Virus record (IMG/VR): IMGVR_UViG_3300031951_000003
Coordinates: 124,001-188,000 of that record
Strand: one strand, 5' to 3'
Length of the DNA: 64,000 nt
Shown: piece by piece, positions 1 through 64,000 of the stretch
How the letters are laid out: every line of letters starts with the position of its first letter
Position numbering within the stretch: position 1 is the stretch's first letter
Notes under the pieces: generated by a model
Database searches by the model: none
What the model was told of the DNA's origin: nothing
The model's input: the letters and a program-made list of their open reading frames with translations, nothing else
Made by a program: the position numbers and the translations under genes

Positions 1-302
1 TTATATGCCTTTAAAGATAATTTGAGTGCTCCTTGAGCATTTGGAAGATTTTCTTCAACAACGTTAATCGTGTCAAGTTTGTGTACAGTGTCTGTGTGAG
101 ATATTACACAAGGGAAATAAAAACCTTCAGGTAAATCCCCAACCGGTTTCTTTGTTGCATACACATTATTTTTTTCATCGAGATAATATTCGATTTGATT
201 TTCTTCCAACCATTTGGTTAGATAAAGAACCATTAAATCTTCTTTGTATGTGTGTGTTGGAACACTTAAAACTTCTTTGAGTAACTCTAAACTTTTTGTC
301 AT
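1..302 (-). CDS. M20/M28-type metallopeptidase, N-terminal part (runs off window)
   Basis: Hand translation MTKSLELLKEVLSVPTHTYKEDLM...NNVYATK...PCVISHTDTVH; HxDTV Zn-binding motif; TATATTTG just upstream. Confidence 0.7.
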   Translation of the reverse strand, partial: MTKSLELLKEVLSVPTHTYKEDLMVLYLTKWLEENQIEYYLDEKNNVYATKKPVGDLPEGFYFPCVISHTDTVHKLDTINVVEENLPNAQGALKLSLKAY

Positions 303-322
303 ACTGCAAATATATGACAAAA

Positions 323-1369
323 TTACAATTCAACCAAATTAAATAATTCTGGTTGATAAAGTAATTTGTTGAAACCGTCTTCAGAAATTTTGAATTTATT
401 TATACCCGACATCCCTTTCTTCTTTTTCAAAGATATGTCAATTTTTTTTGTTTCCCTATCAAAACCATCGATTCTAAAAATTAAATCCGACCCTTTTGGT
501 ATTTCATACCATATACCGATTTTATGTTTTTTTGTAACCCTATCAATCATATCCATAAAGGTGTTAGAATCACCTGATTCATAATCTTCTTCAATTCTCT
601 CCAAAATTTTTTCCAACGACCTATTTGCTTCTTTATTAAAACTTTCATTGTCGAATACATCATCATCTTGATATTCAAACCTATCTTCATCCCATCCACC
701 AATTGTTCTATTGGAATCTTGGAATATAGTTTTCAGTAATTTTTTGATTGACACGTGTGGAACATTATATTGAATGAAATTTGATATTAAATCACCCACA
801 GTTGTTTTGATTCCATCTCCATGTCTCTGAAAACCAAAATCCCCTAAAAAATTATTCAATTCCGAATTTACATGTTCAGATGCAACGTGTCTTATTTCAA
901 TATTTTTTTCGTGGGTCCAATCAATCACTATTGAGCCAATCTCTCGGGGATAATACTTTTCTAAAAACACTGCAAAACCAGCTCTGTCTTCTTCATCCTC
1001 GTAGTCAAATTTTTTACTATATATAAGTTTGGATATTCTTTGTAAAAGTTCTTTATTATCTGAATCGAAATTGTACCAAGGACCATACCCGTCTAAAAAA
1101 TCTTGTTCGGATGCACTTGAATCTTGAATATCGTAAGTATTGTACGGATTGTTAATTGCCTGTTCGAACCAAATATCATCATCATCCAAACCAATAATTT
1201 TTCCAAACTCATTCATGTCTGTGAATTCTATAATAACTTTTGACAAAGCAGGATTTTCCCTACTCGCAATAACTCTTCCAATGGACTTATCCGCCCCTTC
1301 CAATTCATACTGATTAATTTTTCCTTTTACAAATTTTCTTAAAGCAAAAAAACTATCTCCTGGTTCCAT
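323..1369 (-). CDS. Hypothetical acidic phage protein
   Basis: 348-aa ORF; TATTTATA 4 nt upstream of ATG. Confidence 0.7.
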   Translation of the reverse strand: MEPGDSFFALRKFVKGKINQYELEGADKSIGRVIASRENPALSKVIIEFTDMNEFGKIIGLDDDDIWFEQAINNPYNTYDIQDSSASEQDFLDGYGPWYNFDSDNKELLQRISKLIYSKKFDYEDEEDRAGFAVFLEKYYPREIGSIVIDWTHEKNIEIRHVASEHVNSELNNFLGDFGFQRHGDGIKTTVGDLISNFIQYNVPHVSIKKLLKTIFQDSNRTIGGWDEDRFEYQDDDVFDNESFNKEANRSLEKILERIEEDYESGDSNTFMDMIDRVTKKHKIGIWYEIPKGSDLIFRIDGFDRETKKIDISLKKKKGMSGINKFKISEDGFNKLLYQPELFNLVEL

Positions 1370-1413
1370 ATCGTATAAATAGACTTTTAATTTGGAAATT
1401 TAATATTTATGTA

Positions 1414-1436
1414 TATCTTTGTTGTGTTCTTTGAAA
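1414..1436 (+). promoter_or_regulatory. Bacteroidota-type -7 promoter (TATCTTTG) and boxA-like GTTCTTTGAAA upstream of tmRNA
   Basis: Matches TAnnTTTG; the same boxA-like word precedes tRNA-Glu at 13458-13468. Confidence 0.6.
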
Positions 1437-1441
1437 ATATT

Positions 1442-1834
1442 GGGGAAGTCATGGCAATTGATTGGCGTGTGTAGTTATAGGTGGCACGTAGGAGCTGAGT
1501 TAACTCCTTTATCAACTGATTTGAAAAAACAAATGGCAATACTTTTGCTAAGATGGCTGCTATCGGTTTAATCGCTGAAGAAGCTACTGTTGTTGCTTAA
1601 TTTAAGTCACGACACTCGGGTCGGTTAGGACATTAACCTAGGAACAGAAGTCCAATATACGGGTCACAGGTCAGAGCTCGTTTAAAATAATTCTGAGACC
1701 AAGTTGTTTGTAGGTGGGTTTCTCACATATATCAAACCTAATATTTCGGAACATTGAGAAACAATGTTGTAATAAACGTGTAGTCACTTATAGTTGTCGC
1801 GAACAAGACACGGGTTCGACTCCCGTCTTCTCCA
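1442..1834 (+). ncRNA. ssrA: tmRNA; tag reading frame 1535-1600 (A)GNTFAKMAAIGLIAEEATVVA*
   Basis: Acceptor GGGGAAG/CTTCTCC-A with G3.U70; T-arm GACACGGGTTCGACTCCCGTC; internal Ala-rich tag ORF. Confidence 0.93.
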
Positions 1835-1843
1835 CAGCAGATT

Positions 1844-1871
1844 AACCCCGAGAAACTCTCGGGGTTTTTTA
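1844..1871 (+). terminator. Intrinsic terminator after tmRNA
   Basis: AACCCCGAGA-aac-TCTCGGGGTT + T run. Confidence 0.85.
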
Positions 1872-1954
1872 TTTGACTTGTTAAAGATTTATTAATATTA
1901 TTTAGACGACTTTGGAAATTAAGACCATACTTATTTTAGTCGGAGAGCAATTTT

Positions 1955-2014
1955 ATGAAATATTATTTACTGACGAACTTCAAAACTTGTAATATCGGAA
2001 TCCCGTTGGCTTAG
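1955..2014 (+). CDS. Putative leader peptide MKYYLLTNFKTCNIGIPLA upstream of TonB-dependent receptor
   Basis: GGAGAG upstream; stop codon lies in the loop of a terminator-like hairpin. Confidence 0.4.
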   Translation: MKYYLLTNFKTCNIGIPLA

Positions 2015-2032
2015 CGTCCTCGGGATTTTTTT
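1999..2032 (+). terminator. Terminator-like hairpin in 5' leader of TonB-dependent receptor
   Basis: AATCCCG...CGGGATT followed by T run, ~30 nt before the ATG. Confidence 0.55.
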
Positions 2033-2059
2033 ATTTATAAACCAATAAACAAAAAAGCA

Positions 2060-5000
2060 ATGAAAAAAGCAATCTTGATGTCACTTTTAACCTTATTCGT
2101 GACAATCACATCTTTCGGGCAGATTACAACTTCTTCCCTGTCAGGTGTAGTTAAAAATGAAAAAGGTGAGACTTTGGTAGGTGCTACAGTTCATGCGGTA
2201 CACCAACCAACAGGTTCAGAATACCGTGCAACCACAAACAAAACGGGTGTCTACTCAATTCCGGCTGTACGTGTAGGAGGACCTTATCTTATTCACGTTA
2301 GTTACGTAGGCTACAGAAAAGCTGAACTAACTGACATCAACACTCTTCTTGGGGTTACAAGTAATGTTGACGTAACTCTTATTTCTGAATCAAAAGAGTT
2401 GAAAGAAGTTACTATTGTTGGAACGAGAAACAATTTATTCTCAAAAGACAAAACAGGGGCAGCTCAACAATTCGGACGTAGAGAACTAACTACAATTCCA
2501 ATTACGGGTGCAAGAACAATTGACGGAATTACCAAATACAATCCTTTTGGTGATGGTCGTTCTTTTGGAGCACAGGATTCTCGATTGAATAATTTTACAA
2601 TCGACGGTTCTCAGTTCAACAACAACTTCGGTTTGGGTTCATCAGCGGCTGCTGGTGGTAGAACAGGTGCTTCAGCAATTTCTTTGGATGCGATTGACCA
2701 ATTACAGGTGAACGTCGCTCCTTTTGACATTCGTCAAAGTGGTTTCGTGGGTGCAGGTATTAACGCTGTTACTCGTTCTGGAACTAACGAAATTGAAGGA
2801 AGTGTTTATCAAACACAAAGAAACAATTCAAAAACTTATGTGGGAGACAACGCTAGAGGAACTACAGTAACTGCTCAGAAATTTGATGAAAAAGTTTTCG
2901 GTTTTAGATTGGGTGCACCAATCATCAAAAATAAATTATTCATTTTTGGAAACTATGAAAGCATCGTTAGAACTGAACCAGGCACAACTTGGATTTCTAC
3001 CGGTTCTCCTTTGACAGGTTCACAAGTAAGTCGTGTTAAATACGATGACATGGTGAGACTTTCGAAGTTCATGAGAGATACTTTAGGTTATGAAACAGGT
3101 CCTTTTGAAGGTTATTCTAACACAAACGATTCAAGAAAATTCATGACTCGTTTGGATTGGAACATTAGTCCAAAACACAAGTTAATGGCACGTTTTGTTA
3201 ATCACAACTCATCCGCTGAGATTAACATTTCTAACTCTCAGTCAGCGGGTGCTGGAAACAGAACTACTCAATTCAACGCAATGAGTTTCCAAAACAGTGG
3301 ATACATTATTATGGATAATACTCGTTCAGGTGTATTAGAATTGAATTCTAAGTTTTCAAACACACTCCACAACAATTTGATTATCTCTTATGACAAACAA
3401 ATTGAAGACAGAGCTTACATGAGTCAAATGTTCCCAACAATTGACATCAGAGAAGGTTCAGCAACTTACACTTCTGTAGGTTTTGACCCATTCACACCAG
3501 GAAATAAATTGAACTATTGGACATTCAACGTTACTAACAACGTTACAAAATATTTGGAAAAACACACTTTGGTGGGTGGTTTCAACTATCAAATGTACCA
3601 ATCAAACAATTTATTCTTCCCAGCTTCGAACGGTGTATATATTTTCAACAGTTTGAATGACTTCTACACTGCAGCTAAACAATCAGTTGCTAATAATGGA
3701 GGACCTTCAGCTTTCGCACCAGCGAGATTTCAGTTTCGTTATTCTGCTTTACCTGGAGCGGTTGAACCAATGCAGGTATTGGAAGCTAATCGTTTAGACC
3801 TTTATGTTCAAGACGAGTATAACCTTACTAAGAATTTAAAATTAACAACGGGATTGAGAGCGAACGTAATTTCACTTGGAAATACAGCTCTTGAAAATCC
3901 TGCAATCACATCAATGACATTTGGTGGTGGTGAAAAATTAAACACGAGCGTGATGCCGAAAACACAATTGTTATTCGAACCACGTTTCGGTTTCAACTAT
4001 GATTTAAAAGGTGAAAAGAAAACTCAAATTAGAGGTGGTACAGGTATTTTCACAGGTAGACCTCCATTTGTTTTCTTATCAAACCAAATCGGAAATAACG
4101 GTGTATTAACAGGATTTATCGATGTATCAGGTGCTCAAGCATCACAATACGGATTTACTACAAATCCTAATCAATATTTTATTCCTCAAACACCAACATT
4201 ACCTTCAACTTTTGATTTAGCTTTCACTGACGCAAATTACAAGTTCCCTCAAGTATGGAGAAGTAATTTAGCAATCGACCAAAAACTACCTTGGTTGGGT
4301 TTAGTGGCAAGTGCTGAAGTTCTTTACAATAAGACAATAAACGCAGTTCATTACTACAACGCAAACCAAGATGTTCCTGTAGGAACTTTAGGTGGTCCTG
4401 ACAAAAGAGCATTGTTTGCAAATACTGACCCTGGTGTTAGAGTAAATGATAATGTTTCTATGGCAGCAGTTTTAACAAACAAACAAGGTGCTTACAACAA
4501 GTCTCTTACATTGAAATTAGAAAAACCAATTTCGAAAGGAGTTTGGGGTTATGCAGCTTGGACTACATCAAGAGCTGAAGATTACATGAGTGCTGGTTCA
4601 ATCGCGAGTGGTTCATGGCAATCAGCTCGTTCTATCAACGGAAACAACGATTTACAACTTTCTACTTCAGACTTTGTTGTTAGGAATAGAATCGTAGGTT
4701 TATTAGGTTATAGATTTGATTATGGTAAGAAATACGGTGGAGCAACTACAATCACTATTGGTTACGTAGGTGCTCAAAATAACCCATTCTCTTACACTGT
4801 AGCGGGTGACCTTAACGGTGATAGAGTTAGAGACAACGAACTTATGTTTGTACCTGTAAATGGTTCTGACATTCGTTTCTCAACTTTAACAGTAGGTACA
4901 AGAACTTATACAGAAGCTGAACAACAAGCGGCTTTCGAATCATTTATTTCTCAAGATGACTACCTTTCTACAAGAAGAGGTCAGTACGCTGAAAGAAACG

Positions 5001-5335
5001 CTTCTTTCCTTCCTTGGTTACACAGATTTGACCTTTCAGTGGCTCAAGATGTGTTCATAAAAATCAAAGGAAAAAGAAACACTTTCCAAATCAGAGCTGA
5101 CATCCTTAACTTCGGAAACATGGTTAATAACAAGTGGGGTGTTTCTCAAAGAGCGGCAGTTCCTCAGTTGTTAAACTTTGTAAGTAGAGACGCGAACAAT
5201 GTTCCTTCTTACAGACTTTCAACTCAAATTCTTGATGGACAAACAGTATTGGCAAAACAAACTTACCAATTCAACTCATCAGTATTTGACGTATGGAGTG
5301 CACAGTTAGGTATTAGATATACTTTCGGTAAGTAA
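2060..5335 (+). CDS. TonB-dependent outer-membrane receptor (Oar-like; carboxypeptidase-regulatory N-domain, plug, beta-barrel)
   Basis: Signal peptide; LSGVV..E.LVGATV N-domain; NNFTIDG and GAGINAVTRSGTN plug motifs; C-terminal QLGIRYTF. Confidence 0.92.
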   Translation: MKKAILMSLLTLFVTITSFGQITTSSLSGVVKNEKGETLVGATVHAVHQPTGSEYRATTNKTGVYSIPAVRVGGPYLIHVSYVGYRKAELTDINTLLGVTSNVDVTLISESKELKEVTIVGTRNNLFSKDKTGAAQQFGRRELTTIPITGARTIDGITKYNPFGDGRSFGAQDSRLNNFTIDGSQFNNNFGLGSSAAAGGRTGASAISLDAIDQLQVNVAPFDIRQSGFVGAGINAVTRSGTNEIEGSVYQTQRNNSKTYVGDNARGTTVTAQKFDEKVFGFRLGAPIIKNKLFIFGNYESIVRTEPGTTWISTGSPLTGSQVSRVKYDDMVRLSKFMRDTLGYETGPFEGYSNTNDSRKFMTRLDWNISPKHKLMARFVNHNSSAEINISNSQSAGAGNRTTQFNAMSFQNSGYIIMDNTRSGVLELNSKFSNTLHNNLIISYDKQIEDRAYMSQMFPTIDIREGSATYTSVGFDPFTPGNKLNYWTFNVTNNVTKYLEKHTLVGGFNYQMYQSNNLFFPASNGVYIFNSLNDFYTAAKQSVANNGGPSAFAPARFQFRYSALPGAVEPMQVLEANRLDLYVQDEYNLTKNLKLTTGLRANVISLGNTALENPAITSMTFGGGEKLNTSVMPKTQLLFEPRFGFNYDLKGEKKTQIRGGTGIFTGRPPFVFLSNQIGNNGVLTGFIDVSGAQASQYGFTTNPNQYFIPQTPTLPSTFDLAFTDANYKFPQVWRSNLAIDQKLPWLGLVASAEVLYNKTINAVHYYNANQDVPVGTLGGPDKRALFANTDPGVRVNDNVSMAAVLTNKQGAYNKSLTLKLEKPISKGVWGYAAWTTSRAEDYMSAGSIASGSWQSARSINGNNDLQLSTSDFVVRNRIVGLLGYRFDYGKKYGGATTITIGYVGAQNNPFSYTVAGDLNGDRVRDNELMFVPVNGSDIRFSTLTVGTRTYTEAEQQAAFESFISQDDYLSTRRGQYAERNASFLPWLHRFDLSVAQDVFIKIKGKRNTFQIRADILNFGNMVNNKWGVSQRAAVPQLLNFVSRDANNVPSYRLSTQILDGQTVLAKQTYQFNSSVFDVWSAQLGIRYTFGK

Positions 5336-5354
5336 TATCGAATATTAAAATTTT

Positions 5355-5385
5355 AAACCCTCATCTTCGGATGGGGGTTTTTTTT
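5355..5385 (+). terminator. Intrinsic terminator
   Basis: AAACCCTCATC-ttcg-GATGGGGGTTT + T run. Confidence 0.8.
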
Positions 5386-5413
5386 ATAACAAAAATTTCT
5401 TATCATTCTTTCA

Positions 5414-5764
5414 ATGAATAAGTTAGTTACAATTTTTTTTATTTTATCGGTTTACACCTTTTCACAAATTTTCACATTTTATCAACTACAAGGTCATCTT
5501 TGGAATAAATGGATTAAAGACCACCCTTTCCTGATGAGTTTAATGGGTGTCCCTGTTGGTTATTTTGTAATTCTTGCAAGTAGAGAAATGGTAAGTCTAT
5601 ATGGAGGACAAACTTGGCCAAACAGAATCATAGGATTTGTTTTCGGTGTGTTTGTCTTTAGTTTCATGGCATGGATAATGTTGAAAGAACCAATAACAAC
5701 CAAAACTATAGTTTGTCTCATTCTAAGTTTTGCAGTTCTTTGTATTCAATTGTTTTGGAAATAA
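5414..5764 (+). CDS. Small 4-TM membrane protein (DMT/SMR-like)
   Basis: Four hydrophobic segments; LKEPITTK motif resembling EamA/DMT. Confidence 0.6.
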   Translation: MNKLVTIFFILSVYTFSQIFTFYQLQGHLWNKWIKDHPFLMSLMGVPVGYFVILASREMVSLYGGQTWPNRIIGFVFGVFVFSFMAWIMLKEPITTKTIVCLILSFAVLCIQLFWK

Positions 5765-5780
5765 TTGGTATTTATACCAT

Positions 5781-7262
5781 ATGAAGTTTATTTCCATTTT
5801 ACTTAAGGAAGGTCGTAAAGAAGATTTAAAGAAAAAATATGCCGAGAAGTTTGACGAAGAGACTTTGGATTGGATATTGAACATTGCAGATTTAAAAGAT
5901 TTCAATCACAAATACACGGACTTTGTTTTAAAACATGTACATCCTGATTATGTTGACGGAGATGTTGAAATTGGTATTGATTTAATCAAAAGTTTTGACA
6001 AATATCAATCCCAACTCGAAAAAAAAGATATTAATCAATACAGTGGTTTTGAGGAATTAGACAATGTTTTAGTCCCTATCCACCAAAAACAGAAAGACAG
6101 AGAATTAGAAAAACAGGTAGATAAGATTTACGAAGATGATAAATTTCTTGTAATCAAACCTAAAACACACCAAGCTTCGTGTAAATACGGTTCGAATACT
6201 AAGTGGTGTACAACCGCACAATCCCCTGACCATTTCGAAAGATATACCTCAGGTAGGCAAGGACTATATTACATAATTAACAAAGCCAATTCCACAAACA
6301 AAGATTACTCAAAAATTGCAATACATTTTGACAACTTAGGAACTGAGAGATATTGGGATTCGAAAGATTCTCCAATGAGTGAACGAGAAATTGCAATTTT
6401 TAACTACGCGTTTCCCGAAATAGTTGATGTAATAAAAGCCGATTATAACATGAATGTGGGGTCAATGACCGACAAGTTTTTAGCAGAATCATTCGATAAA
6501 GTTGGTGAGTCATCAGCAGATAAAAGAAACTACTTGAACTCAACTTATACTTTATCAACACTTGTTAGAGGATTTCAAAACATACCTGATTTAGGTTTTG
6601 GTCATACAGAAGGTGTTTTAACAATATCTTTAAGTTCAGATGAAGACAACAAATTAATTGATGAATATAATATTTTTATCACATACAAATCTAAAGATGA
6701 AAAAACCTTTACAGCTAGTATAGGTTTTGGGAGTACTGATGAAGTTTCAAGTGACGATTTTGTAGACCTTGGGCTTGAAGGGTGGGGAATTGATGCGACA
6801 TACTATCTTGGTAAAACCCCCGCAGAAACCGCTGAAGGTGTTAGAAGACACATTGCACATAGAGTTTTAGACCATATTGTAAACAATCAAAAACTTATAC
6901 AAATGGTTGCTGGAACAACAAAAGTATTCAGACCCACGTATGGATATAAATTTGGTAAAAATAAAGGTTGGGTTAAAAAACTTGTTGATTATTTGGACAA
7001 AGGAAAGATAGGAACAAAATTAGATTTTCTTATGGATATTGGATATATTGAACCTGTAATTAAAGATGGTCAAAAAGGTTATAAAAAATCTAAAGGGAAT
7101 CATTTTTACAAGCCACGTGATTTAAGAGGTCAACACTCGTCATTTTTTGCTGCGGCTAAAAATGCCGGTATTTTGGGATACAGAAAAGTTGGAAAGGATT
7201 TTTTCTTGATTAAAGGTCCTAATTTTGATGCATTCAAAAAAGGGGAACTCAAGGCACTTTAG
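5781..7262 (+). CDS. Hypothetical phage protein with KYGxxTxWCTT domain (paralog of 38271-39260)
   Basis: Start reassigned to MKFISILLKEG after TATTTATA at 5769-5776; shares YEDD..LVIKP..AS.KYG..TKWCTT..YYIINK with paralog. Confidence 0.75.
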   Translation: MKFISILLKEGRKEDLKKKYAEKFDEETLDWILNIADLKDFNHKYTDFVLKHVHPDYVDGDVEIGIDLIKSFDKYQSQLEKKDINQYSGFEELDNVLVPIHQKQKDRELEKQVDKIYEDDKFLVIKPKTHQASCKYGSNTKWCTTAQSPDHFERYTSGRQGLYYIINKANSTNKDYSKIAIHFDNLGTERYWDSKDSPMSEREIAIFNYAFPEIVDVIKADYNMNVGSMTDKFLAESFDKVGESSADKRNYLNSTYTLSTLVRGFQNIPDLGFGHTEGVLTISLSSDEDNKLIDEYNIFITYKSKDEKTFTASIGFGSTDEVSSDDFVDLGLEGWGIDATYYLGKTPAETAEGVRRHIAHRVLDHIVNNQKLIQMVAGTTKVFRPTYGYKFGKNKGWVKKLVDYLDKGKIGTKLDFLMDIGYIEPVIKDGQKGYKKSKGNHFYKPRDLRGQHSSFFAAAKNAGILGYRKVGKDFFLIKGPNFDAFKKGELKAL

Positions 7263-7473
7263 ACAATCTTCGAAAATAGATATATAACCCAAAAAATAAT
7301 CCCGCAATACAATACAAAACGAAGTTCGCTTTCCATAAATCTCCTGTCAGTAATATTAGGGAATACTGAACGGCATCGAATCCAAAAGGATTGAAGAACA
7401 GAGCCAACATCAAAAAGATTTGTGATAGATTGTCTTGAAAAGTTTTTTTCCAAGTCTTTATTCTGTTTACCAT
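7249..7473 (-). CDS. Small 2-TM membrane protein
   Basis: 74-aa ORF with two hydrophobic helices. Confidence 0.55.
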   Translation of the reverse strand: MVNRIKTWKKTFQDNLSQIFLMLALFFNPFGFDAVQYSLILLTGDLWKANFVLYCIAGLFFGLYIYFRRLSKVP

Positions 7474-7532
7474 CGTCCATATTATAGTATTACAAATTTA
7501 TTTCTAAGTCAGAATTTTTATAATAAATAGTA

Positions 7533-8153
7533 ATGTTCAAAAAAACTAAAAACTGGATGTATTCTAATACACACAATACGTGTGTGTTAATGCCAATGAA
7601 AACAGCTTCGACTCACGTATCTTGGGTTTTGAAATACTTTGACTTTGAATCTCATGTAAGAATTTTTTATGATGACGGAACACACAAAGATTTTACAAAC
7701 TCTCACGTTCAACCCCATGATTGTTTCATACCAGAAGAATTAGTAAACCCGAAAACAATTCTGACCGTAAGAAACCCTTACGAAAGAATTTTATCTTTTT
7801 TTTTATTCACGAGGAATTACTTACTAAACAAAAATGTTTCACCAAGTGATTTCAGTTATTTTCTCAATGGTTTGAATGATGAAAGTAATGATTTCAAACA
7901 ACTCAATTTTGTAATTGAAGTCCCCCCAACTTATATTATCAGAAAAGAGAATTTATATGAAGACTATTGTAAAATTAATTTCATCAATGAATCCGATTTG
8001 AATCATCTCGGTATTTTACAAAAAATGTGTGTTAAGAAAATTAACAAAACAAATTTGGAAATAGAAAAAGAAGATTTTTTGACTTCAGAAAACAAATCAA
8101 TAATTTACAAATTATTCAAACCACATTTCCATTTATTTGGATATGAAAAATAA
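7533..8153 (+). CDS. Sulfotransferase family 2-like protein
   Basis: PMKTAST (5'-PSB-like) and VRNPYERILS (3'-PB) motifs; C-terminal F..FGY. Confidence 0.75.
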   Translation: MFKKTKNWMYSNTHNTCVLMPMKTASTHVSWVLKYFDFESHVRIFYDDGTHKDFTNSHVQPHDCFIPEELVNPKTILTVRNPYERILSFFLFTRNYLLNKNVSPSDFSYFLNGLNDESNDFKQLNFVIEVPPTYIIRKENLYEDYCKINFINESDLNHLGILQKMCVKKINKTNLEIEKEDFLTSENKSIIYKLFKPHFHLFGYEK

Positions 8154-8178
8154 TTGAAATATAATTGCAATAGAGAAA

Positions 8179-8370
8179 ATGATTGATATAAAAAAACTAA
8201 TTGATGAAGAGGGTCCTATCAGAAAATTTGATGGGATTGCACCTGAGGGATTTGTATTAGTTCATGAAAATACTCTGAGAGATTTAAAGAATTGGAAAAT
8301 TTGGGAAGATTGGAAAAATGATGAAATAACTATACATGATTTGAATAAAAAAAATTTTGACAATACTTAA
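8179..8370 (+). CDS. Hypothetical protein
   Basis: 63-aa ORF in gene-dense context. Confidence 0.55.
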   Translation: MIDIKKLIDEEGPIRKFDGIAPEGFVLVHENTLRDLKNWKIWEDWKNDEITIHDLNKKNFDNT

Positions 8371-8403
8371 TAATAAATTATATTTCTATCACAATAAATT
8401 ATA

Positions 8404-8575
8404 ACGTTGTGGAAAGTCATCAGTTCGGAATATTGGTAGAACTTTATTTGATTGGTGATGATGACAAAATCTATCCGTAACGTGTGGTGGTCATACTGAT
8501 GAAACTATCTGCAGTAGTTTAAGGAAGTCGACTCCGAGGTATAACATCCCATCAGTCCCTGACCACTTTTTTTTT
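8404..8575 (+). ncRNA. Candidate two-domain structured RNA
   Basis: ACGTTGTGGA/TCCGTAACGT with GTCATCA/TGATGAC; GTGGTCA/TGACCAC with ACTGATG/CATCAGT; T9 tail. Confidence 0.5.
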
Positions 8576-8580
8576 ACTTT

Positions 8581-8970
8581 ATGACAACAAAAAATCCAAC
8601 ATTCTTCGTAGACATTGACGGCACAATTGTCAAATACAGAAAGTTTAACGAATTATCCACAGCCGTATTAGAGCCAATTCAAGACGTAATTGACTATCTA
8701 AATCTTCAGTTTGATAAAGGTGCGGTTATAATTGTCACAACAGCTAGACCGAGTTCTTATGAATCTTATACGATAGGTGAGTTAAATAAAATAGGGTTGA
8801 AATACCACAAATTGGTTATGGACTGTGGAAGAGGAACTCGTGTGATATTTAACGATAAAGACCCCGAAAACCCAAATTTAGATAGGGCAGTAGGAATAAA
8901 CTTTACAAGAAATGGTGGATTTGATTCGGTTGGTGGGCCACCAAACATAGAAAATTATGAGTCAAATTAA
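8581..8970 (+). CDS. HAD-superfamily phosphatase-like protein
   Basis: FFVDIDGTI motif I; TTAR motif II. Confidence 0.75.
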   Translation: MTTKNPTFFVDIDGTIVKYRKFNELSTAVLEPIQDVIDYLNLQFDKGAVIIVTTARPSSYESYTIGELNKIGLKYHKLVMDCGRGTRVIFNDKDPENPNLDRAVGINFTRNGGFDSVGGPPNIENYESN

Positions 8971-9322
8971 AGTTTCATATAAAAGACACTTAGCTAAAAC
9001 AATTAGTTATAGATTTCTAAGTACATCAATTGGTTTTTTAGCCATGTGGTGGGCATCAGGTAGTATCAAAGTCGGAGCTGCTTTTGGAATTGTTGAACTT
9101 ATCTACAAACCTCTACAATATTATATACATGAAAGAATTTGGTATAAATACATTAAATTCGGTCTTGTGGGTGATAAAAAAAGAAAGCAAAATTCAATTA
9201 CAGAAGGTAAAATAAAATCACAACCAAAAGTATACGAGTATGATTTACCTATCACTGAACCACCTCCTCCACCGAAACCATCATCAGGAAAAAAAGTTTT
9301 AAATTATTCTTCAAATAGATAA
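8957..9322 (+). CDS. DUF2061-like membrane protein
   Basis: RHLAKTISYR...YYIHERIW signature. Confidence 0.75.
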   Translation: MSQIKVSYKRHLAKTISYRFLSTSIGFLAMWWASGSIKVGAAFGIVELIYKPLQYYIHERIWYKYIKFGLVGDKKRKQNSITEGKIKSQPKVYEYDLPITEPPPPPKPSSGKKVLNYSSNR

Positions 9323-9369
9323 ACCGAGATATCTCGGTTTTTTTTATTTTAAATGTATTTATAGTATCT

Positions 9370-10665
9370 ATGTCGAACATACTAACTAACATACAAAAAC
9401 TTTATAATCAATTTGATAAGAATAAGGATATGGTCTCTGAGGTCTATATAAAACCTGATGAGTCTTTATATCCAAATTTGAAATTTGCTAAAAGAACTAG
9501 ACAAGATGAGATAAATAAAGCTTTATTGGACGACTTACAAAAAGCATCTCAAATGACAGGTTTGGACATCACGATTGATTTCGCAAAGACTGACCACGGC
9601 AAATATGCAAAAAGTGGTAATGTAAGTAGACACTGGTCTCAAAATGCCGTAGACATTGACTATATAGGAGGAAAAGTTGTAAGTCCAAAAAATAGAGACG
9701 TTGTTGACAAGTTTGTAAATGCTCTTCTAAGTATGGGTTACAATAAGAATGCTGAGGGTTCATCACATCCTAAAGCTGTTTTGACCTTCGGTTTTGCAGG
9801 CCACGATAATCACGTTCACGTTTCAAATACAACTGGTTCACCGTCTTCTGTAGACCCCAACTACCAACCAAGTTCAGACGATTCAACTGAAGATGGAACT
9901 TCAGACACAACCAAGGCAGGTGCCTATGGTGAAAAAATCAATATAGGTGGAACAAAATCAAAATCCAAAAGTGCGGAAGAACAAAACCCATTACTTTACT
10001 TAGTCGCTAAAGACATTGGTAGTAAGGTTTTTAATCTTAAAGAAGGTTTCGGAAAAAACATCCAAAGTAATATGGGAACTATTGTAATTCCTGGTTCGAG
10101 TAATCCAAGAGTGAAAAGTCCGATAGATGGTGTAGTAAACAACAAAAGATTTGTTCAAGGATGTAAAAATGAGGTGACAATTGAGTCATCAACACAACCT
10201 CAGTTTTTTTTACAGTATTGTGGAATGACAACCAAGAAAGTAAATAATGGTGACCCTGTTTCTCAAGGTCAAGATATTGGAACTATGGATAGTAAGGACA
10301 ATGCTGAGGTGTTGTTTCTCGACAAATCATATAATAGAAAAAATATAGACCCGCAAAAATTTGATTCTTTTGTTGATAAACAAAAAGAGAAAGAGCCTAA
10401 TAAGAAAGTATATATAAAAGGTAGTAATAGACAATATTCGGACCCTGCACTTGCTGGTTTGATTTTATTACCAAAAAAGATTTTTGGAAATGTATACGAC
10501 AAGGACACAGGTGAACTCAAAACAAAAAAGTGGAAAGATTGGGACTCAAAAAGAGATGTCGACCCATGGATTGCAAACGCCTTCAAAAAAGTTTTCAATA
10601 AGAAAAAACAACAAAACGAAGGTAAATTACAAGAAAATATAAAAAGAATAAAAGGACTATTATAA
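9370..10665 (+). CDS. Putative peptidoglycan peptidase (Hedgehog/DD-peptidase M15-like domain plus degenerate M23-like domain)
   Basis: SRHWSQNAVDI...HDNHVHV Zn ligands; VKSPIDGVV...V.NGD.V.QGQ.IG; TATTTATA upstream. Confidence 0.6.
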   Translation: MSNILTNIQKLYNQFDKNKDMVSEVYIKPDESLYPNLKFAKRTRQDEINKALLDDLQKASQMTGLDITIDFAKTDHGKYAKSGNVSRHWSQNAVDIDYIGGKVVSPKNRDVVDKFVNALLSMGYNKNAEGSSHPKAVLTFGFAGHDNHVHVSNTTGSPSSVDPNYQPSSDDSTEDGTSDTTKAGAYGEKINIGGTKSKSKSAEEQNPLLYLVAKDIGSKVFNLKEGFGKNIQSNMGTIVIPGSSNPRVKSPIDGVVNNKRFVQGCKNEVTIESSTQPQFFLQYCGMTTKKVNNGDPVSQGQDIGTMDSKDNAEVLFLDKSYNRKNIDPQKFDSFVDKQKEKEPNKKVYIKGSNRQYSDPALAGLILLPKKIFGNVYDKDTGELKTKKWKDWDSKRDVDPWIANAFKKVFNKKKQQNEGKLQENIKRIKGLL

Positions 10666-10694
10666 AAAAACCCCCTCAAATGAGGGGTTTTTTA
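10666..10694. terminator. Bidirectional terminator
   Basis: A run-CCCCTCA-aa-TGAGGGG-T run between convergent genes. Confidence 0.75.
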
Positions 10695-10717
10695 TTAGTT
10701 CGTTGTAGAAGAATATA

Positions 10718-10888
10718 TTATTTTACTTCTTCTGCTCTAACAGAATCTACAACTGGAGCTACTGTAGAGTCTACCAATGTTGAGTCTGCTACTACAGCAG
10801 TTGAATCGGTTTTTACTTCGTTTGATGTTGCTCCGTTTCCACATGATGCCAATGCTACGATTGACAAGATTGCAAGGATTTTTTTCAT
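10718..10888 (-). CDS. Small lipoprotein (56 aa), absent from ORF track
   Basis: MKKILAILSIVALASCGNGATSNEVKTDSTAVVADSTLVDSTVAPVVDSVRAEEVK; lipobox LASC. Confidence 0.8.
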   Translation of the reverse strand: MKKILAILSIVALASCGNGATSNEVKTDSTAVVADSTLVDSTVAPVVDSVRAEEVK

Positions 10889-10989
10889 TTTCTTTTTGTT
10901 TTTTTTGTTAATGTTTTAATAACGTCTTGAGTTTATAAATATAGAAAAGTTTTTCAGAATCGTCAATTAGCAGTGTAAACTTTTTTTTG

Positions 10990-11074
10990 CGGAGAGTATT
11001 GGATTCGAACCAATAGGCCAATTGCTCGACCACAGTTTAGCAAACTGCTCCTTTAACCACTCAGGCAACTCTCC
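10990..11074 (-). tRNA. tRNA-Ser(GCT)
   Basis: Cloverleaf with long variable arm; anticodon loop TTGCTAA. Confidence 0.93.
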
Positions 11075-11078
11075 TTTG

Positions 11079-11152
11079 TGTGAACGATGGGGTTCGAACC
11101 CACGACAACTAGCGCCACAAGCTAGTGCTCTTCCAACTGAGCTACGTTCACC
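11079..11152 (-). tRNA. tRNA-His(GTG)
   Basis: Cloverleaf; loop TTGTGGC; encoded G-1. Confidence 0.92.
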
Positions 11153-11164
11153 ATATTACTTACG

Positions 11165-11237
11165 AGGTCTTACTAGGATTCGAACCCAAATTTCTTCGTC
11201 CGTAGCGAAGTGTATTCATCCATTATACGATAAGACC
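11165..11237 (-). tRNA. tRNA-Arg(ACG)
   Basis: Cloverleaf; loop CTACGGA. Confidence 0.9.
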
Positions 11238-11320
11238 TATCTGTTATTTTCTTCTAAACATTTCGGACAAAGTCCGTCTTTGTCTAAAAGTGTTCCGTGA
11301 ATTCCACAAATATTATTCAT
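11237..11320 (-). CDS. 27-aa zinc-finger microprotein within the tRNA array
   Basis: MNNICGIHGTLLDKDGLCPKCLEENNR; CxxH...CxxC. Confidence 0.55.
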   Translation of the reverse strand: MNNICGIHGTLLDKDGLCPKCLEENNR

Positions 11321-11332
11321 AATAAAAATTTG

Positions 11333-11403
11333 TTATCCCCCAAGGATTCGAACCTTGAATAATTGGACCAAAACCAATTGTGTTACCGTTACACCAGAGG
11401 ATA
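11333..11403 (-). tRNA. tRNA-Gln(TTG)
   Basis: Cloverleaf; loop TTTTGGT. Confidence 0.9.
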
Positions 11404-11408
11404 TAATG

Positions 11409-11482
11409 TGGACCCTCACGGACTTGAACCGTGGACCTACTGATTATGAGTCAGCCGCTCTAACCAACTGAGCTAAGGGTCC
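11409..11482 (-). tRNA. tRNA with CAT anticodon, most likely Ile2 (lysidine type)
   Basis: GGACCCTTAGCTCAG...GACTCATAATC resembles Ile2 rather than initiator Met. Confidence 0.85.
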
Positions 11483-11549
11483 TTAAATGATTGTTACACT
11501 TGGTTGTGTTACTTCCTCCTGACACCACTCAGGACTTCAATCATTTTTG

Positions 11550-11631
11550 TGGGAGTAGCTGGACTCGAACCAACGAACTCGAAAGAGGGAAGATTTACAG
11601 TCTTCTGCCATTGCCACTAGGCGATACTCCC
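11550..11631 (-). tRNA. tRNA-Tyr(GTA)
   Basis: Cloverleaf with variable arm; loop CTGTAAA. Confidence 0.93.
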
Positions 11632-11635
11632 ATTA

Positions 11636-11768
11636 AGGAAAGGAGAAGATGGTTGCGTGGACATCTCCTTTTACGATTGGCATTACTCAGGTGTATTTCT
11701 CCCAACTCCGATGATACAGACCGAAATACACTCTCGAGTCATTAGTATCACCATTCCCCAATCAACCT
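11636..11768 (-). ncRNA. Candidate pseudoknotted ncRNA between tRNA-Trp and tRNA-Tyr
   Basis: Nested GATTGG/CCAATC, ACTC/GAGT, GTGTATTTC/GAAATACAC; second hairpin AAAGGAG-ATG/CAT-CTCCTTT; crossing pairs GGTGATAC/GTATCATC and GGTTG/CAACC. Confidence 0.6.
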
Positions 11769-11773
11769 ATTTG

Positions 11774-11846
11774 CACGCACGGTAGGACTCGAACCTACAA
11801 CACCTAGTTTTGGAGACTAGTACTCTACCAATTGAGCTACGCACGC
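11774..11846 (-). tRNA. tRNA-Trp(CCA)
   Basis: Cloverleaf; loop CTCCAAA. Confidence 0.92.
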
Positions 11847-11851
11847 GTGAC

Positions 11852-12400
11852 TTATTTTTTCGTCCATTTACTTTTAGAGAGTAAGTCATCCCAATCTTCA
11901 TATCCTTGTTCACGAGCATACTCATCGTTTTTTTTCCGAGTATATTCTTTCACTTTATCGGGGTCTCTCATTTCATCGGAATCTTTGAAACCTAATGATT
12001 TCGCACATTCCTCTTCACACCAGTTGTGAGAACCTATCTCTATGTTTATTGGTAAGTCAGTTTCCAAGGATTCGATAAAATCTTCGAATTGACTTGCCGA
12101 TTCATAAGGCATTGTGTAGATTCCTTCATGAACCTGATATCCACTTTCATTTTTACTGTCGAAAACCTCGATTCTACCCATTCTGTATTTTTCACCCATG
12201 AGTGAAAATACACCATATCCCACAGTTGAATAACTGAATCTACCACGAGTGCTTACACCTAACATATCAACACATCTTGGATTTGCCTCCATGTAATGCG
12301 CTAAGTGGTCAACAAGCATCTCATCACTTAGTTCTTTTCCTTCTTGTTTTCTTCGGATGTTATTCAGGAACCATAACAAATCCGCTCTATTGATTTTCAT
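11852..12400 (-). CDS. Hypothetical protein
   Basis: 182-aa ORF; TATCTTTG upstream (12416-12423). Confidence 0.7.
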   Translation of the reverse strand: MKINRADLLWFLNNIRRKQEGKELSDEMLVDHLAHYMEANPRCVDMLGVSTRGRFSYSTVGYGVFSLMGEKYRMGRIEVFDSKNESGYQVHEGIYTMPYESASQFEDFIESLETDLPINIEIGSHNWCEEECAKSLGFKDSDEMRDPDKVKEYTRKKNDEYAREQGYEDWDDLLSKSKWTKK

Positions 12401-12428
12401 AATTTTTTATTTATACAAAGATAACGAA

Positions 12429-12953
12429 TTATCTCTCAAGTTTTTTTATACATTCATCTATTTTATCTCTTAATCTACCACCATACCCGAAGTCACCATC
12501 TACCTGAACGTGTCTCCACATCGGAACTCTTGGTTTCATCCATTTATATTGACCATCAAGTTTCATGTCGTCGATTGAAATCCAATTTGAGATTTTATTA
12601 TCTTTTACCCACTTTGTGATTTCTGCTGCTCTTTCCCACTCAATTGAAGGTCTACTAAGTTTATTCCAAAGGTCCTGATGGGTTGTGATATCTACAATCG
12701 GAGCTGTTACACCATAGTATTGGAAAATACGTTTTAATTGTATAAAACTGAAATGTTTTCTCCAATCCGAACTCACAACTAAACTTGCGTTTGTTTCATC
12801 ACAAATTTTTTGAAGTGCTTGACAATCATCTTCAACCCATGGGTAAGGGATTGTAAAAGTTTTACTGTGTTCGTTCAGCGTAACTCTCCCATCACCCCAA
12901 GTTCCCCATGCCAGTGGTCCATCTACATCAATAAAAATAATTTTACGTCTCAT
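12429..12953 (-). CDS. HAD-domain protein of the Swiss-army-knife RNA-repair type (HAD_SAK_2-like)
   Basis: IIFIDVDGPL, VVSSDWR, WISIDD motifs. Confidence 0.75.
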   Translation of the reverse strand: MRRKIIFIDVDGPLAWGTWGDGRVTLNEHSKTFTIPYPWVEDDCQALQKICDETNASLVVSSDWRKHFSFIQLKRIFQYYGVTAPIVDITTHQDLWNKLSRPSIEWERAAEITKWVKDNKISNWISIDDMKLDGQYKWMKPRVPMWRHVQVDGDFGYGGRLRDKIDECIKKLER

Positions 12954-12967
12954 AACAATTTTATTTG

Positions 12968-13041
12968 TTGGAATGGGCGGATTCGAACCGCCGACATCTA
13001 ACGTATCAGATTAGCACTCTAACCAACTGAGTTACATTCCA
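12968..13041 (-). tRNA. tRNA-Ile(GAT)
   Basis: Cloverleaf; loop CTGATAC. Confidence 0.92.
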
Positions 13042-13047
13042 TTATTG

Positions 13048-13119
13048 AGGTCAGGATAGGAATCGAACCTACGTAGAAAGTTTTGCAGACTTCCGCCTAA
13101 GCCACTCGGCCACCCGACC
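13048..13119 (-). tRNA. tRNA-Cys(GCA)
   Basis: Cloverleaf; loop CTGCAAA; U73. Confidence 0.93.
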
Positions 13120-13126
13120 TTAATTG

Positions 13127-13198
13127 TGACCCCTGATGGATTCGAACCATCGACTTCTTCATTAAAAGTGAAGAGCTCTTCCACTGAGCTAAGAGGTC
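13127..13198 (-). tRNA. tRNA-Lys(TTT)
   Basis: Cloverleaf; loop CTTTTAA. Confidence 0.92.
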
Positions 13199-13202
13199 TT
13201 TG

Positions 13203-13275
13203 TGGTAACGGTCAGAATCGAACTGACCACACCTTGGTCTTCAGCCAAGTGCTCTACCAACTGAGCTACGTCACC
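13203..13275 (-). tRNA. tRNA-Phe(GAA)
   Basis: Cloverleaf; loop CTGAAGA. Confidence 0.92.
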
Positions 13276-13280
13276 ATTTG

Positions 13281-13353
13281 TAGTCCCTGTAGGAATCGAA
13301 CCTACGACACCTTGCATGTAAGGCAAGTGCTCTTCCAACTGAGCTAAGAGACT
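13281..13353 (-). tRNA. tRNA-Val(TAC)
   Basis: Cloverleaf; loop CTTACAT. Confidence 0.93.
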
Positions 13354-13360
13354 GAATTTG

Positions 13361-13432
13361 TAGCCCCGCACGGACTCGAACCGAAATCTCCACCGTGAAA
13401 GGGTGGCGTCCTAACCTTTAGACGACGGGGCC
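13361..13432 (-). tRNA. tRNA-Glu(TTC)
   Basis: Cloverleaf; loop CTTTCAC. Confidence 0.92.
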
Positions 13433-13457
13433 AAGAATTACAAACTTACAACCATTA

Positions 13458-13468
13458 TTTCAAAGAAC
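13458..13468 (-). promoter_or_regulatory. boxA-like antitermination element GTTCTTTGAAA
   Basis: Same word upstream of tmRNA; resembles rrn boxA. Confidence 0.5.
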
Positions 13469-13483
13469 CAAAAACTCCTTAAA

Positions 13484-13522
13484 TAAAAAAACCCCGAACT
13501 TCATTTCTGTAGTCCGAGGTTT
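13484..13522 (-). terminator. Attenuator terminator upstream of Glu..Ser tRNA block
   Basis: AAACCTCGGACT/AGTTCGGGGTTT + T run; 5' arm GGACTACAG can pair instead with CTGTAGTCT in the leader ORF. Confidence 0.85.
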
Positions 13523-13555
13523 GTATATATAACTCTTCAGGAATTATAGGCTATC

Positions 13556-13636
13556 TCATGAGACTACAGCGCGTGTCTTAAACCAACAAATCTCTTGTTG
13601 TTTACTATAGACTTTATTACGCACTATTGTTCTCAT
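13556..13636 (-). CDS. Leader peptide 1, MRTIVRNKVYSKQQEICWFKTRAVVS
   Basis: Follows TATATTTG (13654-13661); 3' end carries the antiterminator strand; codons match the downstream tRNAs. Confidence 0.75.
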   Translation of the reverse strand: MRTIVRNKVYSKQQEICWFKTRAVVS

Positions 13637-13695
13637 TATTATTATAATTACTACAAATATAGTAAATCTCTTTTAAAAATCAAATTATTTTTCTG

Positions 13696-13776
13696 TACCC
13701 CAAGAGAGACTCGAACTCTCACGACCGAAGTCATTGGTTCCTAAGACCAACGCGGCTACCATTACGCCATCGGGGT
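13696..13776 (-). tRNA. tRNA-Leu(TAG)
   Basis: Cloverleaf with variable arm; loop CTTAGGA. Confidence 0.92.
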
Positions 13777-13779
13777 ATT

Positions 13780-13995
13780 TTAGTGAGTTCCGTTTGTTAG
13801 AGAAACTCCGTGTTCAAACCCTTTTATGAAATCATTTATTTCTTCTTGGGTCATACTATTATAAACTCTCCCAACAACAAATCCAATTTCATTACCTAAA
13901 TCAGAAATATCGCCGATATAATTAATTTCTTTTTTGTGGTTATCAAATTCATTTAGAATTTTTTCCAAGATTGTATATGTAAACGCTCTAGTCAT
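13780..13995 (-). CDS. Hypothetical protein
   Basis: Start moved to MTRAFTY to avoid overlap with tRNA-Arg. Confidence 0.55.
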   Translation of the reverse strand: MTRAFTYTILEKILNEFDNHKKEINYIGDISDLGNEIGFVVGRVYNSMTQEEINDFIKGFEHGVSLTNGTH

Positions 13996-14007
13996 TTTTT
14001 TAAGTTG

Positions 14008-14079
14008 TAGTCCCGCCAAGAATCGAACTTGGAATTACTGCTTAGAAGGCAGTAGTTATATCCATTTAACTACAGGACC
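14008..14079 (-). tRNA. tRNA-Arg(TCT)
   Basis: Cloverleaf; loop CTTCTAA. Confidence 0.92.
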
Positions 14080-14083
14080 AAAG

Positions 14084-14170
14084 TACCTCAGGTGGGACTT
14101 GAACCCACACGGACATTTTCTGTCCACAAGATTTTAAGTCTTGCGCGTATACCGATTTCGCCACCAAGGT
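14084..14170 (-). tRNA. tRNA-Leu(TAA)
   Basis: Cloverleaf with variable arm; loop CTTAAAA. Confidence 0.93.
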
Positions 14171-14212
14171 ATAAAACAAAAGTAAGGAATCAGTATTGAA
14201 AAAACAAATGAA

Positions 14213-14917
14213 TTAGAACTTTTCTTCCCAAACAGTATCTCTTTCTGTTTCTTCAATATTCATTGTGTGATTTAAGGTTATCTCTTTACGGTCCAAATCA
14301 ATTTCGAAATTACCTTGAGAACCTTCGTTGATTTCCCATCCACCAAAATTATTTTCAAGCATTCTGTATGCGTAGTCTGAAACCACCGCAGGAACAGAAT
14401 CACCATTTGTAAAATCGTCTTCCAAGTAACCAGAGTCACCACTTCCATTGTAGTCAAGTTGAAGGACTCTATCACTAATTTCCTCGTCGTTTTCTAACGT
14501 ATCAAAAAGCTCCATTAAATCCTCATTGTCGTCTTCTTCCAAAGAATGAGTAATAGATTCGGTATTCCCAACATCATAGTAGCTATAGTCATAGGAGATT
14601 GAAATTTCTCTAGTTTTACAATCAATCTCAATCATAACTCTTCCCCAATTGATATCGTCATATTCGGGTTGTTTAATTAGTTCATTTTCACAAACATAAT
14701 AAATGCTTTTCTGAAAAATTGGAATTAATCCTTCAGGAATTTCCGCAACGTAATTATTTGAAAAATGTGTTACATTTTTCCAATCGATATCGTCACAATC
14801 AAAATAAGAGGTATTCATTTCGAATTCGACAAATGCATCTTCCATTCCGATGGAACCTAAATAACGACAGATACGATTTAAATACTTTTTTTCGTCTTTA
14901 GTTAATAAATCTTTCAT
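14213..14917 (-). CDS. DUF6878-like protein
   Basis: YNGSGDSG...GWEINEGSQG C-terminal motif. Confidence 0.6.
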   Translation of the reverse strand: MKDLLTKDEKKYLNRICRYLGSIGMEDAFVEFEMNTSYFDCDDIDWKNVTHFSNNYVAEIPEGLIPIFQKSIYYVCENELIKQPEYDDINWGRVMIEIDCKTREISISYDYSYYDVGNTESITHSLEEDDNEDLMELFDTLENDEEISDRVLQLDYNGSGDSGYLEDDFTNGDSVPAVVSDYAYRMLENNFGGWEINEGSQGNFEIDLDRKEITLNHTMNIEETERDTVWEEKF

Positions 14918-14930
14918 GATAATATAAATA

Positions 14931-15284
14931 TCAATCTTCGAACTCTAATTTTATTGTTTTCAACATCCAAGATGGCCTTGTGTTCGATACCATGTTGTTT
15001 ATCCATTCTTTTGCGGAAGGGATATAATTATTACAATCTTCCTTTACGTGTTGTTCACCAACATATCGGGTGTAGACTGTCTTACCATCACTGTTTTTGA
15101 ATTCAGGACCAAACCTCTTTTCCATTTCGAAAATCCCTTCCGAATGATGTCTAAACATTCTGTGTAAAGAATCCCCGAACCAACCTTTGGTCTCATCCAT
15201 CCACTCATGTAAATGAATATAATCCTCAGGTTTTCCACCAAACTTTTTAGCGGAACTTTTTGCATGTAAATTAGGGTGTGACAT
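14931..15284 (-). CDS. DUF6915-like protein
   Basis: MSHPNLHAKSSAKKFGGKPEDY..H.WMDETK..HRMFRHHSEGIF..EQHVKED; start reassigned. Confidence 0.7.
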   Translation of the reverse strand: MSHPNLHAKSSAKKFGGKPEDYIHLHEWMDETKGWFGDSLHRMFRHHSEGIFEMEKRFGPEFKNSDGKTVYTRYVGEQHVKEDCNNYIPSAKEWINNMVSNTRPSWMLKTIKLEFED

Positions 15285-15870
15285 TTCTCCAAGATTCTTT
15301 TCGATAACCAAATAAATGAAATTGCTCCTCAAAAATTTTATAAACGTAGTTGGATACTTCTTCATCATAAAATTCCTTCCATGGTTTCCTTTTTTCATTC
15401 ATTTGTCCTTCAAATTCTGTTTTGAATTTGTTATTACTTATGAACTCATCAAAGGTTTTCTTGATATCGGAATTCTCCAAATCCAAAAATTTCAAAGACT
15501 TGAGGTCATTCTCCAAATTTTCCTGTTTTATGAATTTATCAAATGGTCTACCCAAAATTTCATAATTTTTATGATATTGTAATTGATAATCATTAATTAT
15601 TTTCGGGTTTTCGAGGGATTCGAAAACCCAAGTTTTGAAATGTTTTTGAAAATCATTCAAATGATGTGAATACAAATAAAACAGGGATACTAGTCTAGAG
15701 TAAGGGTTTCTAACGTTTGATACGAAGAAATAGTCTTTTTTGTTGGAATCAAATGTAAAATGATGGTCAAAAGTTTGAAAACCCATAACACGAAGAAGTT
15801 CTTTAGTTGAACGTGTTCCTGTTCTTTGTGGGGTAAACCAATAAACTTTGTGTTTCTCTGAGATATGCAT
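15271..15870 (-). CDS. Sulfotransferase family 2-like protein
   Basis: PQRTGTRS and VRNPYSRLVS motifs; paralog of 7533-8153. Confidence 0.75.
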   Translation of the reverse strand: MHISEKHKVYWFTPQRTGTRSTKELLRVMGFQTFDHHFTFDSNKKDYFFVSNVRNPYSRLVSLFYLYSHHLNDFQKHFKTWVFESLENPKIINDYQLQYHKNYEILGRPFDKFIKQENLENDLKSLKFLDLENSDIKKTFDEFISNNKFKTEFEGQMNEKRKPWKEFYDEEVSNYVYKIFEEQFHLFGYRKESWRNVTP

Positions 15871-16103
15871 TAGTAAATTTTTGTGTTGTTTCTTCTTGCC
15901 TCTTCCGCTTCCTTATAGATACGTATCCAAGTTAGAGTAATATCAACAGGTGCTAACACCCAACACATGATAATCAAACCTAAAGTATCTAATCCAGGTG
16001 AGATACCAAGACCACCTGCCATAACATCTCTGTTCCATTTTCTTACTGACATGACAAGACAATAAGCCAAACAGATTAAATAATAAGACCAAAAAATTTC
16101 CAT
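15870..16103 (-). CDS. Small membrane protein
   Basis: Two hydrophobic segments; abuts the next gene. Confidence 0.55.
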   Translation of the reverse strand: MEIFWSYYLICLAYCLVMSVRKWNRDVMAGGLGISPGLDTLGLIIMCWVLAPVDITLTWIRIYKEAEEARRNNTKIY

Positions 16104-16119
16104 AACTTTCAAATTTTAG

Positions 16120-16192
16120 TGGAGAATGAGGGAGTCGAACCCACGACAACTTGAATGCAAATCAAGTGCTCTACCAACTGAGCTAATTCCCC
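16120..16192 (-). tRNA. tRNA-Ala(TGC)
   Basis: G3.U70; loop TTTGCAT. Confidence 0.93.
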
Positions 16193-16198
16193 TATTTG

Positions 16199-16271
16199 AG
16201 CCTCCTGTCGGAATCGAACCAACGACCTACTGATTACAAATCAGTTGCTCTACCTGCTGAGCTAAGGAGGC
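16199..16271 (-). tRNA. tRNA-Thr(TGT)
   Basis: Cloverleaf; loop TTTGTAA. Confidence 0.93.
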
Positions 16272-16277
16272 GATGTG

Positions 16278-16350
16278 AGCGGAAGACCAGGCTCGAACTG
16301 GCCACCCCGACCTTGGCAAGGTCGTGCTCTACCGAATGAGCTACTTCCGC
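16278..16350 (-). tRNA. tRNA-Gly(GCC)
   Basis: Cloverleaf; loop TTGCCAA. Confidence 0.94.
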
Positions 16351-16359
16351 AATTTTCTG

Positions 16360-16432
16360 AGCGGGAGACCAGGCTCGAACTGGCCACCTATAGCTTGGAA
16401 GGCTATCGCTCTACCAAATGAGCTACTCCCGC
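16360..16432 (-). tRNA. tRNA-Gly(TCC)
   Basis: Cloverleaf; loop CTTCCAA. Confidence 0.94.
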
Positions 16433-16436
16433 ATAT

Positions 16437-16538
16437 TCCGTTTTTCCTTCACATTTAGCCCAATCACCAGTGAAACAATGATTGGATTTTGGATGGAGAA
16501 GTCTGCAAGGATTTCTCCCATTAGACCGTTACCACGGA
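16437..16538 (-). ncRNA. Candidate structured RNA between tRNA-Asp and tRNA-Gly
   Basis: Closing TCCGT/ACGGA; internal GGAGAA/TTCTCC and CCAATCA/TGATTGG. Confidence 0.4.
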
Positions 16539-16551
16539 CAAACTCTACCAG

Positions 16552-16625
16552 CGGAACGGACGGGGCTCGAACCCGCGACCTCTTGCGTGACAGGCAAGCA
16601 TTCTAGCCAACTGAACTACCGCTCC
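16552..16625 (-). tRNA. tRNA-Asp(GTC)
   Basis: Cloverleaf; loop CTGTCAC. Confidence 0.94.
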
Positions 16626-16630
16626 ATTTG

Positions 16631-16817
16631 AACAGGTTTTTTGTGTCCTTTTACACATCATGACCAACATATTACTACATTGGTGGTTACATTTTCGTCT
16701 TTGGTTAATTACTCCTGACTTATAGTAAACACTACCCTCACCGCTCTGATACCGCGAATCAAGACGGCGTCTTTGGGATTCATATACCGTGGGGTTCCAC
16801 CACAGTCTTCACCTGTT
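16631..16817 (-). ncRNA. Candidate ~190-nt multi-stem ncRNA between tRNA-Asn and tRNA-Asp
   Basis: Ends pair AACAGGT/ACCTGTT; stems CTGTGG/CCACGG, CGTCTT/AAGACG, CCAA/TTGG, TGTGT/ACACA. Confidence 0.5.
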
Positions 16818-16820
16818 TTG

Positions 16821-16892
16821 CGTCCTCTCATGGGCTCGAACCATGGACCCTCTCGTTAACAGCGAGATGCTCTACCGCTGAGCTAAGAAGAC
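16821..16892 (-). tRNA. tRNA-Asn(GTT)
   Basis: Cloverleaf; loop CTGTTAA. Confidence 0.93.
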
Positions 16893-16898
16893 GTTTTG

Positions 16899-16972
16899 TT
16901 GGGAAGACAGGATTCGAACCTGCGGCCCCCTGGTCCCAAACCAGGTGCTCTACCGGGCTGAGCCACTTCCCA
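16899..16972 (-). tRNA. tRNA-Pro(TGG)
   Basis: Cloverleaf; loop TTTGGGA. Confidence 0.93.
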
Positions 16973-16989
16973 TTATTAAACAAAGGTAA

Positions 16990-17023
16990 TAAAAAAACCC
17001 CGAACTTTCAAGATTCAGGGTTT
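16990..17023 (-). terminator. Attenuator terminator upstream of Pro..Leu tRNA block
   Basis: AAACCCTGAAT/GTTCGGGGTTT + T run; CTGAATCT can pair instead with AGATTCAG in the leader ORF. Confidence 0.85.
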
Positions 17024-17045
17024 TAATGTTTGGCTTTGTTTTTTA

Positions 17046-17147
17046 TTATCCTACATCTGTATCTGAATCTAAGCATAGATTACCCCCATCACCATTAGGT
17101 GTTGTAGGTCTGAACACTAAATTCGTATTAACAAAAAGTTGTTTCAT
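17046..17147 (-). CDS. Leader peptide 2, MKQLFVNTNLVFRPTTPNGDGGNLCLDSDTDVG
   Basis: TATTTAT upstream; contains the antiterminator strand; rich in N/T/G/D/L/P and AGA-Arg matching the downstream tRNAs. Confidence 0.72.
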   Translation of the reverse strand: MKQLFVNTNLVFRPTTPNGDGGNLCLDSDTDVG

Positions 17148-17169
17148 ATTCTAATAAATACAAAGGATT

Positions 17170-17442
17170 TTATAAAAGTCTACTGAAGACTTTTTCAAAA
17201 TATTCTTCCTCTTCGTTGGTTAACGAATAATATTTTGATTTTAACTTATCGAGTTTTTCCTCAAATTCCCTTTCACCATACCCTGTAGGTTTGATGGACT
17301 TTTTAACATCACCTTTTTCATTATAGAGAGCCTGAGGTAGATGACCATCATCTACAAGTTCTTTAATCAATTCTTTGATGTCACTTTTGTTACAAGCTCG
17401 AACGAATTCGTATGGTTCGATATCAATATCTATGTATGGCAT
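17170..17442 (-). CDS. Hypothetical protein
   Basis: 90-aa ORF. Confidence 0.65.
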   Translation of the reverse strand: MPYIDIDIEPYEFVRACNKSDIKELIKELVDDGHLPQALYNEKGDVKKSIKPTGYGEREFEEKLDKLKSKYYSLTNEEEEYFEKVFSRLL

Positions 17443-17472
17443 TTTTAATAATTTTCACAAAGTTATGAAAAA

Positions 17473-18141
17473 TTATTGAATACCAAAAAAGTTTTTTCTT
17501 TTTTCTATGTCTTGCATTATTTTCTTGATTCTCTGAACAGTTTGGTCAATCTCTGAATCAAGTTCTTTAACTTTCATTTCGAGGCTTTGGATTTTTTCAG
17601 GTCCCTCTTTTTTATATAGGTATCTTTCCATAGATGTTAAAGGACTTTCGAGAGGTTTTCGCCCTCTTTTCTTTGGTTCTGAAGGTTGAGGTATTTCCTG
17701 TTTTTTCGGAATAAAAGCAATGTCAGTTTTTATTTCGGGTTCAAATTGTTTTTCTTTATTTTTTGAACCTGCGGGTCTTCCTCTTTTTCCTGTTGGTTCA
17801 GGTTTTCCATATCTTAATATCTTGGATGCAATTTTGGGAAACGTTGAGCTTACTGATTTGATGAAAGTTTGTGATTCTTTGGGACTCAACATATTCAAGA
17901 AATCGCCAAGTCTATACAATGCACCGACCAACTCTGAATCTGTATTTGCCTTTTCAGTCGTTTTAAATTTTACGAATGTTCTGAATTGCTCCATATTTGG
18001 TAAGGAATTAATCAACTGGGGTTTCGAATATAATTCCTCGAATAACCATTCTCCGAGGTTCTTAACAATCCAATCGAATTTTTCATCCGACATCAATCTT
18101 GCTTCGGATAATAAGTCTTCGTAAAAAAGAAAAAATTTCAT
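17473..18141 (-). CDS. Hypothetical protein with AT-hook-like motifs and C-terminal coiled coil
   Basis: KRGRP and KKRGRKP motifs; N-terminal LLSE; TATTTAT upstream. Confidence 0.7.
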   Translation of the reverse strand: MKFFLFYEDLLSEARLMSDEKFDWIVKNLGEWLFEELYSKPQLINSLPNMEQFRTFVKFKTTEKANTDSELVGALYRLGDFLNMLSPKESQTFIKSVSSTFPKIASKILRYGKPEPTGKRGRPAGSKNKEKQFEPEIKTDIAFIPKKQEIPQPSEPKKRGRKPLESPLTSMERYLYKKEGPEKIQSLEMKVKELDSEIDQTVQRIKKIMQDIEKRKNFFGIQ

Positions 18142-18177
18142 ATTGATAAATACACCGTTTTTTTAATATTTATGTAA

Positions 18178-18285
18178 ATGATGGATTTAGACAATAACAT
18201 TTCGTGTCTTTTGGGAACTACAAGTTCATATGAGAACCCTTGGGTGATGGAACGCAGGATACCCCGAACCATAAACTATTGCTAA
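18178..18285 (+). CDS. Leader peptide 3, MMDLDNNISCLLGTTSSYENPWVMERRIPRTINYC, upstream of HNH gene
   Basis: TATTTAT upstream; followed by a terminator; GAACCCTT and ACCCC are complementary to the terminator 5' arm. Confidence 0.6.
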   Translation: MMDLDNNISCLLGTTSSYENPWVMERRIPRTINYC

Positions 18286-18300
18286 AAACGTTACATATCT

Positions 18301-18334
18301 AAGGGGTTCATTTTTTGGACCCCTTTTGTTTTTT
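18301..18334 (+). terminator. Terminator/attenuator upstream of HNH endonuclease
   Basis: AAGGGGTTCA/TGGACCCCTT + T-rich tail. Confidence 0.75.
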
Positions 18335-18370
18335 ATTAGAAAATAAACTATTATTGCAAAAAATTACAAA

Positions 18371-18859
18371 ATGGGAAGTGTATTGGTTTTAAATTATGAT
18401 TACACCCCGTTGAATGTAACTACTATTCGACGAGGATTTGTTTTAGTGGATAAGGGTAAGGCAGAAATTGTCAAGTCTGATGAATCCCCTATTACTGCTG
18501 GATTCAAAACATATGTCCGACCTGTGATTATTAGATTACTGAAATACATCAAACATTTCACAAGGAATCTTCGCGCAAATAGGAATAGAATCTATAAGAG
18601 AGACAACTATCAATGTGTTTATTGTGGGTCAAGTAAGCACTTAACTTTGGACCACGTAATTCCAAAATCTAGGGGAGGTAAAAATGATTGGATGAATCTT
18701 GTAACATCTTGTTTCAAATGTAACTTGAAGAAATCTAATAAAACACCAGAAGAGGCTAAAATGCCAATGAGACATAAACCTTTTGCCCCAACATTAGTGG
18801 GGGAGAATGTAACCGTGAGCAAAGTTTGGGAGGATTTCCAAAAATCATTCATTTATTAA
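18371..18859 (+). CDS. HNH endonuclease
   Basis: VLVLN..Y.PL N-terminus; RDNYQCVYCG..LTLDHVIPKSRGG..W.NLVTSC.KCN..K. Confidence 0.92.
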   Translation: MGSVLVLNYDYTPLNVTTIRRGFVLVDKGKAEIVKSDESPITAGFKTYVRPVIIRLLKYIKHFTRNLRANRNRIYKRDNYQCVYCGSSKHLTLDHVIPKSRGGKNDWMNLVTSCFKCNLKKSNKTPEEAKMPMRHKPFAPTLVGENVTVSKVWEDFQKSFIY

Positions 18860-18876
18860 AATAAAAAACTATAATT

Positions 18877-19176
18877 ATGGATACTATGTCAAACAAATCA
18901 CTCAAGATTGTAATCGTTTTTTTAAGTATTTGTCTCATTTGGACTAGCATTAGATTGTCTAACGAAAAACAAAATATTGAGCCGACGAAAATGGAACTAG
19001 TTCAAACAAAAAAAAGTTTGGATAGTTTAAAGATTGTTAGTGATTCACTTTATTATGAATTATTTCCTATACAAGTTGAACTTGGTAGATTCCAAGTGGC
19101 TTATGAAATATTCATGGAAAGGAATCCAAAAGCCGCGTCACAGTATGGTGACATAATCTCACAAGAAACCGAATAA
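18877..19176 (+). CDS. Hypothetical membrane-anchored protein
   Basis: N-terminal TM helix then coiled coil. Confidence 0.65.
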   Translation: MDTMSNKSLKIVIVFLSICLIWTSIRLSNEKQNIEPTKMELVQTKKSLDSLKIVSDSLYYELFPIQVELGRFQVAYEIFMERNPKAASQYGDIISQETE

Positions 19177-19177
19177 T

Positions 19178-19453
19178 ATGGAAAATAATAATGAACTAAA
19201 CGAATTACAAGATTCGAAAAACCCCCAAGACACACTAACATCATCCCTCATACTTGCTAGAGCACTTAGTCTCATACTTCAAGAAAACCAAGGGATTGTT
19301 GTTGACCTTTTAAATAATTTGGATTTAGGTGATGACACATCCAAAGTAATTGTTTTTAAATTTCAAGAACAAATTCACATCTATAAATGCGAAGAGGATT
19401 TGGCTGAGGGAACCGCTGTTATGATGGGTGAACCACCGATGGACTCTGAATAA
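19178..19453 (+). CDS. Hypothetical protein
   Basis: 91-aa ORF in operon. Confidence 0.65.
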   Translation: MENNNELNELQDSKNPQDTLTSSLILARALSLILQENQGIVVDLLNNLDLGDDTSKVIVFKFQEQIHIYKCEEDLAEGTAVMMGEPPMDSE

Positions 19454-19464
19454 AATTTAAATAC

Positions 19465-21135
19465 ATGAGGGTATTAGGATTTTCTGTCGGACACGACAAA
19501 GGTGCTGTTATTGTTGAAAATGGAAAAGTCTTGATTGGAATTACTCAAGAAAGAATTTCAAGAATCAAACATGATGGAGCACATCAAGGTGGATTAATTC
19601 CTGCCGAATCTATAAGATATTGTCTTGAAAATTCAGGATATACTTTTAGAGATATCGATTTATTTGTCTACAGCACAACTGAAATTGTTGATGACGTTCA
19701 AAAAAAGTTTATCGAAGAATTTCAGTTTGACCCTACGGGTAAATTCGAGTTTTTACCTCATCATTTGGCCCACGCATATTCTTCTTTTTTTAGTTCAGGA
19801 TTCGATGATGCCGTTGTGGTTGTTGCAGACGCATCGGGTAGTATTTTGAATGAAAAAAATAAATTACCTGAGTGGTATCCGAAAGTTAGTAGGAAAGGTC
19901 TCAATCACGAAGAAGATTGGACAGAAGCAATTTCAATTTATCATTTTAATAAAAATGATTACAAAGAGGTTTATAAGAAATGGATAAAATATCCTGTTCC
20001 GATTGATACTAACGAAGATGTTTCTGTCGGAACCGTTTACTCTGAAGGTTCACTTCAATTAATTTATGAACCCAATACCAATTCTTGGCCTGCAGGTAAA
20101 CTGATGGGACTTGCGTCATATGCTGACAAGGACATAGTCGAGGAAGCTCCACATTATATTGTTGAAACAGAAGATGGAGATATTTTCATTCCAAATAATA
20201 GAATATATCCCAAAGTGACATATGATTCAGATTTTTTCTCAAGAGCTTGTGTTGCTGGAATATATCAAAGGGAACAAGAAAGGGTATCTCTAATGTTAGC
20301 GAAGAAAGCAAAGGAATTGACCGATTCTGAAAATATTTGCGTGGCAGGTGGGTCTTTCCTTAATTGTAATTCTAACGAAAAAATCCTCAACTCAGGATTG
20401 TTTGAGGGTTGTTACTTCATACCTCCCTCTGACGATAGTGGAATCCCTTTAGGGTGCGCCTGGTATGGTTATCAACTTATGAGTCCGATTGAAAAAAATA
20501 ATTTTCTTTCTCCTTACATAGGTAAAAATTATTCTAACAATGATATTGTTTCAGCAATAAACCAATACCCAAATTTATATCATGAAAGATTTGATGATTT
20601 TGACGAACTTGTTGATAAAGTCTCACATTGGTTAACTCAAAATAGGGTCATAGGCTGGTTTCAAGACCAATCTGAAATTGGACCTAGAGCTCTTGGTAAT
20701 CGTTCAATCTTAGCATCACCTATCAACAAATGGATGACAGGTCACATTAATTCAGACATCAAAAAAAGAGAATGGTATAGACCGTTTGCACCCGCCGTGT
20801 TATTTGAACACCAAAGTGAAATTTTTGATTCTAATGTTTTTTCTCCATATATGTTGGTTACGACTAACGTAAAAGAATCTTGGAGAGATAAAATACCTGC
20901 AGTAACTCACATTGACGGTTCCGCTAGACATCAATCGGTTTCAGAAAAATCTAATTATAAATTTTATAAATTAATCGAGAGTTTTTATAACAAAACAGGA
21001 GTTCCAGTTTTACTCAACACGAGTTTCAATGGCCCTCATGAACCAATTGTTGAAACTCCAAAGAATGCAATTGACACCATGTTAAGTTGTAAACTCGATT
21101 ACTTAGTAATAGGAAATTATTTAATCAAAAGATAG
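19465..21135 (+). CDS. Carbamoyltransferase (NodU/CmcH family)
   Basis: HD..A, ERISRIKH, HHLAHA, GKLMGLASY, GPRALGNRSILA, RPFAP, LLNTSFN..EPIVE. Confidence 0.93.
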   Translation: MRVLGFSVGHDKGAVIVENGKVLIGITQERISRIKHDGAHQGGLIPAESIRYCLENSGYTFRDIDLFVYSTTEIVDDVQKKFIEEFQFDPTGKFEFLPHHLAHAYSSFFSSGFDDAVVVVADASGSILNEKNKLPEWYPKVSRKGLNHEEDWTEAISIYHFNKNDYKEVYKKWIKYPVPIDTNEDVSVGTVYSEGSLQLIYEPNTNSWPAGKLMGLASYADKDIVEEAPHYIVETEDGDIFIPNNRIYPKVTYDSDFFSRACVAGIYQREQERVSLMLAKKAKELTDSENICVAGGSFLNCNSNEKILNSGLFEGCYFIPPSDDSGIPLGCAWYGYQLMSPIEKNNFLSPYIGKNYSNNDIVSAINQYPNLYHERFDDFDELVDKVSHWLTQNRVIGWFQDQSEIGPRALGNRSILASPINKWMTGHINSDIKKREWYRPFAPAVLFEHQSEIFDSNVFSPYMLVTTNVKESWRDKIPAVTHIDGSARHQSVSEKSNYKFYKLIESFYNKTGVPVLLNTSFNGPHEPIVETPKNAIDTMLSCKLDYLVIGNYLIKR

Positions 21136-21136
21136 T

Positions 21137-22729
21137 ATGAGCACGATTTATGGTTTTTTTGGTGGTTCTCATAGTCCATCCGCGTGTTTAATTAGAAATG
21201 GAAAGATTGTATCATGTATAGAAGAAGAAAGATTAACCAGAATTAAGGCTGGTGACAACTTCGACAGTTTTCCAGAATTATCCTCAGAAGAAATTCAAAA
21301 ATACACAGGTCTTAATGTTCACGATGCTGATTATAGGGTTTTTGTTGAGCCGGTAATCGATGCGTTCGCAAAAAAATTGACCAAGGATAATTTTGAGAGA
21401 GTTGGTCATCACGATGCTCATTGCTATGGTTCTTATTTTACAAGTGGTATGGATGGAAAAGTTTTAAGTATTTCATACGACGGTGGAGGAGACAAAACCG
21501 TAATGAAAGTCTACCTTTGTGAAGATGGTAAAATGAATTTGGCATATTCTTATGATTTTGCAACAACGGGAAGTATACCTCATCTTTGGGCATTCAGTGT
21601 GACCTCAATTAGAGGATATAACGAGAATGGAGAGAGCATTTGGAAAATGTGTAAAGACGAAGGGAAACTTATGGGAATGGCACCTGATGGGTTTTACGAT
21701 GAGAGGATATATAAAATTCTGAATTCAATAATCGATTACAAAGACTTCAAATTTTTCCCATCGAATACGGGTGCGAAAGCTAGATTTGTTGTAGACACAA
21801 TGTTCAGGAAAGGTTATTTCGACTCACAAGAGAAACTTCAGGTTTTTTCGTTTAACTTACAAAAATTAACTGAAGACCTTTTCCTTAATTTTTTAGACGA
21901 CCTTCACACTAGATTTCCCGATTATAAAAAATTATGTTTTTCTGGTGGTTTGTTTGCCAACGTAAAATTAAATCAAAAAATTAATCAACTACCTTGGGTT
22001 GAGGAAATATATATTGTTCCACCTATGGGAGACGAAGGGTTAAGCTTAGGTGCATGTATAAAGAAAGCAGTAGACTTGGGTGAAATCACAAAACCATTCA
22101 AATTGGATAATGTTTTTTTTGGTAAAGAGTATGATGATGACCAAATTTCATTGATTAGTCAAAAATATAATTTTGAGAAAAAGATATATAACCCTTCTGA
22201 AATCGCTAAGAATATTGATGAGGGTGAAATTATCGGTTGGTTTCAACACGGATTTGAATTTGGTCCACGAGCCTTGGGTGGTAGAAGTATTCTTATGAGA
22301 CCAACAAGCTCAGACACTCATAGTAAATTAAACAAAAGGTTGAAAAGACATGATTCGATGCCATTTGCACCTATTGTAATGTCAGAATATTTTGATGAAA
22401 TTTTCTTTGAAACAAAGTCAAAATACTCCGCAGAATTTATGACTATTTGTTATCAAACTAAAGAGAATTGGATTGAAAAAATACCTGCGGTAATCCAAAA
22501 ATCAGATAAGACTGCGAGACCTCAGATTGTAAAAAGAGAGAAGAACTACAAATTTTGGGAAATACTTGATGAATACTATAAAATTTCAAATATACCTGTT
22601 TTGTTAAATACTTCTTTCAACACTCACAATGAACCAATTGTAGATAACCCCGAACAAGCCTTTTCTAAATTACAAGATAAAACTTTAGATAAATTAGTTA
22701 TTGGAAATTATGTTTACACAAATAGGTGA
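21137..22729 (+). CDS. Carbamoyltransferase (NodU/CmcH family), second copy
   Basis: EEERLTRIK, HHDAH, DGGGD, EGKLMGMA, GPRALGGRS, LLNTSFN. Confidence 0.93.
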   Translation: MSTIYGFFGGSHSPSACLIRNGKIVSCIEEERLTRIKAGDNFDSFPELSSEEIQKYTGLNVHDADYRVFVEPVIDAFAKKLTKDNFERVGHHDAHCYGSYFTSGMDGKVLSISYDGGGDKTVMKVYLCEDGKMNLAYSYDFATTGSIPHLWAFSVTSIRGYNENGESIWKMCKDEGKLMGMAPDGFYDERIYKILNSIIDYKDFKFFPSNTGAKARFVVDTMFRKGYFDSQEKLQVFSFNLQKLTEDLFLNFLDDLHTRFPDYKKLCFSGGLFANVKLNQKINQLPWVEEIYIVPPMGDEGLSLGACIKKAVDLGEITKPFKLDNVFFGKEYDDDQISLISQKYNFEKKIYNPSEIAKNIDEGEIIGWFQHGFEFGPRALGGRSILMRPTSSDTHSKLNKRLKRHDSMPFAPIVMSEYFDEIFFETKSKYSAEFMTICYQTKENWIEKIPAVIQKSDKTARPQIVKREKNYKFWEILDEYYKISNIPVLLNTSFNTHNEPIVDNPEQAFSKLQDKTLDKLVIGNYVYTNR

Positions 22730-23351
22730 TGAAAAAATTGTGATTGACTTTAACAAAGGAATTACAGTCAGAGTTGGTGGACCCGAACAATTATATTATG
22801 TTGAATTACATGAATTTAAAAAAGGGGACCAACAACCTTATATCGTTGAGGGAATTCATTTCACAACTATGAATGACTGGTATATGAAAGAGTTTCATCT
22901 ACCTATAGAGTTTTACATGGACTTCGAAATCATAATTTATAAGTTTGATGATACTTTTGGATTGAAAAGAATTTACTCTCACAGATATAATGACCGAGAC
23001 CAACTTGTTAGATTTATTTTGGATACGGATAATTTAGACGAAGCTTCAGTGTGGTTGAAAAGATGTATGACATACAAAAAAAGAAATGAATGTCACGTAG
23101 AAATTATTTCAAATTTTGATGAAATTAACTCATACTCAGAAACAAGATTCAAAGATAGAAATCTGACACCTTATAAGACATACAGGATAGGTAAATTTCC
23201 AAAGAACAGTAATGATTGGAAAACAGTAGACCCGAGAAAAGAGGGTGTCATTTGGTTCGGTAATTGGAAAACTTTTTGGTCTTACCAACATCCAAGATTA
23301 TGGAAATCTTTATCAAGCCAAGAAATTGTAGACGATATTTTGGGTTTGTAA
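22710..23351 (+). CDS. Hypothetical protein
   Basis: ORF overlapping the stop of the carbamoyltransferase. Confidence 0.65.
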   Translation: MFTQIGDEKIVIDFNKGITVRVGGPEQLYYVELHEFKKGDQQPYIVEGIHFTTMNDWYMKEFHLPIEFYMDFEIIIYKFDDTFGLKRIYSHRYNDRDQLVRFILDTDNLDEASVWLKRCMTYKKRNECHVEIISNFDEINSYSETRFKDRNLTPYKTYRIGKFPKNSNDWKTVDPRKEGVIWFGNWKTFWSYQHPRLWKSLSSQEIVDDILGL

Positions 23352-23386
23352 CTTTTTTTATCTAATTTTGTTACAAATAATAAATT

Positions 23387-24064
23387 ATGAATATCGGTAA
23401 CGAATTTACATCCTATTACACAAAACATTTAGGGAAAGGTTCACTTGACCTACACTACTTCAATCAACAAATTGAATCTTCAATGACTCCATATATTTTG
23501 GAAGAAAGGGAGATGAGAGCAACTCAGATTGACATATTCTCACGTTTGATGAGAGACAGAATAATTTGGGTGGCTGGTGGTGTTGATGATAGAATGTCGA
23601 CCGTAGTTCAAGCACAATTAATGTTCTTAGATAATAGTGATAAAACTGACATAACGATGCACATTGACTCACCAGGTGGCAGCGTGAAATCAGGACTCTC
23701 AATGGTTGATGTCATGCAATATGTCACTTGTGATATCCGAACTGTTAACACAGGTATGGCGGCTTCTATGGGTTCAGTTTTACTTGGTGCAGGAACCAAA
23801 GGCAAACGCTCCTCCCTCAAGTTCTCTAAAACGATGCTTCACCAGACATCAGGTGGTGCGGGCGGAAATATTCAAGATGCGAGAATCAATTTCATTGAGT
23901 GGGAAAAAACCAACAAAATATTGTTTGAATTATTAGGTGAGTTTTGTGGTAAAACTCCCGAACAAGTTATGGAAGACTCCTCTCGAGATTTTTGGTTATC
24001 TGCTGAAGAGTCCGTTGAATATGGTATTATTGACGAGATTGTTAAAACAAAAAAGAAGGGTTAA
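23387..24064 (+). CDS. clpP: ATP-dependent Clp protease proteolytic subunit
   Basis: DIFSRLMRDRII, SPGGSV, AASMG (Ser), MLHQ (His), RDFWLSAEE (Asp). Confidence 0.96.
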   Translation: MNIGNEFTSYYTKHLGKGSLDLHYFNQQIESSMTPYILEEREMRATQIDIFSRLMRDRIIWVAGGVDDRMSTVVQAQLMFLDNSDKTDITMHIDSPGGSVKSGLSMVDVMQYVTCDIRTVNTGMAASMGSVLLGAGTKGKRSSLKFSKTMLHQTSGGAGGNIQDARINFIEWEKTNKILFELLGEFCGKTPEQVMEDSSRDFWLSAEESVEYGIIDEIVKTKKKG

Positions 24065-24130
24065 CCCCTTCTTTTCGTTTTTTTGAACACCCCCCTTTTT
24101 GTTTTTTACCACTTTATGGTGGTTTCATTA

Positions 24131-24784
24131 TTAAGCCACCGCAGGTTTTGCCTGAACTTTATTTAAAACATTTTCAGCTTTGTCCGTGAAACTTCCAAAG
24201 AGCTTGCATACACCATCTGACATTTGTTTTTCGAGGCCCTTGATGAATTCAGTATCTTTGATTGCTCCACCCAATAAGTTTCTTATTATACCGTAACCTG
24301 TCCCGTCCATACCTTTCGATTGCATCATAGTTCTGACCAAAGCCTCTGCTAAACTCTCAGCAACCAATTTTGTTAATTCTCTACAGTCGGATAATGCATT
24401 TGCTAATCTTCTTGGGTCTGATGCAATGAATGATGATACAAATTTTGCGAAAGGACCTTTCATATTGAACCAACCAAAAATAGAATCAATCATAGGTTCT
24501 ACAATTGCCTGTCCTAATACGCTCCATCCTTGTCCAAATAGTTTATCTAATATATCTGTGAATTTGAATTCCTCATTAATTAGACCTTGTGATTCAAGAA
24601 CATTAATCTCTTTCAATACTTGAATGAAAACCTTTTTTTGTTTTTCCTCAGATAAAGACCTGAATTTTGATTTAGATTCAACAATAACTTTCAATCTACT
24701 TTCAACTAATGTTGTTTCAACAAGTCTATTATCTCTTTTCTTTTTTTCCTCGAGTAATTTTTTTCTTACAATTTTATTTACCAT
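24131..24784 (-). CDS. Hypothetical (putative virion-associated) protein
   Basis: Repeated LLEE/LVE/IVE/INE motifs in the N-terminus. Confidence 0.65.
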   Translation of the reverse strand: MVNKIVRKKLLEEKKKRDNRLVETTLVESRLKVIVESKSKFRSLSEEKQKKVFIQVLKEINVLESQGLINEEFKFTDILDKLFGQGWSVLGQAIVEPMIDSIFGWFNMKGPFAKFVSSFIASDPRRLANALSDCRELTKLVAESLAEALVRTMMQSKGMDGTGYGIIRNLLGGAIKDTEFIKGLEKQMSDGVCKLFGSFTDKAENVLNKVQAKPAVA

Positions 24785-24793
24785 AAAAATTTT

Positions 24794-25756
24794 TTAAACT
24801 TTTAAATCTTTTAATTTTTTCTTCAATTCGAATCTGAAGTTGAACATTCCTTTGTTTGCCCTTTCTTTACAAATTCTAACAACACTTTTCAGATTAGCTC
24901 TTTCTGCATCACCCAAAGGATATGTTCTAGAACCTAACTCTTGATTATTCCAAAGTGTTTCGATAGCCGTCTTACAATTTTGTGAATTTACCTCAAGTTT
25001 TGTTCCTTGTTTAGCATCTGCAACTTTTTGTATCTTTCTGTATACGTAGAATTTGTCTTTCAATTTTTCGAAATAAGGATAATACTGACTATAGTCTCCG
25101 CTTATCTTACCATTATTTTCAGCATCTTTACCTGTTAAATCTAATTTCTCATACTCACCGCCGTCCCTTAATTGATATTCTGATGGGGGTTGTGCCATTT
25201 CGAACCAATTTTCCGTTCTGAGTTGTTTAATTATATCTTTTTGACTATTATCTAAACTTGGTTTTCCTGCGGTCTGTCCTGCCTGATTAGTTTGACCAGT
25301 GTTTTGAGAAGATACGGTAGAAACATTTGCTTCAGGACAGTAAAATTTATCGTAAACTTTACCTTGTTGATTCAGAATGTTCATATCACTTGTAAAATAA
25401 TATGTTAGTCCCTGTCTTGATTTTCTTGACACAAAATATATCCCATCTTTTAATTTCCTTATCTCACTCCTTTTACCACCGAGACATTTTGACTCAACCA
25501 CTTTTATGAAGTTGTTTAGAACATCCGCATCAGTTTTGGTTAATGTATTAGTTTCTACTTTCGAGTCTGTTTTTGTTGTCTCAACAGTTGAAATAGTGGG
25601 CGTTGTTGTTTTAGTCGTTCCGTCAGCGTTGTATGGTGATGCAGGGTCTCCTGGTGCAACATCATCAGGTCCTAAACCACTTGCCTGTTCTTTAATGAAA
25701 CCATGCATTTTCAAGATTTCAATTTTGTAACTTTCGTCTATTCTTAAACTTTTCAT
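24794..25756 (-). CDS. Hypothetical (putative virion-associated) protein
   Basis: N-terminal I.ES.K.EILKMH..IKEQ. Confidence 0.65.
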   Translation of the reverse strand: MKSLRIDESYKIEILKMHGFIKEQASGLGPDDVAPGDPASPYNADGTTKTTTPTISTVETTKTDSKVETNTLTKTDADVLNNFIKVVESKCLGGKRSEIRKLKDGIYFVSRKSRQGLTYYFTSDMNILNQQGKVYDKFYCPEANVSTVSSQNTGQTNQAGQTAGKPSLDNSQKDIIKQLRTENWFEMAQPPSEYQLRDGGEYEKLDLTGKDAENNGKISGDYSQYYPYFEKLKDKFYVYRKIQKVADAKQGTKLEVNSQNCKTAIETLWNNQELGSRTYPLGDAERANLKSVVRICKERANKGMFNFRFELKKKLKDLKV

Positions 25757-25757
25757 A

Positions 25758-26609
25758 TTAATTATTTTGTAGAAATTCGTCAGGAGTTAAGCCGAAGACT
25801 GATTCGGATTCTTTAGCAAAATCATTTGTTGTTTTAGTAGTTGTTCCACCTTTCAAATAATTTTCATATTCTTTTCTGACATCTTGATTATTCCATTGTT
25901 TTTGTGTTCTCGGTCCAAACCTTCCATATCCACCTCCGTTCTGACCTTGGTTTAAAATTCCATCTTTATAACCTGTTGCCCATCCTGCCTTATTTTTATC
26001 GAGCCAATCTTGAAACTTTTTCACGTCAAGTCCAGCTGGGGCTGAAGGATTTGTAACAGTAGTTTGTTTCTTTTTTGCTACACCAGTTTCTATTGCTTTT
26101 TTAGTAGCATCTAGTCCCGCAGTAATCCCTTTGGCCACGTCACCAACAGCAGTGTTGGCTGTAGATGTTGTTGTTGGGATATTTGTAATTTTAAAAGTAT
26201 TTTCTTTAAACTTACCGAGGCTGTTGAACTCCGCAGTTGCGTCAACACCTATAGATTTTAGATGATTGATTATTTGATTCACTGAATCAGTATTGTCACT
26301 TCCGAAGTCATTATTGACCCATTCATCAATAGCCAAATTACTATTAAAATAAGCAACTTGAGAATTTACTCTCTGAAATTGGGCCGGCGTTTTAATTTTT
26401 TTTAGACCTGACAAAAACATATTTTCATTAGTTCCAGCACCACCAACTCCATTCCAAATTTCACTCGCAATTTTGTAATCTGGGTCTGTCCTTGGTAATG
26501 ACGCTTCGGTCATTTCAAGGTTTTCATTGAGAGTTTTTTTGGAATCGTATTTCATCCTCAATAAAATTGCATCTAGTGATTCTTGTGGATTTAGTTTTTT
26601 CCTATACAT
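25758..26609 (-). CDS. Hypothetical protein with C-terminal peptidoglycan-binding-like motif
   Basis: MKYDSKKTLNEN N-terminus; VKKFQDWL...G.FGPRT. Confidence 0.6.
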   Translation of the reverse strand: MYRKKLNPQESLDAILLRMKYDSKKTLNENLEMTEASLPRTDPDYKIASEIWNGVGGAGTNENMFLSGLKKIKTPAQFQRVNSQVAYFNSNLAIDEWVNNDFGSDNTDSVNQIINHLKSIGVDATAEFNSLGKFKENTFKITNIPTTTSTANTAVGDVAKGITAGLDATKKAIETGVAKKKQTTVTNPSAPAGLDVKKFQDWLDKNKAGWATGYKDGILNQGQNGGGYGRFGPRTQKQWNNQDVRKEYENYLKGGTTTKTTNDFAKESESVFGLTPDEFLQNN

Positions 26610-26647
26610 AAGATTTTTCTTTATAAATATTACGATATTCCCTATTT

Positions 26648-26953
26648 TTATACAAAATCAGTTCCGCCAGTTTTTCCCATAACTCTATCCGACTTCCAAA
26701 CGTATTTTGGGTCATTCATGTAAGTTTTTCCAAACTTTCTCCCTGATTCCCATTTGGTAATTGCAGTTTGATTTGACTTTCCACGAGCGAGACCAGTTTC
26801 CCATTTTTTTATCGCCTTACCTGTTGATGCACCTCCGGCTGAACCAGACTCACCTGAAGGTGGAGGAGTATCCTGTTCATCAAGTTCCTTTCCTTTTCCT
26901 TTAGAGGAATGTTTCTCAAAAAAATTAATTAAAAAATCTACGTCTAATATCAT
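26648..26953 (-). CDS. Hypothetical protein with KWE(T/S)G repeats
   Basis: KWETGLARGK, KWESGRKFGK, VWKSDRVMGK. Confidence 0.65.
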   Translation of the reverse strand: MILDVDFLINFFEKHSSKGKGKELDEQDTPPPSGESGSAGGASTGKAIKKWETGLARGKSNQTAITKWESGRKFGKTYMNDPKYVWKSDRVMGKTGGTDFV

Positions 26954-27001
26954 TCAAATAAATATTTTTGTATTCGATAAAAAAACTCTACTTTTGCAAA
27001 C

Positions 27002-27532
27002 ATGAAAAAATATATTCTGATTCTCTCGCTTTTCTTAATTTCTTGTGAAAGATATGTGACTGAGGTCTCTGACCTTACAATGAGTGGAAAGTATGTTGTC
27101 TCTAAATTACAGGTTATTCAAATAGTTAATCCTGTTAGTAAAGATTCTACATACCTATCAAATCAAATTTTTATCGAAAAAAGTCTCCCCGACCCATTTG
27201 ACACAATCAAAATAAACGATTTTTATATCCATTTTACTTATTCAAATGTTATGATTGGGTGGGAACGATATTATGAACGTTGGGAATACGGAAATCCTCA
27301 GACTGAGCCAATTTTTTATAATAGAATACCTTGGACATTCGATGCTTATGCTCTCGGCAAGATACAATTCAATTATATTCCTAAAAATAAAGGGGTAGTC
27401 TTTCCAGTAATATTACAGGTTGATAGTGATAGATTCGAAACACTTCAACTTTCAGGTTTGGAATACACTCCCCTTGGAGCTAATGGTCCAAGATATCGAT
27501 TAATATTTTCTCTCACAAGAGTTGGACCCTAA
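27002..27532 (+). CDS. Lipoprotein
   Basis: MKKYILILSLFLISC lipobox; TACTTTTG upstream. Confidence 0.75.
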   Translation: MKKYILILSLFLISCERYVTEVSDLTMSGKYVVSKLQVIQIVNPVSKDSTYLSNQIFIEKSLPDPFDTIKINDFYIHFTYSNVMIGWERYYERWEYGNPQTEPIFYNRIPWTFDAYALGKIQFNYIPKNKGVVFPVILQVDSDRFETLQLSGLEYTPLGANGPRYRLIFSLTRVGP

Positions 27533-27831
27533 TACGATTGTGATTTCGGAAGAAATTTAGGGTTAATTGTGTAATATTCATTCAAAAATATTATTAACTC
27601 TTCTTCGTCCAACTCAATTTTTTCTTCACCTGCCACAACGTCATCTTCGAATTCATCTTCAAAAAAATTAAATGATTCTGTAATCAAATCAAATCCATAT
27701 TCTTCTATAATTCTATAGTCAATATTATCCGTTCTTATTTCCTCATCACTGTCACTTATTGTTCTAAATACAACTTCTACGATGTTACTCTCGTTGTTAA
27801 AGAAATAAGAAATAATTTCTTTTACTTCCAT
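27529..27831 (-). CDS. Hypothetical acidic protein
   Basis: 100-aa ORF. Confidence 0.65.
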   Translation of the reverse strand: MEVKEIISYFFNNESNIVEVVFRTISDSDEEIRTDNIDYRIIEEYGFDLITESFNFFEDEFEDDVVAGEEKIELDEEELIIFLNEYYTINPKFLPKSQSY

Positions 27832-27945
27832 AATTTGTTTTTATAAGAAATATTATAAAATCACATAAAAGTCATTCCTTGAAATTTTATTTTACCATTT
27901 TTTTTAACTGTATTTATTGTTATAATTTATTATAAAAACTTTAAG

Positions 27946-28542
27946 ATGAGATTTAATTCACTTACAATAGATGATTTTTACGCTAACCCAATGGATGTAA
28001 GAAATTTTGCTTTGAGTCAAGAATTCAAAGTGAGAGGAAATTATCCAGGACAAAGAACAAGGTCCTTTCTGAATGAACCGTTAAAAAAGAAACTCAGGGA
28101 CATTTTATACCCATTCGCGGGTGAAATTACTTATTGGGGAAGTGATGACCCTGAAAATAACTACACGGGTTCTTTTCAATACACATTAGCATCCGATAGG
28201 TCTTGGATTCATGCAGACTCTACAACCGATTGGGCGGCAGTTTGTTATTTAACTCCTAATGCACCATTGAGTTCTGGAACAGGCATTTTCAGACACAAAT
28301 CGACAGGGTGGATGCGTTATGATTACAAAAGAGAAAATGAGGTAGGATATAAAGAATCTGCTCCTCCCGGTTACGACATGCAAGATTACACTAAATGGGA
28401 AATTGTTGATAGAATTGGAAATGTTTTCAACAGATTAATAATGTATCGTGCCGACAACTATCATGTTTCTTTAGATTATTTTGGTAAAGACATGAATGAT
28501 GGAAGATTGTTTCAAGTTTTTTTCTTCAATACTGAACGTTAA
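27946..28542 (+). CDS. 2OG-Fe(II) oxygenase-like (DUF6445-type)
   Basis: IDDFY.NP, NYPG.RT, WIHAD, CYLTP, FNRLIMY...H, RLFQVFF. Confidence 0.8.
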   Translation: MRFNSLTIDDFYANPMDVRNFALSQEFKVRGNYPGQRTRSFLNEPLKKKLRDILYPFAGEITYWGSDDPENNYTGSFQYTLASDRSWIHADSTTDWAAVCYLTPNAPLSSGTGIFRHKSTGWMRYDYKRENEVGYKESAPPGYDMQDYTKWEIVDRIGNVFNRLIMYRADNYHVSLDYFGKDMNDGRLFQVFFFNTER

Positions 28543-28949
28543 TCTAACTCAAATTTTAACAATAACTCGGGATTTAGTTTTGCTATAACCTCCATTATCC
28601 CCTCAGAACAATAACATAAATGTGAGGTGCTCCAAACGAACCTTCCATAATTAAATCCTAAAACAGATGCACCAATATCCTTTCCCTCCGATATTGGTTT
28701 CAAGAAAAAATCATCCAAATTTACTAAAAAATCTAATGCATCACTGATTCTTGTTTCGTAAACGGGAATTTGGACTTGCTGAATTATTTCTTTGAAAGTG
28801 TGATAATCAGTTTTTTCACATGGCGGTTCCGAAATTGGTTGAATGTCTAAAAGTTCATTCCTTGTATTAGGGGTAAGATGCCATAACCAATATTGGTTAG
28901 ATACACTTATTTTCCTGAAGTCTTTAACTTCAATTTTATTATTAATCAT
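28539..28949 (-). CDS. Hypothetical protein
   Basis: 136-aa ORF coupled to the oxygenase. Confidence 0.6.
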   Translation of the reverse strand: MINNKIEVKDFRKISVSNQYWLWHLTPNTRNELLDIQPISEPPCEKTDYHTFKEIIQQVQIPVYETRISDALDFLVNLDDFFLKPISEGKDIGASVLGFNYGRFVWSTSHLCYCSEGIMEVIAKLNPELLLKFELD

Positions 28950-29551
28950 TATCTCAAATTAGCTCCACACAGCCAAGTTACAAGTGACCTTCTCAAACCA
29001 GAAGAAAGAGGTGTTACTCTGTGTAAAACAAATGAAGGGAAAAAACATATTAACCCCTTTTCTCTTGGAACTGAAAGAATGCTACCACCCAAATTCATTT
29101 GTAAATCGCCTCCTTCATACTCAGTGGGTTCTGATAGTTGTAAAACAACAGACAACTTTCTGTTGGAGATGCCAACACCCAAATCAGCATGCCAATCATA
29201 ATGACCACCATTACCATAATATGTTGTATATTGTAAATCATCCTGAAAATCCCAAATGTCAAAATTCCACATTTCAGCATTTGCCTTAATTGCTAAATCT
29301 GAAATTCTATCAAATATCCATTGAGATTCTGTGTTTTTTCCCATCCAAGAAATATCACTTACTCTATAGTCAGATGTGCTTTCAGAGTTTCCGTCATCAC
29401 CAACGACAGTCCCCTTGATTTTGTTAAGAGAGTCACCGTATTTGATTATAGAATCAAGTTCCTCAGAACTGAAAGCGTTTGTGAAATAATAATAATTGAA
29501 GTGATTTACATTGTTTCTTTGGTTAGACACAAATTTATTTTCGTTGGCCAT
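28949..29551 (-). CDS. PKHD-type 2OG-Fe(II) hydroxylase
   Basis: YDWHAD, RKLS.V.QLS...YEGGDL, FPSFVLHRVTP...G.R.SLV.W. Confidence 0.88.
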   Translation of the reverse strand: MANENKFVSNQRNNVNHFNYYYFTNAFSSEELDSIIKYGDSLNKIKGTVVGDDGNSESTSDYRVSDISWMGKNTESQWIFDRISDLAIKANAEMWNFDIWDFQDDLQYTTYYGNGGHYDWHADLGVGISNRKLSVVLQLSEPTEYEGGDLQMNLGGSILSVPREKGLICFFPSFVLHRVTPLSSGLRRSLVTWLCGANLR

Positions 29552-29597
29552 GTTTTTTTCTTTAATTTTAGGTTTAATCCGATACTATTTCAATAGT

Positions 29598-30518
29598 ATG
29601 TTTCAAAAAAAAATAATTTTTGATGTAGTAATCCTGAAAGAAAATTCGAGCCTAATAGATATACGGATACAAGAAAATAAAGATTACATCGACCATTTTA
29701 TTATCATCGGTAAAGAAAATTTAATTGATGAAATACAAGATTTGATTAAGACGTATCCCAATATAATTTTTAAAACTACAAATGAGTTTGATAATTTAAA
29801 ATTATCTAAATTAATAAAAGAAACTATAAAACCGTTGTTCAAAAATTTTGAGGATTTGATACTAATTTCCGATGAATTTTCAATCCCCTATATCAAAAAT
29901 TTTAAAGACGAAGACCTTGATTTTTATGCATATAAATTCAATTCTCATAAAGTAATCGATTCGACTTTTGAAAAAAGACGTAAATTTTTGGAGTTGGGCA
30001 CTGCAATTATGGATTACAGTTTCATAGTATACCAAAAAGATTTTCTCACAATTTTGGAAAAAAATAAAAACAAAGTTTTTGATTTTCTACAAACAGAACC
30101 GAAGGGAATAAAAATTGAAAAAACTTCCTCAACCTATCTTTGTCCGATTTCGAATATTGATGTCTTATGGATTCATGAAAAAAATAGTGAAACAGACTCA
30201 AAAAAAATTCTAATCAATTTTGATGATAATTTCGAATATGAATTTGATTCATACGATAAAATAATTGAAATAGAACCTGTCCATACGTTTCCTGAATCGA
30301 CCTACTATGACCCACAACATAAAGTTAATCGTTTGAAGATATTTGTTCCAAATAACGAGATGTATGAATCACCAAATTTTTTGAAAAGTTATTTGAAAAA
30401 TGAAATTTTGAGAATTTTAAATTTTCTACCAACACAGGATAATGATGAAATATTTTTAAAATATGAAGACGAAAAAATGACCATTCATATTTCAATGGAA
30501 TTAAAAAACCCCTCATGA
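29598..30518 (+). CDS. Hypothetical protein, N-terminus weakly like glycosyltransferase family 17
   Basis: IDIRIQE..DYIDHFIII and DLILISDE..IP. Confidence 0.45.
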   Translation: MFQKKIIFDVVILKENSSLIDIRIQENKDYIDHFIIIGKENLIDEIQDLIKTYPNIIFKTTNEFDNLKLSKLIKETIKPLFKNFEDLILISDEFSIPYIKNFKDEDLDFYAYKFNSHKVIDSTFEKRRKFLELGTAIMDYSFIVYQKDFLTILEKNKNKVFDFLQTEPKGIKIEKTSSTYLCPISNIDVLWIHEKNSETDSKKILINFDDNFEYEFDSYDKIIEIEPVHTFPESTYYDPQHKVNRLKIFVPNNEMYESPNFLKSYLKNEILRILNFLPTQDNDEIFLKYEDEKMTIHISMELKNPS

Positions 30519-30528
30519 GAGGGGTTTT
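30503..30528. terminator. Bidirectional terminator
   Basis: AAAACCCCTC-atga-GAGGGGTTTT. Confidence 0.7.
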
Positions 30529-30531
30529 AAA

Positions 30532-31764
30532 TTATTTGATAACTTTCATTCTTAACATCATTTCCATTATTCTATTTTTCTTATTGATGAAATTCTCTCT
30601 GAGGTCCTCATCAATTTCATCCCAATTTCCTGTATGAGCTTTGATTTCTTCCCATGATTTATCTTCAGGATTAAATTTTGTCAAATCTAAATCAAGTTCA
30701 TCTTTAGCCAAATCTTTTTTCCAATATACATCATCTTCTGCAGTATCATCACTATTTGTTTCACCGTAACTTGACGTTTGGTATGGTCCTGCACTTCCTG
30801 GCCCTTCACTATCGAAATCATATGCTGGTTCCATATCACCATATATTCCTTGAACTCCTGAGATATCATTTGCTTCTTCGAGCTCATCGTCTTCAAAAGC
30901 AGATTCCATAAATTCAAAGTCATCTTCTTCATCCAATTCACTTTCAGTTGGATAAACTGAATCAGGTCCGTTGCTTTGGAATTCGTATGCCTTTCCTTCC
31001 TCACTTTTATCCAAATCCATATCATCCGCTTCTATATCGAATGGACCATCTCCAATTTTAGGTCCCTCTGATTCAAAATCATATGCTGGGTCAATATTAC
31101 TTATATCCATGTCGGGTGCATTTCCACCACCTGTATATCCTTGTTCATACATCTCACCACCATCCGCTTGCAAATCTTCAAAACCATCATCTTCATTATC
31201 AGGGTCCTCGTAATCATCTTCTACTTGTTCATTTTTGATTCCCTTCATATGATGCATTTTTTCAAATGTTCCGTATTTGTTTCCACCACCTTCAACATAA
31301 TCAAATTCATCATCACCCAAATCTTCTACGTTGTAGATATCATCTAAGTGTCCAACTTCTTCGATTTCTTCCATTTTGTATCCACACTCCATACATTCTC
31401 CTTCCGTCATGGCACCTCCACATTCTGAACACATTAATTCTTTAGACTCTTCCATTGCACCCACTTCACCTTTCCAACCACACTCCATACATTCTCCTTC
31501 CATCATCATTGAACCACATTTATCGCAAACTTCTTTTTGTTCCTTTTGTTCGTTGATTCCAACGTTTGTATATGGTTTTACGACTCCTTTGTTATTAAGA
31601 ACCGCACCTTCTTTATCTTTAGCAAAATCCTGAACATAAAGTGGTTGTTCGTTATTAACATGTGGTTGCATAGTTCTATAACCATCATATAAAGTTCTGT
31701 GTTGTTTTAGAATGTCTTCTTTCTCGTTTGGAGACAATCTATTTGCGGCAAAAAATGCGTTCAT
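30532..31764 (-). CDS. Highly acidic protein with two Zn-ribbon repeats and AY(D/E)FxSxGP repeats (scaffold/core-like)
   Basis: CxxCG..M.EGECMECG twice; PAYDFESEGP, AYEFQSNGP, PAYDFDSEGP; many L/I-x-E sites. Confidence 0.7.
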   Translation of the reverse strand: MNAFFAANRLSPNEKEDILKQHRTLYDGYRTMQPHVNNEQPLYVQDFAKDKEGAVLNNKGVVKPYTNVGINEQKEQKEVCDKCGSMMMEGECMECGWKGEVGAMEESKELMCSECGGAMTEGECMECGYKMEEIEEVGHLDDIYNVEDLGDDEFDYVEGGGNKYGTFEKMHHMKGIKNEQVEDDYEDPDNEDDGFEDLQADGGEMYEQGYTGGGNAPDMDISNIDPAYDFESEGPKIGDGPFDIEADDMDLDKSEEGKAYEFQSNGPDSVYPTESELDEEDDFEFMESAFEDDELEEANDISGVQGIYGDMEPAYDFDSEGPGSAGPYQTSSYGETNSDDTAEDDVYWKKDLAKDELDLDLTKFNPEDKSWEEIKAHTGNWDEIDEDLRENFINKKNRIMEMMLRMKVIK

Positions 31765-31845
31765 AAAAAGATATTTTCAATAAATACCACAGAATTTTTA
31801 AATTTTAGATTTTACTTGATAAACTCCTTCTATTAATATTGTTTG

Positions 31846-31919
31846 ACAGGTTGGTCTACAAAATGATAGTATCTTGGTAATTTACTTATCGCCCTTTAGA
31901 TTGACCTGTTTTTTTTTTT
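31846..31919 (+). other. Long hairpin with T tail (small RNA or terminator)
   Basis: ACAGGTTGGTCTA/TAGATTGACCTGT closing a 38-nt inner region, then a long T run. Confidence 0.45.
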
Positions 31920-31956
31920 GGAAAATACTTTCAATTTCTATATATTTGTATTCAGA

Positions 31957-32145
31957 ATGAAAAATTGGTTCATTACACATAATAGGTTTATAAAAACAAA
32001 AAATAGCTTACATCTATTACCCGAACTATGTTTTTGGTATGATAGAAACTATTTTTTAGAAACCGGTGTTGGTTCTCCCGCTTTTGGGTTTCAAATTGGT
32101 TGGATAAAATGGAAATGGTATTTCGGATTACAAAAAGGTTATTAA
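31957..32145 (+). CDS. Hypothetical protein
   Basis: MKNWFITH start after TATATTTG. Confidence 0.55.
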   Translation: MKNWFITHNRFIKTKNSLHLLPELCFWYDRNYFLETGVGSPAFGFQIGWIKWKWYFGLQKGY

Positions 32146-32146
32146 A

Positions 32147-32380
32147 ATGATAAATCCATTCTGTTTTATAGGTGCTCATAATTGGGAGTATAGAAAAGAA
32201 AAACATAAAGTTGAAGGTCATCCTCAAAATCGTGAATACATCCGCGTAGTTGTTAGAGAATGTGTTTGGTGTGGACACAGAGAACACCACCCTCTCCCAA
32301 GAGTTGAACGTAAATTCACTAACTGGAAACCCTTTGACGATATTCAGAAAGATGATACAATAAATTTTGAAAGATTATAA
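32147..32380 (+). CDS. Small Zn-binding phage protein
   Basis: FCFIGAHNW...RECVWCG. Confidence 0.6.
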   Translation: MINPFCFIGAHNWEYRKEKHKVEGHPQNREYIRVVVRECVWCGHREHHPLPRVERKFTNWKPFDDIQKDDTINFERL

Positions 32381-32393
32381 AAAACAAAAAAAA

Positions 32394-32606
32394 ATGCAAA
32401 CATTAGTTTTCAACACAACAACAAAAACTGTAAAATTACTCGATTCCAAAACAGCAACTGGTTCCCTCCTTTTAGAATATTCAAATATTCCAACAGTAAA
32501 AGTTTTGGAGGGTTATTATGAGGTTATCCAAAGTGACGAATTTGAAAAAAAATACCCCGTTCTCAGAGTTCCAATTGCGAATACTAATATGATTATAAGC
32601 AAATGA
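32394..32606 (+). CDS. Hypothetical protein
   Basis: MQTLVFNT... in operon. Confidence 0.6.
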   Translation: MQTLVFNTTTKTVKLLDSKTATGSLLLEYSNIPTVKVLEGYYEVIQSDEFEKKYPVLRVPIANTNMIISK

Positions 32607-32806
32607 TAAAAGACTCCCGATTTACAGAGATTTTTGAGAATACAATTCCTCATGGTTCCTTCTTAAGTGAAAGTGCGATAAAGAGCTGCATGTATCAATC
32701 ATATAAATTGGGAAATGAAGATGTTATAAAATGGTTATTAGAAAATAAACACCTTTCTGACAACATTCAATATATTGTTGACGAATGGAATAATCAAAAC
32801 CGATAG
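32603..32806 (+). CDS. Hypothetical protein
   Basis: ATGA overlap with upstream gene. Confidence 0.6.
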   Translation: MIKDSRFTEIFENTIPHGSFLSESAIKSCMYQSYKLGNEDVIKWLLENKHLSDNIQYIVDEWNNQNR

Positions 32807-32808
32807 AA

Positions 32809-32967
32809 ATGACTAGCGAAGACATTGTTCAAGAAATATTATTCGAAGCACACTCGTTCGGTCTTATGGATGAAGTTCGTGAGACCGCAAGACTAATCAT
32901 ATTGGAAGACCCCAAAATTGATAGGGTTGTCGCATATCAAATGGCATTTGAAGAATGGGTAAAATAA
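32809..32967 (+). CDS. Hypothetical 52-aa protein (not in ORF track)
   Basis: MTSEDIVQEILFEAHSFGLMDEVRETARLIILEDPKIDRVVAYQMAFEEWVK fills the operon gap. Confidence 0.6.
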   Translation: MTSEDIVQEILFEAHSFGLMDEVRETARLIILEDPKIDRVVAYQMAFEEWVK

Positions 32968-33176
32968 AAGAACTTGATTTACATGGTCTCACAAATCTTG
33001 AGGCTCGAGACAAAGTTGAAAATTTTGTTTTACTTTATTCTACTGAATTACCAATTAGAATTATTACAGGAGGTTCGGAAAGAATGAGAAACATGACCGT
33101 AAACATTCTCCAAAAACATAAATTTACTTATGACATACCCGCACATAACACAGGTGAAATAATCGTTTTATCATGA
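32955..33176 (+). CDS. Stand-alone Smr (small MutS-related) domain protein
   Basis: ELDLHG...EA...IRIITG...N.G. Confidence 0.8.
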   Translation: MGKIKELDLHGLTNLEARDKVENFVLLYSTELPIRIITGGSERMRNMTVNILQKHKFTYDIPAHNTGEIIVLS

Positions 33177-34267
33177 ACAATTTGGACAAACAATATCAAC
33201 AACTTTTACAAGACATAATTGATTATGGCGTAGAAAAAACTGATAGGACCGGCACAGGTACCAAATCAATCTTTGGTTATACCATTCGACATAACATGAA
33301 GGATGGTTTTCCACTCCTGACCACAAAAAAAATGGCTTGGAAAACAATGGTTACGGAGTTACTATGGTTTTTAAGGGGAGACACCAATATCAAATTTCTT
33401 GTAGATAACAATTGTCATATTTGGGATGGAGATGCATATAAAAACTATTTGAAGGTCACCAAACGTGAATTCGAATTGAATTCGTCGATGTCGAGTCATC
33501 CTCATTTCAATTTGAAAACCAAAGAGGATTTCATTGATAAAATTAAAACCGATAAGAAGTTTGCAAAAGAATATGGTGAACTAGGACCAATCTACGGTAA
33601 GCAATGGAGACAATGGCAAGGATGGATGACTTATGATGAGAATAAAAAGGGCTCGTTGTGGTTTGACCAAATTTCAAGAGCAATTCAACTTTTGAAAACC
33701 GACCCCGACAGTAGGAGAATAATGGTTTCTGCGTGGAACGTGGCAGAAATTGATGAAATGGTTCTACCCCCATGTCATTATGGATTTCAAGTTTATACGA
33801 GAGAGTTGAGTCATCAAGAAAGAAGTGATTTAAAAAATTCTCCACCTTTTAATTATGGCAAACCAGCAAATGGTAAATTAATTGATAAGAGATTATTAGA
33901 TAGTTGTAATGTACCAACCCGAGCAATCTCTTTAATGTGGAATCAACGCTCAGTTGATACTTTCTTAGGCTTGCCCTTCAATATTGCATCTTACGGTTTA
34001 CTACTGACTTTGTTCGGCAAACTTTTAAACATGGTCCCAGAACAGTTAATTGGAAATTTGGGTGATACACATCTTTATATGAATCATTTAGACCAAGCAA
34101 TAGAGCAAAAGTCGAGACAATCCTACGAGCTTCCTTGGGTTAATTTAAATTTCGAGTTCCAATATAGAGATGGTTATTTAGTGGACTGGAACAAAATACG
34201 TGTAACTGATATCGAATTGATGAATTACCTTTCAGCTCCACCAATCAAAGCCCCTCTGAGTAATTAA
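33173..34267 (+). CDS. thyA: Thymidylate synthase
   Basis: DRTGTGT, ELLWFLRG, LGPIYGKQWR, SRRIMVSAWN, LPPCH, QRSVD.FLGLPFNIASY. Confidence 0.97.
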   Translation: MNNLDKQYQQLLQDIIDYGVEKTDRTGTGTKSIFGYTIRHNMKDGFPLLTTKKMAWKTMVTELLWFLRGDTNIKFLVDNNCHIWDGDAYKNYLKVTKREFELNSSMSSHPHFNLKTKEDFIDKIKTDKKFAKEYGELGPIYGKQWRQWQGWMTYDENKKGSLWFDQISRAIQLLKTDPDSRRIMVSAWNVAEIDEMVLPPCHYGFQVYTRELSHQERSDLKNSPPFNYGKPANGKLIDKRLLDSCNVPTRAISLMWNQRSVDTFLGLPFNIASYGLLLTLFGKLLNMVPEQLIGNLGDTHLYMNHLDQAIEQKSRQSYELPWVNLNFEFQYRDGYLVDWNKIRVTDIELMNYLSAPPIKAPLSN

Positions 34268-34881
34268 TTGTTTCTAAGACCCGATAATACAATGTAAAGT
34301 TCCAAAATATCTTTTGAGAATTTTCTTGCATAAAAATTTACTTGGTCCATGTTTTCCAAATCTTTGTTGTGCTTTACCATGTAATTTACAACTCCCTGAA
34401 TAATCTTATCTTTCGCAATGTCGGCTTCTTTCAAAAATTCTTGAAAATCTTCGTCATCCTCTCTACCTTCACCATAGTATCTGTCGATATGTTCACTTCC
34501 CGAATATAACAATGGAAATGAGCCCATCATGTTTACAATTCCTGTATCTCTCAACTTATACAAAAATTTTTCTAACCATCTCCAATCGAAATTTTCAAAA
34601 ATATCTTCTTTTTTTGTAATTGTGTTCCAAACTGTGTCACCCTTTTGCTCTTGAATATTTTTTGCTTCGACTATTCTCCAAGCATCGGAGGAAGTCACTA
34701 AAGATAATGAACTCCCGTTATCCCAATTAACTTCAATTAAAAAATCGTTTTCTTCAAACGGGTCTCTAACCACTTTTTTAACTATTCCGACGGTTCCAGG
34801 TGGAACTCCCGTTTCCCCTTCCATGTGAAGACACATAACCTTATCTCCTAAACCAGGAATGACGTTTATTTTTTTGTCCAT
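34264..34881 (-). CDS. DUF4314-like N-domain fusion protein
   Basis: GDKV....M......PGT.G.V...V.WDNGSSLSL...D.W; RDTGIVNM second domain. Confidence 0.6.
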   Translation of the reverse strand: MDKKINVIPGLGDKVMCLHMEGETGVPPGTVGIVKKVVRDPFEENDFLIEVNWDNGSSLSLVTSSDAWRIVEAKNIQEQKGDTVWNTITKKEDIFENFDWRWLEKFLYKLRDTGIVNMMGSFPLLYSGSEHIDRYYGEGREDDEDFQEFLKEADIAKDKIIQGVVNYMVKHNKDLENMDQVNFYARKFSKDILELYIVLSGLRNN

Positions 34882-34914
34882 AACAATAAATATAACACGA
34901 GTATTTATAATTGT

Positions 34915-35538
34915 ATGGAGTTTATTTTAACAGAATCACAATTGTTGAGAATTATCAAAGAGAATAAATCCGAAGGTGATTTAACCAATTCACTTAAGAG
35001 GATGTCTTCCTTTATGAACAATTTCGTTAATAGAATTGGAAAAAGTTATGGTTTGAATTTGAGAATGTTCCTTACGTGGGGAACTTCAATTGCGGGTTTA
35101 GTTATGCCCTTGGATGAATTTTTGAAAACAGGTAACTTTGGATTGACAGAAAGTCAGAGATATTTGGTTTTAGCTGGTGTGGCATTTCTTATATTTTTTG
35201 AAGGAAAAAGAGGAATGATTAAACTTTTAAATAAAATCAAAGAGCAGGGGTTGGAGGAAGTTTTTGATACCACTCTAATGAAAGGTTATGAACTTAAAGA
35301 TTCATTCGTTGGATTCCTACGTTCTTTTAGAATTATATCGAGTCAGGTATTAGAAATCATTTCATATGCCTTTCTTATTCCAATAATTGTGGATATTCAA
35401 AATTATTCTACTGACTCTGTAAATTTATCTGAAACAGCATTAATGATTGCTGAAAGACTTGTTGCCTCAGGTGCAATTCTACTTTCCAAAGAATTTTTAT
35501 TCGAACTTATTCGAAAATTAATTAAGAAATTTCAATAA
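34915..35538 (+). CDS. Hypothetical membrane-associated (putative virion) protein
   Basis: MEFILTESQLLRIIKE N-terminus; TATTTATA upstream. Confidence 0.65.
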   Translation: MEFILTESQLLRIIKENKSEGDLTNSLKRMSSFMNNFVNRIGKSYGLNLRMFLTWGTSIAGLVMPLDEFLKTGNFGLTESQRYLVLAGVAFLIFFEGKRGMIKLLNKIKEQGLEEVFDTTLMKGYELKDSFVGFLRSFRIISSQVLEIISYAFLIPIIVDIQNYSTDSVNLSETALMIAERLVASGAILLSKEFLFELIRKLIKKFQ

Positions 35539-36283
35539 AAAAGTCGGGTTGTATTTTCCAATAACTCTCTTTTTGCTTTACAAGTTCACCATTTAATCTG
35601 TTTACACGAATCATCACCTGAGCATAAACATCATTTACTTTATCAATTTTTGTTTCAGGTATAATTTCAGTGTAAATGATATCTTCGATTACAGGAACAA
35701 ACCAATCTCTGTCAGATAAAATTGTATATAAAGTTCCCGCAACATCCTCTTTGATTTCGGGATTGGGAACAACTTTCACACCATCCAATACAAAATCTGA
35801 TAACTCCAATTTGATATGAAAATTAACGTTGTCATCATGAGAATTATAGGGAAATTTTTCCCAACTCATTCTACAATTCATATCGAGTGGTTTATCCCCT
35901 TCACCAAAGTCAACTGAAATACCAATTCTTGAAAACTTTTCATTACAAACTTGCATTATATTGATAAGGGAATCTTTTCTGATGTGTGTATAAGTTGATG
36001 GAAACAATTCCTGACCATTTATTGTAATTGTAATTGAGTAGGAATAAGTCTGCCCTAAAAATTTGAAAGATTCATATATTTGACTTTGGATTATATCATT
36101 CAGCACCGCAGCAATATAGGATTGTTTTGGTTCAGGAAGAAGAACATCAACCTTAAAGCTAAATGCGTTGGCAAAATCTTTTTCTATGTTGATATCAAAA
36201 TATTGAAAAATTAAACCGTATTCTTTGATTGGTTCTTTGAAAAATTTTTTCAAAAAATTTAACACCTTATAATTTTCACTCAT
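35522..36283 (-). CDS. Hypothetical protein
   Basis: 253-aa ORF. Confidence 0.65.
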   Translation of the reverse strand: MSENYKVLNFLKKFFKEPIKEYGLIFQYFDINIEKDFANAFSFKVDVLLPEPKQSYIAAVLNDIIQSQIYESFKFLGQTYSYSITITINGQELFPSTYTHIRKDSLINIMQVCNEKFSRIGISVDFGEGDKPLDMNCRMSWEKFPYNSHDDNVNFHIKLELSDFVLDGVKVVPNPEIKEDVAGTLYTILSDRDWFVPVIEDIIYTEIIPETKIDKVNDVYAQVMIRVNRLNGELVKQKESYWKIQPDFFIEIS

Positions 36284-36867
36284 TTTTCACTAAGAATTTT
36301 TTGAATTACCTTTTCTGCCTCGTTTGGACTCAAGTTATGTTTATGTTTATTCTCTTCAAACCATCTCCTAACTAAACTTTCATAATCATTTTTGGCTATT
36401 TTTGACCTTCTTTTAAATCCTTTTCTTTGGGCATCTAACTCATGTTGTTGAGTATAGTATTTTAAAGGTTTTTTAGGTTCACGTTTTGGGAACTCATAAC
36501 CACTTTCATGTTGTTTAACATGTTCTAACTCATGAGCAATCAATTCGTTTAACTCACCTATCAAATCATAAATTACACTTGTGTGGAATTTTGGATTGGA
36601 AACAATAGTAACGTGGATTAGGTCTTCATCTCTATAATAATCCGCATCCGCATCGAAACCCTCAACATTCTCATCGTCCTCTATTTCCAAAAAAACCTGG
36701 ATTGGATTTTGTAATTGTTTGAATTCGTATGCATGAAGATTTGAATTTAAGTCTTCGGGTAAACCAAACTCCCCTGTTTTGTTTGTTCTATAAATTGTGA
36801 TAATATCTCTTACAATCTGTCTTGTAACGCTATCCAATTTACCTTCATTAATATTATCTTTCATCAT
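36280..36867 (-). CDS. Putative zincin metallopeptidase
   Basis: IAHELEHVKQ...Y.....E.DA. Confidence 0.6.
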   Translation of the reverse strand: MMKDNINEGKLDSVTRQIVRDIITIYRTNKTGEFGLPEDLNSNLHAYEFKQLQNPIQVFLEIEDDENVEGFDADADYYRDEDLIHVTIVSNPKFHTSVIYDLIGELNELIAHELEHVKQHESGYEFPKREPKKPLKYYTQQHELDAQRKGFKRRSKIAKNDYESLVRRWFEENKHKHNLSPNEAEKVIQKILSEK

Positions 36868-37301
36868 TAATAAATACCACGGAAAGGGATTGATAAACCA
36901 ACACCATATCTCACACCTTTCATGTAATTAACACCCAAAGACAAGTCAATTCCTTTATTGGTCTTGGTAAGGATTCTTATGGGGTGAATTTTGAGCCAAA
37001 TATCAGGTTTGATTGATACACTATCGTAATAAGATTCACCGAAAATACCACCCATAATTGATATCTGATGATTTGTTAAACTTAGACCCACACGATTAAT
37101 TCGAGACATTGGGGTTGTATATATGTATGGTGCGGGGAAGGTCGCAACAAGATAACCACCAACATAGAATCCGACTCCGTTGAAATTATTGTGATAGGTC
37201 ACAACCAATGTTTTTTGGTCGGGAACATACATAACATCACTCGTTTGTCCTTTACATAGAATCGTGATAAATAAAAATATAGAAGTAATTATTGTTTTCA
37301 T
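36867..37301 (-). CDS. Secreted/outer-membrane beta-rich protein
   Basis: Signal peptide; alternating G/aromatic beta strands. Confidence 0.6.
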   Translation of the reverse strand: MKTIITSIFLFITILCKGQTSDVMYVPDQKTLVVTYHNNFNGVGFYVGGYLVATFPAPYIYTTPMSRINRVGLSLTNHQISIMGGIFGESYYDSVSIKPDIWLKIHPIRILTKTNKGIDLSLGVNYMKGVRYGVGLSIPFRGIY

Positions 37302-37394
37302 ACAACAAATATAATATCTTTGTAGAACATAACAAAATGTATTAGTTTTCCTAACTACTACATATAAAAATCGTAGGGGTAAAAAAAATTAAAT

Positions 37395-37482
37395 GGAAAG
37401 ATGGCAGAGCTGGTCGATTGCACCTGACTTGAAATCAGGAGAACGGGGAACTGTTCCGTGGGTTCGAATCCTACTCTTTCCG
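37395..37482 (+). tRNA. tRNA-Ser(TGA)
   Basis: Cloverleaf with long variable arm; loop CTTGAAA. Confidence 0.93.
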
Positions 37483-37487
37483 CACTT

Positions 37488-37645
37488 TGTAAGGTGGTGA
37501 AACGTCCCGCGGACTTGGCATACACACCCCCTCGTCTCGGGGGCGCTGAATTTGAGATAGGTGTTGGATATGGGTTGACCACAAAGCGCGCTAAATGTGT
37601 CCACCACCGAATCACAGCATGAAGGTTCGAATCCTTCCCTTACAG
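37488..37645 (+). ncRNA. Aberrant tRNA-like RNA (158 nt) with D-loop hairpin and giant variable arm
   Basis: Acceptor TGTAAGG/CCTTACA; T-arm GAAGG-TTCGAAT-CCTTC; anticodon-like arm CCCCC-TCGTCTC-GGGGG. Confidence 0.7.
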
Positions 37646-37647
37646 CA

Positions 37648-38220
37648 ATGGTTCATATAAAAAATAATTTTATCGATGAAACAGAAAATAACTTCCTGTT
37701 TTCCTTTCTTAATGAAAAAACCAACAAATCTTTTTCCACTGAGGAAAATTTTTATGAATGGTATGAAATTTCTAAAGATGATGATATTTTCAACTCTCCA
37801 CTTTTTTTGAGAATCTTCAACAGAAATCTTTTTTTTGTAAGAAATTCATATGGCACAAATTTAAAATTACATTACTGTGGATTTGCGAATCAAACAAGAG
37901 GTTTCGATTATCACGCAGATTCAGTTTGGCCAGAAATCCCTGAAAATAGAGTCATGGGTCTTCCATCCAAAGAAAATAACACATATTCAAACTATCAAGG
38001 AAATTGGATACCGAATTATGTTCCGAATAGAAAATACACTACTGTCTTATATCTGAACGAAGGTTTTGATGGTGGTGAAACTCATTTCCCTGTTTTAGAC
38101 ATTTTAGTTAAACCTGAAAAAAATAAAATTCTTGGATTTGGTTGCGATGAGAAATTTGTTCATGGTGTTATGCCAACCACAAATGGGGTGAGAAAAGCGT
38201 TTATCTGCTGGTTTGAATAA
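37648..38220 (+). CDS. 2OG-Fe(II) oxygenase (prolyl-hydroxylase-like)
   Basis: YHAD, RKYTTVLYLN..F.GGET.F, HGV.P...G.R. Confidence 0.82.
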   Translation: MVHIKNNFIDETENNFLFSFLNEKTNKSFSTEENFYEWYEISKDDDIFNSPLFLRIFNRNLFFVRNSYGTNLKLHYCGFANQTRGFDYHADSVWPEIPENRVMGLPSKENNTYSNYQGNWIPNYVPNRKYTTVLYLNEGFDGGETHFPVLDILVKPEKNKILGFGCDEKFVHGVMPTTNGVRKAFICWFE

Positions 38221-38270
38221 TTCATTTGACATCAAGTTTTATTTTTCATAATTTTTACAAAAAAGAAGTC

Positions 38271-39260
38271 ATGTCTCGATTAGATGAATTAAAAAAACAA
38301 TACCCTGAACTCAACGTTAGTTTATTCGATGTCTTAATTAAATTGGACTCGTCAAAGTCATACAAATACCTACCCCTCCTTTGTAAAATTTTCGGGAAAA
38401 GGTTCAATATGAAAAAAGAATTTAGTGAAAATTTTTCAGAAATTAAACTTGAGGCTGAAATTTCTTTAATTAATAAAGGAATTTCGACCAACAATTTGTC
38501 GGACAATGAACTATACGTTTTTCATACTTTGAGTGAATTTTTTTCTCAAGATTATTTTTTCACCATGAAAGAATTCATTCATTACATGGATAAAAATCAG
38601 ATTGAAAATAACGATGTAACATCTTATTCCACAATTGATGAATTGAGGGGTGCTATTACCTTGGCTTCTATTAAAGAATGGAATAAAGAACTCGAGGGTC
38701 AGGTCATATCCGAATATGAGGATAATATTTGGGTATGTGTGAGGCCATTAACATTCTCATCATCAACAAAATATGGTGCAGGGACAAGATGGTGCACAAC
38801 TTATCAAAAAGAAAAAAATTATTTTGAAAAGTATTGGAGACAAGGTATTCTTGTTTATTTTATCAACAAAAAAACGGGATATAAGTTTGCAGGATATAGA
38901 GATTTACAAAATAAAGAAATGAGTTTTTGGAATGCCGCAGACAATCGTGTTGATTACTTAGATTTAGAAATCGATGATTATATGTTTTCTCATGTTAGGA
39001 AAATATTTTCATCCGATATGAGTAATAAGAATCTATCTTCAGATGAAATCCAAGAGCAAGTTCACAAAGAATGTATTGATGAATATGCCAAAGTAATGCC
39101 AATTTCAATTGAGGAACCTGAACCAGCTTACGTTGAAGATGTTCCAAGACTTGAAAGATTAATTTCACAGGAAACGGATGTAATGGTTATGGCAAGATTA
39201 CGAGAAGCCGCTCGGGAATATGAACAAATGATAATCCCTAATGAAATTGGAATAGCTTAA
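38271..39260 (+). CDS. Hypothetical phage protein with KYGxxTxWCTT domain
   Basis: YEDNIWVCVRP...KYGAGTRWCTT...YFINKK; paralog of 5781-7262. Confidence 0.75.
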   Translation: MSRLDELKKQYPELNVSLFDVLIKLDSSKSYKYLPLLCKIFGKRFNMKKEFSENFSEIKLEAEISLINKGISTNNLSDNELYVFHTLSEFFSQDYFFTMKEFIHYMDKNQIENNDVTSYSTIDELRGAITLASIKEWNKELEGQVISEYEDNIWVCVRPLTFSSSTKYGAGTRWCTTYQKEKNYFEKYWRQGILVYFINKKTGYKFAGYRDLQNKEMSFWNAADNRVDYLDLEIDDYMFSHVRKIFSSDMSNKNLSSDEIQEQVHKECIDEYAKVMPISIEEPEPAYVEDVPRLERLISQETDVMVMARLREAAREYEQMIIPNEIGIA

Positions 39261-39318
39261 AATTAAGACCCACATAACTGTGGGTTTTTTAATACTCCAT
39301 TCATGGTATTTATAACAT

Positions 39319-40086
39319 ATGTCATTACTCAACGAAATATTGGACAAATACAACGTAAGTGAAAAAAATGGTTCGCTTGGTAATTTAAAAGCGTTGGAAA
39401 AAACAATCGATGAACTTTCAAAATTGGATAAAGTTCTACTATTACCTTGTTCGAATCGTTATAATTGGGATTTAAATAAAATGGATATACCCAAATCTAC
39501 AATCTTAGCAATGGTGATTGATGAATACTTGGGTGAAAAGTCTGTTTTGATTGATGTTCCTGAATTGAAAATTTATCCCTGTGAAGGGAATGTTTCGAGA
39601 GCCGAGGGAAACTCATGTGGACTTAAGAAAGCCAAATTGAACGACAAAACAAAAAATCCTTCAGGAGAGCACAGATGTTGGGCTAGTTTGAATAACAAAG
39701 ACGATGAACTTTGGAAAATATCTAAAGAACTCCTTGAATCTGATGCTGTAATATTTTTCTCATCTGTGAGGTGGGGTCAGGCAAATATGTTTTATCAAAA
39801 ACTTATTGAGAGATTGACTTGGTTAGAAAATAGACATACAACATTAGGAGAATCAAATATAATAAAAGATATTCAGAGCGGTTTCATATGTGTTGGTCAA
39901 AACTGGAAAGGTATTGATGTTGTCGACACTCAAAAAAGAGTTCACTTCTATTACGGATTCAGACCGAACGACACTTTCTATTGGAATTGGCAATTTACGA
40001 ACAAGATTTCGGATGAGACACAAACATCTTATAAGGAGGCTTTCCCTAAGTTTGTTGAAAAATTCGATATAAGAGATTTAATTTAG
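39319..40086 (+). CDS. Flavodoxin-like / NADPH-dependent FMN reductase family protein
   Basis: L.IYPCEG.VS...C...CW..DDE...I...LLESDAVIF.S.VRWG...QKLIERL. Confidence 0.75.
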   Translation: MSLLNEILDKYNVSEKNGSLGNLKALEKTIDELSKLDKVLLLPCSNRYNWDLNKMDIPKSTILAMVIDEYLGEKSVLIDVPELKIYPCEGNVSRAEGNSCGLKKAKLNDKTKNPSGEHRCWASLNNKDDELWKISKELLESDAVIFFSSVRWGQANMFYQKLIERLTWLENRHTTLGESNIIKDIQSGFICVGQNWKGIDVVDTQKRVHFYYGFRPNDTFYWNWQFTNKISDETQTSYKEAFPKFVEKFDIRDLI

Positions 40087-40653
40087 TCCCTTAATAATTT
40101 TTTCTATATTTTTCCAGTTTCTCGAGATTTGATTTTGGGTTTTACCTTCAGTCATTATCAGTGTGACATCATCATACCTGTCAACCGGTATTTCATGTTT
40201 TAACTTGTGATATAAATTTTGGTTATCAACAAAACCTAACACCCCTTTTCTTTGGTATTTTCTTAATTCTTCTAAAAAATCATTTTTCTTCAAAGGGAGT
40301 TTGTAAGTCGGGTTATGATAGAAGAATTTCTTATTTGTTTCAGGATTCATCAATTCTACACCACTTCCCCTGATTTCTTTAGAGGTTTTAGCTAATTTGT
40401 CGTAAACATCACTGTAGTGGTTGTCATCTTTGATGTGTCCTGAACACGATGGAGTTGTCGGAATATTTTTCGAATGTAGATGAATGACAAGATTTTTTAA
40501 ATCATCGTCCAACGTGGAATAAAAGTTTTTGTTTTTCGGTATTTTGTATTCTCTTGGTGCCTCATAGAAAAAAAACCAAGGACATTGTTCTGTTTTTAAC
40601 CAAAATCCTTTGTGAAACTTTTCATGGGGTATCAAATCGGATTGTAATTTCAT
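40078..40653 (-). CDS. Hypothetical protein with T.SCSGH motif
   Basis: IPTTPSCSGH. Confidence 0.6.
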   Translation of the reverse strand: MKLQSDLIPHEKFHKGFWLKTEQCPWFFFYEAPREYKIPKNKNFYSTLDDDLKNLVIHLHSKNIPTTPSCSGHIKDDNHYSDVYDKLAKTSKEIRGSGVELMNPETNKKFFYHNPTYKLPLKKNDFLEELRKYQRKGVLGFVDNQNLYHKLKHEIPVDRYDDVTLIMTEGKTQNQISRNWKNIEKIIKGLN

Positions 40654-40946
40654 GATTCAATTTCTTCTATTTCCACCACTAAAGGTCTGTTACCTTTTAT
40701 AACTCTATGCCAAACTAATTTAGGGATGTAAAATTGTTTGGCATCCTCTAACTTAGTTGGCAAACAATCTTCAATTTGAAATTCCCATCCACCTCCTTCA
40801 ACAACAGTAACTTTTCTATCCTTAAGGTCTTGATGCCATTTTAGTTCTTCTGAATCAACATCAATATTGAAAACCCTTCGAATTTTACCATCGATAAATT
40901 CTTGTTCAAATGGAAAATTTGTTATTTCCTCTGACTTAATTACCAT
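40650..40946 (-). CDS. Small cupin-like phage protein
   Basis: ELKWHQD..DR.V...W.FQ...IPK..WHRVIKG. Confidence 0.7.
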   Translation of the reverse strand: MVIKSEEITNFPFEQEFIDGKIRRVFNIDVDSEELKWHQDLKDRKVTVVEGGGWEFQIEDCLPTKLEDAKQFYIPKLVWHRVIKGNRPLVVEIEEIES

Positions 40947-41557
40947 GAGTTTGAAGATGAAAGTCCGAGTTGTTTAGCATATCTCCCCACATTACAGGAC
41001 CAATATCCTGCTGTAGTTCTATCTTTCTTTTGGTCACATCTGTGTCTGGCTCTAAAAGATTTAGCCGCCCCTTTATTTCTATTTCTAACTTTCAAATTAG
41101 GGTCACCAAAAGTAACCTTTTTTACTCCACCACCTTTAGATTTTACATATACTGCAAACTTCTTTGGTCCACCTGGTGTTCGGAATGGTTTACCTAATTT
41201 AACGTTTTTTCCTCTATGTTTAGCCTCTCCCAAAACTTCCTCATCATCTAACTCAAATGGGGCATCTAAATAAACAATCTGTTCACCAATCTGAACTCTC
41301 TTACCCAAATCAGATTCAACCATCATAGTATCTTCTTCATTTAATCTAATCTTACCTTGTTTCCATAAATTTCTCACTTCATTTACCAAATCAAAATATC
41401 CCTCCGAATAAACTCTAAAAATATTGTTGGTAAGGGATAATTTATTTTCTATATGATATTTTAGTGCTTCTGAAATTTTAACTTCTTCCCTTAGGATTAG
41501 TGTTTTTTCTAATTCTGCATTCAATGTTTCAGAAATTATTTTTCTTAGGTTTTTCAT
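40940..41557 (-). CDS. Basic conserved phage protein (DUF6321-like C-domain)
   Basis: KKFAVYVK...VKKVTFGDP...SFRARHRC...AGYWSC. Confidence 0.7.
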   Translation of the reverse strand: MKNLRKIISETLNAELEKTLILREEVKISEALKYHIENKLSLTNNIFRVYSEGYFDLVNEVRNLWKQGKIRLNEEDTMMVESDLGKRVQIGEQIVYLDAPFELDDEEVLGEAKHRGKNVKLGKPFRTPGGPKKFAVYVKSKGGGVKKVTFGDPNLKVRNRNKGAAKSFRARHRCDQKKDRTTAGYWSCNVGRYAKQLGLSSSNSW

Positions 41558-41559
41558 AA

Positions 41560-42666
41560 TTAAGAATTTGGTTTTAGAACTGCCAACACTTCAGGAAATT
41601 CTTTATCAAGAACTTTTTCATTTTTCCCTTCGTATGGTATGTTTTGTAGAACATATCTAATGGCATTTAATCCAGACACTCTTTTGTCTTCAGCATCAAT
41701 TATAACCCAAGGGTGATTAAGTGTGGATGTTTTATCGAACAATTTTTCTTTGAACTCTGTGAATCTATCCCACAAGTCTTGCATTTTTGAGTCGTTAGGT
41801 GAGTATTTCCAATATTTGAGAGGAGATTGTTGTCTCATTTTGAATCTTCTTGCTTGAGTGTCTTTGTCGATTGAAAACCAAAGTTTGAATAAATAATCTC
41901 CGTCTTTTACCAAATCATTCTCAAAATCGGCTACATTCTCCATAAAATCTTCATACTCTTCAGGGTTTCCATATCCCATAACAGGTTCTATTAATCCTCT
42001 ATTATACCAACTTCTGTCAAACAAGTTAATCATTCCTGGTCTGATTTGTTTTCTGTAACGATTCCACCAATCCTTTCTATCTTCAGGTGTCGGAACTCCT
42101 AAAGCAATTACATTATAGTATCTTGGATTTAAATTTTCGACAAATTTTTTGATTGTTGCACCTTTACCTGCGGAATCTCTACCTTCGAAAACTATAATCA
42201 CTGTCTTTCCTGTGTGTTTCAACCATTCCTGTAGTTTCAATAATTCAACTTGTAATTCATAAAGCTCCTTCCTGAAAACCTTTTTTGGTATAATTGAAGG
42301 CTCTTCAATTTCGAACTCATAGTCTTCACTTTCAGGTTCTATGCCATATCCACTTCTATCTCTGTATCTGAGAGATGAGATTATTTTACCGAGGTAGTCC
42401 TCAACATTTTTTTTCTTGTCCCCTTTTTTCAACAAAACTTTTCTTAGTCCACGATTCATCATATCAAAATCAATAATTTGTTTGGTCGCAAATTTTGATA
42501 TATCAATTAACATTCTTACAACTTTCGGGCTAAATAATTTCAAAAATTGGAGTGTCTCCACGAATGATTTCAGGTTCACATTCATCTTTGCTCCCTCCAA
42601 TGAATTTTCTTCATTTACAACACCCATCAAAGATTTAAACCTATCTATTTCTGACAATAATTTCAT
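41560..42666 (-). CDS. ppk2: Polyphosphate kinase 2 with ~125-aa N-terminal extension
   Basis: LQVELLKLQ, FEGRDSAGKG, FDRSWYNR, K.WK.SP.D, PWVII...DKR. Confidence 0.93.
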   Translation of the reverse strand: MKLLSEIDRFKSLMGVVNEENSLEGAKMNVNLKSFVETLQFLKLFSPKVVRMLIDISKFATKQIIDFDMMNRGLRKVLLKKGDKKKNVEDYLGKIISSLRYRDRSGYGIEPESEDYEFEIEEPSIIPKKVFRKELYELQVELLKLQEWLKHTGKTVIIVFEGRDSAGKGATIKKFVENLNPRYYNVIALGVPTPEDRKDWWNRYRKQIRPGMINLFDRSWYNRGLIEPVMGYGNPEEYEDFMENVADFENDLVKDGDYLFKLWFSIDKDTQARRFKMRQQSPLKYWKYSPNDSKMQDLWDRFTEFKEKLFDKTSTLNHPWVIIDAEDKRVSGLNAIRYVLQNIPYEGKNEKVLDKEFPEVLAVLKPNS

Positions 42667-42736
42667 GTAAAGTTTATTATAAATACTCCATAAGATGTAG
42701 TTTGAAAGTATTTATTGATACCAAGATACTATCGAT

Positions 42737-43237
42737 ATGAAATTATTATTCTCTTTCATATTAGCAACATTTTTGCTAATCCCTGGCCACCACAAAATTC
42801 AAGAACCTAAAAAGGTATTTTTATTACCAATCGAAAATAAAATTGTCATAGGTCCGATGGCAAAAAATCGTAACCTGACGTTTGGTGTTAAAAATATAGT
42901 CTTAGAAAATCTCCAAGAATTAAATTACACCCTCTCAGATTCATTACATAAATCAGACTTTTCTTTGAAGATAGAAATTGTTTATTTCGACATTATGCAA
43001 ACAAATACGGGAATATCTGTGTTCCATAAAAACGATAATGAAACAATCCTTAGAATTAAAGGAACATTGTATAATCAATCAGGTAAAAAATTAAACGATT
43101 ACCTATCTACAGGAAAATCCTCGGAAATCTCTATGTCTACACTGATAATTTCAGAAGGGGGTTCAATAAATCAGCAGTCCGTTTCGAATGTTATAAAAAA
43201 GTCCTCAGAGACATTAATTTTAAATCTTTTCAAGTAA
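42737..43237 (+). CDS. Secreted protein, first gene of surface operon
   Basis: Signal peptide; alpha/beta pattern. Confidence 0.65.
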   Translation: MKLLFSFILATFLLIPGHHKIQEPKKVFLLPIENKIVIGPMAKNRNLTFGVKNIVLENLQELNYTLSDSLHKSDFSLKIEIVYFDIMQTNTGISVFHKNDNETILRIKGTLYNQSGKKLNDYLSTGKSSEISMSTLIISEGGSINQQSVSNVIKKSSETLILNLFK

Positions 43238-43238
43238 A

Positions 43239-45146
43239 ATGAAAAAAACCCTTTTGGGGTTGTTACTATTAATAAGTGGTATTAATGGTTACGCACAAAC
43301 CCCAGAAATAGGGCATTTTCAACAACTCGCTACAGTGCGAAGAGGAGACACATTGGATGTTGCATGGTATTACAAACCAGCACAAGGTGTAGACATCCGT
43401 GGTTTCCAAGTCGATTGGCAGTTTAAGAAAACCCTATTTACCCACATTTCAACCACGGTGGATGCTTCAGTGAATAGCAATACACCTGTTGTTGATTATA
43501 AATCATGGGAAAGCTTCAAGTTCGATTCCTACTCCAATGGGAATTACAACTATACAGCTGACGCAGATTGGACCATCGGAAGAAACTATTTGATTTTATC
43601 AAATGGTAATTCCGTAAGTTCAAATGGTTATATAATTCACAACAAATACAAAATTAATAACGTAGGTCCGAACTACGTTTCAGATTCCATAACCTTAAAT
43701 TGGGCTAGGATGATAAAATTAGATGGGACATCAATAGGTGATAACGTAGCAACACTATCATATAAAAAATTAGCAGTTAAACTTCTTGGTAACTTAACAA
43801 TCTCTGGAAAAGTCTTTTTACCTAGCTCAGTGACTTCATCAGGTTTATTACCAACAATCAATTGTTATGATTTCAATACAAATCAACTAATTTCCTCTAC
43901 AGTTCCTAATTCATCTACAGGTAATTACACTTTAACAAATATTGATGAAAATAAGAAATACAAGATTGAGTTGAAATTCCCACAAGATAGTTTGGCTTCT
44001 TTGAGAGATAGAGCTGTTACAATTTCAGATGCGGTAAAAACATATAATGAATTCACTTCAACAGATGTAAATCAAGTTTATGGTCGACAGTTTTTAAGAC
44101 ATCCTCTTTCATATTTGATAGCAGATTTGAATTTGACAGGAACTTTGGATGCTGGAGACCCATATGGAATTTACGCATCAGTATCAGGTCTTAGACCAAT
44201 TGATTTAACAAAATTGATTAATGTTTTCAAAAAGAGTGAGTATGATAGTTTAGTTACAGTATCCTCTACATGGTCAACTTGGAGCTCATACTCTAATCGA
44301 GGTATAATAGTTACAGATTCTGTTGGACTGACAAATCTTACGTTAGATTTGAAATACTTCATACTAGGAGACGTTGATAGAACTCACTCTTCTCCAGTGT
44401 TTGATGCACAAGGTGGTGAAATTATGGCTGCAAATTTCTCAGGAAATTTCAATATTGATATACCAAATCAATATGTTGTTGGTCAACCAATGTATGTTCC
44501 ATTCAATATTCAAACAAATGGATTACAAAACACAGGTCTACAGTTCGAAATGTCTTACGATATCAACAAGGTTAAATTTGAAGAAATACAATCCAATTTG
44601 GGTGGCCCGTGGTTACAATATGTGAATCACGACCCTCAAAAAGGAATAATCCGTTTCGGTGGAATGAATAATCAAAAAACGGGGGCACTGATTGGAGCGG
44701 TGACCCCGTTTAAATTAAAATTTACCGCTGTCAATCCAAGTGAGGATATCGCCACATCAGTTTATGTAAGAAAATTAATGGATGCGTCGCATTCGAATGG
44801 TGACCACTTCAACATAACACTAAATTCAAGTGTAACAGTCCTTACATATAGAGCCATGATGGTTGTAACACCGTCAGAAACAGACAAAATCACGTTTAGA
44901 CTTTTTCCAAATCCAACAGAGAGTTCGATTAACTTAGAAATAAATTTACCAAAACAAACAGTGGTCAATGCATCTATTTATGATATAGGTGGTAAAGAAA
45001 TACTTAATTTAGGTAAAATCCAATCTAATGATGTTGACGTGAAAATAATTAAAAGATTGAACGTTCAAGGTTTAGCCAATGGAGTTTATCAATTAGTAAT
45101 TTTTGACTCCAAGAATAAAACAACTAAACAATTTATAAAAATTTAA
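43239..45146 (+). CDS. Secreted multidomain protein with dockerin-like and cohesin-like domains and T9SS C-terminal sorting domain
   Basis: ADLNLTGTLDAGD; GLQFEMSYD...IRFGG..FKLKF; FPNPT...IYDIGGK...LANGVY...TKQFIK. Confidence 0.78.
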   Translation: MKKTLLGLLLLISGINGYAQTPEIGHFQQLATVRRGDTLDVAWYYKPAQGVDIRGFQVDWQFKKTLFTHISTTVDASVNSNTPVVDYKSWESFKFDSYSNGNYNYTADADWTIGRNYLILSNGNSVSSNGYIIHNKYKINNVGPNYVSDSITLNWARMIKLDGTSIGDNVATLSYKKLAVKLLGNLTISGKVFLPSSVTSSGLLPTINCYDFNTNQLISSTVPNSSTGNYTLTNIDENKKYKIELKFPQDSLASLRDRAVTISDAVKTYNEFTSTDVNQVYGRQFLRHPLSYLIADLNLTGTLDAGDPYGIYASVSGLRPIDLTKLINVFKKSEYDSLVTVSSTWSTWSSYSNRGIIVTDSVGLTNLTLDLKYFILGDVDRTHSSPVFDAQGGEIMAANFSGNFNIDIPNQYVVGQPMYVPFNIQTNGLQNTGLQFEMSYDINKVKFEEIQSNLGGPWLQYVNHDPQKGIIRFGGMNNQKTGALIGAVTPFKLKFTAVNPSEDIATSVYVRKLMDASHSNGDHFNITLNSSVTVLTYRAMMVVTPSETDKITFRLFPNPTESSINLEINLPKQTVVNASIYDIGGKEILNLGKIQSNDVDVKIIKRLNVQGLANGVYQLVIFDSKNKTTKQFIKI

Positions 45147-45150
45147 AAAA

Positions 45151-45480
45151 ATGTCAGAAGAACAAACACAAGAGCATAATGACGGAACATGGTCAGGTCT
45201 TAAAAAAACAATCGTAGGAACATTAGGAACAGTAGTTGCTGGGGGAGGTGTGTGGTTAAGCACATTATTATTTGGTGGAAATTCGGATGAGGGCTCTCAA
45301 CAACCTCAACCTGCAACACCAAACATTATCATCAACAACACTCAACAACAGCAACAAGCACCAGCTGGTAAGACAGTAGTCATAAAAGAAGTAAGTCCTT
45401 CATCTTCACCTGCTCAACCAAAAAAGGAAGAGCCGAAACCAAAAAAAGATGACTGGACTAAAGAAGACCCAAAATGGTAA
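45151..45480 (+). CDS. Single-TM protein with Q/P-rich tail
   Basis: TM helix then QQPQPATPNIIINNTQQQQ. Confidence 0.65.
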   Translation: MSEEQTQEHNDGTWSGLKKTIVGTLGTVVAGGGVWLSTLLFGGNSDEGSQQPQPATPNIIINNTQQQQQAPAGKTVVIKEVSPSSSPAQPKKEEPKPKKDDWTKEDPKW

Positions 45481-45483
45481 TTT

Positions 45484-46029
45484 ATGCAACCTAATAATGG
45501 ATTTAGAGAACTCTTGAGTTCCATGATGAAAAGAAGATGGTGGATTACCGCATTAGTCCTTGGTGGATTTGTGGTGATAATCGGGGCCATTTTCATGGCA
45601 ATTTTTGAACAAAGTGCAATTAGCGGCGAATGGAAAGAATTATTACTTTTATTACTCGGGGCATTTATCGGGTCATATGGTAAAATCATCGACTATTGGT
45701 TTAGTGATACGGATAAAGACAAAATGTTAGTTCAGAAAATGGATGAGGAAGATGGTATCTCATTTTCAAACACTCAAGACGGGACCGTAAAACCAAAAGA
45801 AGAATCAGTAGCAATACTACCAAAATCTGAGGAATACCAAACCACACCATCAAAAACGGGTGTAGAGATAGACGAGGATGGTGATGGTATAATGGATGGT
45901 ATAGATGAAGATGGTGATGGTATAATCGACATGTATTTCGAACATCGTCAGTGTGAACACGTATGGGGAGACATGGACGGTGATGGGGATGAAGAATGTC
46001 TAAAATGTGGTCTAATTAAAAATATTTAA
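45484..46029 (+). CDS. 2-TM protein with DxDGDG Ca-binding-like repeats and C-terminal Zn motif
   Basis: LLLGAFIGSYGKIIDYWF; DEDGDG twice, DMDGDG; CEH...CLKCG. Confidence 0.7.
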   Translation: MQPNNGFRELLSSMMKRRWWITALVLGGFVVIIGAIFMAIFEQSAISGEWKELLLLLLGAFIGSYGKIIDYWFSDTDKDKMLVQKMDEEDGISFSNTQDGTVKPKEESVAILPKSEEYQTTPSKTGVEIDEDGDGIMDGIDEDGDGIIDMYFEHRQCEHVWGDMDGDGDEECLKCGLIKNI

Positions 46030-46030
46030 A

Positions 46031-46783
46031 ATGAAAAACTTTTTCAAAAGAAATCAGTATGCAATCATTACAATAATCTGGTTTCTGTTAATGTTTTTGA
46101 TTGCAATTAATTTACCTGCCCAGACTGTTGGAACAACAAAGACTGAACAATATAAAGCAAGTTTTGAAACAAAAATCAATATTGACTCATTGATAGACTA
46201 TGATGGTCCTCAAGTTCCTATTCAAATATTAACAATTGGAATAAGTGATGAGGTATATGAACAATACCCTGAACTTAAAGAGAAGAAAGTTGGTTTGGGA
46301 GTTGCGAATATTGTTTTGGAATACTTGTCCGACTTGAATAGATTTACATTCACTGAAGATAAAACTGAAATTAAAAACAGAATGGTTAAACAATTTCAGG
46401 CTTCTCAGAGTGGAATTTCTCAAGACAAATTAGATGGCAGGGGAAAAATAAGATTAGCACATTATTTTGTCACTGTAGAGGTCTATGATTTTTCTGTGTC
46501 GGAAGATGAAACGGTAAATTTAAAGGATGGTGTCAAGAATACTGTCAATACGAGACTTGGTCTTCAAGTTAGATTTACAGATGCAGAAACAGGTGAAATA
46601 GTTGCTGCAAGTGGTCTTGGTGAAGCAAAAACAGTGAGAGAGCTAACATTACTTAACGATGACAATCTAAGTGATGTAAAGTTCAATCAATCAACTATAG
46701 GAATTACCACGAAAAAAGCATTAGATATTGCTTGTAGTAGAATTCTTGTGAGATTAATTAAAAAGGGTAAATTCCCAAGATAA
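46031..46783 (+). CDS. CsgG/TolB-N-like assembly/transport protein
   Basis: GLGVANIV..L..LNRF..E...LQVRFTDAETGEIVAASGLGEA. Confidence 0.7.
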   Translation: MKNFFKRNQYAIITIIWFLLMFLIAINLPAQTVGTTKTEQYKASFETKINIDSLIDYDGPQVPIQILTIGISDEVYEQYPELKEKKVGLGVANIVLEYLSDLNRFTFTEDKTEIKNRMVKQFQASQSGISQDKLDGRGKIRLAHYFVTVEVYDFSVSEDETVNLKDGVKNTVNTRLGLQVRFTDAETGEIVAASGLGEAKTVRELTLLNDDNLSDVKFNQSTIGITTKKALDIACSRILVRLIKKGKFPR

Positions 46784-48159
46784 TGTGCAAAAGATTAAGA
46801 ACTTTTTTAAGTATATTCTTTATCTTATTTCTCAGCTCGAAAGTTGAGGGTCAAGTTATGACCACATCATTTACTGACCCGTGTACCAAAGCTGTCACTA
46901 ATTTTACAATACCTCTCCAAGGAGGGACTGTGATATATTTTTATGGTCAATCAAGAACATTCACCGCAGCAGATGTTGCCAGCGGTGAATTTACCAATTG
47001 GACCAACCAAGTTTATGGGGAATACAGAAAAGTTTCCCCATGTTCGGTTCAATCTACGAATGTAATAAGAAATCAAATAACTTCGCAAGTTATCGGGAAC
47101 GTAATCTCAAGTGTTGTTGGGGCTTTGGCATCCGAAACATCAGGAAACTTAGTAACGGACAATTCAAAATCATCAGATAGTAAAAAAACAAAAAAGAACA
47201 ATGAAAATAGTAATAATTCTAATATCTCTCCCTCTTCTAATAGTGGTAATTCTGGGAATGTTGGGTCTACTGGCGGACTTGGCGGTAGCAGTTCGAACAA
47301 TAGTTCGGGGGATAAAAACAGCAATAGTTCTAATGGTGGCGGTGGGAATAGCACATCTTCAACTTCTCAAGGAGGGAATCAAAATAATCAAGGTGAAAAT
47401 TCTTCAACTAATTCAAAAAATCAAAATGAAGAAGTAGCTGTTACTACTCAGATGAACGTTGACTCAAAGAACGAAAAGGGTGGTAGTAATGGGGGTTCGA
47501 AGGCAACAAGGAATAATCCTGTTGTAGTATCCTCCGATTTAACAAGTGCACAAAATTTAGATAAATCATTTACGGGTATCATTAATGTTGGAATGTCACA
47601 GTCCTCGATGACTGGAGCATCGAGTTGGGGGATAACTTCCATGGTTTGGTTTAATTTTAAACAATTCGCTTTGAATGGGAGATACACCAAAATTCATTTC
47701 AGTAATAATGGAAAACTGAAATGGATTCACAACATCAATCTGACTGGCTTGTATACCTATGGTAATTACATGGGATTTGTTGGTTATAGTGCAATTTTGA
47801 ATGCTGGAAAATATGGAGTAACGGGTATGAACGTGAGTGGTATGATAACAAAAGTCACCGACGATAATAATCTTTTCATAAGTCCATCCATTACCGCCTT
47901 TTATACAAGACCTTTCAAATCGGGAAAAAGATTAATTATTTCACCCGAATTATACATAATATCAACACCCCTTGTTTATTCATCGGTCGATAAAGTCACT
48001 GTAAGTGATAGAACGTTTAGTGGATTTTTGGGTTCGGGTTTTGATTATCAACTTACAAGAAGATTTAAAATAAACGTTAATTATAAAGCAAACCTTAGCA
48101 CAAACCCTGAATTTCCAATCTTGTCGTTCTTTTTAATCGGAAGTAAAATAAATCTATGA
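46783..48159 (+). CDS. Secreted protein with S/N/G low-complexity linker and C-terminal beta-barrel-like domain
   Basis: Signal peptide; SNNSSG-rich linker; amphipathic strands ending IGSKINL. Confidence 0.65.
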   Translation: MCKRLRTFLSIFFILFLSSKVEGQVMTTSFTDPCTKAVTNFTIPLQGGTVIYFYGQSRTFTAADVASGEFTNWTNQVYGEYRKVSPCSVQSTNVIRNQITSQVIGNVISSVVGALASETSGNLVTDNSKSSDSKKTKKNNENSNNSNISPSSNSGNSGNVGSTGGLGGSSSNNSSGDKNSNSSNGGGGNSTSSTSQGGNQNNQGENSSTNSKNQNEEVAVTTQMNVDSKNEKGGSNGGSKATRNNPVVVSSDLTSAQNLDKSFTGIINVGMSQSSMTGASSWGITSMVWFNFKQFALNGRYTKIHFSNNGKLKWIHNINLTGLYTYGNYMGFVGYSAILNAGKYGVTGMNVSGMITKVTDDNNLFISPSITAFYTRPFKSGKRLIISPELYIISTPLVYSSVDKVTVSDRTFSGFLGSGFDYQLTRRFKINVNYKANLSTNPEFPILSFFLIGSKINL

Positions 48160-49589
48160 GAAAATTAATTCTATTATTTCTTCTACTATCATGTTTGGTT
48201 GGATTTTCTCAATCAATAACGGCCCCTGTATCGAGAACATATCAAGTTAATACTTCGAGTCAGGACGCTAGTGGATTTGTTATTAACGGATTTGGTTCTG
48301 AAACGCTTCTAACTTCTATCGGTTTGGTAAATCCACCTGCGGGGGTTACATTTTCAATAACCACAACATTAGGTCTCTCATTTACCACGGGATATAACTC
48401 ATGGAATAATTTGACAAGGATAAGTTTCACGGGAACCATGACAAGTATCAATAATGCACTTGCATCACTTAAAATTAATACGGGTTCATCGACTGGTAAT
48501 GTTCAAATATCGGTTTCAACAACAATAAATCCTGTAGGTTATTATTATAACCCAACCAACGGACACTTTTACAGACCAATTTCTTCACCCGCCACATATG
48601 ACAATTCGAAGGTCTTATCAAATCAACAAACATTTAAAGGTCAAACAGGGTATCTCGTCACAATTACCTCTTCTACAGAGGAGAACTTCATTTTTGCTAA
48701 CGTCCCTCAGAGTAACATTTGGTTTGCACTCAGCGATAGATTACAAGAGGGTTATTGGAGAGTAGATGCTGGTCCTGAGAATGGAACACTTATCAATATT
48801 GGAAATTACAACGGGAATCCACAATCAGGGACTTACCAAAATTGGTGTGGTGGTGAACCTAATGATGCGGGTGGGGAGGATTATGCGGTAACTAAATGGG
48901 GTAGTGGAGGTTGTTGGAACGACTTACCTGGAAGTTGGTCGAACCCCTATATCGTAGAATTTGGAACATGGTCCAATCCTCAAGATGCGACTTTCACCGA
49001 TTTTTATGTTGCAAACACAACTAATAATGTCGCAATAACTAACACTCTTTCAGGAACTGTCTCAATTCCATCTTTATCCCCACTACCAACGTTATCACTA
49101 TATAGGGTTGTGAGCAATTCTGACGTGTTTGTAGAGACGAAAACAGTTAATTCCAATGGAACATACTCATTTACTCTGCCGTCTCAAAATTCGACCTATA
49201 AATTAGTCCCTTCATTAACGACTCAAGGTATATCTAATGTAGATTTCAATTTAGTTTTTGATGAAATCAAAAATGTTAATACACCTCCAATCACACAGTC
49301 AGGTTTGATTATGACAGGGACTAAACAATGGAAAGCTGCAGATGTCAACGAAGATGGTTTAGTTAATTTAGCCGACGCTTATCTAGTTGCCGCACACATA
49401 ACTAATTTTAGACCGATAACGAAGGTATTGTGGTTTCAACCTTCATCATATGACTCAATCACCAAGAACAATTTTGGTTCTGTGAGCCCCGTTACTTTTT
49501 TTTCAGTCACAGTTACAACTTCGAATGTAACTCAAAACATAAAATATTGTATTTTGGGTGATGTCAATCTTTCTCATTCTTCACAATAA
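48156..49589 (+). CDS. Secreted C-type-lectin-domain protein with dockerin-like module
   Basis: NGHFY, GYLVTITS..E..FI, W.ALSD...EG.W, NW..GEPN...EDY...WNDL; AADVNEDG.VNLAD. Confidence 0.8.
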   Translation: MRKLILLFLLLSCLVGFSQSITAPVSRTYQVNTSSQDASGFVINGFGSETLLTSIGLVNPPAGVTFSITTTLGLSFTTGYNSWNNLTRISFTGTMTSINNALASLKINTGSSTGNVQISVSTTINPVGYYYNPTNGHFYRPISSPATYDNSKVLSNQQTFKGQTGYLVTITSSTEENFIFANVPQSNIWFALSDRLQEGYWRVDAGPENGTLINIGNYNGNPQSGTYQNWCGGEPNDAGGEDYAVTKWGSGGCWNDLPGSWSNPYIVEFGTWSNPQDATFTDFYVANTTNNVAITNTLSGTVSIPSLSPLPTLSLYRVVSNSDVFVETKTVNSNGTYSFTLPSQNSTYKLVPSLTTQGISNVDFNLVFDEIKNVNTPPITQSGLIMTGTKQWKAADVNEDGLVNLADAYLVAAHITNFRPITKVLWFQPSSYDSITKNNFGSVSPVTFFSVTVTTSNVTQNIKYCILGDVNLSHSSQ

Positions 49590-49617
49590 AATAATATTTA
49601 TTGTAAAGTAAATTACT

Positions 49618-50457
49618 ATGATACTAAAAGTTGGGTCTAAAGGAGAGGACGTAAAACAACTCCAACAGAAATTAGGGTTGGGCGCCGATGGTATATTCGG
49701 AAGGGGAACCGAAGAAGCGGTTAAAGCTTTTCAATTAAAAAATGGTTTGAACCCTGATGGGATTGTTGGTCCGAATACTTGGCAAAAGATTATGGGACAA
49801 GGTATTACCACCCCTCAAGTTGCCCCTCAAGTTGCTTCTCAAGTTGCCCCTCAAGTCGGAGGATTAAAATTAGAAAAATTGAAAGGTCATATACCTGACA
49901 ATGTAATTGCACAAATACCTGATACAGCATCTAAATTCGGAATCGACACTCCCTTGAAACTTGCTCACTTCTTGGCACAATGTGGTCATGAGAGTGCGGG
50001 TTTCAAAGTTGTAAACGAAAATTTGAACTATTCCGCGAGTGGTTTGAAAGGTATTTTCGGAAAATATTTTAAGGAATCAGGATTGGCTGAGTCATATCAA
50101 AGAAATCCTCAGAAGATTGCAAGTAGAGTTTATGGGGGAAGAATGGGAAATGGACCTGAGTCAACAGGAGAAGGTTTTAAATTTAGAGGTAGAGGATATA
50201 TTCAGTTGACAGGTAAAGACAACTACACTGCTTTTGGAAAAGCAATAAATGAAGATGTTGTATCTAACCCTGATTTGGTATCGACGAAATATCCATTATT
50301 GTCTGCAGCTTGGTTCTTCAGTAAAAATTGCTTGAAAAAATGTGTTGACGCTTCTGATGCAACGGTAACCTCTGTCACAAAGTGTGTCAATGGAGGAACT
50401 ATCGGACTACCCGATAGATTAAAACACTTCAAAGAATATTACAAACTTCTGTCTTAG
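49618..50457 (+). CDS. Endolysin: PG-binding domain plus GH19 catalytic domain
   Basis: LKVGSKGEDVK.LQ..DGIFG..T; AHFLAQCGHES, ENLNYS, FRGRGYIQLTGK.NY, VNGG..GL.DR. Confidence 0.92.
   Translation: MILKVGSKGEDVKQLQQKLGLGADGIFGRGTEEAVKAFQLKNGLNPDGIVGPNTWQKIMGQGITTPQVAPQVASQVAPQVGGLKLEKLKGHIPDNVIAQIPDTASKFGIDTPLKLAHFLAQCGHESAGFKVVNENLNYSASGLKGIFGKYFKESGLAESYQRNPQKIASRVYGGRMGNGPESTGEGFKFRGRGYIQLTGKDNYTAFGKAINEDVVSNPDLVSTKYPLLSAAWFFSKNCLKKCVDASDATVTSVTKCVNGGTIGLPDRLKHFKEYYKLLS
49812..49857 (+). repeat. 12-bp tandem repeat (about 4x) encoding PQVA linker
   Basis: CCTCAAGTTGCC-like units. Confidence 0.8.
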
Positions 50458-50510
50458 TTTTTTTGTAAAGACAGTTTTTGTTTGTAATTTTGATGAAATC
50501 TAAAAAAAAA

Positions 50511-50747
50511 ATGACACTCATCGTGGATATCAACAAAGCAAACAAAGAGATTTCTTGGGTTATCAAAATGATTGAGTCAGTTCAGACTAAACAACAATTA
50601 GAAGTTGTTCTCAAATGTTTTTTATTGTGGGATTTGAAACATGATGCTACTCACAATTACAACCCTCTGAAATCTACCTTGAAAAGTAAGTTTTGGGCTG
50701 TATATAAAACTAAAGAAACTCAGTTTTTGTCTTCACAGACTATGTAA
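50511..50747 (+). CDS. Hypothetical protein
   Basis: ORF after TAATTTTG. Confidence 0.55.
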   Translation: MTLIVDINKANKEISWVIKMIESVQTKQQLEVVLKCFLLWDLKHDATHNYNPLKSTLKSKFWAVYKTKETQFLSSQTM

Positions 50748-50825
50748 AATTGATTTTTTTTCAATTCTTGGATATATTTATTCTTACATCACTCTTAAGG
50801 AGTGTTCTCATATATCCCTTTCTCA

Positions 50826-50864
50826 AAAGACCCGTCAAATTTATTTGTCGGGTCTTATTTTTTT
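50826..50864 (+). terminator. Terminator ending a short ORF-less TATTTAT-driven unit
   Basis: AAGACCCG.CAAAT/ATTTG.CGGGTCTT + T run. Confidence 0.65.
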
Positions 50865-50880
50865 ATTACATTTGTAATCT

Positions 50881-51120
50881 ATGAGTTATAATTGTCCAAA
50901 TTGTGGAAACAAAGAAAATTTTCATTTCAACTACGATTGGTCCAAACAGAACAGACCGATAATTGACGTTATGTGTAATGAGTGTGGTGAAATTTTTGAT
51001 GACCCAGAAGAAATTTATAGAAAGATAGAACAACTCATAATTTCTTGGTCAAACGATGGGACAAAAACTGCAGGAACATTGACTAGACAAATTATTGAAA
51101 TTATAAAAAATTCAAAATGA
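50881..51120 (+). CDS. Zn-ribbon protein
   Basis: CPNCG...CNECG. Confidence 0.65.
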   Translation: MSYNCPNCGNKENFHFNYDWSKQNRPIIDVMCNECGEIFDDPEEIYRKIEQLIISWSNDGTKTAGTLTRQIIEIIKNSK

Positions 51121-51719
51121 AAATTACATTCTCAGATAGTTTTTGGAAATCCTTGAAAAGGCTTTCCATGCACCAAACTTGGTGGTATAAAACCTACGAA
51201 GTTTTTAGATATAAAATACCAATGTTTTTTGAAAATCTATGGTATTTTAGAAAAGAACTGTGGTATTTTAGGTCTTGGGATTACACATTCAATCTAAGCA
51301 TCTTTGCTCGTTCTTTGGAAAAAAGTGCCCATACCCTTGAATTTCATGGAAACGAGGTAGAAATCACTAGAATGAAAAAGGTTTCCAAAATGAAAAGAGT
51401 AATAGAAATTATTAAAAATTTAGATGAGAGTAATTACATTACATTGGCTGAGAATGAATTGGGTGAACTTAAAAATGTTTGGGGATGGATTGATGACCGT
51501 GAAGATACACCTGAGGAAGAAGAACACAATCGACGAATATACGATAGGTCAACTGAACTCGAAAAACAGGAATTCGAAGAACTTTGGCAAATTCTTAAGG
51601 GACAAAATAAAGATGAATTTATTGAAATTTATAAAAATTTATCGGATGATGAAAAATCAAATCACTCTCATTGGGAAAAATGGTTTGATGGTTCAGGTAT
51701 AAAAAATTGGTGGGATTAG
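51117..51719 (+). CDS. Hypothetical phage protein
   Basis: 200 aa, ends WWD; ATGA coupled. Confidence 0.7.
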   Translation: MKITFSDSFWKSLKRLSMHQTWWYKTYEVFRYKIPMFFENLWYFRKELWYFRSWDYTFNLSIFARSLEKSAHTLEFHGNEVEITRMKKVSKMKRVIEIIKNLDESNYITLAENELGELKNVWGWIDDREDTPEEEEHNRRIYDRSTELEKQEFEELWQILKGQNKDEFIEIYKNLSDDEKSNHSHWEKWFDGSGIKNWWD

Positions 51720-51747
51720 AAAATTTATAAACAAATAGTTAAATAAT

Positions 51748-51948
51748 ATGGCAGCAATACTAATAACACTTATCTTCGTGGTTCCAATATCGGTTTATTG
51801 GGCTCATCTAATTCACAATATGAAAGAAAATTTTCCTGATTATAAAGGCGAAGATTTTCTAAATTGGGGTGAGAACGAAATGAAAAAAGAAACTGAAACT
51901 AACGAATGGGATGACAATCAAGTTCATACTGAAGGTGGGTTTCACTAA
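51748..51948 (+). CDS. Small membrane protein
   Basis: N-terminal TM; PDYKGEDFL. Confidence 0.6.
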   Translation: MAAILITLIFVVPISVYWAHLIHNMKENFPDYKGEDFLNWGENEMKKETETNEWDDNQVHTEGGFH

Positions 51949-51957
51949 ACATATTTT

Positions 51958-52632
51958 ATGAAAATAACATTCATCAGCGACACACACAACAAACATAATC
52001 ACTTGACAAGTAATGCCTACAATAACATTCTTGGTGGTGGAGACGTTCTTGTTCATGCTGGTGACTGCACTAGCATGGGAAAGAGTCATGAGATTACAAA
52101 TTTCCTGAATTGGTTCAGTATGACTGATTTTAAACATAAAATCTTCATTGCTGGTAATCACGATTTCGGTTTTGAAACTCACACTGACATTGCTGAAGAA
52201 TTCAAAGATAGAGGTGTCATATATCTTTTTGATAGTGAAGTTGTAATCGATGGTGTAAAATTCTATGGTAGCCCTTGGCAACCCGAGTTTTACGATTGGG
52301 CTTTCAATTTGCCTAGAGGGGAAAAACTTGCGGAAAAATGGGCTAAAATCCCTGGTAATACCGATATCTTAATCACTCACGGACCTGCTCATGGAATGCT
52401 CGATTGGACTCCATCAGGTCAAAGAGTTGGTTGTGAGGATTTATTCAAAAGGATTATGGAAGTTCAACCAAAAATTCATGTTTGTGGACACATCCACTGT
52501 GCATACGGACAAAAAAATTTCAATGGTGTTGAGTTCTTGAACGCATCTGTTCTCAATGAAAGATACGAATATGAAAACAAACCAATTGTTGTAGATTTTG
52601 ATATTGAAACAAAACAAATAGATTATCCATGA
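51958..52632 (+). CDS. Calcineurin-like metallophosphoesterase
   Basis: ISDTH, HAGD, IAGNHD, LITHGP, CGHIH. Confidence 0.92.
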   Translation: MKITFISDTHNKHNHLTSNAYNNILGGGDVLVHAGDCTSMGKSHEITNFLNWFSMTDFKHKIFIAGNHDFGFETHTDIAEEFKDRGVIYLFDSEVVIDGVKFYGSPWQPEFYDWAFNLPRGEKLAEKWAKIPGNTDILITHGPAHGMLDWTPSGQRVGCEDLFKRIMEVQPKIHVCGHIHCAYGQKNFNGVEFLNASVLNERYEYENKPIVVDFDIETKQIDYP

Positions 52633-53111
52633 AAAATCAAAATGCAATCGAGGAATTAAAAAAACTAAATTCCGATGATTACGTAAAAGTTACAATTGAC
52701 CTTTATAGAAAGTCATTACTCGAAATTTGTTACCACACAGGTTCCAAATTTGATAAAACATTTACCTGTGATACTGAAACCACTTGGAGAGGTGCCAGCC
52801 TTGTTTGTGAACAATTTGTTGTTTCTGAACTTTTAGAACTTTTGGAATCAAAAGACCTAATCGAAATGCAAGATGTGGACTTTCCTGATTTGTCAATAGA
52901 GACATCTACGGACGGCGACGTTGACGTAACAAATATTGAGTGGGAAGAACCATTGACTGAAGAGGAAGAGTCAGAATTTAGTCCTATGGACTTATATTGG
53001 GATTCCGAAATTACAGACTCTGAACTAAACTTTGGAACCGGAAGTATTCACACAATGGTTATAGAAAACTCTGATTCAATAATTACTAAAATCACTGAAG
53101 ATGAAAAATAA
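52629..53111 (+). CDS. Hypothetical acidic protein
   Basis: 160-aa coupled ORF. Confidence 0.65.
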   Translation: MKNQNAIEELKKLNSDDYVKVTIDLYRKSLLEICYHTGSKFDKTFTCDTETTWRGASLVCEQFVVSELLELLESKDLIEMQDVDFPDLSIETSTDGDVDVTNIEWEEPLTEEEESEFSPMDLYWDSEITDSELNFGTGSIHTMVIENSDSIITKITEDEK

Positions 53112-53352
53112 AATCAACAATGGTCATTATTTGGAATTGATGGATAGACTTCACGTTCAATCTTCGATGATTGAGGAGCATTTAGTAAATCATCCCTTAA
53201 CAAAAAAAATAAAAAAAGTAAAAAAGTTGATTGACAATGCAAGTTGGACCTTGATTGAGGCATACCAAATTGTTGGTCAGAAATCATATGAAAAAGAAAA
53301 TAACCCAATTGAAAAAGTTATACTTAGACGACGTAAGAAACCCAAAAACTGA
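53101..53352 (+). CDS. Hypothetical protein
   Basis: 83-aa coupled ORF. Confidence 0.6.
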   Translation: MKNKINNGHYLELMDRLHVQSSMIEEHLVNHPLTKKIKKVKKLIDNASWTLIEAYQIVGQKSYEKENNPIEKVILRRRKKPKN

Positions 53353-53608
53353 AGGGTGGACAATTGTCAGAAATTATGATGAATTTGTCAAATATATTAA
53401 TGAAAATGGATTACCTGATGAAATTTCATTTGACCACGATTTAGGGGAAAATACAAAAACAGGATACGATTGCGCTAAGTGGTTTTGTGAATATTGTTGG
53501 GGAAATGGATTACCAATCCCAAATTATAATGTCCACTCCGCAAATCCCGTGGGTCGAGATAATATAATTCAAATTCTCAAAAGTTTTGAACGTAAACTTA
53601 ATGATTAA
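53288..53608 (+). CDS. Cyclic-phosphate-processing receiver-like domain protein
   Basis: LYLDDVR.P, ISFDHDLG, TGYD, VHSANPVG. Confidence 0.8.
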   Translation: MKKKITQLKKLYLDDVRNPKTEGWTIVRNYDEFVKYINENGLPDEISFDHDLGENTKTGYDCAKWFCEYCWGNGLPIPNYNVHSANPVGRDNIIQILKSFERKLND

Positions 53609-53648
53609 AGAGGTGAGATAATTCTCACCTTTTTTTGTATTTATATGT

Positions 53649-54269
53649 ATGAGTTATTTTACCCTTCAACCATTAAAAATTCTTGTAACTATTGCGGAAT
53701 CGCTTTACTCAACGGATTTTGACTTTTCAAGACCTTGGGATGATGCTGATGAAAATTACAAAATATTGAAAGAGAAATCTTCTTGGACGGGGGTAAATTC
53801 TGAGATTGAGGACATGGAATTTATGGCGGCATTAATCAATATAAATGAACCTATTTTTCAACAACTGAAAGAGGGTTCTATATCTATAAAAGAAGCAATC
53901 GCAAATTTAACTTTACCTGAACTTCAGAAATACAAAATTTACTATGAAATTTGGGGTCCAGCAACTTTGACTGAAAAATATTCTACAACTTGGCAAAGTT
54001 ATGATAGAAAATGGGTAAGTGCAAATATCAGACACTCATATAATGAAGGGACATTCGATTATTATGATGGAAATTACGAAGAATACGAAACAGATAATTT
54101 CGAACCCGATAATTTTGATATAACGGATGTTAGAACACTTAGCGAATCCAAAAAACCAATTTTATCCAAATTGGTTGTCGAAAATACGAAAGAAATATTG
54201 AATAATTTGGATAAAGAGACTTTGATAGAATTAAGAAATCTAATTAATCAGAAACTTTCTTCTTCTTAG
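53649..54269 (+). CDS. Hypothetical protein
   Basis: 206 aa; TATTTATA upstream. Confidence 0.65.
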   Translation: MSYFTLQPLKILVTIAESLYSTDFDFSRPWDDADENYKILKEKSSWTGVNSEIEDMEFMAALININEPIFQQLKEGSISIKEAIANLTLPELQKYKIYYEIWGPATLTEKYSTTWQSYDRKWVSANIRHSYNEGTFDYYDGNYEEYETDNFEPDNFDITDVRTLSESKKPILSKLVVENTKEILNNLDKETLIELRNLINQKLSSS

Positions 54270-54465
54270 ATTCTTTTGCCAATTCACCCAATGTTTTTTT
54301 CTTAGTTCCAGGGTGAACATAACCTCTTTTATATTTATACTCAACTTCTACAGGACCGTTAGTAGTAATTTTAGAATTATATCTCCAAATTGAAATGCAA
54401 TCCTCATCTTCAAACACATATTCGTATTTCGTGGGTTTCGGTTCTGGTTTTTTTTCAAAAGGCAT
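54244..54465 (-). CDS. Hypothetical protein
   Basis: MPFEKKPEP... Confidence 0.55.
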   Translation of the reverse strand: MPFEKKPEPKPTKYEYVFEDEDCISIWRYNSKITTNGPVEVEYKYKRGYVHPGTKKKTLGELAKESKKKKVSD

Positions 54466-54480
54466 ACACAAAAATAAAGA

Positions 54481-55848
54481 TTATTTGTTCATAGCAAAAT
54501 AATCGTCGGGTAAAGTTTTTCCTAAAACTTTTTCCAAAGCCCTTATTTCTTTTTCTGAATACTTAGCTTTTTTTTCTTCATCCGACAAAGGTAAATCAAC
54601 TTCTTTGTCTGTTCTTAGATAATTCTGATTGAAACTTTTGGATTCTTTGTTATTTTGTTCGGAAAAATATAAAAATTCATAAGGGTTTTTTCTTCTTCTA
54701 ACACCTGGCTCAGGAAGTCTTCCTGGAAATACAGAGAGATAAGGGATTTTCAGACTCTTAACAAAAGCACTTTTGGCTTTACCTTCTCCATTTTTAACTT
54801 GAACTAATCTGAATCCGTCAATAAATTTTGCTGTCATATCAACACCAAATACCATATCAATTACATTACCCCATGTAGAATATTTCTTTATTTCAGTAAC
54901 TTTAGTTGGAGCATTTTGGATTAAATCAACAAAGTTTTTTTCAGCCGTCTCACCAAGTGTTGTAGTAAATTTCAGTTTTCTTTTCATATCCTGAAAATCT
55001 TTCTCTTTTTCTTCATGAAATTTTTCCAATAAATCCACATGAGCCATACTGATTGACTTTATGTCGACATTTTTTTCTTTCATCATTCTATCCAAAATAG
55101 GTTGCCATTTTTTAGGTAGAGCAGATTCGAGTCTTTTTGGGGTGAAATATAATTCGATAACTTTAATGTCCGAACCCATAGGTAAGTCTCCACCTTCTTG
55201 TCTTTTTGTTATTTCGTCCGCCCAAAATGTGTAGTTTGTATCTACATGGTTCAGAATACTCCAATCATCCTCTTCGATGAGTCCAAACCAATTTTCATTT
55301 TCCAACTTATTTTTTAGTTCGGTTATTTTCTCACCGATGGTCATAGCAGGGCCTTCTACCCATTTTACAAAATTATTTTTCCAAGGTTCAACATCTTTTT
55401 CGAAACGATTTAATAAAATTAGATTTTGTTTGAACCATCCTTTCCCTGGCTTTCCTATTCTCATATTAAATTTGGGATTAAAAGCTTGGTTAAAGAAAAC
55501 TGAGAGATTTGTTTGTATTAAATCTAAATAAGCCTTTCTTCCTAATTCTGTAATTTTGTTTTGTTGGTCTTTTGGTGGATTGAAAAAATTCTGCTTTGTC
55601 CTCATCATTTTTCCAGACATTGTATTTGTAGAAGTTTTTCTCCTCTGTATTTCATTTTTCAAAAAATCTTCGAAAAAAACATACTCGTCATCTTCAATTG
55701 GTATTTTGAGTTGTAACTTTGCTTGAATATTCTTCAATCTATTACCTACCTCGGGGTCATCTGTATCACCAACCCATCTTCGGATTTTTGTTTCGAGTTC
55801 TTTCCTGTCAACTTCTTCCCTTAGTAATTTTTTAATCAAATCTCTCAT
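54481..55848 (-). CDS. Hypothetical protein, possible PD-(D/E)xK-like C-domain
   Basis: MRDLIKKLLREE start; GE.AE...D...GVD.....VQVK. Confidence 0.6.
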   Translation of the reverse strand: MRDLIKKLLREEVDRKELETKIRRWVGDTDDPEVGNRLKNIQAKLQLKIPIEDDEYVFFEDFLKNEIQRRKTSTNTMSGKMMRTKQNFFNPPKDQQNKITELGRKAYLDLIQTNLSVFFNQAFNPKFNMRIGKPGKGWFKQNLILLNRFEKDVEPWKNNFVKWVEGPAMTIGEKITELKNKLENENWFGLIEEDDWSILNHVDTNYTFWADEITKRQEGGDLPMGSDIKVIELYFTPKRLESALPKKWQPILDRMMKEKNVDIKSISMAHVDLLEKFHEEKEKDFQDMKRKLKFTTTLGETAEKNFVDLIQNAPTKVTEIKKYSTWGNVIDMVFGVDMTAKFIDGFRLVQVKNGEGKAKSAFVKSLKIPYLSVFPGRLPEPGVRRRKNPYEFLYFSEQNNKESKSFNQNYLRTDKEVDLPLSDEEKKAKYSEKEIRALEKVLGKTLPDDYFAMNK

Positions 55849-55871
55849 ATATGAATAAATAGTAAATAAAA

Positions 55872-56879
55872 TTAGAAACCAAATCTTGTTTTGGTTGCGT
55901 CAAAATTTTGTACTACTTCTGAGGCTGTCAAAACATCGTAGTATATCATAACCTCAGACACATTACCTGTGAATTGATAACTTCCACCCAAATATGCAGA
56001 TTTTCCAATCCAAGCAGTTTGGTTATTAGTAATTGAACCAACTAAAGTATTTGCAACACTACTGATTTCCACACCATTCACATACAATTTCATAGTTGAA
56101 CTATTTCTAGTAAAAACTACATTATACCAATTACCATTGTTGTATGAAGAAAGTGGTGAGTTTATTGATTGACTTATTCCACTACTCTGCCTAATGTCCC
56201 CTATAATTTGACCACCATTTAGCCAAATTCTGTAATTCCATGGGTATCCACCATTAGTTTCTTTGGAAATAATCATTTGTATCCCACCTTGTGATGTTTT
56301 ATACCAAACAGAAACGCTAAAAGTTTCAGCGTTGAGGAAGTTATTTGTATCAACATATTGAGTTCCCGCAAAAGTTAAAGTTCCTCCATTTATCGCAGAA
56401 TATCCAACCCCATTTGTTAGTGTTGCGGTATAAGCGTTTGGAGATAAATCATACCAATTTATCCCTGAACCAGGATATGAGGCTACATTACCAGCAGTCA
56501 AATAAAGTTGTAAGTCAGATGTCACTATACCTGAACCTGTGAATGTTGTATAGTATCCGTTGGCACTAATCCAATTCAGAGCTTGGGTAGACCCTGTAAA
56601 GGTCTGACCAGCAACACTACTCGCCAATTCAATGAATTTATTTTCAGTTTTACCATCAGTTCTAAAAAACCCCAAATAGGCGGGTATACCAACTGGATTT
56701 GGTTGGTTACCTGCTGGTACTGGTTGAGCAATGATGTATCCCAAATCTTCATCAGGTCCATTCCAAAATTGTGGAGAGTTTGTATATCCTGATGTTGGAG
56801 TTCCGATAGCGAAATCTCCTGATTGAGTTGTTCCAGGGATTACTATTTGACTTGGATTGTATGCGTAGGGTGTTGCCAT
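55872..56879 (-). CDS. LamG/concanavalin-A-like domain protein (putative virion fibre/decoration)
   Basis: L.LYL.AG...SYPGSG..WYDLS; WYNVVFT..LYVNG; IG...F.G.VSEV.IY..L...EV.QNF.A.K.RFG. Confidence 0.8.
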   Translation of the reverse strand: MATPYAYNPSQIVIPGTTQSGDFAIGTPTSGYTNSPQFWNGPDEDLGYIIAQPVPAGNQPNPVGIPAYLGFFRTDGKTENKFIELASSVAGQTFTGSTQALNWISANGYYTTFTGSGIVTSDLQLYLTAGNVASYPGSGINWYDLSPNAYTATLTNGVGYSAINGGTLTFAGTQYVDTNNFLNAETFSVSVWYKTSQGGIQMIISKETNGGYPWNYRIWLNGGQIIGDIRQSSGISQSINSPLSSYNNGNWYNVVFTRNSSTMKLYVNGVEISSVANTLVGSITNNQTAWIGKSAYLGGSYQFTGNVSEVMIYYDVLTASEVVQNFDATKTRFGF

Positions 56880-56913
56880 CCTTTATAAATATTCTATCAA
56901 ACTAAAATTATTT

Positions 56914-57480
56914 TTAATAACATTGTCCCCAATTCACAATGTTCGTTCCTACCACTTGAATGAATGTGGCCCCATCTGTGATTGTAAATTCCGCACCTAT
57001 CGGGGGGATTGTTAGTTCTTTATTTCCGAAAACTTGGTCTCCTTGTCTAAGTTCTGTAAATGGTTTGTATGAATAAATTGTAACATTACTTGGAGTTCCA
57101 AAATGAATAGAATTACAAACATCTTGATACCAACCACCCGTGATTAACCTTTCCATGAATATGGGTGTTGGGGTGAGTGTTGGTGTCGGGGTGTTTGTGG
57201 CTGTCGGGGTTGGGCTATGTTGTGTTGGTGTAACTGTCGGAGTAGGTGTCATTGATGATGTCATCGTGGGCGTAGGTGTTGATGAAGGACAAAGTCCTGT
57301 ATTAATAATTGTGAGTGGTGCACCATAATCTTCCTGAATCAAATCTTCAGCACAAACTAAGACCCTATCTAACGGACTTAATGAATTGACACTGATGATT
57401 CCACCTGTACATCCTGTCCATCTGTAATACCCATCCTCAACACTGTTAAAATTGGTAATTTCGTAATAGTTACACGCCAT
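56914..57480 (-). CDS. Protein with Pro/Thr-repeat linker (putative virion surface protein)
   Basis: Start MACNYY after TATTTAT; (TP)n tract at 57160-57280. Confidence 0.7.
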   Translation of the reverse strand: MACNYYEITNFNSVEDGYYRWTGCTGGIISVNSLSPLDRVLVCAEDLIQEDYGAPLTIINTGLCPSSTPTPTMTSSMTPTPTVTPTQHSPTPTATNTPTPTLTPTPIFMERLITGGWYQDVCNSIHFGTPSNVTIYSYKPFTELRQGDQVFGNKELTIPPIGAEFTITDGATFIQVVGTNIVNWGQCY

Positions 57481-57503
57481 GTAAATAAATAGAACAAGAG
57501 TAT

Positions 57504-57812
57504 AAAAAAAGGGGACACCGTCGTGTCCCCTCGATTCTCCGTCGAGAAAATTTTGGTCGGATTTTTTTTGAACTGAGGGGCTAAAGACCAATAAACCCGT
57601 GGGAGTGGACAACTCCTGTTTTGGATACATGTCTCAAAACATTCAAAAAAAGACGTGGTTGTTAGTTTATTAAGGATGAAACTAGAATGACCTTTCTTCG
57701 TAAACCTCCCGTGTTTTGATAAACCTTTTTTTTCTAATTTATAGAGCGGAGAAGAAAATAGGTCGGGTGAGTATGGGGAACCACCACATGAAAAACCATT
57801 CCGCTGTCCATT
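57504..57812 (-). ncRNA. Candidate ~310-nt structured RNA with own promoter and terminator
   Basis: TATCTTTG at 57820-57827; several hairpins; terminator AGGGGACAC-gacg-GTGTCCCCT + T run. Confidence 0.5.
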
Positions 57813-57888
57813 TGTTTTACAAAGATAAGAAAGATAAAATTAAATTCCAAATCTTTTCAAAAGATTCAGATAAAATCTGAAAATTTCG

Positions 57889-57977
57889 TGGTTGGGAGTG
57901 GAGTCGAACCACTGGCACACGGCTTTCATACCGCTGCTCTACCTTAAACCCCGAAGAGTTACTGAGCTACCTCAACC
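57889..57977 (-). ncRNA. Aberrant tRNA-like RNA (Phe-like) with UUCG hairpin in the D-loop and 6-nt anticodon loop
   Basis: GGTTG(A)GG/CCCAACC acceptor; GCTC/GAGC D-stem; GCGGT-ATGAAA-GCCGT; AGTGG-TTCGACT-CCACT. Confidence 0.7.
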
Positions 57978-58140
57978 AATTGTCTTACAAAAATAATAAA
58001 TCTTTATTAGACCACCAACATTTGTAAGAACTTTTTTTTTGAATTTGAATACCGAGTGTCTTTCATCGCCTATAAGTTTCAAACTCATTACAAAATTAAA
58101 GAATCTTTTTCAATCGGTCAAATTTTTGATATTTATTTTT

Positions 58141-58779
58141 ATGAAAAATTTGATATTATTTCCGATTCTTTGTTTGAGTTTTATTTTCTCAAACGCTCAA
58201 GACACTGTAAGAATAAAACACACAAACTATACTACAGTATTTTCTAAATCTAAAAAATATCCGGTTCTTGTTGAATGGTGGGTTACAAAAAAAATGGTTG
58301 ATTGCCCGACACCACTCAAAAGGAAGGATAATTTCAAACCTGACCCAAAGTTAGTTGTTGATACTGACATTTCCAAAGATTATGTTGGTAGTGGTTTTGA
58401 CAGGGGTCATATGATGCCAGCTGCGGACAATTTATGTCAAACTCAACAAGTCCAAGATGAATGTTTTTATTTTTCCAACATGTCCGCACAATATCACAGC
58501 CTTAATGCTGGAGATTGGAAATCTCTTGAAACCTTGGTTCGTGACGAGGCAAAAACTCAGGATTCAATAAAGGTGTGGTGTGGTAATATCGGTGAAATTC
58601 AAAAAATTGGAAAGGTTTCGGTTCCTAAACAATGCTGGAAGGTCATTTACATTAAAAAGCAGAACGTTTGGAAGTCTTACCTGTTCGAAAACGATAAGTC
58701 AAAACCTGATGGAATCAAAAATAATGAAGTAACTTTATCTGTGATAGAAAAATTAACAGGGCTCAAGTTCAAATTATAG
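58141..58779 (+). CDS. Secreted DNA/RNA non-specific endonuclease (NucA/EndoG family)
   Basis: Signal peptide; R..NFKPD, GFDRGHM.PA, F..SNM.AQ...LN...W..LE. Confidence 0.9.
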   Translation: MKNLILFPILCLSFIFSNAQDTVRIKHTNYTTVFSKSKKYPVLVEWWVTKKMVDCPTPLKRKDNFKPDPKLVVDTDISKDYVGSGFDRGHMMPAADNLCQTQQVQDECFYFSNMSAQYHSLNAGDWKSLETLVRDEAKTQDSIKVWCGNIGEIQKIGKVSVPKQCWKVIYIKKQNVWKSYLFENDKSKPDGIKNNEVTLSVIEKLTGLKFKL

Positions 58780-59463
58780 ATTCTGTAAATCTTGAACAGT
58801 ACCTTTAAAATAATTCATATCAACGTTTCCATTAATTCCCTTAATCCTTCCTGTAGTTGAGTGTTGCCAAAATTGATTTTCTTGGTTTTGAAAAATGTAT
58901 GGTTCAGAGTTTCCATGTTTTAATAACCAAAAAGTATTGTCGTTAAAATTATCTTTTATGAAATCATATTGTATTTTTCCATTCAAGTAGAATATAGGAC
59001 TTTTACCATATCTCTTTTTTAACAAATCAGTGAAAACCTTCAATTCTCGAATAACATGAACTTTTCTTTCTTCAGGACACACACTGAGATTTAATAAATC
59101 AATAGAGGGAGGCAACATCCCTTTTAAAACTGGTACAATTTCACTGTAGTTTTTAAATTGTTGGGTGCCAGAGCTTGAAATAGAGAATCTGTGATATGCA
59201 CTTGTCCTTATCTTTCTTGAAAGGGCTCCGTTCAGATTTTTTCTGAACATTCGGTCTTTATGACTACTACCTTCAGATGACTTTATGAAGACGAATTTTA
59301 CTTTAGTTGTATCAATTGAACTCCAATCTATATTACCTTGATATTTGGAAATGTCGATGCCTGAGAGATAGGTTACATTGGTTTGTTTTTTGGTTTCACA
59401 TACATTTTTACCGAAAAACATAGATAGTACCAAAACCGAAGAAAGAATTAAATATTTTATCAT
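58774..59463 (-). CDS. GH25 muramidase (lysozyme)
   Basis: GIDISKYQG.IDW, FVFIKSSEG, AYH.F, LPPSID, FWQHS..G.I.GI.GNVD.N. Confidence 0.85.
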   Translation of the reverse strand: MIKYLILSSVLVLSMFFGKNVCETKKQTNVTYLSGIDISKYQGNIDWSSIDTTKVKFVFIKSSEGSSHKDRMFRKNLNGALSRKIRTSAYHRFSISSSGTQQFKNYSEIVPVLKGMLPPSIDLLNLSVCPEERKVHVIRELKVFTDLLKKRYGKSPIFYLNGKIQYDFIKDNFNDNTFWLLKHGNSEPYIFQNQENQFWQHSTTGRIKGINGNVDMNYFKGTVQDLQNL

Positions 59464-59519
59464 AAAAACAAAATTACGAATAAAAGTTGAACTACGAACA
59501 TTTATGATATTTATTTTTT

Positions 59520-60704
59520 ATGGGAAGAATTGTCAAATTGAAAGAATCAGACTTAGTTAATATCATTAATAAAATAATGAACGAACAAAAAGTCACTTCA
59601 CAAATCATCAAACCGAGATATGGTGTTGACCCATCTACAGCACCCTCGGATTATTTAGGGAAAGGCAGACAATTTGAAAAAGAATCTAAGTTCAAAAAAC
59701 TAACGGATTTTTCAAATTATGAAAATATGGTGAGTAAAATACCTAATATGGAATGCTTACCAAACAATCAAATGAGATATTTCGTTTTATTCGTTACAGC
59801 AAAGAAAAAAGACTTAATGAAAGATTTAGGAGTCGATGAAAAAACACTGAGTTATTTAACCAAAATTGCCATCGCAATTATGGGTTGGCAGTCTGATTTT
59901 GGTAAAACGGACAAACTCTATGATATTAAGCCTATTGCAAAATACATAAACCCTTGGGATGTTTATAACACAGTAGACGGAATTCTAAAAAATATTGTTG
60001 GTAGTGGGACAGCAGCAAAAGGGACTGAATGGCTTGCTAAAAAATTTGGTGTTGATGAGCCATCTTTTGGTCCTGCGGAATTCATGCCATCAACATTTGC
60101 CAAAACGGGTGTTGAAAAAAAATATGGTAAGGGTATGGAAACTGTTATTGGGTCAGGTCTTGCAGTGATATACAACATGTTGTCAAAATACAGACAAGCA
60201 GAAAAAAATGGGTTGAGTAGTCAACCCTCAGTAAATCAAATTGCAAAAACTAAGGGTATTTATGGGTGGGTAGGTAATATTGGGACAGGAAATCATTTAT
60301 GGGATGTGGCAATAGCATCTCACACTTATCCAGATGAAAAAATTTTAGTAAAATATTGTGCAACTAACAGACCCGATTTCATGGCGCCTTGTTCAAATAG
60401 TACTTATGAACCATTCAGTTCTGATTCAGCTTGGCAATCTTTCAGAAAACATAAGTGGAACCAAATTTATTATGGTAAAAATAAAAATTTGGATGTTTTT
60501 CCAGGTAAATTGACTGTAAATCGCGGACAACAAATTCCCAACTATTTACCTTACCTAACAGGAACTCATGGAACAATATCGGGTCAAGAAGAAGGGATAA
60601 TGGACAATTTGCGTTTAATTAGTAGAACTAACGACCGTATAAATCAATTCAAGTGTGTGGACGATGCAATTAGAACTAACGTTTCCTATCCTAAATTTTC
60701 TTAA
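59520..60704 (+). CDS. Putative virion protein, lysozyme/SLT-like (paralog of 62891-63835)
   Basis: VKLKESDL..II..IMNEQ N-terminus; shares SFGPAEF and GTGN..WDVAIASH blocks with paralog. Confidence 0.6.
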   Translation: MGRIVKLKESDLVNIINKIMNEQKVTSQIIKPRYGVDPSTAPSDYLGKGRQFEKESKFKKLTDFSNYENMVSKIPNMECLPNNQMRYFVLFVTAKKKDLMKDLGVDEKTLSYLTKIAIAIMGWQSDFGKTDKLYDIKPIAKYINPWDVYNTVDGILKNIVGSGTAAKGTEWLAKKFGVDEPSFGPAEFMPSTFAKTGVEKKYGKGMETVIGSGLAVIYNMLSKYRQAEKNGLSSQPSVNQIAKTKGIYGWVGNIGTGNHLWDVAIASHTYPDEKILVKYCATNRPDFMAPCSNSTYEPFSSDSAWQSFRKHKWNQIYYGKNKNLDVFPGKLTVNRGQQIPNYLPYLTGTHGTISGQEEGIMDNLRLISRTNDRINQFKCVDDAIRTNVSYPKFS

Positions 60705-60998
60705 GAATTCATTACTCCATCCAAATATTTCTTGATTGTTCTCCTAATTTTTTTCTCACCTAAAGCAACCCAATCGTTAACAATTGAATTATAAATTACT
60801 GACACCAAATATTTTTTATTGGACAAAAGTGGTTTTGATTTATCATCCACTTTGATAAATTTGAATTTCCCACCGAATGTAGTCTCAACTTCTGTGACAG
60901 GAAAATGTCTTTTCAAGTGAGTCAGTAACTCATCCGAGGTATCATCAATATATTTCGATAAAATTTGTTTTCTTTCTTCTTCTGAGATACGCATATTC
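60701..60998 (-). CDS. Hypothetical protein
   Basis: MNMRISEEERKQILSKY after TATTTAT. Confidence 0.6.
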
Positions 60999-61034
60999 AT
61001 AAATATACGTCTATTTATTTGTAAAATCAAAGAC

Positions 61035-61169
61035 ATGGCAAAAGCAAAAGGTGGAGCGAGAGCTGAATCAAGAAAAGTAACTTTTGGTAAGAGAAAAACT
61101 GGAGCAGCAAAAAAATCTTACAACAAACACAATCCAAGACCAAAAGCATATAGAGGTCAAGGACGCTGA
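61035..61169 (+). CDS. 44-aa highly basic protein ending YRGQGR (not in ORF track)
   Basis: MAKAKGGARAESRKVTFGKRKTGAAKKSYNKHNPRPKAYRGQGR. Confidence 0.75.
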   Translation: MAKAKGGARAESRKVTFGKRKTGAAKKSYNKHNPRPKAYRGQGR

Positions 61170-61204
61170 CTTTAATTTCAATAATACGTTATTATATTTT
61201 TATC

Positions 61205-61492
61205 ATGCCAGATAAAAAACAGAGACTCTTTCGCCTCATTGAATCTTATTTGAACGACTATCAGAAAGAATCTGTAGAACAAGTCTATGGTAAGGGAACA
61301 AAAATAAAGATTCACACAATATCTGAATCTGTCACACAGAATAGTCTTCTAATCGAAGCGGTAATTGTTTTAGGTGAAACAATATCCGAGGAAGTTATGG
61401 ATAGAAAGTTAGCTGATGTATTGATACAAGACGCATTGGTCTATTTTTTTCCCGACCAACACATTAAAACATATGTTAGATGGGACGTTTAA
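61205..61492 (+). CDS. Hypothetical protein
   Basis: 95-aa ORF. Confidence 0.65.
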   Translation: MPDKKQRLFRLIESYLNDYQKESVEQVYGKGTKIKIHTISESVTQNSLLIEAVIVLGETISEEVMDRKLADVLIQDALVYFFPDQHIKTYVRWDV

Positions 61493-61794
61493 ATTCCCTT
61501 ATTCAATCTTAGAATGAGTTCTGAATTTTCTTTCTGTAGATAATCAACTTTCACTGCAAGTGCTGAAACTTGTTCTGTCAATTTTAAGATTGTTGCTCTC
61601 ATCTCATCTTTTTCCTTGGAGGAATTTTCCAACAAAACTTCTAACTTTGCAATTCTATCTTTACAATCATGACGAATAAATTCTTCATCTCTTTCTTTCC
61701 TCATGGCTCTTTTCTCATAGAATCTCCATGCACTTGCTGAACCTAATACGGTTACAACCGTAATTAATACTGTATATAATGATTGTGTTTCCAT
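61489..61794 (-). CDS. N-terminal TM plus coiled-coil protein (possible lysis accessory)
   Basis: TM helix then heptad repeats. Confidence 0.6.
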   Translation of the reverse strand: METQSLYTVLITVVTVLGSASAWRFYEKRAMRKERDEEFIRHDCKDRIAKLEVLLENSSKEKDEMRATILKLTEQVSALAVKVDYLQKENSELILRLNKGI

Positions 61795-61795
61795 T

Positions 61796-62845
61796 TTACG
61801 CTTTTGCTGGTCTTGCCCAAACTATGTTAAATTCACCTCCCATTTGGGATAAAGGTGTTGCTTTTAATGTGTCGGTCACGTAGTGATAAATGATTGGTTC
61901 TCCTGATGGTGTTTTTCCCCCAACAAAACCTAAGTGAGTGTTGAAACCAAAACGTTCTCCCTTCTTTGTTAAAGTATCACCTGGAACAAATTTCAATTTT
62001 TTTCCCATATCACTTGGCTGCCAAGCTCTTATTTTTCCACCTTCCAAAACACCAAAGAAAGGACCATTGGTTGCTCTTTCTCCTTTTGATGTTAATCCCG
62101 TTGCCCCATAAAAGAAAGCTTCTCCTGTGTGTGATGAACCAGGATAATAAATTCCAACAACATCTCCCAAATCTAAGTCGCTAAAAGAAGACTGAGATGG
62201 AACAGCTTGTGAAATTAAGGACTTAATTCTACCGAATTGACCTGATGAATTAATTTGATTTTCACTTAAGCCTTTCGAATTTTGGTTGATTTGTGAAAAA
62301 ATGTCAGCCATTTCATTGAGATTACCTCCTTTGAATATTTTACTAAACCCATCTCCTTTGTTTGGAAATGAATTAGACAATCTGTATGCATGCCACGCAT
62401 TACCCTGTCTTACACCCGTCTGACTTGCAACATATTGAGAGCATCCTATTGGACCTTTTTTTGCAACATTTTCCTTTCCTTTACAAACATCGTTCAAAGT
62501 ATCTTTAACGGTGGGGTATAATACATATCTACCACAACGTTTGGTCAACCCACTATCACTAGGAACAGTTCCTTCTTGATTTCCCTCAAAATATGGTATT
62601 CCTAATTTTTTTGACGTATAAGGACCTAATACCCCCTTACCGTTACCTCCATTTTTTAATTGGAAATCCTTTATTGCAATTTTTGTCAATTTTCCTATAA
62701 TCCCATCAACTCCATCCCTATTTGGACCAGATTTCCCTAAGTTGTATCCTAATTCCTTAAGTTTTGTTTGAGCGGCTTTAACGAAATCAGTGTAAGATTC
62801 GTATTGTTCGAGAATGACTCTCATTTTATTTCTTAAATTTTTCAT
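61796..62845 (-). CDS. PG-binding-domain protein with putative CHAP/NlpC-like Cys-His catalytic domain
   Basis: AQ.KL..LGY.LG..GVDG.IG..T..AIK.FQ; GCSQYV..GNAW; THLGFV; IYH. Confidence 0.65.
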   Translation of the reverse strand: MKNLRNKMRVILEQYESYTDFVKAAQTKLKELGYNLGKSGPNRDGVDGIIGKLTKIAIKDFQLKNGGNGKGVLGPYTSKKLGIPYFEGNQEGTVPSDSGLTKRCGRYVLYPTVKDTLNDVCKGKENVAKKGPIGCSQYVASQTGVRQGNAWHAYRLSNSFPNKGDGFSKIFKGGNLNEMADIFSQINQNSKGLSENQINSSGQFGRIKSLISQAVPSQSSFSDLDLGDVVGIYYPGSSHTGEAFFYGATGLTSKGERATNGPFFGVLEGGKIRAWQPSDMGKKLKFVPGDTLTKKGERFGFNTHLGFVGGKTPSGEPIIYHYVTDTLKATPLSQMGGEFNIVWARPAKA

Positions 62846-62890
62846 ACTTTAATAAATATGTTTTTATTTCTATTCTACCATCAGTTTTAT

Positions 62891-63835
62891 TTAAAACTTC
62901 AAACAACCAAAACTATTCATGTATCTTACTACTTTTTCCAAGTAACCAATACTTGTTTGTTGACCCGAACCTTTGTTTGGAAAATAATTGGCAATTGGTT
63001 TGTTTTGTAAAACCATAATTTTCAGTTCAGGTTTAGATTGTGGAAAGGGTTGATATAACGTTTTGTCACACGGTGCAGCATAATTCGGGTCTTTTGTTTC
63101 ACACCATCTAGTGATTAGACCTGGCATGTTGTGTGCAACTATTGCTAAATCCATTGCGTTGTTACCTGTCCCATCAATTCCCTTGATACCCTTAGTTCTA
63201 ACTGCAATCGGATTAACGGATGGACCTGTTCCATTACCTACTTTTAAGGCTCTTTTGTAATCATCATTGATTCTGTGTAATGTCCCTATTCCTTGTTTCA
63301 AAGAACTGAAAGAATCTGAATAGGAACCAACTTTTTTATCTAAACCATAATCATTCCAAGTTTTTTCGGTAAATTGTGCTGAACCCAAACTCATTTGTTT
63401 CTGAGGTTTACCTGAAATTTTATTCACCAAATTTAACCCACCCACAGCGGATTTTGGGAGAAATCCAAACCCTATCGAATGTAAAAATTCTGCCGCGTCA
63501 TCACTCCATTCACTATAAGTACGGAATAAAGTTTCCCTTCCAATAATTCCGATTGCGGCTTTGGCCATGAAAAGCAGTGTATTAGCATCAACCCCAAGTT
63601 CACTCATCAATTTTTGTTTGTTTTGAACTACGTATTCTGCAAATGGTCTTACGTCCTCGGGAATACACGGGTATTTCTTCTCTAAACTGATATTTTCATT
63701 TTGTTTACTGACTCTTGCGTTTTCACGTGAATTATCTAGCCCAAATGAAGTTATTCCTGGTCCTGTTTGTTCTTTAAGAATTCGTAAGATAATATTCTCT
63801 AAATCCGTCTCAGTTAATTTGATACTTTTTTTCAT
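62891..63835 (-). CDS. Putative virion protein with lytic-transglycosylase-like motifs
   Basis: IKLTETDLENII.RILKEQ N-terminus; GIIGRET, SLGSAQF, AIVAHN, YLEKV. Confidence 0.6.
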   Translation of the reverse strand: MKKSIKLTETDLENIILRILKEQTGPGITSFGLDNSRENARVSKQNENISLEKKYPCIPEDVRPFAEYVVQNKQKLMSELGVDANTLLFMAKAAIGIIGRETLFRTYSEWSDDAAEFLHSIGFGFLPKSAVGGLNLVNKISGKPQKQMSLGSAQFTEKTWNDYGLDKKVGSYSDSFSSLKQGIGTLHRINDDYKRALKVGNGTGPSVNPIAVRTKGIKGIDGTGNNAMDLAIVAHNMPGLITRWCETKDPNYAAPCDKTLYQPFPQSKPELKIMVLQNKPIANYFPNKGSGQQTSIGYLEKVVRYMNSFGCLKF

Positions 63836-64000
63836 TATGAAATAAATATCCACCAAAAATGACTTTTAGTGATGAGGGAAATAATTATTATTCTTTCAGA
63901 ATAATAATAAGAATTAATAAAAATAAAAAAAAAAGAAAAAAAACTAGTAATACTAGTTCTAGGGATTTTAGCAAACCGCCACACAAGAATCGAAACCTAA

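What the first reader, a model, noticed from the sequence alone, without database searches (positions are those of the whole stretch)
323..63850. TATTTAT(A) motif just before many genes whose products begin with L/I-x-E-rich helices: candidate late promoter plus capsid-targeting propeptide
Seen: TATTTAT lies a few nt before the ATG at 1369, 5781, 9370, 14917, 18141, 31764, 34915, 39319, 42666, 53649, 55848, 56879, 59520, 60998, 62845 and 63835. This class is distinct from TAnnTTTG genes. Many of these proteins start with MKFISILLKE, MEFILTESQLLRIIKE, MRDLIKKLLREE, VKLKESDL..IMNEQ or IKLTETDL..ILKEQ. Known: T4 prohead protease cuts after L/I-x-E in internal proteins. The motif is the reverse complement of the T4 late promoter TATAAATA. 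Inference: near-leaderless late transcripts encode a large set of head-packaged, injected proteins.
Basis: partly seen in the sequence, partly recalled or inferred. Interest (0 to 1): 0.6.

Follow-up and report, generated by a model that had tools for sequence, protein, structure and literature searches.

The report
Phage late promoter and cargo leader tags
A 321-kb freshwater phage related to T4 starts about 100 genes from one short DNA signal (TATTTAT), often so close to the start codon that the mRNA should have almost no leader, and about 43 of those genes make unrelated enzymes that share short N-terminal tags resembling the signals T4 uses to pack proteins into its head.

Summary
In the whole 321-kb phage genome, TATTTAT occurs 195 times. 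Of these, 139 lie in the 9% of the DNA that is intergenic, and 57-59 lie exactly 4-6 nt before an ATG that opens a long ORF. Same-composition 7-mers give a median of 3.

TATTTAT precedes the head and tail genes. It often sits directly after a terminator. It is also found before structural genes of two distant cultured relatives, Flavobacterium phage immuto and Microcystis phage Mel-JY01, which share a divergent sigma-like gene with this phage. I read it as the late promoter, giving leaderless or near-leaderless mRNAs for about 57 genes.

Separately, about 43 proteins carry one of 3-4 conserved N-terminal helix tags. The tags occur only at residues 1-30, are fused to unrelated bodies (PPK2, YkuD, C39 peptidase, glucosaminidase, PG-binding domains), and end in [LIVM]-x-E followed by a variable linker. 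The phage has a T4-type head: Gp23 capsid protein, S77 prohead protease and T4 portal. Its capsid protein has an I-N-E|A site that I aligned by eye to the T4 gp23 cleavage site.

Head targeting and cleavage are well motivated but not shown. I rate this a new variant of a known kind.

The parts
1375..1381 (-). TATTTAT, 5 nt before ATG 1369 (348-aa ORF, no Pfam family)
2032..2038 (+). TATTTAT directly after a hairpin+T-run, 21 nt before ATG 2060 (1091-aa CarboxypepD_reg + outer-membrane beta-barrel protein with signal peptide; untagged)
5769..5775 (+). TATTTAT, 5 nt before ATG 5781 (493 aa, MKFISILLKE; borderline tag; paralogs of g314 and g328)
9356..9362 (+). TATTTAT a few nt after a terminator hairpin and T-run, 7 nt before ATG 9370 (Peptidase_M23 protein)
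14924..14930 (-). TATTTAT, 6 nt before ATG 14917 (234 aa, DUF6878)
18146..18152 (-). TATTTAT, 4 nt before ATG 18141 (222 aa); a second copy on the + strand lies at 18167-18173
26623..26629 (-). TATTTAT, 13 nt before ATG 26609 (283 aa)
26958..26964 (-). TATTTAT, 4 nt before ATG 26953 (101 aa)
27911..27917 (+). TATTTAT, 28 nt before ATG 27946 (198 aa)
31780..31786 (-). TATTTAT, 15 nt before ATG 31764 (410 aa)
34886..34908 (.). Back-to-back divergent pair inside a 33-nt intergenic gap: TATTTAT (-) at 34886-34892, 4 nt before ATG 34881; TATTTAT (+) at 34902-34908, 6 nt before ATG 34915
34915..34962 (+). Class T1 tag MEFILTESQLLRIIKE (ends I-K-E) on a 207-aa protein
36870..36876 (-). TATTTAT, 5 nt before ATG 36864 (194 aa)
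39307..39313 (+). TATTTAT after a terminator hairpin, 5 nt before ATG 39319 (255 aa, MSLLNEILDKY)
42679..42685 (-). TATTTAT, 12 nt before ATG 42666 (PPK2 gene). The motif is kept in nearly all orthologous loci examined (absent upstream in one) while the flanks and the spacing diverge
42610..42666 (-). Class T2 tag MKLLSEIDRFKSLMG + VNE on the PPK2 protein. A [LIVM]-x-E is present at residues 18-21 in 26 of 26 orthologs, followed by an indel-rich linker
49595..49601 (+). TATTTAT, 16 nt before ATG 49618 (279 aa)
53638..53644 (+). TATTTAT 1 nt after a terminator T-run, 4 nt before ATG 53649 (206 aa)
55855..55861 (-). TATTTAT, 6 nt before ATG 55848 (455 aa)
55813..55848 (-). Class T4 tag MRDLIKKLLREE (L-R-E)
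56885..56891 (-). TATTTAT, 5 nt before ATG 56879 (335 aa, Laminin_G_3; PHROG virion structural / tail-fibre-like; untagged)
57485..57491 (-). TATTTAT after a terminator, 4 nt before ATG 57480 (188 aa)
58130..58136 (+). TATTTAT, 4 nt before ATG 58141 (212-aa Endonuclease_NS with signal peptide; untagged)
59508..59514 (+). TATTTAT, 5 nt before ATG 59520 (394 aa)
59520..59585 (+). Class T3 tag MGRIVKLKESDLVNIINKIMNE|Q
60999..61018 (.).
62852..62858 (-). TATTTAT, 6 nt before ATG 62845 (349 aa, MKNLRNKMRVILEQ then PG_binding_1; borderline tag)
63842..63848 (-). TATTTAT, 6 nt before ATG 63835 (314 aa)
63770..63835 (-). Class T3 tag MKKSIKLTETDLENIILRILKE|Q

Best explanation
Two linked but separable features.

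(1) Late promoter. TATTTAT(A/T), usually preceded by A or G, is the core -10/-7-type element of this phage's late promoter. It needs no conserved -35 element. It is most likely read by host RNA polymerase carrying a phage-encoded sigma factor. The best candidate is the divergent, gp55-like sigma encoded at genome 93769-94515, outside the window. About 104 genes have their own copy. In about 57 of them the motif ends 4-6 nt before the ATG. With the promoter geometry known for Bacteroidota, transcription should then start at or within a base or two of the A of AUG, giving leaderless mRNAs. The other motif-bearing genes, including most head and tail genes, have A-rich leaders of 12-50 nt.

(2) Cargo tags. 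About 43 late proteins (5-8 in the window) begin with one of 3-4 conserved 12-22-residue helical tags:
- MKYIITESQLKxxxEQ
- MNLxENIxRIKExMG + [ILV]xE
- (K)KxxKLTESDLxxIVxxVIKEQ
- MRxLIKKxLRE

The tags are joined by a variable linker to unrelated bodies. They most likely act like T4 capsid-targeting sequences. They would dock cargo into the scaffold core of the T4-type prohead and then be cut off after [LIVM]-x-E by the S77 prohead protease, leaving a large and varied set of enzymes inside the head to leave with the DNA.

Shown here: motif statistics, conservation of the motif, the gene classes it precedes, the modularity of the tags, and the T4-type head genes. Inferred: the TSS position, which sigma reads the motif, packaging, cleavage and ejection.
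For: Promoter.
- Intergenic density is 25-fold that of coding DNA, and the spacing peak is sharp.
- Thirteen sites sit no more than 10 nt after a strong hairpin+T-run, which leaves no room for any other promoter.
- Divergent pairs lie inside intergenic gaps of about 33 nt.
- No -35 element is conserved.
- The motif precedes the protease, portal, scaffold-position, sheath, tube and large tail genes.
- It is kept upstream of the PPK2 ortholog in nearly all of the related loci examined (63-89% protein identity) while the flanks diverge. The same 4-6 nt peak appears across 76 related loci: 159 sites, against 2-8 for non-overlapping control 7-mers.
- The same motif precedes TerL, portal, sheath, tube, hub and tape-measure genes in Flavobacterium phage immuto, at about 13-28 nt. 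It precedes TerL, portal and tube in Microcystis phage Mel-JY01, at about 30-36 nt with GGAG in between.

Sigma.
- g079 is the only genome match of T4 gp55 (E=0.002) and of phrog_234. Its only PDB match is gp55.
- Its family profile hits SigA region 2 (E=0.002) and gp55 (E=0.055).
- The AF2 model has pLDDT 90, and almost all Foldseek top matches are sigma factors.
- immuto has a full-length homolog (E=1e-34) and no canonical Sigma70_r2 match. Mel-JY01 also has a homolog.

Leaderless reading.
- The F. johnsoniae -7 element lies 4-5 nt from the TSS (PMC6847099).
- The base before the ATG is a pyrimidine in 76% of the 4-7 nt class.
- The start codon at 4-6 nt is ATG 59 times, TTG once and GTG never.

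Tags.
- They occur at residues 1-30 only.
- 43 of 51 bodies have no BLASTP match to another body in the set.
- The bodies carry diverse Pfam domains.
- Synonymous codons vary at invariant residues, and conservation stops right after E-Q.
- 41 of 43 tagged proteins have [LIVM]-x-E at residues 10-32, against 41% of other proteins, and 26 of 26 PPK2 orthologs have it.
- 33 of 43 have their own TATTTAT, and 8 more lie just downstream in such units.
- The tags recur with TATTTAT in distant relatives.
- The AF2 model of the PPK2 protein shows a helix at residues 3-13, a low-confidence linker, and a body from residue 30.

Head.
- Gp23, Peptidase_S77 and Portal_T4 are present.
- The capsid protein N-terminus, aligned by eye with the T4 gp23 propeptide recalled from memory, places LINE60|A at the T4 cut site.
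- For T4, the rule L/I-X-E and the 10-residue targeting sequence on diverse internal proteins are established (PMC9026906; PMC3012670).
Against: - There is no TSS mapping. The only RNA run is held as low-depth contigs that stop 29 nt inside one gene and do not bridge the promoter. That is compatible with the model but not decisive.
- With strict T4 geometry (8-mer at -13 to -6), a 4-nt spacing would put the TSS inside the start codon.
- The gp55 similarity of g079 is weak, and g079 has a sigma-4-like domain that gp55 lacks.
- A second, canonical sigma-70 gene exists (g345) and could read the motif instead.
- The tags have no sequence similarity to the T4 sequence MKTYQEFIAE.
- [LIVM]-x-E is common in K/E-rich helices: 41% of untagged N-termini have one.
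- Several cargo domains act on peptidoglycan, which fits other destinations as well.
- The specific tags are at best faint in immuto and absent from the part of Mel-JY01 that I examined.
- No virion proteome exists for this phage.
Confidence: 0.55

Rival explanations
1. TATTTAT is a signal in the mRNA, such as a ribosome-recruiting or stabilising AU-rich element occupying the Shine-Dalgarno position. The true promoters would lie further upstream.
For: The motif ends 4-6 nt before the AUG, where an SD would sit. Bacteroidota do not use SD pairing (PMC6847099), so another element is conceivable.
Against: - Thirteen sites follow a strong terminator within 10 nt, so a transcript from upstream would have ended.
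- Divergent pairs share 33-nt gaps.
- Spacing in orthologs and in distant relatives ranges from 4 to 36 nt, and in Mel-JY01 a GGAG lies between the motif and the ATG.
- Known Bacteroidota initiation determinants are A-rich, not T-rich.
Confidence: 0.04
2. TATTTAT(W) is a weak variant of the host sigma-A -7 element TAnnTTTG and is read by the unmodified host holoenzyme. No phage sigma or temporal class would be involved.
For: TATTTATW matches TAnnTnTn, and the distance to the ATG fits the host 4-5 nt geometry.
Against: - It lacks the near-invariant T-7 and G-5 of host promoters.
- Genes with good TTTG-N19-TAnnTTTG promoters form a separate set; only 3 genes have both motifs.
- The motif marks structural genes.
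- It is conserved in a phage of a cyanobacterium, whose sigma-A differs, and it co-occurs with the g079 sigma family.
Confidence: 0.08
3. The N-terminal tags are a real modular signal, but not for head packaging. They could direct late proteins to another destination or partner, such as the tail or baseplate, the membrane or cell envelope, a phage-made compartment, a chaperone, or an oligomerising helix. Cleavage would not be required.
For: - Many bodies act on the cell wall: YkuD, glucosaminidase, and PG_binding_1 in three proteins.
- There are 3-4 distinct tag classes, which could mean several destinations.
- There is no similarity to the T4 targeting sequence.
- No packaging evidence exists.
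Against: - The tags are not hydrophobic or Sec/Tat-like. Truly secreted late proteins here have ordinary signal peptides instead.
- Conservation stops exactly after [LIVM]-x-E and is followed by an indel-rich linker, the anatomy of a removable propeptide.
- An S77 protease and an MCP site I-N-E|A, aligned by eye to the T4 cut site, are present.
- One tagged protein has a sub-threshold phiKZ_IP match, E=0.0013.
Confidence: 0.3
4. The shared N-termini are only the conserved remnant of one fast-evolving paralog family, or a by-product of nucleotide constraints on the 5' end of leaderless mRNAs.
For: Many tagged genes are clustered at genome 196-225 kb, and 25 of 43 are of the leaderless type.
Against: - The bodies belong to unrelated Pfam families, and 43 of 51 have no BLASTP match to another body in the set.
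- Eighteen tagged genes are leadered or internal to an operon.
- Invariant residues use 2-5 synonymous codons.
- 34 leaderless-type genes have no tag.
Confidence: 0.03

Closest known systems
Bacteriophage T4 late transcription (promoter TATAAATA at -10, sigma gp55, co-activator gp33, clamp gp45)
   Same: A short AT-only -10-type element with no -35 element, on the coding strand. It drives head and tail genes in a phage with a T4-type head. It shares 6 of 8 positions with the T4 motif in the same orientation. A phage-encoded sigma-like protein is present whose only PDB single-sequence match is gp55.
   Different: - The core is TATTTAT(A/T), not TATAAATA.
- The candidate sigma is 248 aa with sigma-2 and sigma-4-like domains. 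Its profile matches SigA region 2 better than gp55.
- gp33 and gp45 dependence was not examined.
- In about 57 genes the element abuts the ATG, whereas T4 late mRNAs have SD-bearing leaders (my own knowledge).
T4 capsid-targeting sequence on internal proteins IPI-III and Alt, and the polymorphic ip loci of T-even phages
   Same: A short conserved N-terminal leader on otherwise unrelated, non-essential-looking late proteins. It ends in a hydrophobic-x-Glu site of the kind cut by the S77 prohead protease, and the genes are clustered and variable (PMC9026906, PMC3012670, PMC12373910).
   Different: - There is no sequence similarity to MKTYQEFIAE.
- The tags are 12-22 residues long, not 10.
- There are 3-4 tag classes instead of one.
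- About 43 genes (12% of the gene set) are involved, against 3 in T4 and about 10 known across T-evens.
- The bodies include recognisable enzymes (PPK2, YkuD, C39 peptidase, glucosaminidase, a phosphatase-like domain) rather than small restriction inhibitors.
- Packaging has not been shown.
Propeptide-bearing inner-body and ejection proteins of giant phages (phiKZ, 201phi2-1, SPN3US)
   Same: A jumbo phage with an S77-family protease and many candidate head-internal proteins processed after Glu (PMC9026906). One tagged protein has a weak phiKZ_IP match.
   Different: Those phages cut at S/A/G-x-E, and their propeptides are long and not a shared short tag. This phage has a T4-type Gp23 capsid protein and a T4-like L/I-x-E context.
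Bacteroidota sigma-A promoters (TTTG at -33, TAnnTTTG at -7) and leadered, SD-less mRNAs
   Same: The geometry of a -7 element 4-5 nt from the TSS. A separate set of about 10-15 phage genes has good TTTG-N19-TAnnTTTG promoters, presumably early genes.
   Different: TATTTAT lacks T-7 and G-5. In F. johnsoniae, 87% of transcripts have leaders longer than 10 nt, so a block of about 57 leaderless-type genes is atypical for the presumed host phylum.

Membership tests
T4-type late promoter / gp55 system | -10-only AT-rich 8-mer on the non-template strand, with no -35 element | tested here: met
   Only the motif and its -1 purine are conserved. Terminators abut it.
T4-type late promoter / gp55 system | Consensus TATAAATA | tested here: not met
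   The consensus is (A/G)TATTTAT(A/T), which matches at 6 of 8 positions. The ATAAATA orientation shows no positional signal.
T4-type late promoter / gp55 system | Drives the structural (late) genes | tested here: met
   The protease, portal, scaffold-position, sheath, tube and large tail genes carry it. The same holds in immuto and Mel-JY01.
T4-type late promoter / gp55 system | gp55-family sigma encoded by the phage | tested here: inconclusive
   g079 gives gp55 E=0.002 (genome), 0.15 (PDB) and 0.055 (profile), but SigA region 2 scores better (0.002). Foldseek top matches are almost all sigma factors at E>=0.02.
T4-type late promoter / gp55 system | Dependence on the gp33 co-activator and the gp45 clamp | not tested
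   No search was made for gp33 or gp45 homologs. Dependence needs biochemistry.
T4 capsid-targeting sequence / internal proteins | A short conserved N-terminal leader on otherwise unrelated proteins | tested here: met
   The tags occur at residues 1-30 only. 43 of 51 bodies have no BLASTP match to another body in the set, and their Pfam domains are diverse.
T4 capsid-targeting sequence / internal proteins | The leader ends at an L/I-x-E site for the prohead protease | tested here: met
   41 of 43 tags and 26 of 26 PPK2 orthologs have it. Conservation stops after the Glu. This is sequence evidence only; cleavage is not shown.
T4 capsid-targeting sequence / internal proteins | Homology to the T4 sequence (MKTYQEFIAE) | tested here: not met
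   The tag consensus sequences show no resemblance to it beyond the initial M-K.
T4 capsid-targeting sequence / internal proteins | Peptidase_S77 protease and Gp23/gp20-type head encoded | tested here: met
   PF03420 1e-21, PF07068 4e-71, PF07230 4e-76.
T4 capsid-targeting sequence / internal proteins | Proteins present in the mature head, processed, and ejected with the DNA | not testable with these tools
   This is an uncultured metagenomic phage with no proteome.
Leaderless mRNA | Transcription starts at, or within a few nt of, the AUG | tested here: inconclusive
   The geometry fits. The RNA contigs are too thin and are not raw reads.
Leaderless mRNA | AUG start codon | tested here: met
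   59 ATG, 1 TTG and 0 GTG at a spacing of 4-6 nt.
Bacteroidota sigma-A promoter | TAnnTTTG with near-invariant T-7 and G-5 | tested here: not met
   TATTTAT(W) has A at -7 and A/T at -5. The TAnnTTTG genes are a separate set.

The most novel reading that the evidence does not exclude
A widespread freshwater jumbo phage of Bacteroidota devotes about 12% of its genes to a polymorphic arsenal of enzymes: polyphosphate kinase 2, an L,D-transpeptidase, a C39-type protease, a glucosaminidase, a phosphatase-like protein and many unknowns. These are loaded into a T4-type head through three or four interchangeable cleavable leader tags and delivered with the DNA. The whole set is expressed from leaderless late mRNAs made by a previously undescribed gp55-like sigma that reads TATTTATA, a system shared with phages of Flavobacterium and Microcystis.
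Probability: 0.35. Interest if true: 0.8.

Novelty: new variant of a known kind. Interest (0 to 1): 0.62.

Why it matters
If correct, this would be the largest and most varied set of candidate capsid-delivered proteins defined by a simple sequence rule, in a phage lineage present in many lake metagenomes (19 DNA runs hold half or more of the probe, and the 20 holder runs including one RNA run come from 15 studies).

- The tag rule could be used to predict injected effectors in uncultured phages.
- It would extend T4's late-promoter and targeting-sequence logic to a deep branch infecting Bacteroidota and cyanobacteria.
- It offers a compact, portable late promoter and packaging tag for engineering Bacteroidota phages.
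- A block of about 57 leaderless-type genes in a phylum whose own mRNAs are mostly leadered makes a testable case for how SD-independent ribosomes handle leaderless messages.
- The cultured phage immuto shares the promoter and the sigma, so the transcription part can be tested directly.

Tried and rejected
- Searching 5.8 billion proteins with the first 40 residues of one tagged protein returned only the query's own protein and one other sequence identical over those residues. The region is too short for that database.
- The tag HMMs found only two faint matches in the 50 kb of immuto that I fetched, and none in the 50 kb of Mel-JY01. The specific tags are therefore not demonstrably shared with the cultured relatives.
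- phrog_12791 (sigma for late transcription) gave no match in the genome.
- PHROGs gave nothing for g079.
- Foldseek on the g079 model gave almost only sigma factors as top matches, but none at E<=0.001. Global TM-scores were low, which I attribute to two flexibly linked domains.
- The one metatranscriptome holding the region (X20) is stored as contigs of depth 2-4 over the genes. It could show neither starts nor strand.
- A genome-wide count of TAHHTTTG upstream of ORFs is no higher than its reverse complement. Only a subset that also has a -33 TTTG looks like real host-type promoters.
- I looked for an RNA family or a stable fold in the highly expressed gap 57594-57821 and found none.
- Complex prediction was not run, because no single binding partner for the tags could be named as likeliest.
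- Literature searches for TATTTAT or TATTTATA as a phage promoter found nothing relevant in the held library. This is not proof that it is undescribed.

Full report
**What the window is.** The window is bases 124001-188000 of a single 321,139-bp virus record with direct terminal repeats. CheckV rates it 100% complete, and its GC content is 35%.

- Nineteen DNA runs, labelled freshwater, lake-water and 'fungus' metagenomes, hold half or more of the 8-kb probe. With one RNA run, the 20 holders come from 15 studies.
- The head module lies outside the window at 103-113 kb. It is T4-type: Gp23 capsid protein (PF07068, 4e-71), Peptidase_S77 prohead protease (PF03420, 1e-21), Portal_T4 (4e-76) and TerL.
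- The nearest cultured relatives by capsid protein are Microcystis phage Mel-JY01 (42.5%), Flavobacterium phage immuto (41.6%) and Rhodothermus phage RM378 (36.8%).
- A subset of genes has good TTTG-N19-TAnnTTTG promoters. A 1091-aa late protein has the CarboxypepD_reg plus outer-membrane beta-barrel architecture. Both features point to a Bacteroidota host.

**Checking the observation.** All 16 sites exist.

- Thirteen have 4-7 nt between TATTTAT and the ATG.
- Two have 12 and 15 nt (starts 42666 and 31764).
- One start is misplaced: the ATG is at 60994, not 60998.

The window count is only 1.5 times the shuffle expectation (42 against 28.3, with 0 of 100 shuffles reaching 42). Position carries the signal:

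- Genome-wide, 139 of 195 sites lie in the 9% of the DNA that is intergenic, a 25-fold higher density.
- TATTTA is the most enriched upstream hexamer in an unbiased scan: 106 of 369 genes against 7.3 expected.
- 59 sites have an ATG opening at least 60 codons exactly 4-6 nt downstream. The other 20 permutations of the same letters give a median of 3.
- A second mode lies at 12-16 nt and is followed by an A-rich leader.
- The reverse complement shows no such pattern, so the signal is strand-specific.

**Why it is a promoter and not an mRNA signal.**

- Thirteen sites begin no more than 10 nt after a strong hairpin plus T-run. Eight of these are also 4-7 nt from the ATG, so nothing else can serve as the promoter.
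- Divergent pairs share gaps of about 33 nt, for example 34882-34914.
- Nothing upstream is conserved except a purine at -1 of the motif.
- In the related IMG/VR loci examined, whose PPK2 orthologs are 63-89% identical, the flanks are scrambled. (A/G)TATTTAT is retained in nearly all of them, at either about 4-9 or about 11-22 nt from the ATG.
- Across 76 such loci the 4-6 nt peak recurs: 159 sites against 2-8 for non-overlapping control 7-mers. These loci are related to one another, so they are not independent samples.

**Why it is the late class.** The motif precedes the protease, the portal, the scaffold-position gene that is followed by the capsid gene, the sheath, the tube and the giant tail genes, there with 13-49 nt leaders.

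- In phage immuto it precedes TerL, portal, sheath, tube, hub and tape-measure genes, about 13-28 nt from the ATG. TATTTA is present upstream of 17 of 53 genes, an 8.8-fold enrichment.
- In Mel-JY01 it precedes TerL, portal and tube at about 30-36 nt, with GGAG in between.
- The element therefore travels with the phage clade across host phyla. Its distance to the ATG is free. This argues against a translational role and against simple use of the host sigma-A.

**Which factor reads it.** Two sigma-like genes exist.

- g345 (291706-292503, minus strand) is a canonical Sigma70 with regions 2 and 4.
- g079 (93769-94515, plus strand) is the only genome match of T4 gp55 (E=0.002) and of phrog_234, and its only PDB match is gp55.
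- A 50-sequence profile of the g079 family hits SigA region 2 (E=0.002) and gp55 (0.055).
- The AF2 model of g079 has pLDDT 90. It gives almost only sigma factors as Foldseek top matches, though weakly.
- The family is very large: 8000 or more close sequences, and 1146 clusters at 50% identity.
- immuto has a full-length homolog (E=1e-34) and no Sigma70_r2 match. Mel-JY01 also has a homolog.

By co-occurrence in three lineages, g079 is the better candidate. This is inference.

**The leaderless reading.** In F. johnsoniae the -7 element lies 4-5 nt from the TSS, and 87% of leaders exceed 10 nt (PMC6847099).

- If TATTTAT(W) is treated as that 8-mer, spacings of 5-6 nt put +1 on the A of the ATG. 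A spacing of 4 nt needs a one-base shift.
- The base before the ATG is a pyrimidine in 76% of this class.
- The start codon is ATG 59 times, against 1 TTG and 0 GTG.
- RNA evidence is inadequate. Contigs of depth 2-4 end 29 nt inside gene 54481-55848 and resume 3 nt beyond the motif in the upstream gene's 3' end. None bridges the promoter.

**The N-terminal tags.** Clustering of the first 30 residues, followed by HMMs, defines four classes. T1 has about 15 members, T2 has 7, T3 about 15 and T4 about 6.

- Significant matches occur only at residues 1-30.
- After removal of the first 32 residues, 43 of 51 proteins have no BLASTP match to another in the set.
- The bodies include PPK2, PG_binding_1 (three proteins), YkuD, Peptidase_C39_2, Glucosaminidase, MORN repeats, weak DSPc and LRR matches, and a weak phiKZ_IP match.
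- Invariant residues use 2-5 synonymous codons, and conservation ends abruptly after E-Q. Selection therefore acts on the peptide and stops at a boundary.
- 41 of 43 tags have [LIVM]-x-E at residues 10-32, against 41% of other proteins. This comparison is partly circular.
- The cleaner test is the PPK2 orthologs. All 26 keep [LIVM]-x-E at residues 18-21, just after ...VMG. An indel-rich acidic linker follows, and then the conserved body.
- The AF2 model gives a helix at residues 3-13, low confidence to residue 29, and then a folded body.
- 33 of 43 tagged genes have their own TATTTAT, and 8 more lie just downstream in such units. Among untagged genes, 22% have their own motif.
- T1 and T3 tags with TATTTAT recur in relatives at 63-69% PPK2 identity.

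**Link to the head.**

- I aligned the capsid protein N-terminus (...WDKLGFLEG...SHLINE|ASSTSD...VRRVFSKLLANDIVSVQAMN) by eye with the T4 gp23 propeptide and its Glu-Ala cut, using the T4 sequence from memory. No alignment tool was run. This predicts cleavage after I-N-E60.
- T4 gp21 cuts after L/I-X-E, and the first 10 residues of IPIII suffice for packaging (PMC9026906).
- T-even internal proteins are diverse apart from that leader (PMC3012670; PMC12373910).
- The anatomy here matches that scheme. The tag sequences themselves do not, and nothing shows that these proteins are actually in virions.

The motif also drives untagged structural genes, an outer-membrane beta-barrel protein and a secreted Endonuclease_NS that has an ordinary signal peptide. 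Thirty-four leaderless-type genes have no tag. Promoter class and cargo class overlap, but they are not the same.

**Verdict.** My estimates for the separate claims:

| Claim | Probability |
|---|---|
| TATTTAT is a promoter | about 0.85 |
| It is the late class | about 0.8 |
| Transcripts are leaderless | about 0.65 |
| The tags are a modular signal | about 0.9 |
| The tags are cleaved head-targeting leaders | about 0.55 |

I rate this a new variant of known T4 principles, with an unusual scale and an unusual promoter placement.

Noticed in passing
window 10989-16972 (-), 37395-37483 (+), 1442-1837 (+): There are 24 tRNA genes, mostly in three minus-strand arrays, and a tmRNA with tag peptide AEEATVVA*.
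   Followed up: no
window 57594-57821: Metatranscriptome contigs of very high depth (437-930) but only about 90-93% identity lie on an ORF-poor 500-nt gap. There is no Rfam family and no excess fold stability. A sub-threshold tRNA-like hit lies at 57893-57952 (-). This may be an abundant small RNA shared with relatives.
   Followed up: partly
genome 291706-292503 (-) and 93769-94515 (+), outside the window: The phage encodes two sigma-like proteins. One is a canonical sigma-70 with regions 2 and 4. The other is divergent and gp55-like, from a very large family that JGI often names 'SprT family metalloprotease'.
   Followed up: partly
window 2060-5335 (+) and 58141-58779 (+): Two late-promoter genes encode a SusC/TonB-like outer-membrane beta-barrel protein (CarboxypepD_reg + OMP_b-brl_4) and a secreted DNA/RNA non-specific endonuclease. 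Both have ordinary signal peptides.
   Followed up: partly
window 41560-42666 (-): A phage polyphosphate kinase 2 (PF03976, 1e-70) has an extra N-terminal domain of about 100 residues. It is conserved in at least 80 related viral contigs.
   Followed up: partly
genome 105185-106759 (-), outside the window: The gene in the gp22 (scaffold) position, between the protease and the capsid gene, encodes a 525-aa protein with a run of about 240 residues that is almost entirely D/E/M, followed by a lysine-rich part.
   Followed up: no
genome 114569-115444 (-), head module, outside the window: A 292-aa head-module protein carries an internal stretch, KLSESQIDILVDRFVISEQ at residues 22-40, that resembles the T1/T3 tags by eye. 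The HMM did not score it.
   Followed up: no
genome 124325, 136423, 141465, 147363, 237332, 242848, 245319, 247287, 250499: About 10-15 genes have textbook Bacteroidota promoters (TTTG, then about 19 nt, then TAnnTTTG, then a 15-21 nt leader). These are presumably the early class read by host sigma-A.
   Followed up: partly

What the first reader, a model, noticed from the sequence alone, without database searches (positions are those of the whole stretch)
1442..33176. Dispersed phage-encoded ribosome-rescue chain: Smr domain, tmRNA and ClpP
Seen: a stand-alone Smr protein (32955-33176), tmRNA and catalytically intact ClpP (23387-24064) in one window. Known: SmrB-type nucleases cut mRNA at collided ribosomes, tmRNA rescues the resulting non-stop complexes, and ClpP degrades the tagged products. 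Inference: together with the attenuated tRNA array, the phage carries a coordinated kit for surviving host translation shut-off. SmpB and ClpX are not in this window.
Basis: inference. Interest (0 to 1): 0.62.

Follow-up and report, generated by a model that had tools for sequence, protein, structure and literature searches.

The report
Phage tmRNA, ClpP and mini-Smr genes
A 321-kb freshwater jumbo phage really carries a tmRNA, a cell-type ClpP protease and a tiny Smr nuclease, but they are three separate accessory genes, not a linked ribosome-rescue kit: close relatives keep the tmRNA and ClpP yet lack the Smr gene.

Summary
All three parts are real. The tmRNA (1442-1837) scores 76 bits against Rfam. 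ClpP (23387-24064) is a cellular, Bacteroidota-type enzyme with an intact Ser-His-Asp triad. The 73-aa protein (32955-33176) has a confident Smr fold and an intact DxH motif, although it falls just under Pfam's cut-off. The complete 321-kb genome has no SmpB, ClpX or ArfB.

The proposed chain is not supported. The genes lie 22 and 9.5 kb apart in separate gene runs, beside sugar or nucleotide-metabolism genes. The tmRNA is a lineage-wide feature, found in 8 of 9 complete genomes examined. Smr is a presence/absence polymorphism. It is cleanly missing at the syntenic site in complete relatives that keep tmRNA, ClpP and bS21. Conversely, it occurs in phages without a tmRNA. Smr also lacks the N-terminal hook or KOW domain that recruits cellular Smr proteins to collided ribosomes.

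New points:
- The tmRNA tag is 21 aa (GNTFAKMAAIGLIAEEATVVA), not ARAGORN's 8 aa. It is conserved in frame across relatives and twice the length of the Bacteroidota tags sampled.
- Contigs from four metatranscriptome libraries cover only the tmRNA gene.

This is ordinary-to-moderate interest: new members of known kinds.

The parts
1442..1837 (+). Full-length one-piece tmRNA gene. It has a tRNA-like domain with G3:U70, and CCA is not encoded.
   Evidence: ARAGORN. Rfam RF00023 gives 76.4 bits, E 6.7e-28, model 1-374. Acceptor-stem sequence read. Contigs from four metatranscriptome libraries cover only 1470-1814.
1535..1600 (+). Tag reading frame of the tmRNA: resume codon GGC, 21 codons, then UAA. 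It encodes GNTFAKMAAIGLIAEEATVVA.
   Evidence: The frame is open and has the same length in 6 tmRNA variants that are 69-93% identical. Variable columns by codon position are 10/6/16. ARAGORN's 8-aa tag is the 3' part of this frame.
10989..16972 (-). Three blocks of tRNA genes, 23 in total. This is the context between the tmRNA and ClpP. A 24th tRNA lies at 37395-37483(+).
   Evidence: ARAGORN. Rfam RF00005 gives 52-73 bits each.
23387..24064 (+). Cellular-type ClpP proteolytic subunit with triad S127/H152/D201. It carries a Bacteroidota-type N-terminal extension.
   Evidence: PF00574 gives 195.7 bits. NF011091 ClpP gives 235 bits against 67 bits for the ClpP-related head-maturation protease. 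PDB ClpPs match at E 3e-47. Cellular Bacteroidota ClpPs are 44-47% identical over the full length.
32955..33176 (+). Stand-alone 73-aa Smr-fold protein. DxH is D8-L9-H10. The GxG position reads G39-G40-S41. Its stop overlaps the thyA start.
   Evidence: PF01713 E 1e-4. A family of at least 144 stand-alone homologues of 67-81 aa. Model pLDDT 93. Foldseek top hits are Smr domains.
33173..34267 (+). Thymidylate synthase homologue. It is the immediate downstream neighbour of Smr in this lineage (context only).
   Evidence: PF00303 gives 290 bits. The adjacency is seen in 21 loci.

Best explanation
These are three independently held accessory genes of a complete 321-kb freshwater jumbo phage. Its host is probably a member of the Bacteroidota.

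(1) The tmRNA is a core, expressed gene of this phage lineage. The phage has no SmpB, so the tmRNA must use the host's SmpB, AlaRS and EF-Tu (inferred). It would free ribosomes stalled on broken or stop-less mRNAs in the infected cell and add Ala plus a phage-specific 21-aa tag.

(2) ClpP is a Bacteroidota-derived, catalytically intact protease subunit. Without a phage ClpX or ClpA, it can act only with a host unfoldase or mixed into host ClpP rings (inferred). It may or may not degrade tagged proteins.

(3) The 73-aa Smr protein is a patchy, horizontally mobile mini-nuclease with an intact DxH catalytic motif and no targeting domain. I take it to be a free-standing nicking nuclease that does not sense ribosome collisions. 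I judge DNA a somewhat more likely substrate than RNA. It is not an obligate partner of the tmRNA.

The apparent co-occurrence arises because Smr happens to sit in lineages where the tmRNA is universal.
For: Identities are established. The genome is complete and lacks SmpB, ClpX and RF-1. SmpB is absent from 45 of 45 Smr-bearing viral records, whereas five 540-642-kb megaphages all have it.

The tmRNA is core. It is over the Rfam cut-off in 5 of 6 complete Smr-selected genomes and 3 of 3 complete terminase-selected genomes. Contigs from four metatranscriptomes are confined to the tmRNA gene.

Smr is accessory.
- It is found in 0 of 16 terminase-selected relatives, including 3 complete genomes.
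- tblastn confirms its absence over all of G450 and over the syntenic 35 kb of G456, with G011 as positive control at E 7e-48.
- The sites are empty, with both flanking genes conserved.
- Smr is 71% identical between lineages whose terminases are 27% identical and which share only 43 of 388 proteins.
- It sits in three different contexts: thyA; QueC, GTP cyclohydrolase I and a phosphoribosyltransferase; and a gp23 structural module.
- Family members turn up in only 2 of 401 Bacteroidota genomes sampled, one strong hit and one weak broken one.

There is no hook or KOW domain; only 7 residues precede the DLHG motif. The genes are dispersed with unrelated neighbours. ClpP is of Bacteroidota type.
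Against: Among Smr-selected viral records, tmRNA (22 of 45), bS21 (20 of 45) and ClpP-family genes (18 of 45) are far more frequent than I would expect for phages in general. All 6 complete records have a tmRNA or bS21. No true base rate was measured, so some functional affinity of Smr for translation-equipped phages is not excluded.

Cellular SMR domains contact bS21 on stalled ribosomes, and SMR and S21 genes are linked in some bacteria.

In group B phages a ClpP-like gene lies only 3.5-4.6 kb from the tmRNA. This is compatible with a tmRNA-ClpP link.

No substrate of the Smr protein was tested. Dependence on host SmpB and ClpX is inference only.
Confidence: 0.62

Rival explanations
1. The phage Smr cuts mRNA at collided ribosomes, the phage tmRNA rescues the resulting non-stop complexes, and the phage ClpP destroys the tagged products. 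The three act as one coordinated kit against host translation shut-off.
For: All three genes exist and look functional. The DxH motif that SmrB needs is invariant. tmRNA is found in 22 of 45 Smr-bearing records and in 5 of 6 complete ones. The genome also has 24 tRNAs and bS21.
Against: Smr is absent from complete close relatives that keep tmRNA, ClpP and bS21. Smr is present without a tmRNA in G031 and in marine T4-like contigs. Among the megaphages, tmRNA and Smr are found in different genomes. The genes are not linked and do not share a gene run. There is no hook or KOW domain, and an SMR-only SmrB does not bind ribosomes. There is no SmpB or ClpX. The ClpP-like gene of group B is a different, truncated type, and G017 has none.
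Confidence: 0.08
2. Smr is a mobile DNA-nicking endonuclease gene, selfish or homing-like, or a helper of DNA metabolism or modification. It inserts beside nucleotide-metabolism genes and has nothing to do with translation.
For: It shows presence/absence polymorphism at syntenic sites in two lineages. It is 71% identical across phages with 27%-identical terminases. Its position relative to thyA varies: upstream in most loci, downstream in L049. Its neighbours are thyA, or QueC, GTP cyclohydrolase I and a phosphoribosyltransferase. Its closest structures are the DNA-nicking Smr domains of MutS2 and N4BP2. JGI names some members 'DNA-nicking Smr family endonuclease'.
Against: At 73 aa it has no DNA-binding or specificity domain. 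There is no intron or intein context. Queuosine-pathway genes can also serve tRNA modification. In B. subtilis the Smr domain of MutS2 itself works on ribosomes (PMC10897456, listed).
Confidence: 0.3
3. The ClpP is the phage's head-maturation (prohead) protease, not a partner of host Clp ATPases.
For: PHROGs' best hits are 'head maturation protease' families, with phrog_94 at 121 bits. ClpP-like prohead proteases are common in phages.
Against: NCBIfam gives 235 bits to cellular ClpP against 67 bits, under the 120 cut-off, for the ClpP-related head-maturation protease. The match to bacterial ClpP runs the full length, including the N-terminal axial region. The neighbours are carbamoyltransferases and a heptosyltransferase-like protein, not capsid genes. 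The terminase lies 35 kb away.
Confidence: 0.05
4. Smr works on ribosomes together with the phage-encoded bS21. For example, it may distinguish or cut mRNA on ribosomes according to which bS21 they carry. The link to translation would then run through bS21 rather than through the tmRNA.
For: bS21 is found in 20 of 45 Smr-bearing records, including lineages without a tmRNA (G031, marine T4-like contigs). The genome itself has bS21. The SMR domain of SmrB touches bS21, and SMR and S21 genes are linked in some bacteria.
Against: G456 and G457 have bS21 but no Smr. G011, G017 and G019 have Smr but no bS21. The two genes are 48 kb apart here. No base rate or phylogenetic correction is available.
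Confidence: 0.07

Closest known systems
tmRNA (ssrA, Rfam RF00023), including the tmRNA/SmpB pairs reported in huge phages (Al-Shayeb et al. 2020, PMC7162821)
   Same: A one-piece tmRNA that matches the full model. It has a tRNA-Ala-like acceptor with G3:U70 and an internal tag frame ending in UAA with a non-polar C-terminus.
   Different: There is no phage SmpB, unlike the five megaphages tested. The tag is 21 aa and ends in VVA, against 9-10 aa ending in A-L/M-A-A in the seven Bacteroidota sampled. The long tag is conserved across the lineage.
Bacterial ClpP (MEROPS S14; NCBIfam NF011091/PRK14514 type), and the patchy ClpP of jumbo phages (Iyer et al. 2021, PMC7824862)
   Same: Full-length ClpP fold with an intact Ser-His-Asp triad and an N-terminal region. 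It is 44-47% identical to cellular Bacteroidota ClpP.
   Different: It is phage-encoded with no ClpX, ClpA or adaptor in the genome. It scores under all NCBIfam equivalog cut-offs (235 against 361). It is 60-72% identical to copies on other large phage-like contigs.
E. coli SmrB, the collision-sensing mRNA endonuclease
   Same: Smr fold and an invariant DxH catalytic motif.
   Different: It lacks the N-terminal hook that wraps uS2. The second Gly of the GxG loop is an invariant Ser. SmrB was not among the 50 listed structural matches. An SMR-only SmrB fails to bind ribosomes.
Smr domains of MutS2 and human N4BP2; E. coli YdaL/SmrA
   Same: These are the best structural matches: TM 0.76-0.81 normalised to the model for the best of them, at 18-27% identity. 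Like YdaL, the phage protein is a stand-alone protein.
   Different: It has no ATPase, KOW or other partner domain. It is much shorter than YdaL. Unlike SmrA, it keeps DxH.

Membership tests
tmRNA (RF00023) | Covariance-model score at or above the gathering score over the full model | tested here: met
   76.4 bits against 47, model positions 1-374, E 6.7e-28.
tmRNA (RF00023) | tRNA-Ala-like acceptor stem with the G3:U70 identity pair | tested here: met
   5' GGGGAAG pairs with 3' CTTCTCC, which gives G3:T70. The discriminator is A (sequence read).
tmRNA (RF00023) | Internal open tag frame ending in a stop codon and conserved as a coding sequence | tested here: met
   A 21-codon frame at 1535-1600 is open and equal in length in 6 variants, with changes mostly at third positions.
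trans-translation system (tmRNA plus SmpB) encoded by the phage | An SmpB gene in the same genome | tested here: not met
   PF01668 gives no match at E<=1 in the complete genome. It is absent from 45 of 45 related records. Controls and the megaphages are positive.
ClpP (peptidase S14, PF00574) | Family HMM score over the cut-off, and the Ser-His-Asp triad | tested here: met
   195.7 bits against 20.2. S127, H152 and D201 align with the triad motifs of S. pneumoniae ClpP 1y7o.
ClpP equivalog (NCBIfam NF011091 / TIGR00493) | Score over the curated equivalog cut-off | tested here: not met
   235 against 361, and 188 against 309. It is a diverged ClpP, not an equivalog.
ClpXP/ClpAP protease encoded by the phage | A cognate AAA+ unfoldase gene in the genome | tested here: not met
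   TIGR00382 (clpX) gives no match at E<=1.
ClpP-related head-maturation protease (NF045542) | Score over the cut-off, and a position in the capsid gene module | tested here: not met
   67 bits against 120. The neighbours are carbamoyltransferases. The terminase is 35 kb away.
Smr domain (PF01713) | Pfam score at or above the gathering score | tested here: not met
   22.9 bits against 25.7, E 1e-4. 23 of 27 family members hit Smr at E<0.01 and no other family.
Smr domain (PF01713) | Smr fold | tested here: met
   Model pLDDT 93. The top Foldseek matches are Smr domains of MutS2, N4BP2 and YdaL, with TM 0.76-0.81 for the best of them and probability 1.00.
Smr domain (PF01713) | Catalytic DxH motif | tested here: met
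   L7-D8-L9-H10-G11 is invariant in 27 sequences. The motif is defined.
Smr domain (PF01713) | GxG RNA-binding loop | tested here: inconclusive
   The family has G39-x-S41, with an invariant Ser in place of the second Gly. Changing the central residue of the GxG loop had no effect in SmrB.
SmrB-type collision sensor | N-terminal helix or hook that binds uS2, or a KOW domain as in the Bacteroidetes clade and MutS2 | tested here: not met
   Only 7 residues precede the DLHG motif, and the whole protein is the Smr domain. The requirement is described.
SmrB-type collision sensor | Binding to collided ribosomes and cleavage of mRNA | not testable with these tools
   This needs biochemistry.
Coordinated Smr-tmRNA-ClpP module | The genes co-occur across relatives | tested here: not met
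   Three complete terminase-selected relatives have the tmRNA but not Smr. G031 has Smr but no tmRNA. G017 has Smr and tmRNA but no ClpP.
Coordinated Smr-tmRNA-ClpP module | Physical or operon linkage | tested here: not met
   The genes are 22 kb and 9.5 kb apart, in separate gene runs with unrelated neighbours.

The most novel reading that the evidence does not exclude
The phage-restricted mini-Smr family is a ribosome-directed nuclease after all. It would need no hook because it reads a phage-supplied feature, such as phage bS21, or acts on any translating host ribosome. By creating non-stop complexes it would feed the SmpB-less phage tmRNA. That tmRNA's unusually long, conserved 21-25-aa tag would carry a phage-specific signal, for example for the phage ClpP or an unknown adaptor. 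Together these would form a facultative, modular phage takeover of translational quality control.
Probability: 0.08. Interest if true: 0.75.

Novelty: new member of a known kind. Interest (0 to 1): 0.3.

Why it matters
Phage tmRNAs, phage ClpP and Smr nucleases are each already known, so the parts are not new kinds. Three things are useful.

- A tempting three-gene 'ribosome-rescue chain' is shown not to be a conserved unit. This guards against over-reading gene inventories of jumbo phages.
- An abundant freshwater phage lineage carries a core, apparently expressed tmRNA without SmpB. Its conserved tag is twice the length of the Bacteroidota tags sampled. That makes it a tractable case for asking what a phage gains from re-tagging stalled host or phage proteins.
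- There is a phage-restricted family of minimal (67-81 aa) Smr nucleases with an intact active-site motif that moves between distant phages. Its substrate, DNA or RNA, is an open and easily testable question.

Tried and rejected
1. DNA searches of the phage collection with the ClpP-Smr region and with the tmRNA region found nothing. Relatives were reached only through proteins.
2. A profile of the Smr family against PDB sequences gave no Smr hit. The relation to Smr showed only by Pfam (weakly) and by fold.
3. PHROGs has no family for the Smr protein or its small neighbours.
4. ARAGORN's 8-aa tag and the register of the Rfam alignment (GCA AUA...) were both rejected in favour of the conserved 21-codon frame.
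5. I looked for synteny with the 540-642-kb megaphages. There is none: only ClpP and Smr match individually, so they are not close relatives.
6. Smr-selected co-occurrence looked striking at first (tmRNA in 22 of 45, bS21 in 20 of 45). It was then explained by lineage, using terminase-selected relatives.
7. Terminase-based sampling returned mostly short fragments of the same two lineages. A proper 2x2 table or independent-contrast test could therefore not be built.
8. The Smr profile found nothing in three Bacteroidota genomes and only 2 hits (one strong, one weak and broken) in 401 sampled. No cellular source clade could be named.
9. ClpP as a prohead protease was rejected.
10. No complex prediction was run, because I do not claim that any two of these proteins bind.

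Full report
WHAT THE WINDOW IS. The window is bases 124,001-188,000 of a single 321,139-bp virus record. The record has direct terminal repeats, a CheckV completeness of 100% and 35% G+C. Table 11 gives 94% coding density, so no other genetic code is needed. The terminase has hundreds of relatives at 85% identity or more on IMG/VR contigs. The DNA is found in lake and other freshwater metagenomes, and in runs labelled 'fungus metagenome', from many studies. ClpP is of the Bacteroidota type (NF011091). Its cellular relatives are Olivibacter, Psychroflexus and Flavobacteriaceae at 44-47% identity. Copies at 60-72% identity sit on long contigs binned mostly with Bacteroidota MAGs. A SusC/TonB-receptor-like protein lies next to the tmRNA. 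A Bacteroidota host is therefore likely, but this is an inference.

tmRNA. ARAGORN and Rfam agree on 1442-1837(+): 76.4 bits against a gathering score of 47, over the full model. The acceptor stem has G3:U70, and CCA is not encoded.

ClpP. The gene lies at 23387-24064 and PF00574 gives 196 bits. It aligns end to end with solved bacterial ClpPs at E 3e-47, with Ser127, His152 and Asp201 in place. It scores 235 bits against cellular ClpP and only 67 bits, under the cut-off, against the ClpP-related head-maturation protease. The PHROGs label 'head maturation protease' is therefore misleading here.

Smr. The gene lies at 32955-33176 and encodes 73 aa. The Pfam Smr score of 22.9 bits is just under the 25.7 cut-off. 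The protein nevertheless belongs to a well-conserved family of at least 144 stand-alone proteins of 67-81 aa, with invariant LDLHG. Of 27 members, 23 hit Smr and nothing else. The AlphaFold model (pLDDT 93) has Smr domains of MutS2, N4BP2 and YdaL as its best structural matches, with TM 0.76-0.81 for the best of them.

Whole genome. It has no SmpB, no ClpX and no RF-1/ArfB, and just one ClpP and one Smr.

A CORRECTION: THE TAG. ARAGORN reports AEEATVVA. Relatives' tmRNAs, which are 69-93% identical to this one, show a longer frame. It starts at GGC (window 1535) and ends at UAA (1598-1600). It is always 21 codons long and changes mainly at third positions, with variable columns of 10, 6 and 16 for codon positions 1, 2 and 3. 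The conserved pattern is G[N/E]TFAK[M/L]..GL..E..VV.A. Here it reads GNTFAKMAAIGLIAEEATVVA. A second phage lineage, group B with genomes of 169-183 kb, has tags of 23-25 aa (...MTFDDLMAFVGADYALAA) in most members. Seven cellular Bacteroidota tmRNAs have tags of 9-10 aa ending in A-L/M-A-A. The phage tag is thus about twice as long as these and ends differently (VVA or VVAA).

EXPRESSION. Contigs of four lake or freshwater metatranscriptome libraries from four studies lie only on 1470-1814. That is inside the tmRNA gene. None lie on the 440 bases upstream, and only one run has a little on the downstream gene. Several contigs match with no mismatches. This fits a discrete, abundant, stable RNA. 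Contigs cannot prove transcription or define the RNA ends.

ARE THE THREE GENES A UNIT? LINKAGE. They are not linked. The tmRNA follows a minus-strand gene and precedes the TonB-receptor-like gene. ClpP ends a plus-strand run made of an HNH endonuclease, two small ORFs, two NodU-type carbamoyltransferases and a heptosyltransferase-like protein. Smr sits in a run of small ORFs, and its stop overlaps the start of thymidylate synthase. The distances are 22 kb and 9.5 kb, and the tRNA blocks lie between the tmRNA and ClpP.

CO-OCCURRENCE: FIRST IMPRESSION. I took the 45 longest of the 80 IMG/VR loci that hold an Smr relative. Among them:
- tmRNA is over the Rfam cut-off in 22 records, and in 5 of the 6 that are at least 90% complete.
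- A ClpP-family gene is in 18 records.
- bS21 is in 20 records.
- SmpB is in none.

This looks like support, but the sample was chosen on Smr, and two of the six complete genomes are near-copies of this genome.

CO-OCCURRENCE: CONTROL. I chose relatives by terminase instead: lineage A, which is this genome's, and lineage B. All 3 complete genomes (G456 at 317 kb, G449 at 179 kb, G450 at 183 kb) have the tmRNA. None of the 16 records has Smr.

I checked this directly.
- In G456 the region is syntenic, with ClpP at 85% identity and ThyA at 57%. The 52-aa ORF and Smr are simply missing between the 67-aa ORF and thyA.
- In G450 the genes on either side (family 9 and GTP cyclohydrolase I) are conserved at 79% and 89% identity. 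Smr and the next small ORF are missing.
- The same search finds Smr in G011 at E 7e-48.
- G456 also keeps bS21.

Conversely, Smr occurs without a tmRNA in G031 (95% complete) and in marine T4-like contigs. Among five megaphages, Smr is in the two without a detectable tmRNA and is absent from the three with one.

The tmRNA is therefore a core gene of these lineages, present in 8 of 9 complete genomes. Smr is a patchy accessory gene.

CLPP ACROSS LINEAGES. ClpP is also uneven. The cellular type (186-196 bits) is confined to lineage A, in 12 records. Group B has a truncated 179-aa ClpP-like protein (81 bits) that lacks the N-terminal axial region. G017 has none. That ClpP-like gene lies 3.5-4.6 kb from the tmRNA in four group B genomes. 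This is the only hint of a tmRNA-Clp connection.

WHAT THE SMR PROTEIN IS.
- The catalytic DxH motif (D8-L9-H10) is invariant. The GxG loop reads G-x-S.
- Only 7 residues precede the DLHG motif, so there is no SmrB-type hook and no KOW domain.
- The family is essentially phage-restricted. The profile found it in 2 of 401 Bacteroidota genomes sampled, one strong hit and one weak broken one.
- It is 71% identical between this genome and G011, although their terminases are 27% identical and they share only 43 of 388 proteins.
- It sits in three different contexts: next to thyA; next to QueC, GTP cyclohydrolase I and a phosphoribosyltransferase; and inside a gp23 structural module.

High conservation, empty syntenic sites and shifting contexts together are the behaviour of a horizontally mobile accessory gene. 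I cannot tell whether it cuts DNA or RNA. The neighbours and the best structural matches lean towards DNA nicking. The bS21 and tmRNA company, and the ribosome role now known for MutS2, keep RNA open.

MOST LIKELY WORKING. In the list below, 'shown' marks what the data establish and 'inferred' marks my reading.
- tmRNA. Shown: it is complete, conserved and probably expressed, with a conserved 21-aa tag and no phage SmpB. Inferred: it is charged by host AlaRS and delivered by host SmpB and EF-Tu. It frees ribosomes stalled on broken mRNAs during infection, and its tag marks the products.
- ClpP. Shown: it is of cellular type with an intact triad, and there is no phage unfoldase. Inferred: it works with host ClpX or ClpA, or mixes with host ClpP. 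Iyer et al. read the patchy ClpP of jumbo phages as directed against the host (PMC7824862).
- Smr. Shown: it has the Smr fold, an intact DxH motif and no targeting domain, and it is accessory. Inferred: it is a free-standing nicking nuclease.

COMPARISON WITH WHAT IS KNOWN. Al-Shayeb et al. already reported tmRNAs and SmpB in huge phages (PMC7162821). I found no paper that uses the phrase 'phage-encoded tmRNA' or that links Smr to phages. The parts are new members of known kinds. The SmpB-less, long-tag tmRNA lineage is the most distinctive element.

LIMITS.
- No base rate of tmRNA or bS21 in comparable phages was measured.
- Most relatives are fragments, and only nine complete genomes were compared.
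- Absence in G449 rests on the profile search alone.
- The host is inferred.
- All functional statements about partners and substrates are inference.

Noticed in passing
window 2060-5335 (+): A 1091-aa TonB-dependent-receptor/SusC-like outer-membrane beta-barrel (CarboxypepD_reg plus OMP_b-brl_4, 181 bits) is encoded by the phage directly after the tmRNA. This is unusual cargo and a hint of a Bacteroidota host.
   Followed up: no
window 19465-23351 (+): Two tandem NodU/CmcH-type carbamoyltransferases and a TibC-heptosyltransferase-like protein lie just upstream of ClpP. They may be a glycan- or nucleotide-modifying set.
   Followed up: no
G000:C1:108720-108872 (outside the window, about 15 kb upstream of it): The phage encodes ribosomal protein bS21 (PF01165, 39.9 bits). 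bS21 is also found in 20 of 45 Smr-bearing viral records, but it is kept in G456, which lacks Smr.
   Followed up: partly
window 33173-34267 (+): The thymidylate synthase homologue is 364 aa against a 266-position Pfam model, so it carries about 90-100 extra residues. Its start overlaps the Smr stop.
   Followed up: no
G456:C1:154510-154829; G450:C1:61869-62291: These are empty sites of about 320 and 420 bp where relatives lack Smr plus one adjacent small ORF, while both flanking genes are conserved. It is a clean indel polymorphism in two lineages.
   Followed up: yes
G011:C1:52161-52700 and 56545-56929; likewise in G019, G020 and G450: In the 169-183-kb group B phages a truncated 179-aa ClpP-like gene lies 3.5-4.6 kb from the tmRNA.
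   Followed up: partly
LR745206.1 and LR756502.1 (loci L003, L004, L018, L020): Both megaphages encode SmpB (167-177 bits) but show no RF00023 match over the cut-off, even with the laxer filters. They may have a divergent or two-piece tmRNA.
   Followed up: partly
G000:C1:1-100 and 321040-321139: Both contig ends lie in a tandem coding repeat (GTTCCAGATGAACCTGA-like, Pro/Asp/Glu-rich). The 'direct terminal repeat' may therefore be an assembly break inside a repetitive gene rather than a true genome end.
   Followed up: no
window 37597-38220 (+), 9370-10665 (+), 18371-18859 (+): A 2OG-Fe(II) oxygenase, an M23 peptidase and an HNH endonuclease lie among the genes between and around the three features.
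   Followed up: no
G000 proteins at 24783-26645, 173618-174457, 185489-185794 and 199799-200050: Besides Smr, only four other proteins are 67-71% identical between this genome and G011, although the core genes are 25-45% identical. This may be a small set of genes exchanged horizontally between the two phage lineages.
   Followed up: no

Follow-up and report, generated by a model that had tools for sequence, protein, structure and literature searches.

What do the short ORFs that head the tRNA genes of a giant phage of Bacteroidota do? The window, the whole stretch of 64,000 nucleotides analyzed here, codes for 23 tRNAs on its minus strand in two blocks. A first-pass annotation made from sequence alone had listed these tRNAs; they held as listed, though the array it described is interrupted by seven protein ORFs.

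10989-16972, minus strand: tRNA array, 23 tRNAs in two blocks
13695..16972, minus strand: block 2, 10 tRNAs with five protein ORFs among them
10989..13432, minus strand: block 1, 13 tRNAs and two protein ORFs
12429..12953, minus strand: HAD phosphatase of the RNA-repair 'Swiss Army Knife' type inside block 1 (PF18143, E = 9e-20)

Block 1 encodes the tRNAs for Glu, Val, Phe, Lys, Cys, Ile, Trp, Tyr, CAU (Ile2-like), Gln, Arg-ACG, His, and Ser-GCT. Those for Pro, Asn, Asp, Gly-TCC, Gly-GCC, Thr, Ala, Leu-TAA, Arg-TCT, and Leu-TAG are encoded in block 2. The HAD phosphatase gene is kept beside tRNA arrays in more than 60 contigs.

Each block was proposed by the first-pass annotation to be headed by a promoter motif, a short ORF and an intrinsic terminator, with an antiterminator strand inside the 3' end of the ORF. 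This anatomy held, although the promoter motif of leader 2 is only a variant; the antiterminator strand lies inside or adjoining the ORF end in both leaders. The unit heading block 1 is composed as follows.

13654..13661, minus strand: promoter motif TATATTTG, 17 nt upstream of the ATG
13556..13636, minus strand: leader 1 ORF, 26 codons and a stop
13620..13636, minus strand: segment 1, containing the AUG and pairing with segment 2 (anti-antiterminator)
13580..13618, minus strand: sensor stretch, codons 7-19 (N K V Y S K Q Q E I C W F)
13554..13570, minus strand: segment 2 (antiterminator strand), spanning the stop codon
13485..13522, minus strand: terminator 1, with segment 3 at 13522-13511, segment 4 at 13500-13489 and then a T-run

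The antiterminator strand is complementary to the 5' arm of the terminator (CTGTAGTC/GACTACAG). The leader 1 RNA is predicted to fold with an MFE of -47.6 kcal/mol (z = -6.5), the 5' end of the ORF being paired to the antiterminator strand. From this pairing, and from the sequence alone, we infer a four-segment layout of the trp type.

Block 2 is preceded by a similar unit.

17155..17162, minus strand: promoter-like motif TGTATTTA, 7 nt upstream of the leader 2 ATG
17046..17147, minus strand: leader 2 ORF, 33 codons and a stop
17116..17125, minus strand: segment 1, candidate anti-antiterminator, weak in this genome
17082..17114, minus strand: sensor stretch, codons 12-22 (F R P T T P N G D G G)
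17062..17071, minus strand: segment 2 (antiterminator strand), complementary to the terminator 5' arm
16991..17024, minus strand: terminator 2, with segment 3 at 17024-17013, segment 4 at 17005-16994 and the T-run at 16997-16991

At leader 2, TGTATTTA departs from an exact TAnnTTTG; relatives have TATATTTA at this site with the spacing unchanged. The segment 1:2 pairing is strong for leader 1 and most relatives. For the window's leader 2, neither the 1:2 nor the 2:3 duplex energy is individually above shuffles; its segment 1 reaches -5.9 kcal/mol, compared with -10 to -16 kcal/mol in relatives.

To place these units among related phages, we examined homologous elements on jumbo-phage contigs. 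There are 42 distinct versions in three leader families: F1 with leader 1 (13 distinct homologues), F2 with leader 2 (homologous ORFs in L006, L008, L011, L018, L019, and L021) and F3, with a longer form of leader 2. In F3 one leader, in which nearly all amino acids are present, heads the whole array. Of 43 distinct homologous elements, 42 keep the leader as an ORF. They retain its ATG, its open reading frame and a stop codon adjoining the antiterminator, and pairwise identity falls to 45-56%. The leader frame contains no stop in the 42 elements while the other two frames contain 159 and 148, and indels in the ORF are multiples of three or restore the frame. The ATG and a QQEICW core are invariant among the leader 1 homologues. 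Outside the core the leader peptide is poorly conserved, and the three-base periodicity of leader substitutions is only modest.

The pairing is conserved as well. Pairing in the antiterminator helix reaches 92.9% on alignment A2, three pairs having changed on both sides, compared with about 30% for slid controls. The terminator is 100% paired in the alignment and shares columns 128-133 with the antiterminator helix. Its hairpin has a mean energy of -16.8 kcal/mol and is followed by a T-run. Segments 2 and 3 of leader 2 covary among relatives (AGATTCAG/CTGAATCT versus AGGTTCAG/CTGAACCT and others), and more than 10 distinct segment 2 sequences are found among the elements. The best partner of the terminator 5' arm lies between -14 and +16 nt of the stop codon in 39 of the 42 elements and at +17 or +19 in the remaining three, where the chance of a partner beside the stop codon is about 0.25 per element. 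Segment 1 falls within codons 1-9, rarely extending to codon 14, in all three families.

The codons of each leader correspond to the tRNAs of its own block. Leader 2 matches block 2 at 23 of 32 codons, as first counted. The count of 19 of 25 for leader 1 held only in part: under strict wobble rules the match to block 1 is 17 of 25, rising to 19 if the Val-UAC tRNA also reads GTC, and to 21 of 25 at the amino acid level. The first-pass observation that leader 1 has no codon for Leu, Gly, Asp or Pro held. Together, 44 of 57 residues belong to the leader's own block versus 29.1 expected (P = 4e-5), and only 1.3% and 0.9% of the window's 233 small ATG ORFs have as high a content of the amino acids concerned. 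The match is to the leader's own block and does not extend to the other (Fisher p = 2.5e-4 in the window; for relatives, p = 7e-7 to 3e-4). When these 23 tRNAs were partitioned at random, 8 of 20,000 trials reached the observed match.

The match is densest in the sensor stretches, the part of each leader in which stalling of a ribosome would leave the antiterminator free. There, 22 of 24 codons in the window are read by tRNAs of the downstream block (12 of 13 in leader 1 and 10 of 11 in leader 2), and sensor 1 touches 10 different block 1 tRNAs versus 4.8 expected (P = 1.3e-4). Across F1 and F2, 185 of 211 sensor codons match versus 137 of 275 outside. The regulatory codons are mixed, with no more than two of a kind in a row, and do not meet the criterion of a tandem run for a single amino acid. 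An invariant hairpin (13600-13584) lies within the leader 1 sensor stretch; as the QQEICW core is also this RNA hairpin, constraint on the RNA and on the codons cannot be separated there.

Do the leaders change with their arrays? Between families, leader content differs in step with the downstream tRNAs. L011 lacks both tRNAThr and Thr codons, and L026 and L109, which do not encode Val, Tyr, Phe, and Lys tRNAs, have nearly none of those codons in the leader. Over all leader-block pairs the match is 0.80; permuting the blocks among all leaders lowers it to 0.62, and permuting them inside each family to 0.76. Shared descent inflates the permutation p-values obtained across relatives. The leaders do not follow recent tRNA deletions, for example in the comparisons L001 with L002, L019 with L020, and L115 with L049. 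The match of L037 is only 5/21, and five relatives encode a Pro block without any leader. F2 leaders also retain a Cys codon, and block 2 has no tRNACys.

The first-pass annotation had named leader ORF conservation, terminator/antiterminator covariation, codon match against shuffles and agreement of leader content with block tRNA content as checks. The first two came out in favor, the third did so in a block-specific manner, and the fourth held between families but not for recent tRNA losses. Its observation thus held overall, with comparative evidence stronger than it could give. Its attenuation reading is supported by these comparative tests. The analysis also found a candidate anti-antiterminator (segment 1), an element required by a trp-type mechanism, which is weak in the window's leader 2; translation and read-through remain inferred.

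The anatomy of the units, its conservation, the covariation and the codon match are shown by these data. Each unit is likely a ribosome-mediated (leader-peptide) transcription attenuator preceding a phage tRNA block, although translation, stalling and read-through are inferred without expression data. The spacing of 7-17 nt between promoter motif and ATG suggests a short mRNA that is leaderless or nearly so. A ribosome reaching the stop codon would cover segment 2, allowing segments 3 and 4 to form the terminator and ending transcription. If the leader were not translated, segment 1 would pair with segment 2 and the terminator would form too. A ribosome stalled between segments 1 and 2 would instead leave segment 2 free to pair with segment 3; with the terminator blocked, RNA polymerase would continue into the tRNA genes. 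Since the sensor stretch has one or two codons for each of many downstream tRNAs, slow decoding of any one of them would induce the whole block (an OR gate). As the tRNAs build up, the leader would be read fast and transcription would drop, giving negative feedback. This suggests that slowed decoding of those codons leads the phage to raise expression of the tRNA genes it carries, a function inferred here from sequence alone.

In this genome the tRNA genes probably also have promoters of their own. The first-pass annotation had noted three internal TAnnTTTG motifs; that list was incomplete, a fourth being present at 13448-13441 between terminator 1 and tRNAGlu. In the window, TAnnTTTG motifs lie 3' of both terminators, 8 nt upstream of tRNAGlu and tRNAPro.

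16981..16988, minus strand: promoter-like motif TACCTTTG, between terminator 2 and tRNAPro
13441..13448, minus strand: promoter-like motif TAAGTTTG, between terminator 1 and tRNAGlu, in a strongly conserved 30-nt stretch

The motif before tRNAGlu is found in 12 of 13 F1 relatives, and that before tRNAPro in four of seven F2 relatives, being absent in L006, L011, and L019. Given these motifs, control by the attenuators in this genome is perhaps partial, and transcription from internal promoters only is not excluded here. We infer that a second, constitutive promoter likely follows each terminator, with the attenuator adding to a basal level and not acting as the sole gate. None of the 22 F3 elements has a TAnnTTTG between the terminator and the first tRNA, a gap of mostly 5-11 nt in these arrays and of mostly 5-12 nt when F2 elements are counted too. 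Read-through therefore appears obligatory in these 22 arrays, and transcription from internal promoters only is implausible for them.

One rival explanation accepts the attenuator but has it sense the overall state of translation (for instance ribosome supply, coupling, or host shut-off), not the supply of the specific tRNAs downstream; the codon match would be incidental, arising for example from common ancestry or from structural constraint on the core RNA. In its favor, the leader 1 core is an invariant hairpin, the leaders do not track recent tRNA losses, and any stall in the sensor region would work under a four-segment design. However, the nearly disjoint codon sets of the two leaders partition like the tRNA blocks, matching codons cluster in the sensor stretch, those of sensor 1 call on 10 different block tRNAs, and families with different arrays have different leader cores. 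We consider this rival unlikely.

Nor do we favor the idea that the units are independent small genes, each with its promoter and terminator, encoding a conserved structured small RNA, a micropeptide, or both, that act in trans while the tRNA blocks are transcribed from promoters of their own. The terminated leader 1 RNA is very stable in silico, proximal TAnnTTTG motifs do occur in the window, and trans-acting RNAs and peptides derived from leaders are known in Sinorhizobium (PMC7968998, PMC7298713). However, this explanation, also unlikely, leaves several features unaccounted for: a conserved pairing with the terminator arm that excludes the terminator itself, the tie of the stop codon to segment 2, F3 arrays with no promoter motif ahead of their first tRNA, and the block-specific codon match. 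The peptide is also poorly conserved outside the core. A role in trans could possibly coexist with attenuation. That these are ordinary intergenic terminators of upstream units followed by ordinary promoters, with short ORFs and codon content due to chance, is very unlikely: short ORFs are common, with 122 of 20 aa or longer in 7 kb, and TAnnTTTG motifs follow both terminators, but the codon match and the comparative data (open ORFs in nearly all homologues with about 150 stops in each other frame, and pairing covariation) contradict it, and the 45-56% identities exclude an artefact of very recent descent.

Beyond attenuation as such, a bolder reading can be put forward. The leaders may serve as a 'table of contents' listing the tRNA genes that follow. 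Read by ribosomes, they would form an OR gate that responds when any single tRNA species, out of as many as about twenty, is lost to host anticodon nucleases, to host shut-off by the phage itself or to a codon-usage mismatch. Replacement tRNAs and the RNA-repair enzyme would be transcribed in response, and over evolutionary time the leader would be revised to follow the gain and loss of tRNA genes and their division between blocks. Taken jointly, these proposals are tentative, and we lean against the full set being correct. The link to host defenses that cleave tRNAs, drawn in the first-pass annotation, remains a conjecture that is merely possible; the RNA-repair-type HAD in block 1 is circumstantial, fitting the link without testing it.

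How do these units compare with known systems? No description of a regulatory sensor upstream of phage tRNA genes was found in the literature searched, nor was a cultured relative. The T-box riboswitch model of Rfam had no match at E <= 1 in 10500-17700, and Trp_leader, His_leader, Leu_leader, and Phe_leader had none at either leader. Sub-threshold matches to Rfam leader families occur only at an unrelated terminator near 10662-10783.

Like the trp, his, leu, thr, pheA, and ilv attenuators of Proteobacteria, the phage units have a promoter, a short leader inferred to be translated, predicted alternative hairpins 2:3 and 3:4 and an intrinsic terminator; the 1:2 hairpin is strong in leader 1 and weak in the window's leader 2. 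In both kinds of system the regulatory codons sit where stalling of the ribosome would leave the antiterminator unpaired. Those attenuators regulate biosynthetic enzymes and their leaders have a codon run for one amino acid, whereas the phage units precede tRNA genes and an RNA-repair-type HAD and have one or two codons for each of about ten or more tRNAs. The phage mRNA is also probably leaderless, and the setting is a phage of Bacteroidota. Multivalent attenuation is known from the ilvGMEDA leader (Leu, Val, and Ile codons) and the thr leader (Thr and Ile codons), where, as proposed here, a single leader responds to how well several charged tRNAs are supplied. In these leaders the runs are repeated and involve only two or three amino acids; the phage leaders use 10-12 kinds and up to all 20 in the long F3 form.

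In pheST-type leader control and T-box riboswitches, as proposed here, charging or availability of the cognate tRNA sets expression of a decoding component by a choice between terminator and antiterminator. A T-box, unlike the phage leaders, makes direct contact with tRNA through a single specifier codon and a T-box motif, and the pheST leader regulates a synthetase with Phe codons only. The terminated attenuator RNA of rnTrpL/peTrpL is a stable small RNA (PMC7968998, PMC7298713), as the leader 1 transcript perhaps is; rnTrpL and peTrpL act in trans, while no target or trans function is indicated for the phage leaders. Phage tRNAs replace tRNAs cut by host defenses (PMC10264068, PMC12409363). 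That work concerns the tRNAs themselves and offers a physiological reason for a phage to sense tRNA loss. If our reading is true, the output of each leader would be the sensed tRNAs themselves, closing a direct feedback loop.

ARAGORN identified 23 tRNA genes on the minus strand of the window (10989-16972) and, elsewhere in it, a tmRNA and a solitary tRNA-Ser. The first-pass annotation had described a minus-strand array of 23 tRNAs; the count held, and the array is interrupted by seven protein ORFs. Its two short ORFs in front of the tRNA blocks also held. Leader 1 precedes the Glu-headed block (block 1) and leader 2 the Pro-headed block (block 2); each has its own terminator, and a strand at or beside the 3' end of each ORF is complementary to the 5' arm of that terminator hairpin. 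No leader unit accompanies the solitary tRNA-Ser(TGA) at 37395. The features are as follows.

17147-17046, minus strand: leader 2 ORF, 33 codons
17024-16991, minus strand: terminator after leader 2, a G+C-rich hairpin then a T-run
16988-16981, minus strand: promoter-like TAnnTTTG motif 8 nt before tRNA-Pro, downstream of terminator 2
13636-13556, minus strand: leader 1 ORF, 26 codons
13522-13485, minus strand: terminator after leader 1, a G+C-rich hairpin then a T-run
13448-13441, minus strand: TAnnTTTG motif 8 nt before tRNA-Glu, downstream of terminator 1
12429-12953, minus strand: HAD protein gene between tRNA clusters of block 1, with a 'Swiss Army Knife' RNA-repair HAD domain (E = 9e-20)

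More than 60 related contigs keep a HAD phosphatase of the RNA-repair type beside their tRNA arrays. In the CAT-anticodon tRNA (11408-11482, minus strand), a G1-C72 pair rules out an initiator. Its C4-G69 and C5-G68 pairs are lysidine-synthetase determinants, and all three pairs are consistent with its earlier call as tRNA-Ile2. G+C-richer spacers of 118-194 nt lie within the tRNA clusters (16626-16819, 16433-16550 and 11632-11772, minus strand). The Asn-Asp tRNA spacer folds to -49.3 kcal/mol (z = -2.2), is of similar length in the compared locus L018 and has no Rfam match; it is possibly another small RNA or a tRNA remnant. The Gln-Arg spacer holds a 27-codon ORF (11237-11320, minus strand) with a CxxH...CxxC pattern reminiscent of a zinc ribbon in miniature. 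Directly 3' of the last tRNA, a 56-codon ORF (10718-10888, minus strand) carries a signal of the lipoprotein type, with a lipobox-like ...LASC...; beyond it is a bidirectional terminator (10672-10687) that also serves a convergent M23 peptidase gene.

Relatives were sought with two proteins embedded in the window's array and one from a related array. About 130 loci were recovered from contigs of uncultured jumbo phages, as long as 410 kb and sampled in freshwater, with marker-protein identity grading from 100% to about 30% and tRNA content and order varying widely. A search for cultured relatives, by BLAST of GenBank phages with the region and with the HAD protein, gave only tRNA-level or remote (~30% identity) matches. 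The leaders form three families. F1, the family of leader 1, has 13 distinct versions, each ahead of a Glu-headed block; F2, that of leader 2, has seven, ahead of a Pro-headed block. The 22 versions of F3 have N-terminal and tail sequences in common with F2 and a different, often longer, middle, and their arrays start Asn-Val-Tyr-Phe-Lys, Asn-Gly-Tyr-Gln-Pro or Ile-Trp-Cys-His.

Leaders not conserved as ORFs would have refuted the first-pass annotation, and this was not borne out. Across the 42 distinct elements, with pairwise identity as low as 45-56%, the leader frame contains 0 stops and the other two frames 159 and 148. The leader ATG is invariant, and the ORF was lost in only one element, at locus L053, where the array is likewise eroded. 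This decayed leader 1 (L053:9380-9710) is without the ATG and the QQEICW core and retains the terminator and proximal TAnnTTTG. In five relatives the Pro block has a promoter but lacks any leader, so the leader unit is not indispensable. Searching viral contigs with the leader-1 core gave 27 matches, two of them (contigs L084 and L095) due to chance. In bacterial and archaeal reference genomes, a 19-mer of the leader-1 spacer had five chance matches in coding DNA, with no tRNAs. The CUGAAGA in this conserved spacer resembles a hammerhead ribozyme, but by eye the GAAA core is missing and the candidate was rejected.

Covariation also favors the proposed terminator and antiterminator. In the F1 alignment, 92.9% of the cells of the antiterminator helix are paired, against about 30% in slid controls, and three of its pairs have changed on both sides (e.g. 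U-A to C-G in five sequences). For the F1 terminator helix the figure is 100%, and six alignment columns belong to both helices, which makes them mutually exclusive. In 39 of 42 elements, the strand that pairs best with the terminator 5' arm is found between -14 and +16 nt relative to the leader stop; the remaining three have it at +17 or +19. A partner would fall near the stop by chance for about 1/4 of random positions, and more than 10 different strand sequences are involved. The window leader 1 transcript folds to -47.6 kcal/mol (z = -6.5), and in the predicted fold the antiterminator strand is base-paired to the 5' part of the ORF, AUG included. The model thus predicts an anti-antiterminator (segment 1) that the earlier proposal did not include, completing a four-segment trp-type attenuator with the antiterminator strand (segment 2) and the two terminator arms. 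Nearly all elements have a counterpart segment 1 at codons 1-9; that of window leader 2 is weak and no better than shuffles.

Each leader had been described as written mostly in the codons of its own block, and this held. At the amino-acid level, own-block residues make up 21 of 25 in leader 1 and 23 of 32 in leader 2, for a total of 44/57, where the window's proteome would predict 29.1 (P = 4e-5). Of the window's other small ORFs (n = 233), only about 1% reach this richness in the relevant amino acids. By strict wobble rules, 17 codons of leader 1 are read exclusively by block 1 and five exclusively by block 2, with eight and 23, respectively, for leader 2 (Fisher p = 2.5e-4; 7e-7 to 3e-4 in relatives). 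Random partitions of the same 23 tRNAs equaled the observed match in only 8 of 20,000 cases. The sensor stretch, where a stalled ribosome would free segment 2, was taken to follow segment 1 and to stop at least 12 nt short of segment 2. With F1 and F2 pooled, 185/211 codons match in this stretch versus 137/275 elsewhere; the match is concentrated where attenuation would need it. The window's sensor stretches match at 12 of 13 (leader 1) and 10 of 11 (leader 2) codons. The 13 sensor codons of leader 1 use 10 different block-1 tRNAs versus 4.8 expected (P = 1.3e-4), and ATA is conserved in most leader-1 sensor stretches. Across 41 untruncated leader-block pairs, a block tRNA is without a codon in its leader in only about 5% of cases.

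Leader content follows the array at the family level, with finer tracking slow and partial. Where arrays are split in two, the codon sets of the two leaders are nearly disjoint; a single leader ahead of a whole array is longer and contains nearly all amino acids. Locus L011 has neither tRNA-Thr nor Thr codons and L021 neither tRNA-Asp nor Asp codons, while in L026 and L109, which have no Val, Tyr, Phe or Lys tRNAs, those codons are nearly absent. Permuting blocks among leaders lowered the match from 0.80 to 0.62 over all leaders and to 0.76 within families, and 0 of 20,000 permutations reached the observed match in either case. The result is favorable, though shared descent inflates these figures. 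Within the family, concordance of leader codons with tRNA gain and loss across 11 leader-1 versions was 9/11 for Phe and was not found for Val, Tyr or Gln. Leaders do not register recent tRNA deletions, as L001 versus L002, L019 versus L020 and L115 versus L049 illustrate, and L037 keeps an ancestral leader ahead of a five-tRNA remnant, which makes the tracking slow and partial. The marker proteins of L001/L013 (IMGVR_UViG_3300021599_002910) are 100% identical to those of L002, yet tRNA-Phe, tRNA-Lys and tRNA-Arg-TCT are missing and the leaders unchanged, which indicates very recent tRNA loss within one phage population.

Transcription of the tRNAs only from internal promoters would count against attenuation. 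The window has a TAnnTTTG motif after both terminators and a third 6 nt before tRNA-Leu-TAA. Between terminator and first tRNA the motif is present in 12/13 F1 and 4/7 F2 elements and in none of the 22 F3 elements (the array at locus L044 is of this type), where the T-run mostly ends only 5-11 nt before the tRNA. For F3 arrays, the sole visible route to the tRNAs is through the terminator. In the window, the attenuators most likely supplement a basal promoter with inducible transcription and would also gate transcription arriving from upstream. Most F1 and F2 and some F3 elements have TATATTT(G/A) 5-8 nt before the ATG (17 nt in window leader 1), a spacing suggesting the mRNA is leaderless or nearly so.

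A Bacteroidota host, assumed by the first-pass annotation, is indicated by two window proteins, one with a type IX secretion sorting domain at its tail and a SusC-like outer-membrane barrel.

43239-45146, plus strand: sorting-tail protein
2060-5335, plus strand: SusC-like barrel
19465-22729, plus strand: two carbamoyltransferases, adjoining each other

The phage tmRNA (1442-1837, plus strand; Rfam RF00023, 76 bits) has a TATCTTTG motif about 20 nt upstream and, by ARAGORN prediction only, an unusual tag peptide.

Ribosome-mediated attenuation of the tRNA blocks is the likely reading, and the attenuator interpretation is supported as far as sequence analysis reaches; translation of the leaders and codon-specific read-through are inferred. 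Any slow codon in the sensor stretch would free segment 2, and polymerase would then read into the tRNA block. Because the tRNAs of the block itself read the codons being sensed, the circuit would be direct negative feedback on decoding capacity. Candidate natural signals are an early-infection codon-usage mismatch, the phage's own host shut-off and host tRNA-cutting nucleases. The RNA-repair-type HAD in block 1 is compatible with a possible damage response, not proof of one.

In the ordinary reading, the terminator closes an upstream unit, the tRNAs are transcribed from a new promoter and the ORFs are meaningless. The TAnnTTTG motifs downstream of both window terminators favor it, but the leader homologues and helix covariation disallow it as the full explanation. 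That the units sense general translation status is unlikely, the codon match being block-specific. It is similarly unlikely that they are independent small RNA or micropeptide genes, though these could coexist with attenuation; leaders show only a modest third-position excess of substitutions, as would be expected if selection acts on codon identity and position, not on the peptide. Chance ORFs beside plain terminators are all but excluded by the same comparative data.

Phage tRNA arrays have been debated for fifty years as codon compensation and lately as an escape from tRNA-cleaving defenses; almost nothing is known of what regulates them. If attenuation is correct, a virus would be tracking decoding capacity at the resolution of single codons. 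At ~150 nt the unit is compact; it is also modular and could become a programmable sensor of tRNA supply. It makes a sharp, cheap prediction, that swapping a sensor codon should change the inducing tRNA. For annotation, a short ORF and terminator right before a tRNA array should not be written off as noise.

Leader peptides ahead of tRNA genes were not described in the literature searched, with most subscription-journal papers beyond its reach, and as far as it shows this would be the first leader-peptide attenuation of tRNA genes. A candidate precedent, a Phe-codon attenuator ahead of the E. coli tRNA-Phe genes, was rejected, as the MG1655 regions upstream of pheV and pheU have a promoter only, with no leader ORF or attenuator. 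At E <= 1 no Rfam family matched at the leaders, the leader families and the T-box model included. In anatomy the phage units resemble leader-peptide attenuators in their defining features bar two, the anti-antiterminator being strong in leader 1 and weak in window leader 2: their codons are mixed, without a run for any one amino acid, and the genes that would be regulated are tRNAs. The nearest concept is multivalent attenuation, as in ilv and thr, which is limited to two or three amino acids and which these units, if confirmed, would widen to at least ten.
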